Positions 1 to 64,000 of a stretch of 64,000 nucleotides of DNA are shown in pieces. The stretch is from Leptogorgia sarmentosa (lineage: Eukaryota): assembly GCA_964658305.1 (NCBI GenBank), contig OZ210884.1, positions 7,688,001 through 7,752,000 of the forward strand, given 5' to 3'. Each line of letters starts with the position of its first letter. The stretch's first letter is position 1. The position numbers were made by a program, and so were the translations under genes. The notes under the pieces are model-generated. The model was not told the DNA's origin, searched no databases, and was given only the letters and a program-made list of their open reading frames with translations.

Positions 1-288
1 AGTTGTTCAAAGCTAGGGTTAACCCAATCTCGTACTCTGATTAATAACCCTCCAGTAGAATTATTAAGCTCAGTGGGTTAAATTTAGAACATTTAGAATG
101 TGTGGTTGGGATACATGTGTACACTTTGGGACACTGTGAATAACAACAACAACAAACGAATTCGAAGCAATCAAAGATGGACGCGTGTTGATCTTTTGTT
201 TATATTTGGTGAAATATACTACATTTTGATCATGGAAATAAACAAATTATTGAACTGATTGAAGATTTAACGTATTTGAGGATAAAAT

Positions 289-3200
289 ATGAGGCGATTA
301 GGCAGTGAGTTGAGACAGAGAAAACATCTCAAAGTTATACAAGATTTGGATGCATTTCCTAAAGTACCAGAAAGCTATCAAGAGACCACAGCCAGCGGCG
401 GAACAGGTTTTTATAGTTGTATATTAATAAAAGTCGTGTTCATATTGCCTTTGTTTTGTATTTTTTTTTAAACGACAGATTTAGGTAATTATAAATTCTT
501 GAAATTAGTGTGTACATTTATAACATTTTTGACCTTCTTTAATAACATATGTTGTACATACGTGTCTCTATATAATATACTGTAGTAAAGTGCAGATTTT
601 TCTGACATCTTCCTATGACAAAATCTGCTTGGTGTTGGTGATAACAAATTTTTGTTTTTTATCCTATTTTCACATGGTAATATTATAAATAACATGACCA
701 ACATGGCAAATTACTATGTAGTTGTGCCTGGGGTGCAGGCTTCGAGATGGTATTCCTTTGTCTATAGACATCCTGTCTTGTAGCTGAAAGAGTCCAGAGC
801 AATAGAGAGCATGATATAAACCTGTGTTGAGTTCACAGTCAAGGGCTCCATATTCATGAACCAAGAAAAGTGGCAATAGTACTGAATTAGCTGGGGTCTC
901 TTATCTTTTCTAATTTAGTAAAAAAACCCACCATAATTAGGATCAGATATGAGGTTTGTGTTTATTTCTCGGTCTTGATTGCCACTCTGGCATACAAGTA
1001 ACAGCTGAAAAAGTTGTACTTAAAACTGCGGTTTGATATCAAAGTTGAATGGTTGAATGTATACAACATTAGAATTACAGACACAGAAAATCATTGTTTG
1101 TCGAGTGCAGCTCCAAATGACACTTTTAGCAGATATCTTAATTAATTGATATCCAGACATTAACCTGTCAAGAATAATGTGAGGCATTGGATGCAAAGCA
1201 GGACCAGCTGTGGCAGAGAAAGAATGATTTTATTGATTTTGTTCTTTTTTAGTTTCCATTGTGACATTCCTTTTTATTGGTGTATTGATCCTCTCTGAAT
1301 TTCAATATTATCGAGCAACAGACATTCAATATAACTATGAAGTGGATACTGATGCAGACAAGTACTGTTTTTTATGCACAATCAATCATTCCAGAAAAGA
1401 TCCATCTCCCTCACCCCTGTCATTCCACCCAAAGTGGAAATTTTTGCTATCCAGATAGACAAATCATTGCATGATAGACAAATCTTCTATCTAGTAAATA
1501 AAAACCAAATTCTCGAAAAGAACCTTCTAAAATTAGTATTAAAATTTCAAAATTGCGGAGGCAAAATCAGGTTTGCACCACATGAACATGTCTTAGTTTG
1601 TGAAATGCAGTGCAAGGTTTGTAGGTCTTCGAACACCTGAAAAATTTTTGAAACTGGGAAAGTCTTTGAAAAGGCTTGAAATCATGAGGAAACGGGAAGA
1701 AAGTCTCAAATCCTGTAGTGAGTTGTTTGCTACAATTGCCTGACCAAAAGAATGGGTCGTTTGTACCACCTGTTAATTAGTAAATTCCATCTATCAAAAG
1801 TCTTTAAAACGTCTTTGAAAATAGGCAGAAAAAGTTTTGGAAAGTCTGGGGGGGCTACAAACTATGGATTTTGGTTTTGGGGAGGGGGGACTTGAAGACT
1901 AAAAACCCTGGGGTAATATGCAATGAATAATTTTTTGTCAACTTCTCGTTCTTTTCATTTCCCTTACAGTAAACTGCTGATCAATGTTGACCTGACAGTT
2001 GCTATGAAATGCCACGGTACAGATGCAAATCTTTCTCTGCTAAAACGTTTGTCATTTACCGTATATTCAAAGTTCCGTTATTTTCTAGATATTGGGGCTG
2101 ATATTTTGGATTTGTCTGGAGCAACTGTTGAAGGGGAGAACATAAAAGAAGAGGCAGTAAGGCTTTTTAATTGAAAAAAAACGTGATGTAACAGTGTAAT
2201 GTTTAAAAGGCATTTTATGGCAACAAAATATTCAATGGATATGCATGCATGTTTATACGTTACAAGTACAATGTCAGACTCAAACAACACATGTTTTAGT
2301 ACCCTAACTCTAACTATACCTATATACAATTTCCTATACATCCAGAATAAAGATAATAGGTGTGTTTTCATCACATTTCTTTTATTAGGTATTTTAATTT
2401 TTTCAAACGAATTATCTAATTGCATTGATTTTGCAGTAATATATTTTTTTCAGACTTTCTTTGAACTGGCAGAAAATCAAAAAGAATGGCTAAGGTTAGG
2501 AAATAGCGAAGTGCAAGAGGCTCAAAGAATGTCATAAAATGTCATCCTAATGGCTCACAAAGTTCAAACAGGCTCCTCACGAAACACAAGCATTTCAAAC
2601 TCAGAACAATTTGTTGTTTTTTATTTCAAATCTTATCATTGTACAGTACAGTACAGTACAGTACAGTACAGTACAGTACAGTACAGTACAGTACAGTACA
2701 GTACAGTACAGTACAGTACAGTACAGTACAGTACAGTACAGTACAGTACAGTACAGTACAGTACGTCCATGATCATTTTCTAGGAAATTTCAAAAGATGA
2801 AGTCTAACAAAGAAGGTTATAGAACAATCAATGAAGTAGAATTATTTGAAGGAAGTTTGCCCACAGCTATGCCTCAACGGTAAGTTTGCGAGATTGTACC
2901 CAGGTGATATCGTGTTTGTATTTTAGCAAATCCGTTTTGCTGTATTTACTTGATTATATTTTTCGTTATCCTTTACGAAGCCAGTTGGCATTTCTGTGTA
3001 ATTATATTTGGTTATGAGAACTATACTTCGAAATAAAGTATATCACGGGAGATATCCATAAGCCATAGTCAAGTTTCATTGAACGGAAAACTTTTTTTAT
3101 GTTTTAGTGATGATCTTCACAAACAATCCTCAAGACAACCAGATAGTTGTAGATTTTTTGGTTCATTCGCTGTGAATAAAGTGGCTGGAAACTTTCATGT

Positions 3201-6200
3201 TACTGTTGGAAAGTAAATAAAGAATCTATATCTACCACAGAATAAGATCACAGAGTATATATCAGACAGAGGTCTAGGCTAACTCAATATTAAAAAGTTA
3301 CATTTTCATGTACGCACTTTTTTTAATGTGGCGTGGCAAAAAAATGATCAACTACGCATGCTCGGCAAGTTGTAATTTAGTCGTCATCAGGTCGTCATCC
3401 AATCAGATGCACGCATCTAGTAACTTGCCGAGCATGCGCGCGCAAGAAGGTTTTGAGCAAAGGCCCTTCCTTGGGAATTAGTGTGGTGGTTAGGGAAAAT
3501 TTCACTTGTTATTCTGATATATTCACTTGTAGAATAAATATATATTTTCCAACCCACCCCCCACTAATTCTGACTAGGGCGCAAAAAGACACTGTTTACT
3601 ACGCCCTGTTCTGACGTTGGGCGTTTGTGCTTCAGTGGGTTTTAAAAAAGATTGTTTTGATATAGATCCATACCACATCCAAGAGGACACGCACATTTAA
3701 GTGCCTTTGTGGCTCCCACTGGTAACGTTTTTTTAAATATTTATTTTAAGTTTTCTCGTTTTCTGACCCTATAGAGTATATGTATATTTGTCAATTTTCC
3801 ACGCAACCGTTTGAATAGAGGAGCGTTTAACCGTATATAGGTCTTCAGAGATGTTTGCGAGTTATTATGTACAAATAAGTACACGTCTGCTTATGCAATA
3901 GTGAAAATGACTGGTAGTTGGGGAGGTTTAGTTTTGACTGATAATGATGATAATTCCACCGTGAAGGCAGCGGTAACGCTTTGCTATCATATGGTCAATT
4001 TACAGAGACTCGCAATTTATGAACTGATTTTAAGCAATTATTTTTCCATTGCAGTTTCACTAGTTTGTGCATTGTGTGGATTTTTCATTTTCCTTTAGAT
4101 TACAATTTTACGCATCGCATCAATCATCTTTCTTTTGGACCTCGAGTTCCCGGACTCATCAGTGCTTTGGATGGAGACATTCAAGTTACACAAAACAGTA
4201 AGTTACAGGAAACTCAGAGATTGAACTACCATCGATATGATAAGATTTATGTAATGATGTACGTTTATATTGCGGAAGCTATAATATTCGACCGTCCATT
4301 TGGGAAAATATTCTCAACGGTCAAGGGTTGAATGCTAATTCTAACCTTTTTCCCATCCACATTGTAATTTATTGTTGTTTTTTTTTACGTTCAGATCTTC
4401 ACAACTATTACTATTATATTAAAGTAAGTCTGTTTGAAATTTACACCACTGAATTGAAGAACAGTAATAGTATTATTATATTAATATAAAAAATATCACT
4501 TTCCTTCACATGTTGAAAATTTTTTATACCTCAACCTGGGAAGAATAGTGGCAACTGGAGATTGACCAACACTTATTTATTTATTCTTATGAAAATTTTA
4601 CTTGTTTTAGATCGTTCCGACAAGTATTAAGATGCTGAGTTGGCGAAATGAGTTAAAGACGAACCAATATTCCGTAACAAAACGGGTGTGTATTCGTATC
4701 TTTCTAGCGACACTGCATAGTTTATGACACACCACTTTTGAAATTCCTTGTTAACCATACTTCAGAATCGTTTGTATACATATTTCTACTACTATATCAT
4801 AATCTCTTTTTCTTAGTCCCGAAAAATTAATCATGGTGGAGGAAGTCATGGTGTCTCGGGTAAGTACAAACAATCCTTAAAAATTGCCATTGAATGAAAG
4901 TTGTTGAAACTTACCGTAGTAGAGAAAATTATAAATCTACCAAAAATGTGGAAAAATAAGCTCACCATAAGTTTGAAAGTGAGAAAAAAATGTCTTAGAA
5001 TTGCATGTAAATGTCAATTGCAGCCCGAGTCCGCTTCGGTTCATTGTTCGCTGCGACATTAACAAAAGGTGGGGCGGATAATGAACAAAATAATTAATCT
5101 ACCAAAATTTGGGAAAAAATAAATTGTATTTCATGTGGAATTCAGTGATTTGGATGGAAAAATGACAACTAGTGCCAGTCAGTATTTTTCCGTGTTTTCG
5201 GATCACCCGGTTGCATGTCTACAGAAAACAATGCTGCACGTTGATAATATCAAGTTGATTCCAAAATTTATTTTCATCAGGAATATTTTTCAAATATGAT
5301 CTTTCTTCGATTTTGGTTCGTGTCAACGAAGTTCATCGGCCATTCTGGCAGTTCTTGGTCAGATTGTGTGGTATTGTGGGTGGAATTTTCGCTACGTCTG
5401 GTATGTAGGATATAAGAAACGTTCCTACCTGCTACCGTGTAATGATTTATTAGCCATACACTAGAAACAACATGTACGGTGAATCGCACAAAGATAAGAC
5501 GATATTTTTTTTATTAGAGTCAGAATTACCATATAATATTAATCTCGACCTCGGGAGGAAAGTGATCCCAAAATAGATTGTGTAGCCGGGCGAGGATTGC
5601 TTCCACTTGCAGAACTTCGTGTCTGTTAATTTTTCACCCTCTTAATTGAACTGTTTTTAGTGTTTATTGTTAGACTGTTACAGGGTTTGGGCTTAGTTTA
5701 TTTTATAAAAATGAATGGGCTTTGTGTACTACATAATTCAACGCCGGATGTGATGCACGTTAAAAGTGGTGACACCGATTATAACTGGTGATCCTGGCCG
5801 TTTACGACACGGAATTAAAACTGCGTCACCATACCCTTCGTTCTTGTATTCCCACAAATATTTTTATCAATCGAGGAGAAATGATTGAAGTTAGTTTTTC
5901 TAGTGGACGTTTGATGAACAATTGACAACCTAGTAAAAAAAGAACCAAAGTCAAAAGGCGTTCTGCTAAAAATGTCAACATGTTTATATTTATATATTTA
6001 GGTATGCTTCACTCACTTGTTGGATTCTTTGTAGAAACGTTATATTGCAGAAAGAAGCAGGTAAAACAACGAAACCTTTTCATTGATTTCTCTGCATCAG
6101 GGTATAGTAGTTGACGTTACAGTCAATACGATATTGTCGTCAACATTGCGGTGGGGTGAGGGATCTCATGAGGCGGCAACCTTGTCGATGACGACAATAG

Positions 6201-6439
6201 TTTACTTACAGCCCTTTTGCAAATTCATTTGTTAACAAGCGAGCTTTTGAACACATGCATTTGTAAATATATGCACGGTCAAAAAAACACCTCATTCAAT
6301 AACGGTTAATTGTTATATAATTTTAAATTTTCAGGGATCCAAGACTGAAAGCGTAGGAGATAAACACGATTCATCGATTTCTAATAATCATCACGTGACA
6401 GACACTAACAACCTTAATCATCAACCAATAGTTTCGTAG
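289..6439 (+). CDS. ERGIC2: Endoplasmic reticulum-Golgi intermediate compartment protein 2 (Erv41 homolog), 15 exons, ~389 aa
   Basis: Exons read by hand with GT-AG boundaries and consistent phase: 289-406, 1253-1361, 1970-2016, 2089-2156, 2454-2494, 2784-2879, 3108-3212, 3666-3721, 4099-4197, 4395-4423, 4611-4685, 4817-4859, 5281-5400, 6002-6060, 6335-6439 (1170 nt). Family motifs: LDAFPKVPESYQETTASGGTVS, INVDLTVAMKC, CRFFGSFAVNKVAGNFHVTVGKSIPHPRGHAHL, YNFTHRINHLSFG, NQYSVT, GIFFKYDLS, FLVRLCGIVGGIFATSGMLH. Confidence 0.93.
2641..2764. repeat. (GTACA)n pentanucleotide microsatellite, ~25 units, in ERGIC2 intron 5
   Basis: Perfect tandem repeat visible directly; it ends ~19 nt before the exon start at 2784. 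Confidence 0.97.
3262..3440. repeat. Dispersed repeat family member; related copies at ~13330-13465 (inverted) and ~35160-35295
   Basis: Shared core ...ATTAAAAAGT(T/G)..CATTT...GGCAAAAAAATGATCAACTAC..(T/G)CTCGGCAA... found in all three places. Confidence 0.65.
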
Positions 6440-7555
6440 TAAGTTATGGCACAAGTATAATACGACACACTACACATGCACAATGCCATAGAGAAGTACA
6501 GCGGTCATCTTTTGTATCACCTGGGAAAAATTCTCGGAAAAATAAAAGAAACCTTTGAACGCCTAAAGAACAACTGCCTTAGCGACTTTTCGCTTCATGA
6601 TCGAATTACTACAGTACTTGAATTACAACAATACTCAGAATACATCCTTTCGGAAAACACAAGTCGAAAGCCAGGCTGAATCGCTAAGCTGCATCAACAA
6701 TTGCAATTAATATTTTATCTCAAGAAAAATGTAAACCTGGCCCAGAATGTTAAATTTGTCAAAAAATTTTTAAGGTACTGTGCCTTTGCTAACTTCAGCA
6801 AATAGTAATTCTTTCAGGCTCGCTTTCGAGTTTACTGTGACGTATGCTTCCCAAAAGGATGTATTACAGGAATACGCAAATTATTGACAATTATTGTACT
6901 CAAGTTATGTGAATACTGGCGACTTTCATTATGAAGTCGTTGTTAGGAATAGACATAAAGAATAAAAGGCTGCCACAAAATAACTTCAAGATGATATAAT
7001 TTCTTTACACTTATTCACCAAATAGCCTTTCGCACGGGCGATGTATCTGCCGTTTTTGCGTGCCGCAGACTTTCACGTTCAGGAATTTAAATTAAACATT
7101 TCAAAGTGCGATTTTCTACGCCTGCGAATTTACAATTAATCTCACCTGCCAAAGGTAGAATTCCAATGGTAGTCAAAGCATAAAATACAGCAATAATACA
7201 TATAAAGTTTTTCAAATCTACCGTTATTTACAACAGCTGGTTTTAAGTGAGACTATATACCAGCGACTTTAGCAGGTAGAAAGTTCTAAATAATCTCGTT
7301 CGTTACGTTAGGACTCGTAGCAAATACAATCAAATCATTACTGAGAAAAATGAAGATTTACAAATGTTATTTGTCATTTGCATTTGGTAATACCAGGTTG
7401 ATCAATACACTATGTTTGGATCACTGTATTGTGTATTGTTTTTTTTACTCGTAATTTCGATCCAGTTGTGTTGTGTCAGCATCATCAATGCATTCTCAAA
7501 GAAAGCGTTTCCTCAACTCGATCAAGATGAAAACATTGAGATTTCTGAGAAAATT

Positions 7556-9857
7556 TTAATCATATCTGGTGATATCACTCCAGTATTGATCCAGGAATTC
7601 CCCAAGATGTTCACATGCTTCTTCGAGACGAGGCTCGTCAAGTATCACATCCATCATGTCCTACATGAAATACATTCACTGAGCTTCGTCATATATCTGG
7701 AGTGAGAACTAAAGTTATTTGGCCTCTGGTAAAGTAAAGCCAAATGCTCATCCAGGCTCTTTGCGTCTGAGGACTAGTCTAAGGATTTCTAAGGACGTGA
7801 GATTAAAAATATTTCAGTAGACAAAATTACCGCATCAGCTTGGACCAGTTTATTTGCAGCAAATATTTGTGTACTTGAATTCTTCGACGCTTTCTGTCCT
7901 CTAAGTTTCATTAGTTTTTCCACCACCTAGATAAACACAAATTGTTTTGACAGTCTGCCAACACGAATATATCGATCTCTTGGCGCCACTGGACAAACTG
8001 TACTCAAAACCATTCTCCTACCTTTACTGAAAGTGCGCATTTTTTAAACTCACCTTTGGTATTATTTTTATATAGACTACAATTGGAGTTAGAGCACTCT
8101 CACTTATTTGTGAAGGATAATTAATTGACTTGCAATCCAACACCACTAGATGTTTCTTTGTATTTAATAAACTGAATATCACATCCAACTCTTCTTTCAC
8201 CTCATCTACAAAGTAATGTTGAAATGATCATACTGAACGTCTTAAAAAGTCTTATAATTGAATTGCATGTAATTGTCAAATATTCATATTAAAAAGGTTC
8301 GAAAAACAATTGAACTTTAAATCCCAGTATAAAGTCCTCTATCTCGTATTTTAACTACAGTATAAAGTACAGTAAGATACATCAAGGAGTTCAAGGGTCA
8401 TACCGTTTTTCAGACCACCCTGTGACTTTGGAGGACTTGGCGTTCTAAACGGTGTTACTGATAACGAATTCCCAAATCTTTCTGGTGCAATCGATCCAAG
8501 ACCCACCAGCGGTTTTCGTTTTGCTAAACTGATGTCTGATTCACAGCGATGGATAATCAGCCTGTGAGCATAATAAACCTGAGGGATTGTGATACTTTCC
8601 GTGGGGCGTTTCCTCATTGATAGGTCAAGGTTATCCTTGGGAGGGGGGACCTACCCTATAACCCTGTCTTTAGTTTGTGTATTTCTGCAGTCTGGGTTGG
8701 TTGTACCTACCAATGATGTTTATCTTTAATAGTCGATCGGGAAAAATTCAAAAACATTCCTATTCCTAATTTTAGCTAGTAATTTTAGCATTTTGGTAGT
8801 TGTTATGATTGAACGAAAACGATTCAAACATTTGTCAATTTGATTTTTTTTATTTATACACCTTTAAGCTAACCGGCCACTAGTTTATAACTTCGAAAGT
8901 ACCAAAGACGAAACCTCAATCGGCTGGATAAAATGCAACTGATTTGCTAAGAGTTAGCTGATGCAGTGGATATACATACATTCACTGTGTAGAGCAATCA
9001 ACGTGAGGGAACATTTTCTTACCTTCCTTCAAAACGTGTTTTCAGGTAATGGTATAAAGCCTTGTGCATCATGTCTGTTACCTTTATAAAATATATTGTG
9101 GCTCATTTTGTCTGACGGCAACATTAAGTTTATTTATGCGCTGCATGCCCTAGTTCATTGTATGCAAATTTTCCCGCATTTTTACTGTAAAAAGTATTAA
9201 CGACTTAAAGGAGCAATGCAATAATTTATATTTTATATTAAGTGATTGCTGCGAAATTTGTTTGGATGTAGCTACTAAAAAGGAAGGGCGAAACAAGAAG
9301 GATTTATCTTGCTTTTGAGCAATTGATGCTTTCTTAACCAATTTGATACCATATTATAACATTGTGTATCAATTAGCGCTCCCTTTAGCTAATTATAGCT
9401 ATGTCAATATTTCATATGAGCGTACGCTCAAAAATTATCATATTCGAAAATTATATTTGTCAACACAATTGTTAATTATAAACGATAAAAATTATGCCTA
9501 TTAATATTATACTTAGCTAGTAATCTCTTAATATATACCTATTAAGAGAGTACTAAATTTTGAATTACCTCACCAGGGCTTGAATGATCATCTTAAAATT
9601 TAGTGAAACGTCGAAGTTTGGTTGCGGTAAATAGAGCCTTGCGGGCGAACTTTGTACTTTTGCGGATTTATAAATTGACGCGAAAATTAACGAGTAGTAT
9701 ATTTAAAGTCATACATTGTTGACTTTCCCACGTTTGTGAGAAAATGATTCAGCTTCATAAAAATATCAGAGAAGCGAACAAACCTCGTATCCTTTTAGAG
9801 ATGGGCCAATGAAGATGACAGGACGTGTCTTCGGTGTGTCGTACGTGGAAACAAAAC
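7556..9857 (-). CDS. CACNB: Voltage-dependent calcium channel beta subunit-like protein (GK domain exons; 5' exons unresolved)
   Basis: Minus-strand exons 9857-9784, 9081-9023, 8561-8404, 8205-8054, 7926-7831 and 7660-7556 join in frame: [20 protein letters not shown] / [20 protein letters not shown] / [15 protein letters not shown]... / [50 protein letters not shown] / [10 protein letters not shown]... / [27 protein letters not shown]. This matches the Cav-beta GK consensus ([24 protein letters not shown]...DVILDENQLEDACEHL). Confidence 0.9.
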
Positions 9858-11619
9858 CTAAATCAGCCTAAAATTTGGGAATTGATTGTGAGGATATAGC
9901 AGCACTCTGACTGAGCGAAGATAACAAAAAATCTATAATTATGTAGCTAGTCGACATTACATATAGCCAGACTAGTCAGTATTAGACTGAGGGCTTTTGA
10001 TAAACCCGTTTTTTGCATGTAGGAAATGAATTTTTACTAATTTCGTCTGAATTTTTCACTAATTTCTCCCCTACTAATTAAAATCAAGCAATGATATCAT
10101 AACGTGTATTGCGCTATATATTTCTATCTTTAATGGTTCATGGATAATGACCCCCTGGAAAGCAGTTAAATATAACTACTATAGTAGTTAACTCGTTTCT
10201 GATTGGTTTACTTTCGCAGTTAACTATACAGTTATAACTTTAAGTCTTATTACATTTCTATACAACCGATCCCTGAACTTCAACGAAGAACCGAGTTTTA
10301 CTTTATGGACTCTTCCTGCTACAAGATATAACACTGTCTACATAATTATAGCTGGCATAATATCATCTCATCTCATCCCATCGTTTTATACTTGGCCTAG
10401 TAAATGCCCCGCAATTAGTAATTCGCCACTGTATTAAGCAGATATAAAACATTGATATACTCGGATGATGAGCTCGTTACAAAAAAAAGAACAGGGAGAA
10501 ATGATTCAAAATTTAGAGCGAATCTAAGGCTGTTTATCGGAAATCAGTAGCTAGGAATTCGTCTGAACAGACTTTTTTTTTGAAAGAAACTGAGGAAAAT
10601 ATCAAATGGGCTTCCAGTTTGAACGAAGTTCGAAATGTGCAGAGGAGACGCATAATTGTTGACAATAAAGTTAATATTCATACACATGAGAAAAATTTCC
10701 GGTCTCGGCTTTGATTTACATCTATATAGCCAAGATTTTATAACCTGATTTTATTGAAGTACATAAATGTATTAATAATCAATTTGTACAGCAAGCTATA
10801 CAGGTTTAGTCTGCATGCTATATGATTATTCAGTTTCTTGTAGCTGCGTTTACTTTTTTGTAATTGATCCTATCATTAAAGACTTATTATTTGTTTGCTC
10901 GACTGCCGTGAATTATTTTCTCGTGGCATCTAAATATTTCATTTTATCGGCATATGAGTTGCCCAAATTGACAAATTTTCTATGACAAATTCATTCCGTT
11001 TAAAATTGACATTCACACAATCCATTTTCAGAAATATAATTGCCAAAGTCGACGTCTGCATAGATACAAGGCGAAAGTTCCTTTCCAGCTTTAATTGGTG
11101 ATATGTACACGGCTACCTACATTTATTTTCTCTTTAAACGTATTTTATATGCAGTGTGACCCAGTTTCGGGTCTTGCTAATCTGACAAACGCTCAAAAGA
11201 CTCGTACAATTAAATGAGTATGTAAGAGGTAAACAATAATTCCTCATCCAGATATAGTCATATGATGATGATTTTTTCGTTTGAAATTAGACAATTCTTA
11301 ACCGTCTAATGAGACGTGTGATACAGCAAAGTAGTACTTCTAGCATGCCACGTACGTAGCTGTACGCATTTCATGTGCTATAGTTATAATATTTCGACAA
11401 ATCGCAGTTTCCAATTCATCCGATCATTTCAAAGCATCACATACAGACTACAGTAAATCTCTTTGGTTTCTGAGAAGTAAAGTAAAACTATTGACTTTGC
11501 CGACACTGAAGTAAACGTTGCGAATCGCTTAAAGTGGGAAGCGGCCATAACACTAGGATATAGGCGACAATGTATTGTGTTTGCAAATAAAAAAGTGGTT
11601 TGTTATTTGTCATTATTAC

Positions 11620-11670
11620 CTTTGTAAAAGCCCGAGATGCCCGTCTTTGTATCTCTGTCGCTAACGACAT
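11620..11670 (-). CDS. Candidate first coding exon of the Cav-beta-like gene (MSLATEIQRRASRAFTK)
   Basis: ATG at 11670 followed by an AAG|gtaata donor; weak resemblance to the helix preceding the Cav-beta SH3 domain. Could not be joined confidently to the downstream exons. Confidence 0.35.
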
Positions 11671-14010
11671 ATTTGAAACTTTAAATCTGACAAAAAGTAC
11701 AACCTTCTTTCTTCTTTTTAAATGAAAACCAGATAGAGATATTATATTCTTTAGCGTCCTCGCTTTGTCTCCTTCGATCGCTTCAATTCAATCGCAATTT
11801 CATCTGTATTTTTTTCTCTTAAATATTTTAGTAGTTTGTCGTCTCCCAAATTGTTACTTCCCCAAAATTTGCATAACGTTATTCATCAACTGCCTCAAAT
11901 AATCATGTCAAATTAACATATTTTTATACCAATCTTACTCTTCTTTGGAAAACGAAGTTTAGTTATTTGCGGCAATTTCATGAGAAATGATGTATATGTG
12001 ATAGTAATCCCAGCTATATATATATATATGAATGATAGAATAATGTTAAGTTTAGTAATAATTATTGAACTCAAGACAAAGCCCGAGCAGCTGTTCTATC
12101 TTGAAATAAAATTTTGTTAATATTCATCCTCATGTTTATATATTTGCTCCGTGAAACCTATCAGCGTTCTTGTAGGGAACTCATTAATATTCAAGCACAC
12201 AGTTTGTCGGTTTGAAATACGTGTGGGGAAAACTCGGTTTGAAATACGTGTGGGGAAAACATAACGGCCGCCATTTATATACAGTGTAGCTAACAATCAA
12301 TTCTTGGGAAATAACGACAACACAGAATGAGGAATCAGTAAAGCCAAGAGTCCTTGAACATTGAAATCTTCACACTGAAATTATACTTTTTTGAGTTTTA
12401 TCAATAATAATATAGTGTTGTTTTTATTATTAATTTTCAAGATATTCATTTTCCGCCTACACTGTCTTGAACGTGTTACAGACATCATTAAAATTGATAA
12501 GATCTATATCATTGTTTTAAGAAGAAGTACGTGATGGGTTGTCATCTGTCCAAGACTGTCCTTATGGGGGGTGTTGGGAGAAAATTAATTTTTTGTCGGC
12601 GAATTTATTAGGCTATCTTCGGTTAATCCGTTAGCCGTATATTATTCATCAAAATGTTGATAGTATGCGATACTTGTACAGTTGTACTTACTAATCATCG
12701 GATAACTATTATAGACATTCATGACTCTTTGATAATCCTAAATACAGTGAATGTATTACGATTTCCAGTTTTTGACCAAAAAGCTGCAAATTAACGCTTC
12801 CACCCACCCCGCAACCCCCTACAGTTCAACTGCCTTCGCGACCGTCCAGATGTGTTAGTTCTTGTTTGTGTATTATATGCGGATATATAGCAAGCAGCAT
12901 ACAACATAGGAAGTTCTTCTCACATACCTAAACAATACAATATAAAGATCGACGTGCAAAGGCCCTTCCTCGGGAATTACTTCAGTGTTGAAAAGTGGGC
13001 CGTTTAGTAGTAGCCGTTCTAATTATCGAGATCTCTGTCAGTATAAATATAAATGTCTCGCGTCTTTCCGCTGATAACACTTACCTTCATTATCCCGCAT
13101 ATCACAAAAACCTCTTCCAGTGCATTGTTCATTATAAAGGCCATATAATCCATATAATAGGTCATCGTTCCTTTCGAGGTTCTCTGTGTACTTTACCCAA
13201 CGTTAGTTATAGTTTTAACGTATAAAGAGTGTTCTCCAAACTTTCTTTTTGTCATCAGTCATCAAAAACAATAATTTTTGATGAGCGGACTGTGTGCGGC
13301 TATGTCCCGGCATTATGCGTCGAATGTGGAGAACACTTAATTTGAATTTGCCGAGGACGAGTAGTTGATCATTTTTTTGCCAGGCCGCATCGAAAACACA
13401 CGTGGGTACTTGAAATGTCACTTTTTAATATTTAGTTAGACATCTGTCTGATATATGCTCTGTGCCTATGCTGTGATTTCAGAATTTTGCATTGTGTTGC
13501 AAAAAATTACACTTTGATTATAAATTTTTGCACTGTGTGTGGTTACAAAATGTTGTATTGTCATTACATGAAGTTGCAGTGTGCAGCCATGATTATAGAA
13601 AATTGCTAACTGCACTGAAATGAATCAGGTAAAAAATATGCATTTTTCATCGCGCGCGTATTTTCTTGGAGATATTTGTAAATTTGTAGAGGAAATAATC
13701 GCATGGGTATGAAGTCATCGCATGTACAACAAAATCAATGATGCAAACATAAAATCAATGATGCTAAAAAACAACTTGGAAAATGTGCATGTTACTATAT
13801 TAATTTTAACACCTAATTCAAATGTAGCTGGCATACAAATGTCCCAGCGCTATTTTTGCAATATTTCACGCCACTTCGTAATCAAACTTAGCAGGTTTCC
13901 TTAAGAGAAAGACGGAAGTTGTCCACGATGAATAACATGTACAGTTAAGTGAAAAAACCGAATTACTACAACCGTAATATCAAAACCTATTACTTTCTAC
14001 ATGTGACAAT

Positions 14011-17000
14011 TTATAATATCACGCTGATTACTTCAATTGAGCTACTCTCCCACATTGTTATTGCCTCAAAAGTTACGTCAATTCTTTCTTTCCCGACTGT
14101 AACATGCGGTTGGATGTGGTAATCGTCAACACGTAATGAACTGTGGCCATTAATAGCTCTTTGTGGGCAGAACCAGATTCCAGCGTATTTTCCATCAACT
14201 TCCACTTTCGCCTTTTGGTTTGGTACCATAGAGCGATATTCTCTACGCAAAATAACCCCGGCGTTATTTTTCTCAGTTTTAAATGTGTGTGTTACGCGTT
14301 GTTTAACTTTTAGGGACATGATATATTTGTTGAAAAGAATTTCAGGTTGATTTTCAAACGTCGATAGAATTTCGAAAATATGCTCATCATTTGGAGTATA
14401 CCGCACGTTATGTGATGAGGTAGATTTATTCTTCCCATAATCCAGTTTATCTGTCGTTATCCCTCCTGGACCCTTGCGCCCGTAAAACATGACAACACTA
14501 AAGAGTGTAGTATCAGATATTGTCTGATTAAACGACCGAGAACTATTTTCAAAAGATCGTGCAGGGCTGCGGTCCCAACGACCATATGATCCTTCAAGAT
14601 AAATACGAACACCTTTGGTAAATAAAATGGGATCGAAAATCATATGTCGGTACGCATACATGCGCTTTAGTACTCGGCTTTTGTCCCAATAAAGAGGGAC
14701 ACCATTCAGCACATTACTCGTGTTTCGGAGCCCTTTAAATCCATGCGTGTAGCCAAAATAGTCCTCGAGGCCAGTTGAAGAAATTACAGGAGCTGTAGCA
14801 TTTTCTGTCTCGATGATGACATCAATTTCTTGAAAGCCACTCGGGACGTTTGCAATCAAGTTAATGGCGACCACATGTCCCCATTCATTCTCAACATGCA
14901 GAAGAGTTTTATGTTTTATTGAAACGAAATCATACCTGTTTAGTTGCGCGCTAAAATATCCCGTTAAACGTGGATTATATTCCCTTCTATCCATCTGTTT
15001 TGTGTTTATTTGACTGCAAACCACCGCTGAACCAAATCCACGCGGTCGCCTGATTACAATTCGCGCGGAAGTCCAGAAAGGCATTTCGCAATATAAGTGA
15101 GCTACCCAATCAAGTTCTGCAAGGCCCGATAAGTTTATGGCTCCATTTCCACGTGTGCTGCACTTCTTTTTCCGCATTCCCGCCATCAAAGAGTTCACAT
15201 CGCGAAGGTAACCAAGCCCAACCATAAAAAGTCCTGCAAGTGGAATTTCTTTAACTTGGGGTTCTCTTCCATCCCAAATCATTGTAATCAAAATTCTCTC
15301 CCAGTGTTCGGAAATGGCGTAATTTCCTCGATGGCCATCATAGACTCTTAGTAACAAGGACTGGATAATTTGCCCAACATCAGATGCGAATATTGTTACT
15401 TCCTCCCCAGGCCCAACGTTATAACACGTAAGCTCACACTTCGAACCTGAACCGGGTGTGTAGTCTTCTGGTGCGTTCGCCATTGTTGAGACGGCATGGT
15501 TTAAATGGTCAAGATAGTTTTTTCGGGGATTTGACAAACCGAACGGGTAATAATCTTGAAAAGTCGACTTGAGTTGCACGCCGTGGACCAGCTTATTGCT
15601 CGCAATGCCGAAATACACACGGACAGGGCACGGTAATCTTTTCCTTTTACAATTAGTCATTTTTTCCCACATTTCTTTTTCACTTAAAATAGGGCGATCT
15701 ATCAATCTGGCCGTGATACGTAGTGATTTTTGATATGCAATAGGGAATGTCACGTAATAACCGCAATTCCTATTACCTCGGTCAGCACGAAAGAAAGGTT
15801 GCTTCAATGGATAGTTCTTGTCTGGAGTAGTGACAAATGTCGTTGTGTTTTTAAGTACCACCCCATCCACCTTGAATATATGAACATAAATTCAGTTATT
15901 ATGAGAGCCACTGAATATTTGAAGAGAATCAAAATTTTATGATGATAACTATACTTTAGTTGAAATATCGAGTTTTCACGATAGTTCACAACAAGTTTTC
16001 AGAATGTCATCAATTTTAGGAGTGTCGAATATAATGTTTGGTATTTAAAGGTTTTTTTCAAGTTTCTCAGAAAGAACATTGCGTGGAGAACTTTTGGGAA
16101 AGGTTCATAACAAAATGCATGCCATTGGAAAATAACCAAAATACTGCACATAGGCCGTTTTCTTCAATATTCTTTGTGCATGCGAGTTCTCAGAGAATGC
16201 CACTTTAACTAGGGCAGGGCTGCATGAGTTCAAGTCAGATTAACATTGAAATTTTTCTTCATTGCAAGTGGAACAACCATTTCTAATAAATTTCTAATGA
16301 GCTTTGTTATTTTTTTACCTCAAATGTAACAAGCGTTCTGTGTGCAAAGTTAACCCGATGTTCCAATAGAAATCTTTCTACGATGCCGGCTCCGTAATCT
16401 TCGAATAACAACATATCATTTCCACTGTAATTGACTGGGTTAAAGAAATCCCCGTTACCACCAACAGGATCGTAACTTGTGATTTCTGAATATTTTCGTC
16501 CAAATCTTCGTTTTGGAATTTCACTGAAATCAAATTTCCAAGTTGAGTTGTCCGCTACATCTCCTCCAAAAATATGCGCCATGTCTATGAAACAATAACT
16601 CAGATATCAGAATGACTTTTATTTTTTTTCTAAATAAGCAGCGAGCGGAATGCTAGCGTTGTAAGACGGGACGCGTCATGGCTAGACAGGCTCGTATATA
16701 TAAATGGACGAAAAAGGTCAAACTGGCGGCTTGTAATATGGGCTAAATAAATTCCGTCTTATGTAATCAGCGACTTCTTTTATCTTGTTAACTCTCTGTT
16801 CACACGAGCTGCGATTTTCTCCTTTTGATAGATGTGAAGAAGTGCATTAATAACGAATGTGTTGATGAAACGATTGATTGATTTGTAAACGTACTATAGT
16901 TGCGTTTGAAGTAGTTGCGGATTGCGGAAGACACGTCATTCAAATTTCAAAGGATGAATGTAGAGTGTGTGTAAGATTACCTGTGTCCCTTATTGGTTCT

Positions 17001-19052
17001 TCCAGTTTTCGAAGAACAGTTAGGATGTCGGAATCAGAATGCATATATCCTACAGAAAATTAAAAATCTAGAGATAGTTCTTTTAATCGTGACAGAAATA
17101 CGTTAACACAGAGTATATATAAGGAATTCAGTAATGCACAACACGAATATATGAATATGTGCCCCCCCCCCCCCCCCCAATTATCGATCTTCCCCGGCCT
17201 CTGAAAGTGAGTACAACAGTTAGACCTCTGCATGTAATTCCTCTGTGACGTTAATGAGTATTCAGTACAAAAGATATTTAGCTCCAAATTCATAAGTTAA
17301 GAATCGAATGACCAGCTGACAAAAAAAATGTGGTGTAATAATTTTGGGAATCGCAATGGACATGCAGTTATTGAATGTGGCCGAGCAGGATATTAAACAA
17401 CTATTGAATGAGGTCGAGTAGGATATGAGGAATTATTTAGGCCGAGGTTTGTGTTATTTGCGATAGCCGAAGGTTTAAGCAAATAACAAATCAAGACCTC
17501 AATAATTCAGCATATCCTGCGAGAACCGAATTCAATAATGGTTTTAATTTTTATTTGTGTCTTTATCAGAGCGGGTTTGGAATTTAAGTTGACGGGCAAG
17601 TTTGACAAAAGTCGATCCATTAGGAACAGCTTTAAGAGTTATTTTAAGTCTCGATAGACATGTTACCGCTAATTGCCCGTCATTTAGGCGAGAAGTCACG
17701 TGATTGAATACAAGCAATTGAGGCAGAAGTTTGCGTTATCTACCAGGCATGGCGAGTTGTGTTAATAGGTTTTAATAGTCATTATTAAGATAAATTAAAG
17801 TTTAAAAAAATTAATTACTATAATTATCACTGTATGATATAATTATATACATTAGATTGATATATACTTACGTATAGTATACCATAAGGATGTTGGGATA
17901 GATGATTGCATCACCATTACGTATACGGAGATAGTCAGAATGACAAATATAGACAGAATGAGAAAACCCTAACATGAAAGAAAAATTTCCTATGTGATAT
18001 AAGTATTAGCCAGGTTCATAATTGACCAGTGGCCCACTAAACCGGAGGGGGGGAGGGGTGCTGGAGGGCATATCTATATATTCGTACGTGTTTTGCATAA
18101 ATAATTTCTTCTGAAATCGCGATTGTTTTTATAGTATGTGAACATGAATATATGAAAATGCCTCCCCCACTTATCGAGTATAATAACGCCACTGGATCGG
18201 ACTTCGACTACCCTTACCATTAGTGAAGATGAACCAATCGGATGCGTTAAGTTTATCTGATTAACCAATCACATACACAATAGGTCAGCGAAAATTAACG
18301 GCTGTGGCGAGTGGAAGTCAAATCTGAACCAGGCTATTGCGCGTATGTGTCAGTATTAATATTTAACCTTGGCGTTAATTTTACGGTCGAATTTCAAATT
18401 TTCCAAGAGATCGACTAAGCACTTTTTTACAGAAAATATAAAGTGTTGGTAAATATACGTAATTAATTCGGATTCATTTATGCTATATTTGCTCCAAAGA
18501 CCCCAATTACACGATGCTGGATTCAGATCGGAGCGACTTCAATTTCGGAGGATATCCAGTCTTCTCTGCTCCGGAACTTTTTGTATTTTTTAGCGCCATA
18601 ATCCACTTTGAAATAGCAAATTTGAAGTCGCTCCGATAGTAATCCAGTATCGAGTAACTGATGCCTAAGGCCTGTTTTAGACGTCGAGTTTCCGTCGCAT
18701 CGAATGCAATTCAAACAATGGATAATGAGATAACTATGCAATTCGACGTCTAAAACGGGATAGGAACAATCACATGTGATTCACATATGATTCACATGTG
18801 AGCCACATGTGAACTGAAACACATGTAAAAATCCACATGTGAAACACATGTAAATCACATGTGAATCATATCCAATTCCACATGTGAACCTCATTGTTTC
18901 ACATGTGGGTTTTTTCATGTGTATTTTTCGTAAGGGGTAATATTTTCTTTTTAATGGCAATAATTCAAATATTTTTGTTCAATTTTACTTAAAAACTTGA
19001 TCTATACCTTTTTAATTCGTGTTGTTGAACCACAGGCACACGTGGACGCCAT
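14011..19052 (-). CDS. DUF2961 / GH172-like glycoside hydrolase, type II membrane-anchored, copy 1 (778 aa)
   Basis: Exons 19052-19008 (MASTCACGSTTRIKK), 17968-17872 (GFLILSIFVILTISVYVMVM..., hydrophobic anchor), 17049-16981, 16584-16319 and 15870-14011; all GT-AG, total 2337 nt in frame. DUF2961-like motifs: TSYDPVGGNGD, FEDYGAGIVERF, ITMIWDG...PLAGLF, MPFWTSARI, GYFSA, QEID...STGLEDYF, YRHMIFDPILFTKG, and C-terminal NAGVILRR...QKAKVEVDGKYAGIW. Confidence 0.85.
18669..18759. mobile_element. Small MITE-like element (PIF/Harbinger-type termini) in intron 1 of DUF2961 copy 1
   Basis: Inverted ends GGCCTGTTTTAGACGTCGA ... TCGACGTCTAAAACGGG; absent at the equivalent site of copy 3 (~36875). Confidence 0.55.
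18770..18936. repeat. CACATGTG(A)-rich tandem/palindromic repeat element
   Basis: About ten degenerate CACATGTG(A) units; absent from the paralogous intron of copy 3. Confidence 0.7.
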
Positions 19053-19264
19053 TCCCTACAAAAAAAGACTCCCCATGTTTAGTGATTTATTGTATGGCCT
19101 AGTTTTCAAAATTTCTGTTACTTGGGGGAATTCGTCGCTCGATTCAAAATCGCCGCTTTTGTCGGGAACGTATAGCTACATTTTGCTTATCGATTTCATC
19201 CATTATTCAATTTCCAATGAATGATAAACGTTTCCCTTTTAAACAAAGATTGCAATGTCAATCC

Positions 19265-20239
19265 CAAGGGCGTCAATCCTGGGGGGGATGGGGGGATGGG
19301 GGGACGCGTCCCCCCCACTTTTTGAAGTGGGGGGGACGAATATCTAATTATCCCCCCCACTTTTTATCATATGGAAAAAAAATGTTTTTTGGCAATCTTA
19401 AAACCCCATGCCTGTATGCTATATATCGTGAATTATGAAGTTCAATCAACAATCTGAGATCAGAAGAAAACTATTCGGAGCCTTCGAATAGTTCTGCGAA
19501 TGAAATCCTAATTGGAAAAGCAATAAACGGACCTCAGCCACGTACACACGTTCAAATTTGCTTTTGTTTTTATTGATCATTGTATGTACAATGATCAAAT
19601 CATTTCATTTGCGATTCAAATCTTTATTTTATTTATTAAAATAATACGTGTTCAAATAATACACATGCATTCGACATCGACAAAAAATTCTCATAATTTA
19701 GGCAAGAAATTCGGCGCAATAATTTTAGTAAAACTCGTCCCCAGAACGCTGAAAATGGCATTTGTGCATGAGGTTTCAAATTTTAAAATGTTTCGGGGAG
19801 CATGCCCCCAGACCCTTCTAGAAAGGGCACGTTTCATTACTATTTTACAACAGACAGATTTTGCCCCCCCCATAAGCGTACGAGGCGGGGGACAAGGGGG
19901 GCAACCCCCAATAAATTCAAATCGGGAAATTCGGGCACCAATTTTGAGCATAATTCGCGCAAAAATTTGAGGAGTAAGGTAATGTTAACAATCCTCCAGT
20001 CGTTCACCTGAACGAGCGTACCAAGAAAGTGGAGTTGGGACTCTGAAATCGCCGTTTCCGGCAATCCAGAGGTTGTAAAAGTTCAAAAATTTCTCGCTCG
20101 GCGCCAACCATGGTGGCGCCTCGTGATATTCACCACCCTCAAATTCGGGCAAAGATCTTTCTGCCCCCCTCCCCCCTGAAAAAATGTAGCCCTTACGCTT
20201 ATGGTCCCCCCCACTTTTTGGGACGGATTGACGCCCTTG
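19265..20239. mobile_element. Non-autonomous DNA transposon (~975 bp, hAT-like MITE)
   Basis: Perfect 15-bp TIR CAAGGGCGTCAATCC ... GGATTGACGCCCTTG, GC-rich subterminal runs and a degenerate flanking duplication (TCAATCC core). The empty site is present in the paralogous regions at ~29105 and ~37680. Confidence 0.85.
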
Positions 20240-21055
20240 GACTCAATCCAACTACAATTGTCTCGAATACTTTTATGCAAACTATTAATTTAACCAGTAA
20301 TAGTATGATCGTGCAATTTTGAAACATACACCATAGGCAGCCCAGTCATCTGGGGTTTTATTTATGTTATTTCATCATATTATTATAATTATTATACTAT
20401 TTATTACATACGCGAGTGACCGTATTGTCGGCGCACGCATATAAACAACTACCTATGCATACACTCGTGAGTTTTCCAAAGACCTCGAATAGCTCTCGTC
20501 CTTCGGACTCGTGCTATTTTGAGGTCTTTTGAAAACTCACTCGTGCATGTTAATTCCAAATTGCACTCGAAACCAATCTAATGAAACCATTACCTACACT
20601 AATCATATACGTACTCGAAAAAAGTACTGAACTGTATTTTTGAGTTAATCATTATAATCATTATAATTCTATTTCAGAACCATCCTCAGAGATATTAAAA
20701 ACTAGATTCATATTAATATCTAACTAGAATTATACAATATCGCTTTATAAACAGGTAAACTTCATGGTAAATGTATAGGGCTAACTATGTGAATCGACTA
20801 TCACTTTGGTAGCAATTTAGGTGTGTAGAATTTTCATGAAGTAAATACACAGGTTTTCTTTAATATCCCTATATCAACCGGCAAATGCACACAAAAGCAT
20901 TTTACTTAATTGTTATTTCAAGGATATACTTACTGCTGATTAGAAAGTTGAGCCGTTTAGACCTATTCTTAATAAACCTACCTATACCTACTTACCTATT
21001 CTCGATCGTGTAAAAAAAAACCTAAACATATGCAGCCAAACATATACATACTCAC

Positions 21056-21171
21056 AAATCGATCACTCTTTTGTGCAGTGTTGTTCACTTGATGATGTTC
21101 AACAACAATATTTCGATAGCTCTGTAATTTGTATTGATTTGATGTTGCGTTCGTTACACATGCATGGTCAA
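21056..21171 (-). other. Putative non-coding 5'UTR exon module, repeated six times
   Basis: Flanked on the minus strand by acceptor gtatttcag and donor gtgagtatg. Near-identical copies at ~22850-22971, 28607-28723, 29680-29796, ~38238-38353 and 40222-40338. Confidence 0.5.
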
Positions 21172-24100
21172 CTGAAATACCACGCTGGGCCCCTTGGCAT
21201 GCACTTTGCTGTGAAATTTAAATAATCTGAATTTTATATCAATTATGATGGGATGTGGGAAACGATATATATACGAGTTAGCGAACTGTTGAGTTGAGAA
21301 ACATGTTAAGGATAAATCTGCTTCGACTTGCCACGAAATGTGGCACGAAGATCCTAAAATAGACAGAACTTATGTAAAGCATAGTTTAATTAAGGTCTAG
21401 TTAATTGTCAGTTACATTTTGAACCTATGATCCTATGATAAAGAAATAATACCCCGCTGGGCCCCTTGGCATGCACTTTGCTGTGAAATTTAAATAATCT
21501 GAATTTTATATCAATTATGATGGGATGTGGGAAACGAGGTTTACACGAGTTAACGAAGTGTTGAATTGAGCAACATATGTTAAGGATAAATCTGCTTCAA
21601 CTTGCCACGAAATGTGGACGAAAATACTAAAATAGACAGAACTGCTGTAAGGCCTAGTTTCCATGTTTGTTTGAGTGCTTAGCGACTATAAACAACCAAA
21701 GATAACAGAGTCGCCAGGCAGCAGTGTATAGTTGAAGTAGGCTTTATTGTATTCCTCATATTTGCCATTTTTTGCAAATACCAACCGATCAAAGAACACT
21801 CAATGGACAATAAATCTGATCATGAAGTTTTTATCCATATCACATGCGAACACTTTCAACACATCAAATCTATTTTAGAACTGCATCCTAACGAAGAAAA
21901 TAACCCGACTCAAACTTGTAGCTATATTTTCAGAATTTATATTTACTAACTCTAAGATTATAGACAGATCTGACCATTGGTCGTTATTACTCTTTAAAGA
22001 ATCACTTTCCATTCGACGCTTTAACCTGAACTAAATCACGGAGCTAAGGCATCAAAAGAACTTACAATATTTAATTAATCTCCTGTGCATATATATATAA
22101 TTATATATATTTATAATATAAGTTGGGTAAAATCTCCAACGTGATTGGCTAATGAGCGTGCATTATAACAGCGTAATGCACGCATCTAGCTATTAAATTT
22201 CTCCCGCGACTCTTTGGTTTGATAAAAAGACAATAAAAATACATATATACTAAAAATACATCCATAATTTTTATCGCTTGAATTGTTTGCTTTCGCTCAG
22301 CTAAAGGAATAAAGCTGTGTTGCTGCTTGGCAACATTTGAGAACACGCTTGATTACATGTAAAGAGAATTGTAATTTTGATCTTCCTAACGAAGTTATTT
22401 GTTGCGCTAATATTCTCTTATATTATAAAAGAAATAGAAAAACTCGTCGCGTGCCATTATGCTGTTGAAATTGCACTCCGGCAATGTTGTGAGAATACTC
22501 GGCTACGCCTCGTGTTTTACGCGATTCTCTCGTATTCTCCCAACATTTCCCTCGTGCATTATAACAGCATAATGGCACGCGACTCGTTATCTATTTCTTA
22601 AATATCAAATTACTTAATCTTCACAATATATATCGATGTAATGTAACCTAGCATCATTCCTGATGATGACTGAATCTTAGTCGAAATATAAGATAGAATA
22701 TTAAAATGTTTATTTTCGGAGTTACAGTTGTTTTATATTTTATTAAAATACTCAGTGGTTCCCGTAATTTTTAGACCTATATTCTCGGTCATGTAAAACA
22801 AAACTCCTAAACATATGCAGCCAAACCAAACATATACATACTCACTCACAAATCGATCGCTCTTTTATGCAGTCTTGTTCACTTGATGATGTTCAACAAC
22901 AATATTTCGATAGCTCTGTAATTTGTATTGATTTGATGTTGTGTTGAGTTCGTTACACATACATGATCAAACTGAAAGTACTCTCACAGTTGGATGCCAT
23001 TGCTGGCATGCACTTCACTGTGAAATTTAATTTGGGATGTGGGAAACGGAAAAGAGGTATATATTGAGCAACATGTTAAAGATAAATCTGCTTCAACTTA
23101 CCACGAAATGTGGCATACACGAAAATACTAAAATAGACAGAACTGCTGTAAGGCCTAGTTTCCATGAATAGGCCATAGGTTGCAAGCTCTCGACCGCGTT
23201 TGTTTGAGTGCTTAGCGACTATATAAACAACCAAAAATAACAGAGTCGCCAGTCGGTAGTGTATGGTTGAAATATGCTTTATTGTATTCCTGAGATTTGT
23301 GATTTTTTGCAAATAGCTACCAAGCGACGTTTTTGACAACACACGCACGTCAATCAGGAGTCAATCGAGCTGTTTATTGGCTATAATGGCTTGATTCATT
23401 TCCAGTTGGCGTTTGTGTAGCAAAAACGTCGCTTGCTGAAGCTCGCTAATAAGCATGGGATTGGACCTGACAGGAACAAAATTGAACCCGCGAATGCAAG
23501 GAGCTTTCAATGCAAATTGTCTGTTACATTTTGAACCTATGATCCTACGATAAAGAAATTTTCAACTCTTTTGTCCGGTGGTTTGGATAATAAGTGATGG
23601 TGAAGAGTCCGGTCAGATTACCGTTTGTATGTCTGCATGGGCTTTACTGAACTCAAATAGAGATCCGCAAACAGATTGTTTCCGAGTTTCAATGAAGATT
23701 TTTCTACAAGCGTCAGCTCTTCTTCTTGTTCGAATGCGGTGCAAGCGGGTGACAGGCACCCTGTTGCCCAACACTAATATATTTGCATATTCAAATGATT
23801 TTTTAAACTAAAATATGCAACTGTGCATTATATACGTGGCATTTTAACAAGTGTATACACGTTTGGCATCGTATTTGTTTTCGCGATGAAGTTTCGTTTG
23901 GGGAGATGGACGCTAAAGTTATGTACTGTTTGCCTCAAAAAGGTGCCACCACAGCCTGTTTCATCCAAGAGGAATCATCAGGTGGCTGACAAAAGTCGAA
24001 AAGTTTGCTGCTTAAATAGTTTAAATGTTTACTGTCGGAAACGTGGGCGTGTGGGCGTCAAATAATGCATGCATCCTTCCATTTTTAGAATGAAACTATT

Positions 24101-24406
24101 TCTGATTTTTTATTTAGCAAATGTTGTTTGTTTTTATCTTTCAAAATACAAAGCTTTTCTTCAAAACATACATTACATCTTTTTGTTCCTCCCGTATACG
24201 AAATACACAGTTTAATTATTGACCAAGTAATGTCGAAATCTATCTTATTATCTTCTAGTATCTTCAGTTTGGAATCCTTCAGTAATTCTCAAATTAAAAC
24301 GTTAGAAAGTGAGCGCAAGTCGTCCATTGATTAATAACAATTGAGTAAAAGAAAACAATTACTCCAAAACTAATATAAAAACTTATCACTTTCTACCTGT
24401 GACAAT

Positions 24407-27400
24407 TTATAATATCACGCTGATTACTTCAATTGAGCTACTCTCCCACATTGTTATTGCCTCAAAAGTTACGTCAATTCTTTCTTTCCCGACTGTAACA
24501 TGCGGTTGGATGTGGTAATCGTGAACACGTAATGAACTGCGGCCATTAATAGCTCTTTGTGGGCAGAACCAGATTCCAGCGTATTTTCCATCAACTTCCA
24601 CTTTCGCCTTTTGGTTTGGTACCATAGAGCGATATTCTCTACGCAAAATAACCCCGGCGTTATTTTTCTCAGTTTTAAATGTGTGTGTTACGCGTTGTTT
24701 AATTTTCAGGGACATGATATATTTGTTGAAAAGAATTTCAGGTTGATTTTCAAACGTCGATAGAATTTCGAAAATGTGCTCATCATTTGGAGTATACCGC
24801 ACGTTATGTGAAGAGGTAGATTTATTCTTCCCATAATCCAGTTTATCTGTCGTTATCCCTCCTGGACCCTTGCGCCCGTAAAACATGGCAACACTAAAGA
24901 CTGTAGTATCAGATATTGTCTGATTAAACGACGGAGAACTAGTTTCAAAAGATCGTGGAGGGCTGTGGTTTGTACGACCAGCTGATCCTTCAAGATAAAT
25001 ACGAACACCTTTGGTAAATAAAATGGGATCGAAAATCATATGTCGGTACATGTACATATAATGTCTTTCCCTGTTTTTGTCCCAATAAAAAGGGACACCA
25101 TTCAGCACATTACTCGTGTTTCGGAGCCCTTTAAATCCATGCGTGTAGCCAAAATAGTCCTCGAGGCCAGTTGAAGAAATTACAGGAGCTGTAGCATTGT
25201 CTGTCTCGATGATTATATCTTTTTCTTGAAAGCCACTCGGGGCATTTGCAATCAGGTTAATGGCGACCACATGTCCCCATTCATTTTCGATGTGCAGGAA
25301 CGTCTTATGTTGTCTTGAAATGGAATGATAGCAATTTAGCTGCGCGCTAAAATATCCCGTTGAGCGTGGATTATATTCAATGGTATCCATCTGTTTTGTG
25401 TTTATCTGACTGCAAACCACCGCTGAACCAAATCCACGCGGTCGCTCGATTACAATTCGCGCGGAAGTCCAGAAAGGCATTTCGTAATATAAGTGAGCTA
25501 CCCAATCAAATTCCGGAAGGCCCGATAAGTTTATGGCTCCATTTCCACGTGTGCTGCACTTCTTTTTCCGCATTCCCGCCATCAAAGAGTTCACATCGCG
25601 AAGGTAACCAAGCCCAACCATAAAAAGTCCTGCAAGTGGAATTTCTTTAACTTGGGGTTCTCTTCCATCCCAAATCATTGTAATCAAAATTCTCTCCCAG
25701 TGTTCGGAAATGGCGTAATTTCCACGATGGCCATCATACACTCTTAGTAACAAGGATTGGATAATTTGCCCAACATCAGATGCGAATATTGTTACTTCCT
25801 CCCCAGGCCCAACGTTATAACACGTAAGCTCACAGTTCGAACCTGAACCGGGTGTGTAGTCTTCTGGTGCGTTCGCCATTGTTGAGACGGCATGGTTTAT
25901 ATGGTCAAGATAGTTTTTTCGCTGATTTGACAAATCGAACGGGTAATAATCCTGAAAAGTCGACTTGAGTTGCACGCCGTGGACCAGCTTATTGCTGGCA
26001 ATGCCGAAATACACACGGACAGGGCAACGCCATCTTTCCAATGACGATTTGCAGTCAGTCATTTTTTCCCAGATTTCCTTTTCACTTAAAATAGGACGAT
26101 TTATTAATCTGGCCGTGATACGTAGTGATTTTTCATATGCAATAGGGAATGTCACGTAATAACCGCAATTCAAATCACCTCGGTCAGGACGAAAGAAAGG
26201 TTGCTTCAATGGATAGTTCTTGTCTGGAGTAGTGACAAATGTCGTTGTGTTTTTAAGTACCACCCCATCCACCTTGAATGAAAATATATTCAGTTATTAC
26301 GAGAACATCTAGATATTCAATTGTTATCCCTATTTTCAGTATACCGATATATTATTTTTATTTACTCTTACTTCTTGAAGTTTCCTGGAGTTTTGTGGAT
26401 AAAAGGCATGATCGAAGGTAGGTTATGCAAATACTGCATTGTGGACCCTTTTGTTCATTAACAGTTTACTGTGCGAGTATATACACAGAGGAAGCCATAC
26501 TTACTACTTAACGTAAGTTCAATTAGGTTTTGTATACCTCGAATACAACAAACGTGCTATGTAGAGGGTTTGCTCGATGTTCCAGAAGAAATCTTTCCAC
26601 AATCCCGGCACCATAATCTTCGAATAACAACATATCATTTCCACTGTAATTGACTGGGTTGAAGAAATCCATGTTACGACCATCAGGATCATAACTTGTC
26701 ATTTCTGAATATTTTCGTCCAAATCTTCGTTTTGAAATTGCACTGAAATCAAATTTCCAAGTTGAGTTATCCGCTACATCTCCTCCAAATATATGCGCCA
26801 TGTCTATCAAACAACAAATCAGATATCAGAATGGGGTTTTATGGTGGCATTCTCTCGGCTATAGTTCAGAAGTCAAAATAACTCTTCTCCGAAGTCTTTC
26901 GACACCACAATAGACTAGCTTTAATTTTAGAAAGGTCAAATTTGACCCATCTCTGAGTAGAATAAAATTCTTTGAGGATTTAAAACTACTCACTGAAAGG
27001 AGTACAATCGATCATTTCGAAGATTAAGCACCGAAGGGACTGAAACAACCCTTTTAAAAAGGTAGCCCTTAAGTAAAAAAACTTCTCCTTTGAAAGAGTC
27101 AAAACAACTCGGTCAGTAAGGGTGTCAAAGCCTGTAGGCTGAAGTAGCTTCGTACGAAAACGGCTTTCAAAAGTGAAAAAACGCTGTGTGCATGTGTAGG
27201 ACTACCTGTATCCTTTATTGGTTCGTCCAGTTTTCGGAGAACAGTTACAATGTCGGAATCTAAGTTCATGTACCCTACAGAAAATAAAATATCTGCATGG
27301 TAACAAAGGATTAAAAATTAGATTCGTATTAATCTGATATTGGGGAAGAACAACGAAAAATTCGCTGTCTCGAGCGGGATTTGAACTCGCATCTTCGGGA

Positions 27401-28303
27401 ATCTAGACGGCGCCGCTCTACCAATCGAGTCTTATCCTATTTAAGTGCATGAAATATTTTGTAACAAAGGATATTTTGGTTACAGTTCAGAAGACTGATG
27501 CAATGGCTCGAATTGAGGTTTGCGTTATCTGCCAAAACCAATGACATGTGAATTTTTCCTAAGATTCGAGCTTTTTCGACCAATCAGATTGCATGCTGGA
27601 AATTTTCTACTCGCTTCAAACTGATTTATACTAAACTTACGTATGGTATACCAGAACGATCTTGGGATATTTGACTGCATCACCATTAGGGAGATAGTCA
27701 GAAAGACAAATATAGAGATAATGAAAAAACCCTACAAGGAAAAAAAATTCCTATAGCTACGTGTTAAAAAGTAAACGCAGCTCCTATAGCAAATGTATTG
27801 CAAATGTGTCAGTATTGATGTTTGATCTTGATGTTAATTGATAGGTCGTCATTAATCTGTGTTACCAGACCACGTGCCAACTGTACGTGTGTATGCACAA
27901 AATTTTTTATATGACAAGTTTTTATGTGACAAGTTTTTCTTGCCCGTCTGTACAAGTCAACAATTTTACTTTGGCAACTTTTCTTTGTTGACCGTACAGA
28001 CGGACAACATTTTTACTTTGCCAATTTTTTCTATGACAAGTGCATGCAAAGTAAACTTGTCATAGAAAACTTGCTCGTCTGTAAGGGGCTTTAATTTGAA
28101 AATGTTTATCAGAAATTTTGTCAGGATCAATGAGAGATTTCTTCTTTGAAGTTTCGAAGTATAAACAGACATGCAAAAATACACAAACTAAAACCCTGCA
28201 TTAGCCTTAACCTGCCTTTGAACAACCGACCTTTCACTAAGTCTATAATGATCTATACCTTTTTAATTTGCTTTGTTGAACCAAATCCACATGTGGACGC
28301 CAT
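24407..28303 (-). CDS. DUF2961 / GH172-like glycoside hydrolase, type II membrane-anchored, copy 2 (778 aa)
   Basis: Exons 28303-28259 (MASTCGFGSTKQIKK), 27731-27641 (GFFIISIFVFLTISLMVM...), 27274-27206, 26803-26538 and 26272-24407; 2337 nt in frame. Same motifs as copy 1 (QEKD...STGLEDYF). Confidence 0.85.
27361..27431 (-). mobile_element. tRNA-derived SINE head or tRNA pseudogene in intron 2 of DUF2961 copy 2
   Basis: Minus strand GACTCGATTGGTAGAGCGGCGCCGTCTAGATTCCCGAAGATGCGAGTTCAAATCCCGCTCGAGAC: D-arm/A-box (TTGGTAGAGC) and T-arm/B-box (GAGTTCAAATCC) present, no intact acceptor stem. Absent from the other paralogs. Confidence 0.6.
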
Positions 28304-31290
28304 CCTCTACAAAAAAAGGCTCGCTATGTTTACTGTTTATTTATTTACATGCAAGATTTGTTCCATCATCAATGAATATTAAACAGTGAATTAATATTGA
28401 TAACTCAATATTTTGTTCCAATATATTGATACTGTAGGAAAGGTTGTTGGTTAATGATAGCTATTCAATGAAAACTTGCTGAATGTACTAAAGTGTCTTT
28501 TTCTCTGCTAATCATATACGCGCTCGAAAATAGTATCATAGTCCGAACTGTATTTTTGAGTTTGTAAAAAACCCCTAAACATATGCAGCCAAACATACAT
28601 ACTCACAACTTGATCACTCTTTTATGCAGTGTTGTTCACTTGATGATGTTCAACAACAATATTTCGATAGCTCTGTAATTTGTATTGATTTGATGTTGCG
28701 TTCGTTACACATGCATGGTCAAACTGAAATACCCCCTGCGGGGGGGGGGCATGGCCCCCCTGCCCCCCCCCCAGTTCCGCGGTCCCTGGAGAAACAAAAA
28801 TTTTACTGTAGTTTTACTTGTTTTTAAATTTACCGCTCGCATATCGCGGGCTCGAAGCTAGTGTGGTATTTGAAAAATTAATGACACACCTGTGTAATTA
28901 ATGCTTAATTCGCACAGTTGTTGAAGCTTTTTAGCCAATCAGCGTGCAGGAAATTGACTACAATGATATTACTTGGGGAATTCGTCGCTCGATTCAAACT
29001 GATCGCCGCTTTAGTCGGGAACGTACATTTTACTGTTTAAGCTCATCCATTTTTCAGTTTTTCAGTTTATTGATAAATATGTTTCCCTTTTAAACAAACC
29101 TAGCAATGCCAATCCAACATCAATTGTCTCGAATACTTTTATAAAAACTATTAACAAGTAATAGTATGATTTCTCATGCAATTTGGATAACATACACTCG
29201 TGAGTTTTCCAAAGACTTCGCGAATAATCTGGAAAACTGACTCGTGCATGTTAATTCCAAATTGCACTCGAAACCAAACTATTAGCTACCTATAATACTA
29301 ATCATATACGTACTCGAAAAACGTACTGAACTGTATCTTTGAGTTAATCATATTACCTACCATACAATACAATTATACAATATCGCTTAATAAACAGGTA
29401 AACTTCATGGTATATGTATAGGGCAAATACACGTGAATCGACTATAGTAGCTATATACGTGTGTAGAATTATAATGAAATAAATACACAGGGCTTTCTTT
29501 GATATCCCTATCAACCGGCAAATGCACACAAAAGCATTTTATTTAACTGTTATTTCATAGAGAGTTGAGCCGTTTAGACCTATTCTAATCGGATCTACCT
29601 ATACCTATACCTACCTACCTACCTATTCTCGGTCGTGTAAAAAACCCCTAAACATATGCAGCCAAACATACATACTCACAACTTGATCACTCTTTTGTGC
29701 AGTGTTGTTCACTTGATGATGTTCAGCAACAATATTTCGATAGCTCTGTAATTTGTATTGATTTGATGTTGCGTTCGTTACACATACATGATCAAACTGA
29801 AAGTACTCTCACAGTTGGATGCCATTGCTGGCATGCACTTCACTGTGAAATTTAATTAATATTGCAATTTCTATCAATTCTGGGATGTGAGAAACGGAAA
29901 CGAGGTATATATTGAGCAACATGTTAAGGATAAATCTGCTTCAACTTGCCACGAAATGTGGACGAAAATACTAAAATAGACAGCACTGCTGTAAGGTCTA
30001 GTTTGCATGCATAGGCCATAGGTTGCAAGCTCTCGCCCGCGTTTGTTTGAGTGCTTAGCGACTATAAACAACCAAAAATAACAGAGTCGCCGCGACACGC
30101 CAGTCGGCAGTGTATAGTTGAAATAGGCTTTATTGTATTCCTTAGACTTTGTCATATTTTTGCAAATACCAAACGACGTTTTTGACAGCAAGAACGCCAA
30201 TGAAGAGTCAATCGAGCTGTTTATTGGCTATAATGGCTTGATTCACTTCCAGTTGGCGTTTGTGTAGCAAAAACGTCGCTTGCTTAACCTCGCTATTAAG
30301 CATGGGATTGGACCTGACAGGAACAAAATTGAACCCGCGAATGCAAAGAGCCAGAGGCAAAGAGCTTTCAATACCAATTGTCTGTTACATTTTGAACCTA
30401 TGATCCTATGATAAAGAAATAAAGTATTTTCAACTCTTTTTGTCCGGTGGTTTGGATATTAAGTGATGGTGCAGAGTCCGGCCAGATTACCGTTTGCATG
30501 TCTGGGCTTTACTGAAGTCAAATACAGATCAAACAGATTGTTTCCGAGTTTAATAAATGAAGATTTTTCTACAAGCGTCCGCTTTTCTTCTTGTTTTTTT
30601 TCTTCGAATACTGTGCAAGCGGGTGACAGGCACCCTGTTGCCCAACACTAATATATTTGCATATTCAAATGATTTTTTAAACTAAAATATACAACTGTGC
30701 ATTATATACGTGGCATTTTAAGTTTTTAACAAGAGTATACACCGTTTAATTTGGCGTCGTATTTGTTTTCGCGATGAAGTTTCGTTTGGGGAAATGGACG
30801 CTAAAGTTATGTACTGTTTGCCTCAAAAAGCTGCCACCACAGCCTGTTTCATTCCAAGAGAAATAATCATGCAGGTGGCTGACAAATCTCGAAAAGTTTG
30901 CTGGTTAAATTATTACTGTCGGAAACGTGTGCGTGTGGGCGTCAAACAATGCATGCATCCTTCCATTTTTAGAATGAAACTATTTCTGATTTTTTATTTA
31001 GCAAATGTTGTTTGTTTTTATCTTTCAAAATACAAAGCTTTTCTTCCAAACATACATTACATCTTTTTGTTCCTCTCGTATAGGAAATACACTGTTTAAT
31101 TATTGACTAAGTAATGTCGAAATCTATCTTATTATCTTCTAGTATCTTCAGTTTGGAATCCTTCAGTAATTCTCAAATTAAAACGTTAGAAAGTGAGCGC
31201 AAGTCGTCCATTGATAAATAACAATTGAGTAAAAGAAAACAATTACTCCAAAACTAATATAAAAACTTATCACTTTCTACCTGTGACAAT

Positions 31291-34200
31291 TTATAATATC
31301 ACGCTGATTACTTCAATTGAGCTACTCTCCCACATTGTTATTGCCTCAAAAGTTACGTCAATTCTTTCTTTCCCGACTGTAACATGCGGTTGGATGTGGT
31401 AATCGTGAACACGTAATGAACTGCGGCCATTAATAGCTCTTTGTGGGCAGAACCAGATTCCAGCGTATTTTCCATCAACTTCCACTTTCGCCTTTTGGTT
31501 TGGTACCATAGAGCGATATTCTCTACGCAAAATAACCCCGGCGTTATTTTTCTCAGTTTTAAATGTGTGTGTTACGCGTTGTTTAACTTTTAGGGACATG
31601 ATATATTTGTTGAAAAGAATTTCAGGTTGATTTTCAAACGTCGATAGAATTTCGAAAATATGCTCATCATTTGGAGTATACCGCACGTTATGTGAAGAGG
31701 TAGATTTATTCTTCCCATAATCCAGTTTATCTGTCGTTATCCCTCCTGGACCCTTGCGCCCGTAAAACATGGCAACGCTAAAGAGTGTAGTATCAGATAT
31801 TGTCTGATTAAACAACGGAGAACTGGCTTCAAAAGATCGTGCAGGGCTGCGGTTTTTACGACCCGGAGATCCTTCAATATAAATACGAATACCTTTGGTA
31901 AATAGAATGGGATCGAAATTCATATGTCGATACATGTACATACACTTTACTCCCGGGGCTTTGTCCCAATAAAAAGGGACACCATTCTGGACATTACTCG
32001 TGTTTCGCAGACTTTTAAATCCATGCGTGTAGCCAAAATAGTCCTCGAGGCCAGTCGAAGAAATTACAGGAGCTGTAGCATTGTCTGTCTCGATAATGAC
32101 ATCATTTTCTTGAAAGCCATTCGGGACGTTTGCAATCAAGTTAATGGCGACGACATGTCCCCATTCATTCTCAACATGCAAAAGCGTTTTATGTTTACTT
32201 GAAACGAAATCATACCTGTTTAGTTGCGCGCTAAAATATCCCGTTAAGCGTGGATTATATTCCCTTCTATCCATCTGTTTTGTGTTTATCTGACTGCAAA
32301 CCACCGCTGAGCCAAATCCACGCACGCGCTTGATTACAATTCGCGCGGAAGTCCAGAAAGGCATTTCGTAATATAAGTGAGCTACCCAATCAAATTTCGG
32401 AAGGCCCGATAAGTTTATGGCTCCATTTCCACGTGTGCTGCACTTCTTTTTCCGCATTCCCGCCATCAAAGAGTTCACATCGCGAAGGTAACCAAGCCCA
32501 ACCATAAAAAGTCCTGCAAGTGGAATTTCTTTAACTTGGGGTTCTCTTGCATCCCAAATCATTGTAATCAAAATTCTCTCCCAGTGTTCGGAAATGGCGT
32601 AATTCCCTTCATCACCATCGTAGACTCTTAGTAACAAGGACTGGATAATTTGCCCAACATCAGATGCGAATATTGTTACTTCCTCCCCAGGCCCAACGTT
32701 ATAACACGTAAGCTCACAGTTTGAACCTGAACCGGGTGTGTAGTCTTCTGGTGCGTTCGCCATTGTTGAGACGGCATGGTTTAAATGGTCAAGATAGTTT
32801 TTTCGGGGATTTGACAAATCGAACGGGTAATAATCCTGAAAAGTCGACTTGAGTTGCACGCCGTGGACCAACTTATTGCTGGCAATGCCAAAATACCCAC
32901 GGACAGGGCACGGTAACATTTTCACTTTACACTCAAGCATTTTTTCCCACATTTCTTTTTCACTTAAAATAGGACGATCTATCAATCTGGCCGTGATACG
33001 TAGTGATTTTTCATATGCAATAGGGAATGTCACGTAATAACCGCAATTCAAATCACCTCGGTCAGGACGAAAGAAAGGTTGCTTCAATGGATAGTTCTTG
33101 TCTGGTGAAGTGGCAAATGTCGTTGTGTTTTTAAGTACCACCCCATCCACCTTGAATATATGAACATAAATTCAGTTATTATGAGAACCACTGAATATTT
33201 ATTCAGTTATTATGAGAACGTTAACCACTGAATATTTGGAGAAAATCAAAGTTTTATGATTTATAACTGTAACACTTTGGTTGAAACATCGAAACAAATT
33301 ATCAGAGTGTCATCTATTTTAGGAGTGTCTAATATAATGTTTGGTATTTAAAGTTTTTTTTCAAATTTCTCAGAAAGAACATTGCGTGGAGAATTTGCGG
33401 AAAGGTTCACGACAAAATGCATACCATTGGAAAATAGCCAAAATACTGCACATCGGCCGTTTTCTTCAATATTCTTTGTGCATGTCAGTTCTCAAAGAAA
33501 ACCTGCCACTTTGACTAGGGCTGAATGAGTTCAAGTCAAATTAACATTGAAATTTTTCCTCGTTGCAAGTGGAACAACCATGCATCTAGATCAAGAGCTA
33601 GTGCACTAACCACTTCGGTCTTCGCCATGAAACCGCTAATGCGAATAAGTTTCTAATGAGCTTTGTTATTTTTTACCTCAAATGTAACAAGCGTTCTGTG
33701 TCGTTTGTTAACCCGAGTTTCCAATAGAAATCTTTCCACGATGCCGGCTCCGTAATCTTCGAATAACAACATATCATTTCCACTATAATTGACTGGGTTA
33801 AAGAAATCCAAGTTACGACCATCAGGATCATAACTTGCGATTTCTGAATATTTTCGTCCAAATCTTCGTTTTGGAATTGCACTGAAATCAAATTTCCAAG
33901 TTGAGTTGTCCGCTACATCTCCTCCAAAAATATGCTCCATGTCTATCAAACAATAACTCAGACATCAGAATGACTTTTATTTTTTTCTAAATAAGCAGCG
34001 GGCGGAATGCTAGCGTTGTAAGACGGGACGCCTCATGGCTAGACAGGCTCGTATATATAAATGGACGAAAAAGGTCAAACTGGGGGCTTATAATATGTCT
34101 TTTTACTTAACTCTCTGTTCATACGAGCTGCGATTTTCTCCTTTTGATAGATGTGAAGAAGTGCATTAATAACGAATGTGCTGAGTGTGTTTCCTCACAT

Positions 34201-37096
34201 TTGTGACTGGTTTACTCGTCAACGTCAGTCAAAAAGAGAGAATCGGGCTATTTAACAATTAGATTACGAGCTCGAGATTTCTATGAGGTGATAGTTGATG
34301 AGGGCGAAGCCCGAGTCAACTATCATCTCGTAGAAATCGAGAGCGAGTAATCTAATTGTTTTAGTAGAATCAGAGATCAAACATGAAAATATTGCAAAAA
34401 ATAATTTAAAACCGCGTCTCAGAAGACATTTTCTTGAACGAAAATTCACATATTTGGCTACTCGCTATCTATCGAGGAATAGATAGCGAGTAGAGTAGCC
34501 AATCAAATTGCAGCATTTGCAATAGTATACGAGTATGATTCTACTAAAGGGCTTTAGTATACACCCAACCATCGTCTATTACAAATGGTACATTCTGATT
34601 GGCTACTCAGCCGTCGTCTATTTAACAATTAGACAACTCGGCCTCGTTGTCTCAGCGAATAGTCAACTCGGACTTCGTCCTCGTTGACTATTCGCTCATA
34701 GACAACTCGGCCTGCTTGTCTAATTGTTAAATATATATGTATAGAAAATGGCAGCGAAATCGCTACCGTTAACGGGCCTTTTAACAGACTTATTGTGTGT
34801 ATGTATTGTATTTCTATGTTATTTCTATGTATTTGATTTTTTTTCATACTTAAACGCCCGTCCTGTAAATCAGCATTAAATTTGTTGTGCGAAACTAGTG
34901 TGTGTCTTAAATAAATTCGATTGATTGATTTGTAAAGTTTAACGTACTAGTTGTGTTTGAATTAGCCGCGGAAGACACGTCATTCAAAAGAGGAATGTAG
35001 TGTGTGTGCGAGATTACCTGTGTCCTTTATTGGTTCGTCCAGTTTTCGAAGAACAGTTACGATGTCGGAATCAGAACGCATATACTCTACAGAAAATTAA
35101 AAATGTAGAGATAGTTCTTTTAATCGTGGCAGAAATACGTTAACACAGAGTATATATAAGACAGAGGTCTATCATTAAAAAGTGGCATTTTCATATATTA
35201 ACCACTTTTTTAATGCAGCCAGGCAAAAAATGATCAACTACGCATGCTTGGCATGTTCAAATTTGGTCGTCATCCAATCAGGCCGAGCATGCGCACAAAA
35301 AACTGGGTACAATTAACAGTTAGACCTCTGCATGTAATTCCTATGTGACGTTAATCAGTATTCAGTACAAAAGATATTTAGCTCAAAGTTCATAAGAATC
35401 GAATGAACCGCTGACAAAGAAAATATGTGTGTAATAATTTTGGCAATGGTGATGGACAATTATTGAATGAGGCCGAGCAGGATATTAAACAATTATTGAA
35501 TGAGGTCGAGTAGGAGATGAGGAATTATTTAGGCCGAGGTTTGTGTATTTTGCCGAAGTCAGTTTATCATGCAGTCTGGCTACAACCACTGCAACTTGTT
35601 CAATTGCTCGTCATTTAGGCGAGAAGTCACGTGATTGAATACAAGCAATTGAGGCAGAAGTTTGCGTTATCTACCAGGCATGGCGAGTTGTGTTAATAGG
35701 TTTTAATAGTCATTATTAAGATAAATTAAAGTTTAAAAAAATTAATTACTATAATTATCACTGTATGATATAATTATATACATTAGATTGATATATACTT
35801 ACGTATAGTATACCATAAGGATGTTGGGATAGATGATTGCATCACCATTACGTATACGGAGATAGTCAGAATGACAAATATAGACAGAATGAGAAAACCC
35901 TAACATGAAAGAAAAATTTCCTATGTGATAAAAAGTAGACCTACCACACATATAAGTATTAGCGAGGTTCAGAATTGACCAGTGGCGTCACCAAACCGGG
36001 GGGGGGGGGTGGTGCGGGAGGACATATCCATATTTTCGTGTTTTGCATAAACAATTTCTTCTGAAATCGCGATTGTTTTTACAGTATGTGAACATGAATA
36101 TATATTGTTATATAGTTGGTGTCAAAGTTCAATTTTCCCGTTTGCTGATTGGACAAAACCGTATCACGTGCCGGTTCACAAAACGTCATGTTCGCCAACC
36201 GGTCAAAAATCAAAAAATTATTGACCGGGCAACAATTAAATGGGCACAATGCGCATGCGCGTCAACCGTGAAGTCCAAAGTTCATTCAATCGTACGATGT
36301 TTTTTAAATTTATCGAACATTTACGGCGTAAGGCGTCCCATTTAATGTCTGTTTTTTTATTTCAACGTTCGCTCCAGTATTAAACCGGTGAATTCATTCA
36401 TATTTTGACACTAAACTATATAACAAAACACTTATTTACTGAAACCTCGAGAAACATTGTGTTTTTGTGGCCCCTCGACCGCCATTGTTGCCCTCGGCTT
36501 CGCCTCGGGCAACAACGGCGGTCTCAGGGCCACAAAACACAATGTTTCCCTCGATCTCAGTAAATAAGTGATAAATAATGCCTCCCCCTCTTAACGAGTA
36601 TAGTAACGCCACTGGATCGGACTTCCACTACCATCAGGGAATATGAACCAATCGGATGCGTTAAATTTATCTGGTTAACCAATCACATACACAATAGGTC
36701 AGCGAAAAGTAACGGCCGTGGTGTAGTGGAAGTCAAATCTGAACCAGGCTATTGCGCATATGTGTCAGTATTAATATTTAAACTTGGCGTTAATTTTACG
36801 GTCGAATTTCAAATTTTGCAAGAGATCAAATTTGAACGGTTGCTCCGGTAGTAATCCAGTATCGTGTAACTGATGCCTATAATACCTGTACCTAATACCG
36901 GTACATTATTCGATATCAGTGGACAGTGAACCATTTTGAAAACTTCATTTAGATGCAGAATGACAAAGTCGCATGTAACAAGGTAGTTTTGTTTCTAATG
37001 GCAATAATTCAAATATTTTTGACACATTTTACTTAAAAACGTGATCTATACCTTTTTAATTCGTGTTGTTGAACCATGGGAACACGTGGACGCCAT
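31291..37096 (-). CDS. DUF2961 / GH172-like glycoside hydrolase, type II membrane-anchored, copy 3 (778 aa)
   Basis: Exons 37096-37052 (MASTCSHGSTTRIKK), 35899-35803 (matches copy 1 exon 2), 35086-35018, 33942-33677 and 33150-31291; 2337 nt in frame. QEND...STGLEDYF retained. Confidence 0.85.
34249..34732. repeat. Two adjacent palindromic hairpin elements in intron 3 of copy 3
   Basis: TATTTAACAATTAGA...GGCGAAGCC...TCTAATTGTTTTAGTA (34249-34365) and TATTTAACAATTAGAC...GACTTCGTC...GTCTAATTGTTAAATA (34618-34732). Absent from the equivalent intron of copy 1. Confidence 0.75.
36425..36577. repeat. Palindromic hairpin element with GGCTTCGCC apex, at the end of a ~480-bp insertion in copy 3 intron 1
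   Basis: CACTTATTTACTGA...GCCCTCGGCTTCGCCTCGGGC...TCAGTAAATAAGTG; the region ~36105-36577 is missing from the paralogous intron of copy 1. Confidence 0.75.
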
Positions 37097-39299
37097 TCCC
37101 TACGAAAAAAGATTCGCCATGTTCAGTGATTTATTGTATGGCCTAGTTTTCAAAATTTGTATTAGTATAGGAAATTATACGGTTCGAGAAGAGCAATGAA
37201 AAATTGCACTCGTGTTTGGCGAAATACCGCTCGTGCTTCGCCAAACACAAGTGCAATTTTTCATCAATACTTCGAGAACAAGTGTAATTTCGTTTTAAAA
37301 TAATTGTAGTCAATTTCAGTGCAATTTCAATATCAAACAAATCAAAATCCATCGTAAATTTATTCGAGAAACAAAAATTTTACTGTAGTTTTACTTGTTT
37401 TTAAATTTAGCGCTCGCATATCGCGGGCTCGAAGTGTGGTATTTGAAAAATTAATGACACACCTGTGTAATTAATGTTTAATTCTCACAGTTGTTGAAGC
37501 TTTTTAGCCAATCAGCGTGCAGGAAATTGACTACAATGATATTACTTGGGGAATTCGTCGCTCGATTCAAACTGATCGCCGATTTAGTCGGGAACGTACA
37601 ATTTACTGATTAAGCTCATCCATTTTTCAGTTTTTCAGTTTATTGATAAATATGTTTCCCTTTTAAACAAACCTAGCAATGCCAATCCAACATCAATTGT
37701 CTCGAATACTTTTATAAAAACTATTAACAAGTAATAGTATGATTTCTCATGCAATTTGGATAACATACACTTGTGAGTTTTCCAAAGACTTCGCGAATAA
37801 TCTGGAAAACTGACTCGTGCATGTTAATTCCAAATGGCACTCGAAACCAAACTATTAGCTACCTATAATACTAATCATCTACGTATACTCGAAAAACGTA
37901 CTGAACTGTATCTTTGAGTTAATCATATTACCTACCATACAATACAATTATACAATATCGCTTTATGAACAGGTAAACTTCATGGTATATGTATAGGGCA
38001 AATACACGTGAATCGACTATAGTAGCTATATACGTGTGTTGAATTATAATGAAATAAATACACAGGGCTTTCTTTAATATCCCTATCAACCGGCAAATGC
38101 ACACAAAAGCATTTTATTTAACTGTTATATATTTCATAGAGAGTTGAGCCGTTTAGACCTATTCTAATCAAACCTACCTACCTACCTATTCTCAGTCGTG
38201 TAAAAAACCCCTAATGCAGCCAAACATACTCACTCACAAATCGATCACTCTTTTGTGCAGTGTTGTTCACTTGATGATGTTCAGCAACAATATTTCGATA
38301 GCTCTGTAATTTGTATTGATTTGATGTTGCGTTCGTTACACATGCATGGTCAAAAAAATACCCCGCTGGGCCGCTGGCATGCACTTTGCTGTGAAATTTA
38401 AATAATCTGAATTTTATATAAATTATGATGGGATGTGGGAAACGAGGTTTACACGAGTTAACGAAGTGTTGAATTGAGCAACATATGTTAAGGATAAATC
38501 TGCTTCAACTTGCCACGAAATGTGGACGAAAATACTAAAATAGACAGAACTGCTGTAAGGCCTAGTTTCCATGTTTGTTTGAGTGCTTAGCGACTATAAA
38601 CAACCAAAGATAACAGAGTCGCCAGGCAGCAGTGTATAGTTGAAGTAGGCTTTATTGTATTCCTCATATTTGCCATTTTTTGCAAATACCGAGCGACGTT
38701 TTTGACAAAACGAACGCCAATCAGGAGTCAATCGAGCTGTTTATTGGCTATAATGGCTTAGTGATTCATTTCCAGTTCGCGCCAGTTTGTGTAGCAAAAA
38801 CGTCGCTTGCTTAAGCTCGCTAATAAGCATGGGATTGGACCTGACAGGAACAAAATTGACCCGCGAATGCAAGGAGCTTTCAATACCAATTTTCTGTTGC
38901 ATTTTGAACCTATGATCCTACGATAAAGAAATAAAATATTTTCAACTCTTTGTCCGGTGGTTTGGATAATAAGTGATGGGAAGAGTCCGGCCAGATTACC
39001 GTTTGCATGTCTGGGCTTTACCGATGTAACAGATTGTTTTCGAGTTTAATAAATGAAGATTTTCCTACAAGCGTCAGCTTTTCTTCTTGTTCGAATGGTG
39101 TGCAAGCGGGTGACAGGCACCCTGTTGCCCAACACTGATATATTTGCATATTCAAACGATTTTTTTAAACTAAAATATACATACAACTGTGCATTATATA
39201 CGTGGCATGGTTTCTCTGCTAATCATATACGCGCTCGAAAATAGTATCATAGTCCGAACTGTATTTTTGAGTTTATAAACATGCAGCTATATACCTATT

Positions 39300-39889
39300 C
39301 AGGGTGTCTCAAAAAAAAGGTAATCCAACTTTGGCATGCCATTGTGCGTTGATTACTGGGTGTATGAACGTGATTTTTGCATGGTCATAAAGATCAAGGT
39401 CTTAGCAGTTGAATGACATATTTGTTGTACGATATGGAAGAAAATCAGGCAAATGCGAGCGTGTTGAAAAATCTCGGTGAAAAACGCATTCTTTCACCTC
39501 TGTGCCTAATTAAAGCAGTGCATAACAAAAGAAAAATGCAATTCATCGCGAATGTGTCATGGTAACAAAGATTTTATCAGGATTATTAATAATTATGCAT
39601 AATCAGGTCGATTGTTGAAGGGAAGGTCGTCATCTTCGAGTCCCAGAGGGAGTTACTTTTGAATAAGTTTAGCTGCAATTCTCAGAGGTGAAAGAATGCG
39701 TTTTTCACCGAGATTTTTCAACACGCTCGCATTTGCCTGATTTTCTTCGGATCCATATCGTACAACAATATGTCATTCAACTGCTAAGACCTTGATCTTT
39801 ATGACCATGCAAAAATCACGTTCGTACACCCAGTAATTAACGCACAATGGCATGTCAAAGTTGGATTACCTTTTTTTTGAGACACCCTG
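39300..39889. mobile_element. Tc1/mariner-type MITE (590 bp) with ~200-bp terminal inverted repeats
   Basis: CAGGGTGTCTCAAAAAAAAGGTAATCCAACTTT... (39300-~39502) mirrored at ~39683-39889; TA on the right flank, TT on the left (mutated TSD). Confidence 0.9.
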
Positions 39890-41441
39890 TACAGGTATAA
39901 GCGTCGCAGAAAAACCTCATTTTATATAGGGCTAATATATGTGAATCGACAATGGTAGATATATATGTACGTGTGTACTGTGTAGAACTAGTACTTTTAT
40001 TAATGAAATAAATACACATGCTTCTTTGATATCCCTGTCAACCGGCAAATGCACACAAAAGCGTTTTTATTAAATTGTTATTTCAACGATATACTTACTG
40101 CTGATTAGAGAGTTGAGCCGTTTAGACCTGTTCTTAATATACCTACCTACCTACCTACCTATTCTCGATCGTGTAAAAAAAACCCTAAACATATGCAGCC
40201 AAATTAAACATAAATACTCACAAATCGATCACTCTTTTGTGCAGTGTTGTTCACTTGATGATGTTCAACAACAATATTTCGATAGCTCTGTAATTTGTAT
40301 TGATTTGATGTTGTGTTCGTTACACATGCATGGTCAAACTGAAATACCCCGCTGGGCCCTTGGCATGCACTTTGCTGTGAAATTTAAATAATCTGAATTT
40401 TATATCAATTATGATGGGATGTGGGAAACGATATATATACGAGTTAGCGAACTGTTGAGTTGAGAAACATGTTAAGGATAAATCTGCTTCGACTTGCCAC
40501 GAAATGTGGCACGAAGATCCTAAAATAGACAGAACTTATGTAAAGCATAGTTTTAATTAAGGTCTAGTTAATTGTCAGTTACATTTTGAACCTATGATCC
40601 TATGATAAAGAGATAAAGTATGAATTTTTCAACTCTTTTTGTCCGGTGGTTTGGAAAATAAGTGATGGTAAAAAGTCCAATCTGTTCCTTCCGATGCATA
40701 TTTTCCTGAGTGGAAATCGCCCATTCAAGCTCTTTATTCAAACTTCTACAAACAAGCACAACGTGGTGAGAGGTCAACTCAGAATTGCCGGAGTTCAAAC
40801 AATTTTTACGAACACAATTAATACAAACAGAAATTTTAATTGTTTACATGCATGTTGTAGCAATGTTTCTAAACAATAAAGCTTTCTGGCATAATCATTC
40901 TGAAATGATCATTTTGAAGAGACTGAAGAGAGTATATAAGTATATATGCCTTATATATGTGGCCAGGTAGGTAGCGAACAACAAAATGGACAATCATCAA
41001 AAGTTTTACTGCTCAGACTCAACTTTTGCAGCTTGTTTGGTAACTATGACATCCAATTGCTATATTTACATGCTGACCAGCTTGCATTGCTTCATCGCAT
41101 GAATTATATATACTATTATAGCTCTAGCCCTAATGAGAAGACCCTGTTTTCAATTTTCTTGATCTTCGTACGTTCTTGTTTAAGATGGAGTAAAGGCCTT
41201 ATTTTCACTTTTCCCCCTTTCACTCCATGCAATTGCACGGACTTGTATCCTTGTCCTTTCATTTCGACAACAAGCTCTTCATGTCAATTTAGAAGTTAAT
41301 TATTTCATACACATAGCACCTGCTATATGTATAATTATGTCAGTTGCCGTATTTTTTCCATCAACTCATGACAAAGTGGTATGATATATACAGCGTTCGT
41401 TTCTTGGAGACCAACTTCACGGCTGTTCAAACTTAACAGCA

Positions 41442-44400
41442 ATGGAAATATCCATACTGACACTACTTTGTCTTCTCCCATTTTTAGCAACAGCATCAAA
41501 AGGTAATTACCAGAACGTTTTGTTTATTTGCGTGAGAATGGCCATGTTAATAGACCTGCCAAAGTAGCTTTACTCTGTTGACTGTTTTTCCATGACATAA
41601 TTTTATTTTTTCTAAATTAAGCACACCTTCACTTGTCAGAAAAAATATTATTGATATTTCGTGTGAATTCTAGCTATACGACATTCCTGAGTCGTGGTCG
41701 GTTGCATCATACTGTAGGCGTTCAGCCCAAACGGTGTCAGGCAAAATTTAATTGAACTTAATTTTTGTAAAACGAAATTTCTACTTGTAGGCACATTTGT
41801 TATGTTCAGTTACGGCCAGAAAAGATTACCTTGCTCACAGTTCATACTCTATCGATTTTTCTTGATATTTCTTACTAATCTACTTGATTGATTGTACAAT
41901 TTGAGTTTGAGATATAATATTAGCGGGAACATTAATACTTTACGGGAAATATTGGCGGGAAAATTTGTACCTTACGAATTATTAACAAAAAAATATATTG
42001 ATTGCAGTCAATGGGGCAGAAGTGGACTTGGTGAATTTTTTATTCAACCGGAGTCGATACGATAGGAGAATAATACCCTCCGTGGGACAAAACGGTCCAT
42101 TGAATGTTAATATTGGATTAACAATATACCGTATTGAGGATTTGGTAAGACGGGAACAATCTCTTTGCTTATAATACTCGATAGATTGATCAGTAGTTGC
42201 TTCTGATATGTTCAACGAATCATTAAGAAATACGTTTGCCAGTAGGCGAATTTGCTCGCACAAACAGAGAAAAAAGCAACTTGATTGGCTTACGACAAAC
42301 ACTGACGTCATCACACGCCAATCACATTCACTTTTCACTTGTTCTCGCGAAAAACATCGCCAAGTGGAAAGCGGGCTCAATTCATATAAGGAGACGGGAA
42401 AAGTTGTACAAAACATTTAATAATATTATTCAGCGTTAGTATATGCAAATCCATCAACCCACTCGATATTCTTAATTATCAGGGACATTAAGAAAATCCT
42501 TTCCGGTTCAAGTCGAGTTTTCGCGTGTGCTTTGAAGAAGTCTAGCGAGTTAAAACTTACTGAACTATTCTTACTTATCGAACGAAAAAACGAAAACTTT
42601 TTCACGAAGAAGTACGGGTTATTAAATTCAAATTAAATTTTGCACGCGTGGATTGCCATAGCAACAGTTTCTGCATGCATTGATCATTAGTCTGCACTAT
42701 TATATATGCATCGCACTAGCATAATTATTTATTAAATAACCTTTTTAAAACACGGGCGTTGATTGGTCAAAAGCTCAAAAAAACCCGTGTTTCTCTAACA
42801 CGATAGAAAACGCGGATTTTCGCCCGAGTTGCGTTGATTGCGGCGGAATTTCAAAAAAAAACAAAATAAAAACAAAATTAATACTTTTTCTTATTTTTGA
42901 AAGCCAATCTCATGAAGAAAAGTTTTGTTGGTATTTCCAATACACTTTCTCCTTGAAATGTAACGTTGGTTATTATTTGAACAACAAACATTATCGAAAA
43001 ATGTGTGTCTTAACCTATGGTTAACCATAGCGTGTTTAACCCAGCGATTGAAGCCAAAGTGAATGTGATTGGGTAGTTATGTCGTCAGTGTTTGTCGCCA
43101 GCCAATCAAGCAGTCGGGTTTCTCCTGTTCGCGCGAAAAAATTCGCTGTGTGGAAAGCCGGCTTAACTAAGGTGGCTTTTGACTCAAATTGCTTGGTTTT
43201 ATAGGTGGAAAAGAGTCAGCACCTTGTCACTGATGCAGTTCGTCATTTGGTATAGTGTTTATCATATTTTTAATCATGATAATTTATTTCAATATGTAGC
43301 TGATCAGCCTGATTTGACCGTGAATGATTGAATGGGCTGGTACTAACTACCCAATGAAAATCCATTCATTGTTTTTCAAATCAATTATATCTTTTATTAT
43401 TCTTCATTCCGGTGTTCACCATCGTATTTACAGACCTGGAATGATCCTCAACTGACGTGGAAACCGTCAGATTTTGGTGGAATTAGAGATATCGTTGTAG
43501 CGTCTCGGCAAATATGGCTACCTGATGTAGTACTTACCAATAGGTACAACATGGTCCATTTTCTGATTTGCCTATATTACACCTGTAGAACCTGAAAAAA
43601 TGGAAAGCCCGTGGTGTATAGGCAGTCCAGAAATGAGCGGCGTTCTTTAGCTAAACCAATCATTTTAATGAATAATATTTCTTTTATATAATGGCCGAAA
43701 CACGATAGAAGCAGTTTATAAGAGAATTTGAACTGAGATTATACGTTTACACAACGCCGGAGCGAAAAAGTGACGGTATAATTTGTTTGCGTTTACATGA
43801 CTGTTCCGTTTGAATTCCGATTTGTTATTTTTAATCTGCATAAAACACGAAATTGCCAACCCAAAATAATGTCCCACCAAACAATATTAATATAAAGTGT
43901 AGCGAAATATTAACGGCGACAATGTTTGCACAACGCCATGTGCCACTCCCTTTTCGCCCGACCACGTTTAGAAAGTGTGGTGGTGCGTACCACCACGGCA
44001 AACGTGACGTTTTTGAATAAATCCGCTCCGGATCAATGTAAACGGAACCCCGTTTTGTTATTCTTTTGCGCCGTTTTCAGATCAATCCAGAGTTGTGTAA
44101 ACGTAGTCTAAAGTCAAAATACCGCCTCAAATAATGTGACTTGATGACGACACTTGATGAAATTTGAATTGAACTTATATTGGACGCTTTTTAGTGCTGT
44201 GGAGAATTTTAAATCACGAAGAATGTCTATAGTTAAACCAAGAATCCACCACGATGGAAACGTTACTTTGAACATAGCTGCTGTGCTGCAAACAGCTTGC
44301 AAAGTGAATGTGGCGAGTTATCCAGCTGACGAACAAAAATGCGACATGGTGTTTGCTTCATGGGGACATCACGCTGGAGAAATCAGAATAAAGAGCATGG

Positions 44401-47024
44401 TAAAGTTTGCACACCAACACCTTACTTGCATTATAATTCTCACAGTACTAGAATTCGCGCATGGATAAGTGCGCGAAATTTAATACTGCGCCCGGTGAAT
44501 TCAAAACGGACCGGAACGCTACGTCCTTCGGGAAATGAGAGCTCGATATGAGAGCTTTTGAGACCTCGACAAAATATTCTCCCATACGGACCTCCCAGCT
44601 GGTAAATAACATATATATATGTTACATCAAAGAGAAATAATGAATAAATATGATAGTCTACTTACAAATAATGATTTGGAAAATGATCTGCTTGAGTCCC
44701 GGCCTGCCCACTTTGTGATTTGACTTAACAATTCTCACCTTGGTCATACAGTACGTAGTAAGTTTTAATTTAAAGAATACTTTTAATTTTATTGCAATTA
44801 TTGAATGTATTTGTTCACTTCCAGCGCGAAAATTTCGACCTCAGTCGCTATATCGTTAATGGTCAATGGGAGATTAGTGGAACAGCATTCGAACAGAAAT
44901 TGAAATCAACTGTATATACCTACCACGAGGTTACATTTACTCTCAATCTACGTCGTCGCGTGCTGTATTACGTGATATACTTAGTAAGTCCTGGAACACT
45001 GATTGCTCTCCTGGCTGCGATAATATTTGTTCTTCCTCAAGACTGCAGTGAAAGGATAACTGTAGGTAAGAACAGGAGGTTGTTGTCATGACCCTGATGA
45101 AAGAGAATGAAAACACTTTGCACTTTGGTTGGAAAAAGCCGAATGTATTATTATCAGTTACATACCTGCCACGAGGGATATCGAGAAAAAATTAATTAAT
45201 ATTATTATACATTTAATATTTATTCTCGTTCCTGATTGGTCAGAAAGCACCGGCTAATTCTCAGTATTCGGTATTTATTACGTATTTTCCGCCGATGACG
45301 CCATCAGCGTAATTATTTTTTTGGATCGAACTTGCATCCAAAAAAAATATTATTGGATTCTCTCGTGCCCAAGCCCTAGCGCTGTCAAAAGCTTGAAGCT
45401 AAAAGCGCGCGAAAAAACAAACAAACAATGGCCAGCAGCAGATTTGCTTCACTGAATGAAAGTGAACTCTCCAAATTACCATATCTTTTAAATGTATAAT
45501 AAAACAATTATTGGACTCGGCTTTCGCATGATATCAAGAATTATTCAGACCTCGGTCAATGTTATCCGCCCCAGCTTCGCTTCGGCAGATAACATTGATC
45601 TCGGTCTGAATAATTCTTGATATCATGCTCAGCCTCATCCAATAATTGTTTAATAATATTAATTCACTAAACTATTTTTTTAGGCATGGCAATTTTGGTT
45701 GCTCTGTCATTCTTCTTTCTTCTCGTCTCGGAGAACATGCCAGCATCTGCGAGGGTTTCAATTATTGAAAGATATTATGCATTGACAATGATGGAAATGA
45801 CCATATCTTTCTTTCTTAATGTTTTTGTCCTACGATTCCATCACATGACTGAGGAGAAAGTCCCTGATTGGGTTAAGGTAGAATATTTCATAATTTATTA
45901 GAACTGCATGCTAATATACAGGGTGTATAAAAAAGTAAAACCCTGTCAAACTCAAATTAGCTGTTATAAAATTGTAGTACATTGACATGTCTAATTGCTT
46001 TGACTTAATATTGGACAAGAACAATAAGGTCGTCTTCTTTTCTCATGGGACAAAACTCAAATACAATTAATTAGAACTAAATTTTAAGCAAGTGTCAAAA
46101 TATGTTCTAAATTTATCTGACAAAAATTACATGAAGAGCTGATAGTTGTAAATACTTTGCAGCATCTTGTACTTACCAGTCTCAACGAATTATCAAATTC
46201 GTGTGCCCGTGTGTAGAAGAACTTGTGAGTTGTATTTCTGAATCTACGCATATCAATTTGACGAGGGATTAGGCATGTCATTAATATACTACTTAAAAAA
46301 TAAAAAACATTTTCCATGCATGTTTACATCGAGTTATGTAAACACGAGTGAGTTGGGACAAGATTGCATGCCATAATAATGTACTAGATTAAACGTATAA
46401 TATATGCAATCATTTGTTTGACAGAAATACCTCTTGAATTATGGTGCGAGATTCTTGCGAATGACATTTCGTTCCAGCAACATTCAACATCGTCAAAGCA
46501 TGAAAAAGTATAAGTTCCTGTTGAAACCAAAAGGTATGTTCAACTTTTCGTTAAATATTTCAAAAAAAAACTGAATCAAGCTTCAACTCCCCCAACTTTA
46601 TTTATTGTTCAAAGGCTCCCTTAGGATGACGAAAGAAAAACGTCGCTAGTTTCTCAAAAAAAAATCGCTAGCGAGAAATCAGCTTTAAAAAGGATTCAGT
46701 ATGGAATTTTTTAAATGTAAAATAGGATGGATTGAGAAGTAAATATTAGTGATATTTAAGACATCATATCAACTGGGAAAATGTTTTATTATAGGAGGAG
46801 TTGACAATCTTGTTGATAAAATGACAAAGAAACACAAGCTTCAAAGTGACATGGTGATCGCAAATGTCTTTGAAACAAAGATAAAGATGGCAGCCAGAGA
46901 TGCAGAATGGAAAAAAGCAGCAGAAGTACTCAACAATTACTCCCTGATTTTTCATGTCTTGGCAGTAATGCTCACTTTCGGCATTGTTTTCTTGGATGAT
47001 CTAATTCTTTCTAATAAACTGTAA
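41442..47024 (+). CDS. Cys-loop ligand-gated ion channel subunit, nicotinic acetylcholine receptor-like (non-alpha), 9 exons, ~443 aa
   Basis: Exons 41442-41502 (signal peptide MEISILTLLCLLPFLATA), 42008-42144, 43205-43249, 43434-43543 (WNDPQLTWKPSDFGGI...IWLPDVVL), 44195-44399 (Cys loop CKVNVASYPADEQKC, ASW), 44825-45065 (NGQWEI, LRRRVLYY, M1), 45684-45877 (M2/M3), 46425-46533 and 46795-47024 (EWKKAAEVLN, M4); 1332 nt in frame. Confidence 0.92.
45500..45652. repeat. Palindromic hairpin element in an intron of the Cys-loop receptor gene
   Basis: AAACAATTATTGGA...GATATCAAGAATTATTCAGACC...GCTTCGC...GGTCTGAATAATTCTTGATATC...TCCAATAATTGTTT. Confidence 0.75.
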
Positions 47025-47650
47025 TATCTAAAACCAGCACGGCCCGTTCACACGCGCGATTTTTTGCTGCGATTTTATAACGGATGTGCTGAGTGCGTGC
47101 TTCCTCATCTGAACTTCATGACTGTTTTACTCGATAAAATATGAGTAGTTTTAGTAGCGAAGAATCGATTATCTGTGTTTCGTGTTTAGATTAGATATTA
47201 TATCTCTTGTAATATGCTTTATTTCGATCTCATATTTTTGTCGGTGCTATAGTTCTCATAACCAAACATAATTACAAAATTTCAATCATAAAGAATAACG
47301 ACATGCAGATATAATCAAGTGAATACATTAAAATGGATTTTTATTCGAACAACCCTTTCTGAGCGCTGGATTGAACACGGGATCACCTGGGTACTGACAT
47401 TACATTATCTTACTGCATGATTACATACATAGTACAGCACAAATTTATCATTATCTAATCACTTTGTGAAAATCACCAAAAGCGCTCATATATACTTAGC
47501 TAAGCAAGAACGACGCCTCTGTTGAATGAAATAGCCACAAGATCCAGTGATTCACCAATCGCTCTTGCTCCACGCGTCTGTTCAGCAAAATTATTTTAAT
47601 GATATGTTTTAATGCATGACCATGCACGATTGGTTGCTTTTGTCTCCTCA

Positions 47651-48565
47651 TACATGCATGCAGTCAACCTGATCGGTGGCAGTTGATTAAGTACATATGC
47701 TTTTAATTTGATCGGGTCAATCCGTTCAATCCCAACTACACCAAGGTCAATAATATCGGATGACTATGATAAGACATAAGGCATCTTTTATTATCCCTCT
47801 ACCTGACAACTGACGCCAGAAAAGCCAAGTGGAAATATTATATTTGTACATGCGGCGTCTTTGTCATTAAATTTATCAGCACTGCATCACTGGTCGTGCA
47901 GAACCGTCGTCTAACTTTGGTGGGAGGCCGAATTATTTTGATGTTCTGTTGTCTTCATCATAGTGGTAAGTATTTTCCCTCCCTCGATTACCAACCTGTG
48001 AAGTGCCGTGATAGAAACACTATACAAAGTGTATCTGTGGACTAATATATGGTCATAAGAAAAATGTGAAGTTATTGTTATGTAGACAGGACATTATAGC
48101 ATGTTATCGGTAGTCTGTAGATAGCACTGCTAGCTGAAAATGACTTAAATGAAATAGAATTCGTCTAAGAGCCGAGAATAGTAATATGTGCATTCGCACA
48201 AATTAAGATAACATTGCGTTATTTGGGTCGAACTAAAGAATACCATTTAAGACCAGTTTACACTGAACAACTTCAACTGTCGCATGCAATATCGCCCACG
48301 ATTGTCATAAGCTTTAAAGCATGCTTTCAAAAGGCTGCGCAAACTTTTTTCGTCTTGTATCAAACTGTCGTATAGCGAGTTGTATAGGGTTAATTATATT
48401 GTATAATCTGAGTTGCGACTGTTGAAAGCAAAAGTTTACTGACAGTGTAGTAAACCGACCTTTGCTACATTAGGATTGTATTGTTCGGGTTAGGATACTA
48501 GAGTAGATATACGAGTTGAGGGTTAGCCGGTTAGCCACGTGCAGTTATCCCCAAAATCTTAGAAG
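47651..48565. repeat. Upstream flank duplicated with the ABCC genes (paralogous to ~58610-59537)
   Basis: Near-identical ~900 bp blocks precede both ABCC copies. Confidence 0.9.
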
Positions 48566-49848
48566 TTGCGTGCTTTCGCATTTATAGCTTTCGTGTTTGT
48601 TTTCGCCATCTCCGACTCTTCGTCGCCTCGCGGTATTGCCATTCATTTACTAAAGTACTCCTGATGCAAAAGAATAATTTACTACAATTAAACTCAGCCG
48701 GTTGCTCCTTGTTGCTTTGTAATGCGACTACAGTATATGACTCGAGAACACTGGTGTGAAAAGAGTCGACGGCATCACTAAGCTTGAGTTGTTTGTTTAC
48801 GGGACATACCGGGGATTTACAGAATTTTCGATACTAAAAGAACTAAACCACATATAGGCATGCAAAAGTAAATCCAACGTTGGCCTGATACTGTAAGTAA
48901 ACTGGATATTTTATTACGACGCAGAAGTAGCGCGCACTTTATGATTTAACTCATTTAAGATCATTTGTTCAGCACGATGTATATATTACAATTTTAAAAG
49001 GGTCAGATGTCAGAGATTTATCTGATTTGCTTTTAACACGCGCGCTGCTGCGATTGCCAGTTGCTCCTGACAATAAAATAGTGATTATACTTTCTCGTAT
49101 CACGTCCGCAATGTTTCCTTAGTTTTCTTTTAAAAAATATGATTTTAGTGTTAATATAAAACTGTTTGCTTTCGGTGATTCCGATGAGTCTGCTGTTGAC
49201 GCGTTTGGCAAGGGCGCTGCGTGCGAAAAACCTGAGCGAGGTCGGGCCACTGAGCCACAGATTAAGACTCTTAAACTGTGATTGAGCTAATGAATCACAG
49301 TCTTTCTTTAACTCAGTGGGTCTGGCACGGTTTTTTTTTTGTTGAAAGATCACTCACTTTCCTAAAAACTTCCGAAGACATTCTTTGATTTTTTTCTCAC
49401 TCTCTCGAATTGTTTTTAGTGGTTAGGGTTAGGATGCTACGGTTAGGGTTAGATTTACGGTTTGGGACTTGTTTATTTTGTGAAAATTACGTTCCAAAGT
49501 AAGTGGGTGCTTCAGTGGATACGGCAGCACTATCCTTGCGATAGTAACTCCTAGTTAAAAAACTAATTTATTAATTAGGGTATTGTTTGAATTTGAATCC
49601 CCTAGCATGCTAAACCCATCAGTGCATAAAATTATAAATAACTGTCATAATTAATGTAATACTCGTGGGATTTGCTGTGTGCAAACTAGGGCATTCAAAT
49701 TCAAACAATTTAGCGTTAGCGCTGAATATTATAATTAATCCCACTCCGTTTTCCCTCGACCACGTTTAGAAAGTGTGGTCGAACCACCACGGCAAAAGTG
49801 ACGTAAGAGCCGCTTGTGAGAAAAGCCAATTTATAACAACAAGTTAAC

Positions 49849-52800
49849 ATGGAGTCAGGAAAAAAGTCATCACGTCACCCACAAGAGGAAGCGAATTTTG
49901 TGTCAAGGTTGTTCTTGTGGTGGATCTTTCCACTGCTGTGGAAAGGATGGCGACGCCCACTACAACAAGACGACCTGTACGAAGTGAGAGATAAAGATCA
50001 GAGCTGTAAACTCACCAAACGTTTAGAAGAGAAATGGGAGCAGGAAAAGGAAGCTGCAAAGAGAGGTATGATCAGTCGCGTCGTGAGAGCTGTTCAACAG
50101 AGGGGAGGGGGGGGGGGGGCGGGGGGGCGAACCAGATTTTTCCGAAAGAAAAATTTTACATTTACCAGTACATGACAATGAGGCGAGGGTGTTACGGTAT
50201 TTTAACTTAGCTGGTGAAAATATATTCATTAGAACAAATTTTAACTGATAAATTTTACTGTTATATTTATAGACAAACGAGCTTCGAAGTTATGGAAAGT
50301 GATGTTGCAGTATTTCGATACTCAAGACTACATGATGTACATAGTTATTTACCTCGCAACGGCCGTTGGACAAAATATTTCTTGGTATTCACTTATCAGT
50401 TTGCTAAAGTTAGTGAGCGAGTTTTGCTTTGGGGAGATTGAAAACAACATCAGCTTTTATGAAGATGCACTGGTGTATGTTTATGGTGTGATGTTGGGAT
50501 TTTTGATGGAAGCATTTGCACTTGCTCGTTTTAATCTTCACGGTGCAATACTAGGGAACAAAGCCAAGTCAGGCGTGATGGGTTTATTGTATAAAAAGGT
50601 GAGTAAATTTTCGGAATTAAATTAGTCAGGTACAATCATTGTGGGTGGTTAATTAAAATAACCTTTAATGCCAGCCAGGCGAGCCAGCAACCCTTTATTC
50701 TGTTTCTATACGGCCTGGCTTTGTTTATTATATTGTCCATTGTATTTATAGATATTGCTGTATTATCTAGGTGCTCAGACTAAATAAAAGAGCCATTAAC
50801 AGCGGTCATGTGATGGAACTACTTTGCAACGATTCCCAACGCCTTGCTACCAGTGGAGAATGGTTTATTCCTATCGCATTTCGTCATATTTTATACATCA
50901 TAAACATTATAGTTTGGCTGCTATACTTCATTGGCTGGCAAATCATACCTGGCGCCCTATTTTTAGTATTCCCTGTTGTATTACAGATGCTTTGCAGTAG
51001 AGTTGACTATAGACTGCGCAGGAGAGCTTCTGAGCTTTCAGAGAAACGACTTGGTTATATTAGAGAATCCCTCACTGTGATACACTCCGTTAAAGTTAAC
51101 TGTTGGGAAAAGATTTTTGAAGAGAAAATACAGAAAACACGATGGTAAGTGTTTATCAGTAAGTTCTTGAGTTGCGTTGGTGCTACTATGTTATTCATAA
51201 GTCCGGTTAGTATTTATATCTGCGCCCCGCCCAGTTTCAATGGGTAAAATTATACGGTAGACATACTCAATCTAAAACAATTTGGTTGCTTGAAATTTTA
51301 TATTAAATTGGAAAATTAAAAAGCAAAAATCTTTTCCGTTTGCGAAGTGAAATTCCCTGCAAGATAAACGACATCCGGGACACCGGTCCAGATACGAAAA
51401 ATACGGACCACGGTCCGGATATGGGTCCGGATATCTTTACGGACCGCTTGTCAACCAATCAGAATAGAGAATTTTGAAAATCCATGCACGGAATGAACTT
51501 TACAGCTGACAGCATGCATACTTAATAATTATTATGTTACAGACGACGTTTTGATCTTTTTCAGGGAAGAAGTGAAACTGAAATGTAAACGTTGGACTAT
51601 TTCGTTGATGTGTTACGCATTCAGAGTTTGTGGTCAAAGTTTGGCTACCTTCATTGCTGTGTGCACATTAATTTACACAGCAAGAAATGAAATCGCTTAC
51701 TTAAATTTCTTTTCCATGATATACCTCTTTGGAATACTTAATACATCTGTTGCTATTTCTCTTCCGACAAGCATACGGTTATTTACGGACGTTCGTGGTG
51801 CTCTTCAACGTATTGAAATGTTTCTTAAAGCAACTGATAATTCATCTGGGAAATCTCTTCAAAGTGCCAAAAACTGGATTAAAGAAAATGGTAATGTAAA
51901 CTTAGTGGATTTAGCAAAACAATCCAAACCCTATCATGTACCATTTGTTCATTTATGTGATGTAACTTGTGAAGCTCATTCGGCGTGTAGCTCTTTCCAG
52001 TTCTCTGAACCAAAAACCAAAGATTCAACATTGTTAAAAAACATTACTCTTGAAGTGTCCACTCCAGCGTTGGTTCTCATATGTGGTGCTGTAGGCAGTG
52101 GAAAGTCCTCGCTTTTAGAAGCCATTCTAGGAGAGTTACTGGTAACTAATGGCTCAGTTAACTACTTTGGTAAATTGGCCTATGTTTCCGACACGCCTTG
52201 GGTTTTTCCCGGAACTATTCGTGAGAACATCGTGTTTGGTTTGCCATACAACGAGAGTAAATACAACAAGATACTCGAGGCTTGTCAGCTGGTAAAAGAT
52301 TTTGATAATTTTCCAGAACATGATTTAACACGTATTGGAGAAAATAGCGCGACTGTGAGTGGTGGTCAACGTACACGTATTGCTTTAGCACGCGCAGTTT
52401 ATTCTGAAGCTGATATATATCTATTGGATGATCCTCTGAGTTCATTGGACATCAATGTCGCTCAGAATGTCTTCAGGTTAGTTTTTCATATCAGTTTTAT
52501 CGCGATTTGACGAGTGCCTGGTAATTACATGAACAGTAAGGTAGAATTCATAAGTTACAATACTTGTAACATTATATAAATATAAAAAATAAAATTGCTG
52601 CACAATAATTTTACAATATTTAATATAAATGTCATTTTATTGATGTAGAGATTGTATCCAAGGATTATTATCTGATCGAATAGTACTCTTGACAACACAT
52701 GCGACGAAACATTATCCAATGGCTGATCATATTGTCCAATTGGGTGAGGGAGGAGTAATTGCGTTTCAAGGAAATTTTGAAACATTCAAAACTACCCTTT

Positions 52801-55800
52801 CACTTGATGAATCAGTTGAGGACGACGCCAATCTAAAAGATGGCATGCAGCGAGAGGTATGGGCCGATAACAAAGAATCCGTGGAAGGCGTCAATCTTCA
52901 AAATGAAGAAGAAACTAGAGAAAGAGGAACGGTCTCTTGGAAAGTTTACTTGAAGTATTTACTTCATGGAGCATCTCCATTTCTTCTGCTTCTTGTCCCA
53001 GTGCTATTATTTTCTGGTGCAGGTTAGTATTAAGTGTCAAATACCACGACATTCGGTGTTCGGTCATGATGGCGAACAAAAAAACATATTCTTTTCCGTT
53101 GGCACGTAAACCCGTCAATGTAGCAAACAATTACACCATTTGATGGTACATTTTCAACTTGAGGGCCTTAAAAAATATGCTGTGCGCTCTATGAATGATA
53201 AGTATTGATGGTAATGATAAGAATTGATTTTTTCTTCAATCGCAAAAATCGCGAAATTAAAGTCACGCGAGATTGAGTGCGAATAAGGTAGCAGCTTAGC
53301 TAAATTAAACATGCGTTGCTAAGAACCAGCTCAGAAATCATTATTTCTTCTTGCTATCTTTAGGTTTGATTGTTTTGGTGGACTTCAATGCTTCACGAAT
53401 CCCAAAGATAGCAGGAGAAGAAAACTCTACGTTTCAACAAATGTTCCTTCTGTACATCATTTACATTATTTTTGCAGTACTACTCACAGTTGTGGGCACC
53501 CTATCATTTTTTCTACTTTTAATGAATTCATCTTATAAGGTGTGTAGTAATTGTATTTCTGATCTAAAAATTTGTATTGATCATGCTACTTGTTATTCAC
53601 AACATCCCCTAACACTAGAACTTAATATTAAACCATTCCAGGAATTCGTATACTTGTTTAATAACTCTATTTACCAATGGCAATGTTTTCAGTAATCAAA
53701 AAGAACGCCAGAATTAAGTGATGGTTTTCGATATGTGTATTGACATTTCCGTTCTTGATCAATATAAATACAAAGTGCTGATATATTTTTGAAATGAAGT
53801 TATAGGATTCCAAATAAATCGTATCAGTTCATGTCACGTATGTGGCGTCAGCTAAGCGCTTTTGCTTGCGTTTGCAGTCCACTCCTTCCATTGTGTATGT
53901 TCAAATTTATCATTGTATTCTTACTTAAAGGTACGTTTACACGCTGCGATTTGTCGGGCACGATTCGTATTCTGGCGTATGAAAAATACTGCTTATGCAT
54001 ATTCGACTTGGTTAAGTTTGAACAGTATTTGAAATGCGACTTCTGCGTGCTGCATGACTGCGAATGGTGCACGATAAATTGTAGCGTGTAAACGTACCTT
54101 AAGGCGTTGTCATGTTAAATTTTTAAAAATTCTTTCAGATTCATAACAAGATGGTCACGTGCCTCATGAAAGCACCTTTATCATTTTACGCACAAAATCC
54201 GGTCGGCCGAATTCTAAATCGTTTATCTCAAGATATCAACATTCTGGACGAATTTTTACCGTTTTATGCCTATGTAACATTTACCTATATTTCACCAGTC
54301 GTTGCCACCATTTTGTTGACTAGCATCACAAATCCCTGGTTGATTCTCTCATTTCTCCTTTCCATGCCATTATTTTACTTCGTTGCAAGTATCTATATTA
54401 ATTCATCTACCGACATAAAACGTCTGATGCTGATGGCAGCAGGTCCTGTGTATTCTCATTTCTCCAACACAATGGAAGGACTGAAAACTATCAGGATTCA
54501 TTCCAGGCAGAAAGAATATACAGAAGAAGTTTTCAGGTATGTTTCCATTTATTTACTTCTGCAGTGCGTTGCATGCAATAGCTACATTATTTCTTGCCAA
54601 ATTTTGCTTTGTAATTTGAGGACGGTTAACGTTAGTTAAGACAGTACCCCGCATGTGCAAGTCAGTTTTTAGAGCATTAATATTCGTTCAATGACAAGTG
54701 GAGGAGTTGTATGGGAAGGGGAGTAATAGGGTGGGCGTACAACTCCTCCACTCCTGGCTGACGACTCGTAGAATTACAATCAAACTTCGACTTAAGGTAA
54801 GTTTCGTCATCAGCCGAAGTCGTTACGGAGTTGTGCGAGATTTCAGAGCTGTCATTCAACCAATATTATATCCAATCAAACAAGAACACAATAGTAACAT
54901 TATAATGAAAAATATATTCAACAAAGTCATAAATGATCTTATACACTAGCAGTTAATAAAGCACTACCGAAGTTAAACCTGAAATAATAAAATAATAATA
55001 AGTAAACTTTTTCATTGAATTTAAACGCTGATAAAAGCCTTACTTAAGATCATACAGCAACTTTCGGCGGCGTTTTTTTAACTTGTACATATGATATATA
55101 TTTCAGGCATATTGACAAGCACAGTGCAGCAGTTCTGTCCTTCTATACCGCAACCAGATGTTTTGGTCCAATCTGCTGTGGATTGACAACGTTTGTGGCG
55201 GGAATCGTTACAGTGGTTGTCATTTTTACCATAAATGATCCCCACACAGCAAGTATGTTTTAAACTTTTAGTTTTGAGCGGTTTTTCTTATTTTTTATAA
55301 AACAGACTATCGTAAAGGCTCTGGGGTAGAATACGAGTGAAAAATGTGATCAAAGAAGCCCACAAATACAGCACATAATGGCGGAAGCCCCCTCCGGAAT
55401 TTCAGTACTTGTGAAAATTGCAACTCAGCACGTGTCCGGGCATGAAATTACACAATATGACGGACGCTAAGAGTGGGACCGTTAATCAGAATGATGACAT
55501 AATATGGGCAACATGCTTGAATACATTGATTAAACATACGTACATATTATTTAATCATATCACGTCAACAATGTTTCCTTAGTTTCTTTTAAGAAAACAT
55601 GATTTTAGCCCAATATCTTCTTAGAAACTTTGCACTATCCGTAGATCCGACCCTAGTTTCATATTTTATTCCCTACCATTCTCGCAAAGCATGCTCGTGG
55701 TAGTAGTCACCCAAGACAACAAAACGTCATTATTCGATGTTGAAACAAGCTGTGTTTACTGTTTATAGCACTTGGTGCGATCACCATCCTTTACGCGCTA

Positions 55801-56679
55801 CAGACGAACACATTCGTGAAAATCAGTGTTCGTTTTGCCGCTGATATTAACACACAGATGACGTCAGCAGAGCGTACTCTGGCGTTTACTCAAATTCCAC
55901 CTGAACGTGGGCAAAGTCTACCCAAGTCTCCCCCTATGGAATGGCCAAACGCTGGTGCACTTGAGTTTCAAGGTGTGTCATTGTGGCATTACAAAGGTGG
56001 CCCTAAAGTCTTGAAGAATATTTCATTCAAAGTGAAAGCAAAAGAAAAAATTGGAATCGCGGGACGGACCGGAGCTGGCAAGTCATCATTGGTAGCTGCG
56101 TTGATGAGACTTGCCTTCACTGAGGGAGATATATTTGTGGATGGTTTGAACATAAGAGAGATCAATGTGGTATCTTCGCGTCAAGTAATTTCCGTTATTT
56201 CTCAGGCTCCAATCTTGATTAACGGTACTATCAGGGTTAATCTTGATCCCGTGGGAGAACACAGCGACAGCGAAATATGGCAAGCTCTTGCTCAGACTAA
56301 AATGACATCTGCTATTTCAAATCTTCCTAGAAAACTCCAGAATGAAGTTACTTCAAGTGATTCAAATTTCAGCCTAGGCGAACGACAACTATTGCACTTA
56401 ACACGAGTTCTGCTGAAGAAGAACAAGATTATCATTTTTGACGAAGCAACGGGCAAGGTGGATAGGAAGACAGATGAAGACATACAAAATGTTGTTCGAG
56501 AAGTTTTCAAAGATTGCACGGTCATAACTATTGCACATCGTTTGAGCACAATCTTAGACAGTGACAGAATAATGATCTTGGATCAAGGAAAAATTGTTGA
56601 CTGTGGAACACCCCAATCACTGTTAAATAAGGAAGGTAGTTTACTGAAACAACTGCTGGAACTATCTTCAGAAAACTAG
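49849..56679 (+). CDS. ABCC4: ABC transporter C family, MRP4/ABCC4-like (short MRP, no TMD0), copy 1, 9 exons, ~1277 aa
   Basis: Exons 49849-50065, 50273-50598, 50771-51144, 51565-52476, 52649-53022, 53364-53539, 54139-54536, 55107-55252 and 55769-56679 (3834 nt in frame). Motifs: lasso ANFVSRLFLWWIFPLLWKGWRRPLQQDDLY; NBD1 GAVGSGKSS, VSGGQRTRIALARAVY, YLLDDPLS; NPVGRILNR; NBD2 GRTGAGKSS, FSLGERQL, IFDEAT, TIAHRL. The symbol denotes the closest subfamily, not proven orthology. Confidence 0.9.
53929..54099. mobile_element. PIF/Harbinger-type MITE (171 bp)
   Basis: TIR AGGTACGTTTACACGCT ... AGCGTGTAAACGTACCT with a 3-bp TAA duplication on both sides. Confidence 0.85.
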
Positions 56680-57669
56680 TTAACGAGACAAAGTTTTGGA
56701 AGCACGCAGTGAGAAATACGCCAATCCTTTAACGAAATTTCGAAAGTGCAATCGTGCATGTGCAGGCATTCTTTAATTATTTGAATCTATAGGATCTTTT
56801 AAATCAGAAAAAAAATTTATATCAGAACAACATATTATAATCAGAACAACATATTATATATTTTGTTGTCGGAATAAAGAGTGGACAAATCCGGAATTAC
56901 TGACTTTTTAAATGTTTACATTTCTTATTTGTTATCTGTTGTACGTCCATTATATAACATTGTAGTTCAATAATTGATTCAAGTGAAGCGTGAGCAAATA
57001 AAAAAAATATAAGTGTTCATATTCATTCCGCAATTTGGTCATGGATCTCAACGACCATGGATCGCATGGATCTCCGGTGTTTGCATTGGTCTTCTTTAAG
57101 ACAAATTACAGGTTTACTCATACAAGTGCCTTTATGCCTTTATTCTGGTTCCTCTCATGTTCCCACGCCTTTCAAGTTTAAAATGTTCGGTTTCGGCGAC
57201 ATTGGATATTGCCTGATTGCACGTAAATGGTTTTGGTGTTGAATTAATGGTGGCTCGCAAATGCCATAAACAATTATTGCAATCGACCTTCTTGCGTGAT
57301 CTGGTCGAATATCACATAAAACTGCTGTAATATTCTGAGCGATTCTGCAATGTCTGAGCGTTATTTTTGGTCATTTTCGCCAACATTTGGGAATAAAAAG
57401 TGGAATAATATATTGTTTAAGTGTTGCTCTTAAAATGTCGACGATCGAAGCGGTTATCATTGAGCTGTCAAAATTAAATAACGATTATACAGAGCGCATG
57501 GCAATTGTGGTTTGTTTCTTCATAAGACAATGAACTATTTCATTTTTCTTATTATTTTTGGGTGCTCGTTATGTCAGTGGTCAAATGGAATGAGCATTTC
57601 AAAGAGTAAAGGTTTGATTTACTAGTTAATTTAAGTATAACGTTATTATTATAGCTAATGTACCTGTAT

Positions 57670-58585
57670 AATTGCTGCCGAGCGTAGCGAGGCAGCACAC
57701 TATTCTTGACACGCGGTGGTTTCCCCAGAGTCTACTCGACCCAGTCTTTCGCGCGAGTTATGTATTGCCGAGATCGAGATCTTGTGTCTGTCTGTCTGTC
57801 CATAAAGATGTTTGTCGTATCCGGGGGCATAATTAAGCTTCAGGGACGTTTGTTAAAAGAGGGGAGCGGTCAGAATAATTAAGCTTGAAGTACGTAAACA
57901 AGATATTGCATTGCGCACGCGGCACGCATCTCCATGTGCTTCAAGAATCGAAAGATTTTTACAAAAGCGTTTCATACGGATGCAAGATTGTGCTAATGTT
58001 TTATGCGTTGTGGTTGGGTAACTTGGTATTTATGGCGATCACACATCAATGATGCAAGCAATGTTCAGAATGCTAGCCCTAATAGACTGTTAAGGTTAGT
58101 GTTTACTATGCTATTACTAATAGTATAGTAAACACTAACCCTAACAGTAAACCTTCACCCTAACTGGCGTGCTGTTGCTTTTCAAAGAACGGGACATAAA
58201 CACAATATGCGCACTGAATCGCATTTTTAATTATTATGTTGAGCTTGCGATTAAATAACGAGATATAAACGTGGTAAACTTAATCGGTAATAATTTTCAC
58301 TTCGTATGATCGTACACGAAGAACGAAGGCTGTCACACGCTGCTTTCTGAATAATCGGGCATATCAATTTCACACTTCGTGTCATCGTATTACGAAAAAA
58401 TGTATCTTGCCCAGGCTTTTTTAAAAACTCGGATACATTACATTGCGTGATCATTTTGACTTCGTATCATCGTATCATGATAACAAGTCACTGTTTCAAA
58501 AGTGGACAGGTATTCTATAACCCAGCCGGGATTTTAAAGTTTGAGCGCAACGGCAGCACATTTCCTTGCGATAGTAACTCCTAGT
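57670..58585 (+). mobile_element. Helentron-associated non-autonomous element (HINE/DINE-1-like)
   Basis: 5' TTGCTGCCG subterminal repeat within the palindrome TGCTGCCGAGCGTAGCGAGGCAGCA, a (GTCT)n GTCC microsatellite at ~57786-57801, and a 3' CGGCAGCA...CTCCTAGT end. The same 3' end recurs at 49522-49556. Confidence 0.7.
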
Positions 58586-60154
58586 ATATTAATTATATAT
58601 GCATGCTTATACATGCATGCTGTCAACCTGATCGGTGGCATTTGAAGTATACTTTTAATTTGATCGGGTCAATCCATTGAGTCAATCCGGTCAATCCCAA
58701 CTACAATAAGGTAAATAATATCGGATGACTATGATATGACTAAGGCATCTTTTAATATCCCTCTACCTGACAACTGACGCCAGAAAAGCCAAATGGAAAT
58801 ATTATGGAAATATTATGGAAATATTATATTTATACATGCGGCGTCTTTGTCATTAAATTTATCAGCACTGCATCACTGGTCGTGCAGAACCGTCGTCTAA
58901 CTTTGGTGGGAGGCCGAATTATTTTGATGTTCTGTTGTCTTCATCATAGTGGTAAGTGTTTTCCCGCCCTCGATTACCAACCTGTGAAGTGGCGTGATAG
59001 AAACACTATACAAAGTGTATCTGTGGACCAATATATGGTCATAAGAAAAATGTGAAGTTATTGTTATGTAGATAGGACATTATAGCATGCTACATCGGTA
59101 GTCTGTAGATAGCACTGCTAGCTGAAAATGACTTAAATGAAATAGAATTCGTCTAAGAGCCGAGAATAGTAATATGTGCATTCGCACAAATTAAGATAAC
59201 ATTGGGTTATTTGGGTCGAACTAAAGAATACCATTTAAGACCAGTTTACACTGAACAACTTCAACTGTCGTATGCAATTATCGCCCATGATTGTCGTAAA
59301 TAAGCTTTAAAGCATGCTTTCAAAAGGCTGCGCAAACTTTTTTCGTCTTGTATCAAACTGTCGTATAGCGAGTTGTAGGGTTAATTACAGTACATTGTAT
59401 AATTCGAGTTGCGACAGTTGAAAGCAAAAGTTGTACTGAAAGTATTAGGATTGTATTGTTCGGGTTTGGATACTAGATATACGCGTTGAGGGTTAATTAG
59501 CCAGTTAGGCACGTGCAGTTGTCCCCAAAATCTTAGACGTTAAAGTAATTTTAAAATCACAATCACTGTTTATCATTAATAACTTTATCATGTTGCTTAT
59601 AACTCATAGGCGTGATGATAATTTATTATACGTATACGCTTGGCAAACTTTTAGCAATTTCACTTCCGCTAGTGATGTTAGACTACGTTAACACAACGCC
59701 AGAGCGAAAAAACAATTTGATTGCGTTTACCCTGTTCGTTTGAATTCTGATTTGTTATTTCCACTCTACGTAAAACAAGAAATTGCTGACCTATAGCTGA
59801 AATAATGTTTTCCTACCATACATTATTAACATAAACTGTAGGGCTATCTTTAAAAGCAGGAACGGGGAATCTGGCCCAGAGTTACGTGAAGGGTTAGGAT
59901 TGTTTGTGTGTTAATGAATGCGTGGTTGTCATTGCAATGTCATTAGCTGTCTCACTTGAGATACAGAAAATATCTCAATTTCTAAGCGAAATACCCGGAA
60001 AAAGCACCCCATTACGTGATAGAAATACGGTCTTTTGATTGGACAATTTGAATTTGAGGTATAATACGGCCCTAGAAAATGTGGTCGAACCACCACGGCA
60101 AAAGTGACGTAAGAGCCGTTTGTGAGAAAAGCCAAATTATAACAACAAGTTAAC

Positions 60155-63100
60155 ATGGAGTCAGGAAAAACGTCATCACGTCACCCACAAGAGGAAGCGA
60201 ATTTTGTGTTTAGGCTGTTCTTGTGGTGGATCTTTCCACTGCTGTGGAAAGGATGGCGACGCCCACTACAACAAGACGACCTATACGAAGTGAGAGATAA
60301 AGATCAAAGCTGTAAACTGACTAAACGTTTAGAGGAGAAATGGGAGCAGGAAAAGGATGCTGCAAAGAGAGGTATGATCAGTCGCGTCGTGGGAGCTGTT
60401 CAACAGAGGGGAGGGGGGGGGGGGGGAGACGAACCAGATTTTTCCGAAAAAAATATTTTACATTTACCAGCACATGACAATGAGGCGAGGGTGTTACGGT
60501 ATTTTAATTTAGCTGGTGAAAATATATTCATTAGAACAAATTTTAACTGATAAATTTTACTGTTATATTTATAGAGAAACGAGCTTCGAAGTTATGGAAA
60601 GTGATGTTGCAGTATTTCGATACTCAAGACTACATGATGTACATAGTTATTTACCTCGCATTGGCCGTTGGACAAAATATTTCTTGGTATTCACTTATCA
60701 GTTTGCTAAAGTTAGTGAGCGAGTTTTGCTTTAGGGAGAGTGAAATCAACATCAACTTTTATGAAGATGCACTGATGTATGTTTATGGTGTGATGTTGGG
60801 ATTTTTGATGGAAGCATTTGCAACTGGTCGTATTCATCTTCTCGGTGCAATACAAGGGAACAAAGCCAAGTCAGGCGTGATGGGTTTATTGTATAAAAAG
60901 GTGAGTAAATGTTTCGGAAATTAGTCAGGTACAATCATTGTGGGTGGTTAATCAATATAACCTTTAATGCCAGCCAGCCAGTGCCGGATTATCTGGGGGG
61001 CAATGGGGGCAATGGGGGCATTTGCCCCCGGCCCCAGCTCAAAAGCTTATTTACCGGCCCAAGAAAAACAATGTTTAAAAAATTTCAGTTACTGTGGGGT
61101 CTCCAAATAACATAAATTTTCATTAAAATTGGCCAATTGAATGAATGCCAAGAAGTCCTAGAGTCCTAAATCACTCAAGAATTATCTGCGTCTATGGACA
61201 ACGATGAGATTGCAAACCTCGACCTACTTAGCATTGAACACGAAATACCAGACTCACTTAGTTAAATGCCACTTCAACATTAAAATGCTATTCCCTATGT
61301 TCATGCATATTATAGTTCTTGACGATATAATGGACAAGACTTTCAATTTGATTACATAATGTTTCATGTTTTTATAATCACCAAATTTCGGCCTTTTACT
61401 TTTTTTTGACCCCGGCCCAGTGATCAGATGGGTTAGTCCGGGGCTGCAGCCAGCTACCCTTTATTCTGTTTCTATACGGCCTGGCTTTGTTTATTATTGT
61501 CTATTGTATTTATAGATATATGCTGTATTATCTAGGTGCTCAGACTAAATAAAAGAGCCATTAACAGCGGTCATGTGATGGAATTACTTTGCAACGATTC
61601 CCAACGCCTTGTTACCAGTGGAGAATGGTTTATTCCTATCGCAATTCGTCATATTTTATCCATCATAAACATTATAGTTTGGCTACTATACTTCATTGGC
61701 TGGCAAAGCATACCTGGCGCCCTTTTTGTAGTATTGCCTGTTGTATTACAGATGCTTTGCAGTAGAGTTGACTATAGACTGCGCAGGAGAGCTTCTGAGC
61801 TTTCAGAGAAACGACTTGGTTATATCAGAGAATCCCTCACTGTGATACACTCTGTTAAAGTTAACTGCTGGGAAAAGATTTTTGAAGAGAAAATACAGAA
61901 AACACGATGGTAAGTGTTTATCAGTAAGCTCTTGAGTTGGGTTGGTGCTTATTCAAAAGTCCGGTTAATATTTATACCTGCCCTCCCCCCCCCCCTCTTT
62001 CCTGTAGTAATAAAGGGTTATTGACCGAGCGTGAGGTCTGTACTGTAAAATATCAGACCGAGGTTTTTTAGTATGGATCGAGCGACGAAGGAGCGAGGTC
62101 AATGCAAAAAACTGGGGTCTGATATTTCACAGTACAGACCGAACAAGCGAGGTCAATAAACTGTTTATTAAATGGCTTAATTGAGTATTTGAGCATATGC
62201 TTTTCGCGCGAATTAAATCGGCTATCATCCGTTTCACTGGGTAACAGCATACGAAAAACATACATGGTCAATCTAAACAATTTGGTTGTTTGAAATTATT
62301 ACCTTAAATTGGAAAATTAAAAAGCAAAAATCTTTTTTGTTTGCGAAGCGCAATTTCCCGGGACGCCGGTCCAGATACGAAACATACGGACCACGGTCCG
62401 GATATGGGTCCGGATATTTTTATGGACCGCTTGTCAACCAATCAGAATAGAGAATTTTGAAAAACCATGCAAGGAGTGGACTTTACAGCATACGTAATAA
62501 CTATTATGTTACAAAAGACGTTTTGATCTTCTTTCAGGGAAGAAGTAAAACTGAAATGTAAACGTTGGATTATTTCGTTGATGTGTTACGCATTCAGAGT
62601 TTGTGGTCAAAGTTTGGCTACCTTCATTGCTGTGTGCACATTAATTTACACAGCAAGAAATGAAATCGCTTACTTAAATTTCTTTTCCATGATATACCTC
62701 TTTGGAGTACTTAATAGATCTGTTGCTATTGCTCTTCCGACATGCATACGATTATTTACGGACGTTCGTGGTGCTCTTCAACGTATTGAAATGTTTCTTA
62801 AAGCAACCGATAATTCATCCGAGAAATCTCTTCTAAGTGCCAAAAACTGGATTAAAGAAAATGGTAATGTAAACTTAGTGGATTTAGCAAAACAATCCAA
62901 ACCCTATCATGTACCATTTGTTCATTTATGTGACGTAACTTGCGAAGCTCCTTCGACGTGTGGCTCTTTCCAGTTCTCTGAAATAAAAACCGAAGGTTTA
63001 ACATTGTTAAAAAACATTACTCTTGAAGTGTCCACTCCAGCGTTGGTTCTCATATGTGGTGCTGTAGGCAGTGGAAAGTCTTCGCTTTTAGAAGCCATTC

Positions 63101-64000
63101 TAGGAGAGTTACTGGTAACTAATGGCTCAGTTAACTACTTTGGTAAATTAGCCTATGTTTCAGACACGCCTTGGGTTTTTCCCGGAACTATTCGTGAGAA
63201 CATCGTGTTTGGTTTGCCATACAACGAGAGTAAATACAACAAGACACTCGAGGCTTGTCAGTTGGTAAAAGATTTTGATAATTTTCCAGAACATGATTTA
63301 ACACGTATTGGAGAAAATAGCGCGACTGTGAGTGGTGGTCAACGTACACGTATTGCTTTAGCACGCGCAGTTTATTCTGAAGCTGATATATATTTATTGG
63401 ATGATCCTCTGAGTTCACTGGACATCAATGTCGCTGAGAATGTATTCAGGTTAGTTTTTCATGTCAGTTTTATCGCGATTTGACGAGTGCCTGGTAATTA
63501 CATGCGCATTGTCACATTTCTGTTTTTAATTTTTGAAATCATTATTTTTTAACAGTAAGGTAGAATTCATAAGTTACAATACTTGTAACATTATATAAAT
63601 ATAAAAAATAAAATTGCTGCACAATAATTTTACAATATTTAATATAAATGTCATTTTATTGATGTAGAGATTGTATCCAAGGATTATTATCTGATCGAAT
63701 AGTACTCTTGACAACACATGCGACGAAACATTATCCAATGGCTGATCGTATTGTCCAATTGGGTGAGGGAGGAGTAATTGCGTTTCAAGGAAATTTTGAA
63801 ACATTCAAAACTTCCCTTTCACTTGATGAATCAGTTGAGGACGACGCCAATCAAAACGATGGCATGCAGCGAGAGGTATGGGCCGATAACAAAGAATCCG
63901 TGGAAGGCGTCAATCTTCAAAAAGAAGAAGAAACAAGAGAAAGTGGAACAGTCTCTTGGAAAGTTTACTTGAAGTATTTACTTCATGGAGCATCTCCATT
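60155..64000 (+). CDS. ABCC4: MRP4/ABCC4-like transporter, copy 2 (3' part beyond window)
   Basis: Exons 60155-60371, 60575-60900, 61536-61909, 62538-63449 and 63668->64000. Exons 1-4 have the same lengths as in copy 1, with highly similar sequence and an open frame to the window end. Confidence 0.88.
60979..61446. mobile_element. hAT-type MITE (468 bp) in intron 2 of ABCC copy 2
   Basis: Imperfect TIR CAGTGCCGGATTA / TAGTCCGGGGCTG and a perfect 8-bp TSD CAGCCAGC (60971-60978 and 61447-61454). Confidence 0.88.
62008..62170. repeat. Palindromic hairpin element in intron 3 of ABCC copy 2
   Basis: TAATAAAGGGTTATTGACC...AAATATCAGACC...GACGAAGG...GGTCTGATATTT...GGTCAATAAACTGTTTATTA; absent from copy 1. 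Confidence 0.75.

What the first reader, a model, noticed from the sequence alone, without database searches (positions are those of the whole stretch)
14011..37096. Tandem array of three bacterial-type DUF2961/GH172-like glycoside hydrolase genes in an animal genome (probable domesticated horizontal transfer)
Seen: three intact, spliced 778-aa paralogs lie between ordinary animal genes and carry host transposon insertions in their introns, so simple bacterial contamination is unlikely. The motif series SYDxxGxNxD / G.G...RF / WDG...PL..LF / MPF...ARI / GYF.A / E.D...TG.EDYF / YR....DPI.F / N.GV.LRR...Q.A.V.VDG...G.W resembles the long DUF2961 proteins of bacteria, especially Actinobacteria. 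Known: DUF2961 corresponds to CAZy GH172 (alpha-D-arabinofuranosidases/alpha-D-fructofuranosidases, including difructose dianhydride I synthase/hydrolase and exo-enzymes acting on mycobacterial D-arabinan). Its two catalytic glutamates lie in a GEG(E/D)...GTGxEDYF segment, and both appear retained here (QE[I/K/N]D...STGLEDYF). Inference: an animal enzyme family for D-arabinofuranoside/fructofuranoside chemistry, acting on bacterial cell-wall glycans or on host arabinose-containing mucus glycans or glycosides. I know of no characterised animal member.
Basis: partly seen in the sequence, partly recalled or inferred. Interest (0 to 1): 0.88.

Follow-up and report, generated by a model that had tools for sequence, protein, structure and literature searches.

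The report
Coral array of GH172 sugar-cutting enzymes
Three intact tandem genes in what is likely a soft-coral genome encode members of a sugar-cutting enzyme family studied so far only in bacteria; they are predicted to be membrane-anchored, belong to what is likely an old animal-and-protist branch rather than a recent bacterial import, and would be candidate enzymes for the unusual D-arabinose sugars of coral glycans.

Summary
Three minus-strand genes with five coding exons each encode 778-aa GH172/DUF2961 proteins, 90-92% identical. All four introns of the middle gene are joined in contigs of 3 of 3 runs laid (one study). Each protein has an N-terminal hydrophobic anchor, three jelly rolls and a CBM6/35-like domain, like bacterial Dg71. 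It keeps acid/base E507, nucleophile E528, D529 and the calcium-site residues.

The transfer reading needs changing. Relatives occur in octocorals (43-47% named, 74% unnamed), annelids, euglenids and Diphylleia. They form one clade (99/91) marked by His for Trp at nucleophile+7 (47 of 49 rows, against 0 of 118 others). AU tests reject grouping the octocoral genes with each prokaryote-type row tried. A prokaryotic origin is plausible but old, at or before the cnidarian-bilaterian split. Against simple descent, no intron position is shared with annelid-type genes.

Best reading (0.4): a retaining alpha-D-furanosidase or transglycosidase of the secretory pathway, acting on host D-arabinose glycans. 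Digestion of microbial glycans is the main rival (0.3). Animal DUF2961 genes are in print only as table rows in my searches. New variant of a known kind.

The parts
14011..15870 (-). Gene A coding exon 5 (residues 160-778): rest of jelly roll 1, jelly roll 1', catalytic jelly roll 2 (E507 codon 14829-14827, E528 codon 14766-14764), CBM6/35-like domain
16319..16584 (-). Gene A coding exon 4, with the SYDxxGxNxD calcium-site motif
16981..17049 (-). Gene A coding exon 3 (stem)
17872..17968 (-). Gene A coding exon 2 (predicted membrane anchor)
   Evidence: hydropathy
19008..19052 (-). Gene A coding exon 1 (15-residue predicted cytosolic tail)
19264..20240 (.). MITE-like insertion with 16-bp perfect terminal inverted repeats upstream of A; the empty site is seen at about 29115 and 37688
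21013..21181 (-). Non-coding segment with GT donor, likely 5' UTR exon copy 1 of A (by homology to B)
22800..22977 (-). Likely 5' UTR exon copy 2 of A
24407..26272 (-). Gene B coding exon 5 (residues 158-778; E507 codon 25225-25223, E528 codon 25162-25160)
26538..26803 (-). Gene B coding exon 4 (N112, D114)
27206..27274 (-). Gene B coding exon 3
27641..27731 (-). Gene B coding exon 2 (predicted membrane anchor)
28259..28303 (-). Gene B coding exon 1; splice acceptor just upstream at about 28306
28607..28733 (-). Gene B proximal 5' UTR exon, joined to exon 1 in run X4
29680..29857 (-). Gene B distal 5' UTR exon, joined to exon 1 in run X5
31291..33150 (-). Gene C coding exon 5 (E507 codon 32109-32107, E528 codon 32046-32044)
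33677..33942 (-). Gene C coding exon 4
34249..34733 (.). MITE-like element with ~75-bp inverted ends in intron 3 of C
35018..35086 (-). Gene C coding exon 3
35803..35899 (-). Gene C coding exon 2 (predicted membrane anchor)
36104..36576 (.). About 470-bp palindrome-rich insertion in intron 1 of C, absent from A
37052..37096 (-). Gene C coding exon 1
38199..38364 (-). Likely 5' UTR exon copy 1 of C
40176..40350 (-). Likely 5' UTR exon copy 2 of C

Best explanation
These are three tandem, intact GH172 genes of a likely octocoral, and they likely encode membrane-anchored, retaining alpha-D-arabinofuranosidase-type enzymes of the secretory pathway or cell surface that would trim or transfer terminal D-arabinose on the animal's own glycoconjugates. 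Each chain is predicted to complete its own active site, as in bacterial Dg71: the extra N-terminal jelly roll would supply the calcium-site Asn/Asp (and likely a Tyr) that short GH172 enzymes borrow from a neighbouring subunit. E528 would form the glycosyl-enzyme and E507 would act as acid/base. The genes belong to a eukaryotic branch that likely entered the animal line at or before the cnidarian-bilaterian split. The array is a recent local expansion whose differences cluster in short blocks, likely tuning what is accepted beyond the cleaved sugar. Shown: genes, splicing of B, family, conserved residues, tree placement. Inferred: topology, location, activity, substrate.
For: Family and fold: PF11175; sequence hits to ExoMA1 8ic8 (8e-6) and alphaFFase1 7v1v (0.0024), and 6e-28 to 2e-22 for four GH172 structures with a profile. 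The model of the 74%-identical relative P0001 (pLDDT 81) matches GH172 structures at Z 15.8-18.0, and its last domain matches CBM35/CBM6 at Z 12-13.

Architecture: residues 90-265, 266-460 and 461-630 match the first, first and second jelly roll of short bacterial GH172s (hhalign 96.7, 98.9, 99.7). This is the layout described for Dg71 (bioRxiv 10.64898/2026.08.13.744632).

Residues: E507/E528/D529 align with E270/E291/D292, D509 with N272, and N112/D114 with N31'/D33'.

Topology: one hydrophobic segment at residues 15-35 after a short basic tail, and 9 N-glycosylation sequons.

Constraint: dN below dS in 3 of 3 pairs (0.057/0.137, 0.046/0.079, 0.057/0.152).

Origin.

Host substrate lead: terminal D-arabinose in a gorgonian glycoprotein polysaccharide (PMC8700520, passages). 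Arabinose is a major mucus sugar of some stony corals, with its origin called open (PMC11189453, passages).
Against: No activity or localisation data. Dg71, the only characterised enzyme of this architecture, is weak on all substrates tested and its substrate is unidentified. Both aromatic pocket residues of alphaFFase1 are changed (W267 to Gly504, W298 to His535), and the three window proteins alone carry Ser at a Gly kept in 163 of the other 164 rows, so the sugar could differ. The passages I saw do not give ring form or anomer of the coral arabinose; from recall, many octocoral arabinosides are pyranosides, which would not fit. A DUF2961 orthogroup marks phagotrophy in stramenopiles (PMC8163842), which favours digestion. 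No intron position is shared with annelid-type genes. Euglenids fall closer to animals than Diphylleia does, unlike the species tree as I recall it. The Tyr245 = Y187' match is by motif analogy only and was not aligned by a tool.
Confidence: 0.4

Rival explanations
1. Digestive or defensive exo-glycosidase: same chemistry, but the substrates are glycans of eaten or resident microbes (D-Araf or alpha-D-Fruf caps), at the gastrodermal surface or in phagolysosomes.
For: Characterised GH172 enzymes act on mycobacterial D-arabinan and pilin glycans (PMC10115798, PMC10509167, passages). A DUF2961 orthogroup is among 28 indicators of phagotrophy (IndVal 0.76; PMC8163842 section 11; whether it is the long form was not checked). 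Named protist relatives include Entosiphon and Diphylleia, phagotrophs by recall. DUF2961 genes are expanded in symbiotic Hydra viridissima (14 against 1-5; PMC7642931). Paralog differences cluster in blocks, one beside the acid/base residue. Brush-border hydrolases are also type II anchored (recall).
Against: A short, often Phe-rich anchor and stem recur in animal and protist members, as in Golgi enzymes (recall). Dg71 itself is poor on arabinan. The annelid-type branch has Gln for the acid/base Glu in 19 of 21 rows, which ill suits bulk hydrolysis.
Confidence: 0.3
2. Biosynthetic transglycosidase: a Golgi enzyme that uses the retaining mechanism to add D-arabinofuranose or a similar furanose from an activated donor onto mucus glycans or small-molecule aglycones.
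For: Type II topology is predicted. GH172 enzymes transglycosylate (ExoMA1, PMC10509167; alphaFFase1, PMC8605356). The sister branch has lost the acid/base Glu while keeping the nucleophile and a conserved pocket, a pattern expected for donors with good leaving groups (inference).
Against: The octocoral branch keeps Glu in 15 of 15 rows. No donor is known to me. No transferase activity is reported for the family in the papers read.
Confidence: 0.15
3. Non-catalytic or nearly inactive glycan-binding surface protein derived from GH172.
For: Changed pocket residues and the Gly-to-Ser change beside the nucleophile. A CBM-like C-terminal domain. One Diphylleia relative has lost the motif (P0222).
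Against: Both glutamates, the adjacent Asp and the calcium-site residues are kept in 3 of 3 paralogs, and the acid/base Glu in 15 of 15 octocoral rows.
Confidence: 0.08
4. One reading: a recent, lineage-specific horizontal transfer from bacteria (Actinobacteria) into this animal.
For: Bacterial-type family. Atlas look-alike clusters are 93-100% bacterial, some mostly Actinomycetota (only clusters of 50 or more are searched). A 1.86-kb exon, and no intron shared with annelid-type genes.
Against: Best named prokaryotic segments are 22-30% identical (77 loci), against 43-47% for named octocorals. The animal-type clade has 100/100 support. AU rejects 3 of 3 octocoral+prokaryote groupings and 2 of 2 animal+prokaryote groupings. 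45 of 67 metagenome loci found with the annelid-type alignment are mostly gene-sparse and many are intron-split; the other 22 are gene-dense and only 19-27% identical where matched. GC3 is 0.38-0.39 against 0.30-0.38 in flanking ABC exons.
Confidence: 0.03

Closest known systems
Dg71 / DgGH172b of Dysgonomonas gadei (GH172; bioRxiv 10.64898/2026.08.13.744632, PMC10115798)
   Same: Three jelly rolls plus a C-terminal beta domain, active site completed within one chain, two catalytic glutamates. The match is of my model and profiles to the paper's description; I did not have the Dg71 sequence or structure.
   Different: Dg71 is a periplasmic bacterial dimer. The window proteins have a predicted type II anchor, sequons, introns, and His at nucleophile+7.
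alphaFFase1 (BBDE_2040, PDB 7V1V) of Bifidobacterium dentium (PMC8605356)
   Same: E270/E291/D292 and the calcium ligands N31', D33', N272 have counterparts; glutamate spacing is 21; Z 15.8.
   Different: Short double-jelly-roll hexamer with active sites between subunits. W267 and W298 are not kept. About 17-22% identity in structural alignment.
ExoMA1 (PDB 8IC8), Dg79 (8AH3), BACUNI_00161 (4KQ7)
   Same: Best sequence and fold matches (E 8e-6; Z 17.5-18.0); exo-alpha-D-arabinofuranosidase chemistry is shown for the first two.
   Different: Short form, oligomer-dependent, no anchor or CBM-like domain.
Uncharacterised eukaryotic DUF2961 proteins (Paramuricea, Xenia, Capitella R7T8X8, Helobdella T1FV02, Euglena, Entosiphon, Diphylleia)
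   Same: Same clade, length and N-terminal hydrophobic segment.
   Different: The annelid-type branch has Gln for the acid/base Glu and Pro for the calcium-site Asn, and other intron positions. A separate ~330-420-aa eukaryotic set (sponge, Nematostella, Clytia, Monosiga) is listed in PMC8812541 Dataset S3 and was not in my trees.

Membership tests
GH172 / DUF2961 | PF11175 match above the curated cut-off | tested here: met
   87-94 bits against 27 in 3 of 3 paralogs
GH172 / DUF2961 | Double jelly-roll fold like solved GH172 enzymes | tested here: met
   Model of relative P0001 (74% identical to exon 5 of B): Foldseek E 5e-13 to 2e-10, VIA Z 15.8-18.0, rmsd 2.5-3.3 over 268-284 residues. The window's own exon folded alone failed.
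GH172 / DUF2961 | Acid/base and nucleophile glutamates plus the adjacent Asp | tested here: met
   E507, E528, D529 align with E270, E291, D292
GH172 / DUF2961 | alphaFFase1 pocket aromatics W267, W298, Y187' | tested here: inconclusive
   W267 and W298 are replaced by Gly504 and His535; Y245 is matched by motif only. These residues vary within the family (Dg71 lacks the first; W298A keeps 16.5% activity), so they are not defining.
GH172 / DUF2961 | Retaining exo-alpha-D-arabinofuranosidase or alpha-D-fructofuranosidase activity | not testable with these tools
   Needs enzyme assays
Dg71-type (long) GH172 architecture | Extra copy of jelly roll 1 and a C-terminal beta domain | tested here: met
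   hhalign 96.7/98.9/99.7; CBM35/CBM6-like Z 12-13; PF28588, PF11175 and PF28589 on relatives
Dg71-type (long) GH172 architecture | Active site completed within one chain | tested here: inconclusive
Recent bacterial horizontal transfer | Nesting of this lineage's genes within a bacterial clade, apart from other eukaryotes | tested here: not met
Vertically inherited ancient eukaryotic gene | Eukaryotic monophyly | tested here: inconclusive
   99/91 in the careful tree and a shared His (47 of 49 against 0 of 118), but the tree with Diphylleia outside is not rejected (p 0.23) and five rows of the deeper branches are unnamed
Vertically inherited ancient eukaryotic gene | Intron positions shared between cnidarian and bilaterian copies | tested here: not met
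   Window introns at residues 15, 46, 69, 158 of B; annelid-type introns map to 103, 364, 416, 472
Golgi-type type II membrane glycoenzyme | Uncleaved N-terminal anchor and Golgi residence | not testable with these tools
   Hydropathy only; no signal-peptide or localisation predictor was run

The most novel reading that the evidence does not exclude
The animal GH172 branch is an unrecognised family of Golgi furanosyl transferases. Built on the enzyme fold akin to double-jelly-roll virus capsids, it installs D-arabinofuranose caps on coral mucus glycans. The annelid branch has become a natural acid/base-less ligase (Glu to Gln in 19 of 21 rows). This would give a host-encoded source for arabinose in coral glycans.
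Probability: 0.13. Interest if true: 0.85.

Novelty: new variant of a known kind. Interest (0 to 1): 0.52.

Why it matters
GH172 chemistry has been studied only in bacteria in the papers I found, and the substrate of the single-chain architecture is unknown even there. An old, membrane-anchored eukaryotic branch, expanded in tandem in octocorals, gives testable candidates for D-arabinose metabolism in animals; the origin of arabinose in coral mucus is called open in PMC11189453. Ready probes exist (alpha-D-Araf aziridines, pNP-alpha-D-Araf). The Glu/Gln split between octocoral and annelid-type branches is a natural experiment on hydrolase versus transferase function.

Tried and rejected
No whole genome is held, so copy number outside the window was not counted.

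Sequencing runs: no RNA holder was listed; splicing rests on joints in contigs. Gene A had almost no cover in X4/X5, which is not evidence of silence. Contig depth was not used as copy number.

Alleles mis-assembled as paralogs: rejected, because of 8-10% protein divergence and different introns and insertions.

Contamination: rejected, because of splicing, host-type repeats, and Xenia gene models on 11-22 Mb contigs.

Searches that added nothing: the profile search of the 90% database reached no further than the octocoral set plus one weak hit. NCBIfam gave 0 families for 3 proteins. Phage records gave 1 weak unannotated hit at 23%, and viral contigs 1 locus at 25%, so there is no sign of a viral donor.

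Models and tests that failed: the single-sequence fold of exon 5 of B had pLDDT 28.6. The mixture-model AU test never finished; I used 47 of the 79 rows under LG+F+G4 with short constrained searches, which can overstate rejection, above all for animals+P0085 (p 0.011).

Sampling limits: the GTDB scan covered 20 of 64 parts and its pattern favoured short forms. The Actinomycetota sample (39 of 301 genomes with any match) gave only short-branch catalytic domains among the 6 of 14 loci read.

Positive selection is not shown: dN/dS is below 1 overall and no site test was run.

Literature: searches gave nothing useful; PubMed 21517058 is not held. Earlier-findings look-ups returned nothing. No complex prediction was run.

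Full report
OBSERVATION. Six-frame translation and self-comparison show three long minus-strand reading frames with matching upstream exons. Joining five exons per gene gives three open 2,337-nt CDSs of 778 aa, with GT-AG introns in phases 0,1,1,0 and 89.6-91.9% pairwise identity. All three large exons match PF11175 well above cut-off. In contigs of 3 of 3 runs laid on gene B (X4-X6, one study, library type not on record) all four introns are joined, and two alternative upstream non-coding exons are joined to exon 1. A C-specific 297-bp piece lies in X4, and C-type letters lie in an X6 contig; nothing shows splicing of A or C. Inverted-repeat insertions occur in introns of C and upstream of A. 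Flanks are an ERGIC-type gene, a guanylate-kinase-domain gene, a ligand-gated channel and two ABC transporter copies. The host is inferred to be an octocoral: the closest named relatives are Paramuricea (47%) and Xenia (43%), and unnamed ones reach 74% (32 hits among 5,671 candidates).

ANATOMY. A 15-residue basic tail, one hydrophobic segment and a stem precede the catalytic region; each protein has 9 sequons. Profile comparison with 65 short bacterial or archaeal GH172s places two copies of jelly roll 1 (residues 90-265 and 266-460; probability 96.7 and 98.9) before jelly roll 2 (461-630; 99.7). The last domain has no match there, but folds like CBM35/CBM6 (Z 12-13) in the model of P0001, whose core matches four GH172 structures (Z 15.8-18.0). 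This is the layout described for Dg71, whose active site is completed within one chain and whose substrate is unidentified (bioRxiv 10.64898/2026.08.13.744632, parts 1-4 of 5 read, supplements closed). I did not have the Dg71 sequence.

ACTIVE SITE. By alignment to 7V1V and PMC8605356 (passages and section 7), E507, E528 and D529 correspond to acid/base E270, nucleophile E291 and D292. D509 corresponds to N272. N112/D114 in the extra jelly roll correspond to the neighbour-subunit calcium ligands N31'/D33'; the direct alignment of that stretch to 7V1V is weak (2.1 bits) and rests on the profile match. Y245 as Y187' is my inference from the motif. W267 and W298 are replaced by Gly and His, and the three window proteins alone have Ser four residues before the nucleophile.

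ORIGIN. The representative search found 292 proteins at E up to 0.001, 150 listed. Look-ups of 30 of them named Xenia, Capitella, Helobdella, Euglena, Entosiphon and Diphylleia; most had no name. Named prokaryotes reached 22-30% (77 loci; 20 of 64 parts scanned). A FastTree of 167 non-redundant cores gave a 49-row clade holding all named eukaryotes and no named prokaryote (support 93). The careful tree (79 rows, 442 columns, LG+C20 PMSF) gave: octocoral-type 11 rows 100/100; animal-type 24 rows 100/100; plus euglenids and P0118 99/90; plus P0099 97/89; plus Diphylleia, 32 rows, 99/91. The deeper branches are long, many rows are unnamed, and the tree has no inferred root. His at nucleophile+7 occurs in 47 of 49 clade rows and 0 of 118 others, 92 of which have Trp.

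TOPOLOGY TESTS. AU tests on 47 of the 79 rows (LG+F+G4, short searches) rejected octocorals with sampled Actinomycetota (1e-35), with P0121/P0154 (5e-7) and with P0085 (7e-41). They also rejected animals with Actinomycetota (3e-48) and with P0085 (0.011). They did not reject Diphylleia falling outside (0.23) or animals with Diphylleia (0.065). The sampled Actinomycetota were short-branch proteins; P0121 and P0154 are unnamed. Of 67 metagenome loci found with the annelid-type alignment, 45 were 38-67% identical to P0207 in their best segment and mostly gene-sparse (ORF cover 0.13-0.84), many split by introns. The other 22 were gene-dense (0.78-1.00) and 19-27% identical where matched. GT-AG ends were read at 9 junctions.

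AGAINST SIMPLE DESCENT. None of four annelid-type intron positions matches the four window introns, the genes are intron-poor, and euglenids branch closer to animals than Diphylleia. An intron-less gene of ultimately prokaryotic origin, arriving in or passing between early eukaryotes and present before the cnidarian-bilaterian split, fits best. I put that age at about 0.8 and a recent transfer at about 0.03.

PARALOGS. dN/dS is 0.057/0.137, 0.046/0.079 and 0.057/0.152. The 105 variable positions cluster at about 109-113, 144-155, 229-239, 471-478, 501-510, 552-565 and 588-605, while the last domain is nearly identical. This suggests recent duplication with patchy gene conversion and divergence of surface blocks; whether these line the pocket was not measured.

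FUNCTION. Characterised members are retaining exo-alpha-D-arabinofuranosidases or fructofuranosidases that can transglycosylate (PMC10115798 and PMC10509167, passages). A gorgonian glycoprotein polysaccharide has terminal D-arabinose (PMC8700520, passages). Arabinose dominates the mucus of some stony corals, with origin unresolved (PMC11189453, passages), and symbiont walls held only trace L-arabinose (PMC8290866, passages). Ring form was not given in what I saw; Meikle 1987 and Coddeville 2011 were seen only as citations. A DUF2961 orthogroup marks phagotrophy in stramenopiles (PMC8163842, section 11). I rank host-glycan trimming or transfer at 0.4, microbial digestion at 0.3, dedicated transferase at 0.15 and lectin at 0.08. 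The acid/base residue is Glu in 15 of 15 octocoral rows and Gln in 19 of 21 annelid-type rows.

WHAT IS KNOWN. Krupovic et al. list 205 eukaryotic DUF2961 proteins, 22 of them metazoan, including long Paramuricea and annelid entries (PMC8812541, passages and Dataset S3 rows). The Hydra viridissima paper tabulates 1-14 DUF2961 genes in seven cnidarian genomes without comment in the section read (PMC7642931, section 15). Searches for DUF2961 (8 papers), GH172 (25, 21 listed), IPR021345 (1) and octocoral + transfer + glycoside hydrolase (7) showed no characterised animal member and no phylogeny of this branch; most listed papers were seen as listings only, and subscription journals are largely outside the library.

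VERDICT. Real, and a GH172 member by every sequence and fold test run. It is a membrane-anchored eukaryotic variant of the Dg71 architecture, not a recent bacterial import. New variant of a known kind; interest 0.52.

Noticed in passing
P0050, P0067, P0182, P0185, P0205-P0216 and related rows: The annelid-type GH172 branch has Gln in place of the acid/base Glu (19 of 21 rows) and Pro for the calcium-site Asn, yet keeps the nucleophile and a highly conserved pocket; a possible natural ligase or a changed mechanism.
   Followed up: partly
window 21013-21181, 22800-22977, 28566-28733, 29636-29802, 38199-38364, 40176-40350: Each gene carries two upstream copies of a ~170-bp non-coding exon; both are spliced to exon 1 in gene B, so there are duplicated alternative 5' ends.
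   Followed up: partly
window 24362-25986 (run X6 contig): One contig mixes B-type and C-type letters: a chimeric assembly or an allele shaped by gene conversion.
   Followed up: partly
window 15877-16340 versus 26250-28529: Contigs on unique parts of gene A have about twice the word depth of those on gene B in X1 and X2 (one sample). The tool warns that depth is no copy number; copy variation is possible.
   Followed up: no
window 47647-56676 and 58606-64000: Tandem duplicate of an ABC transporter gene (ABCC-like by recall), 88-95% identical in DNA including upstream sequence; the second copy runs off the window.
   Followed up: no
window 43347-47021 +: Ligand-gated ion channel gene (PF02931, PF02932), nicotinic-receptor-like by recall.
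   Followed up: no
window about 8000-13200 -: Guanylate-kinase-domain exon (E 3e-4) and neighbouring exons that resemble a calcium-channel beta subunit (recalled, not tested).
   Followed up: partly
window 1237-5405 +: ERGIC-type gene (PF13850, PF07970) with a 5-bp-unit microsatellite in an intron at about 2650-2770.
   Followed up: no
window 39290-39899: About 610-bp element with long, 95-100% complementary terminal inverted repeats between the two UTR-exon copies of gene C; likely a young MITE.
   Followed up: no
PMC8812541 Dataset S3: A second, ~330-420-aa DUF2961 set in sponge, Nematostella, Clytia, Paramuricea, Monosiga, amoebae and Rhizaria may be a separate ancient short-form eukaryotic family; some entries may be fragments.
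   Followed up: no
L092 (MT835583.1 16811-17686) and L093: Weak GH172-like matches (23-25%) in two phage or viral contigs, of note because the fold is akin to double-jelly-roll capsids; they may be host genes.
   Followed up: no
P0099, P0118, P0221, P0039, P0181, P0196: Unnamed rows branch inside the eukaryotic clade; their taxa would decide between deep paralogy and patchy loss.
   Followed up: no
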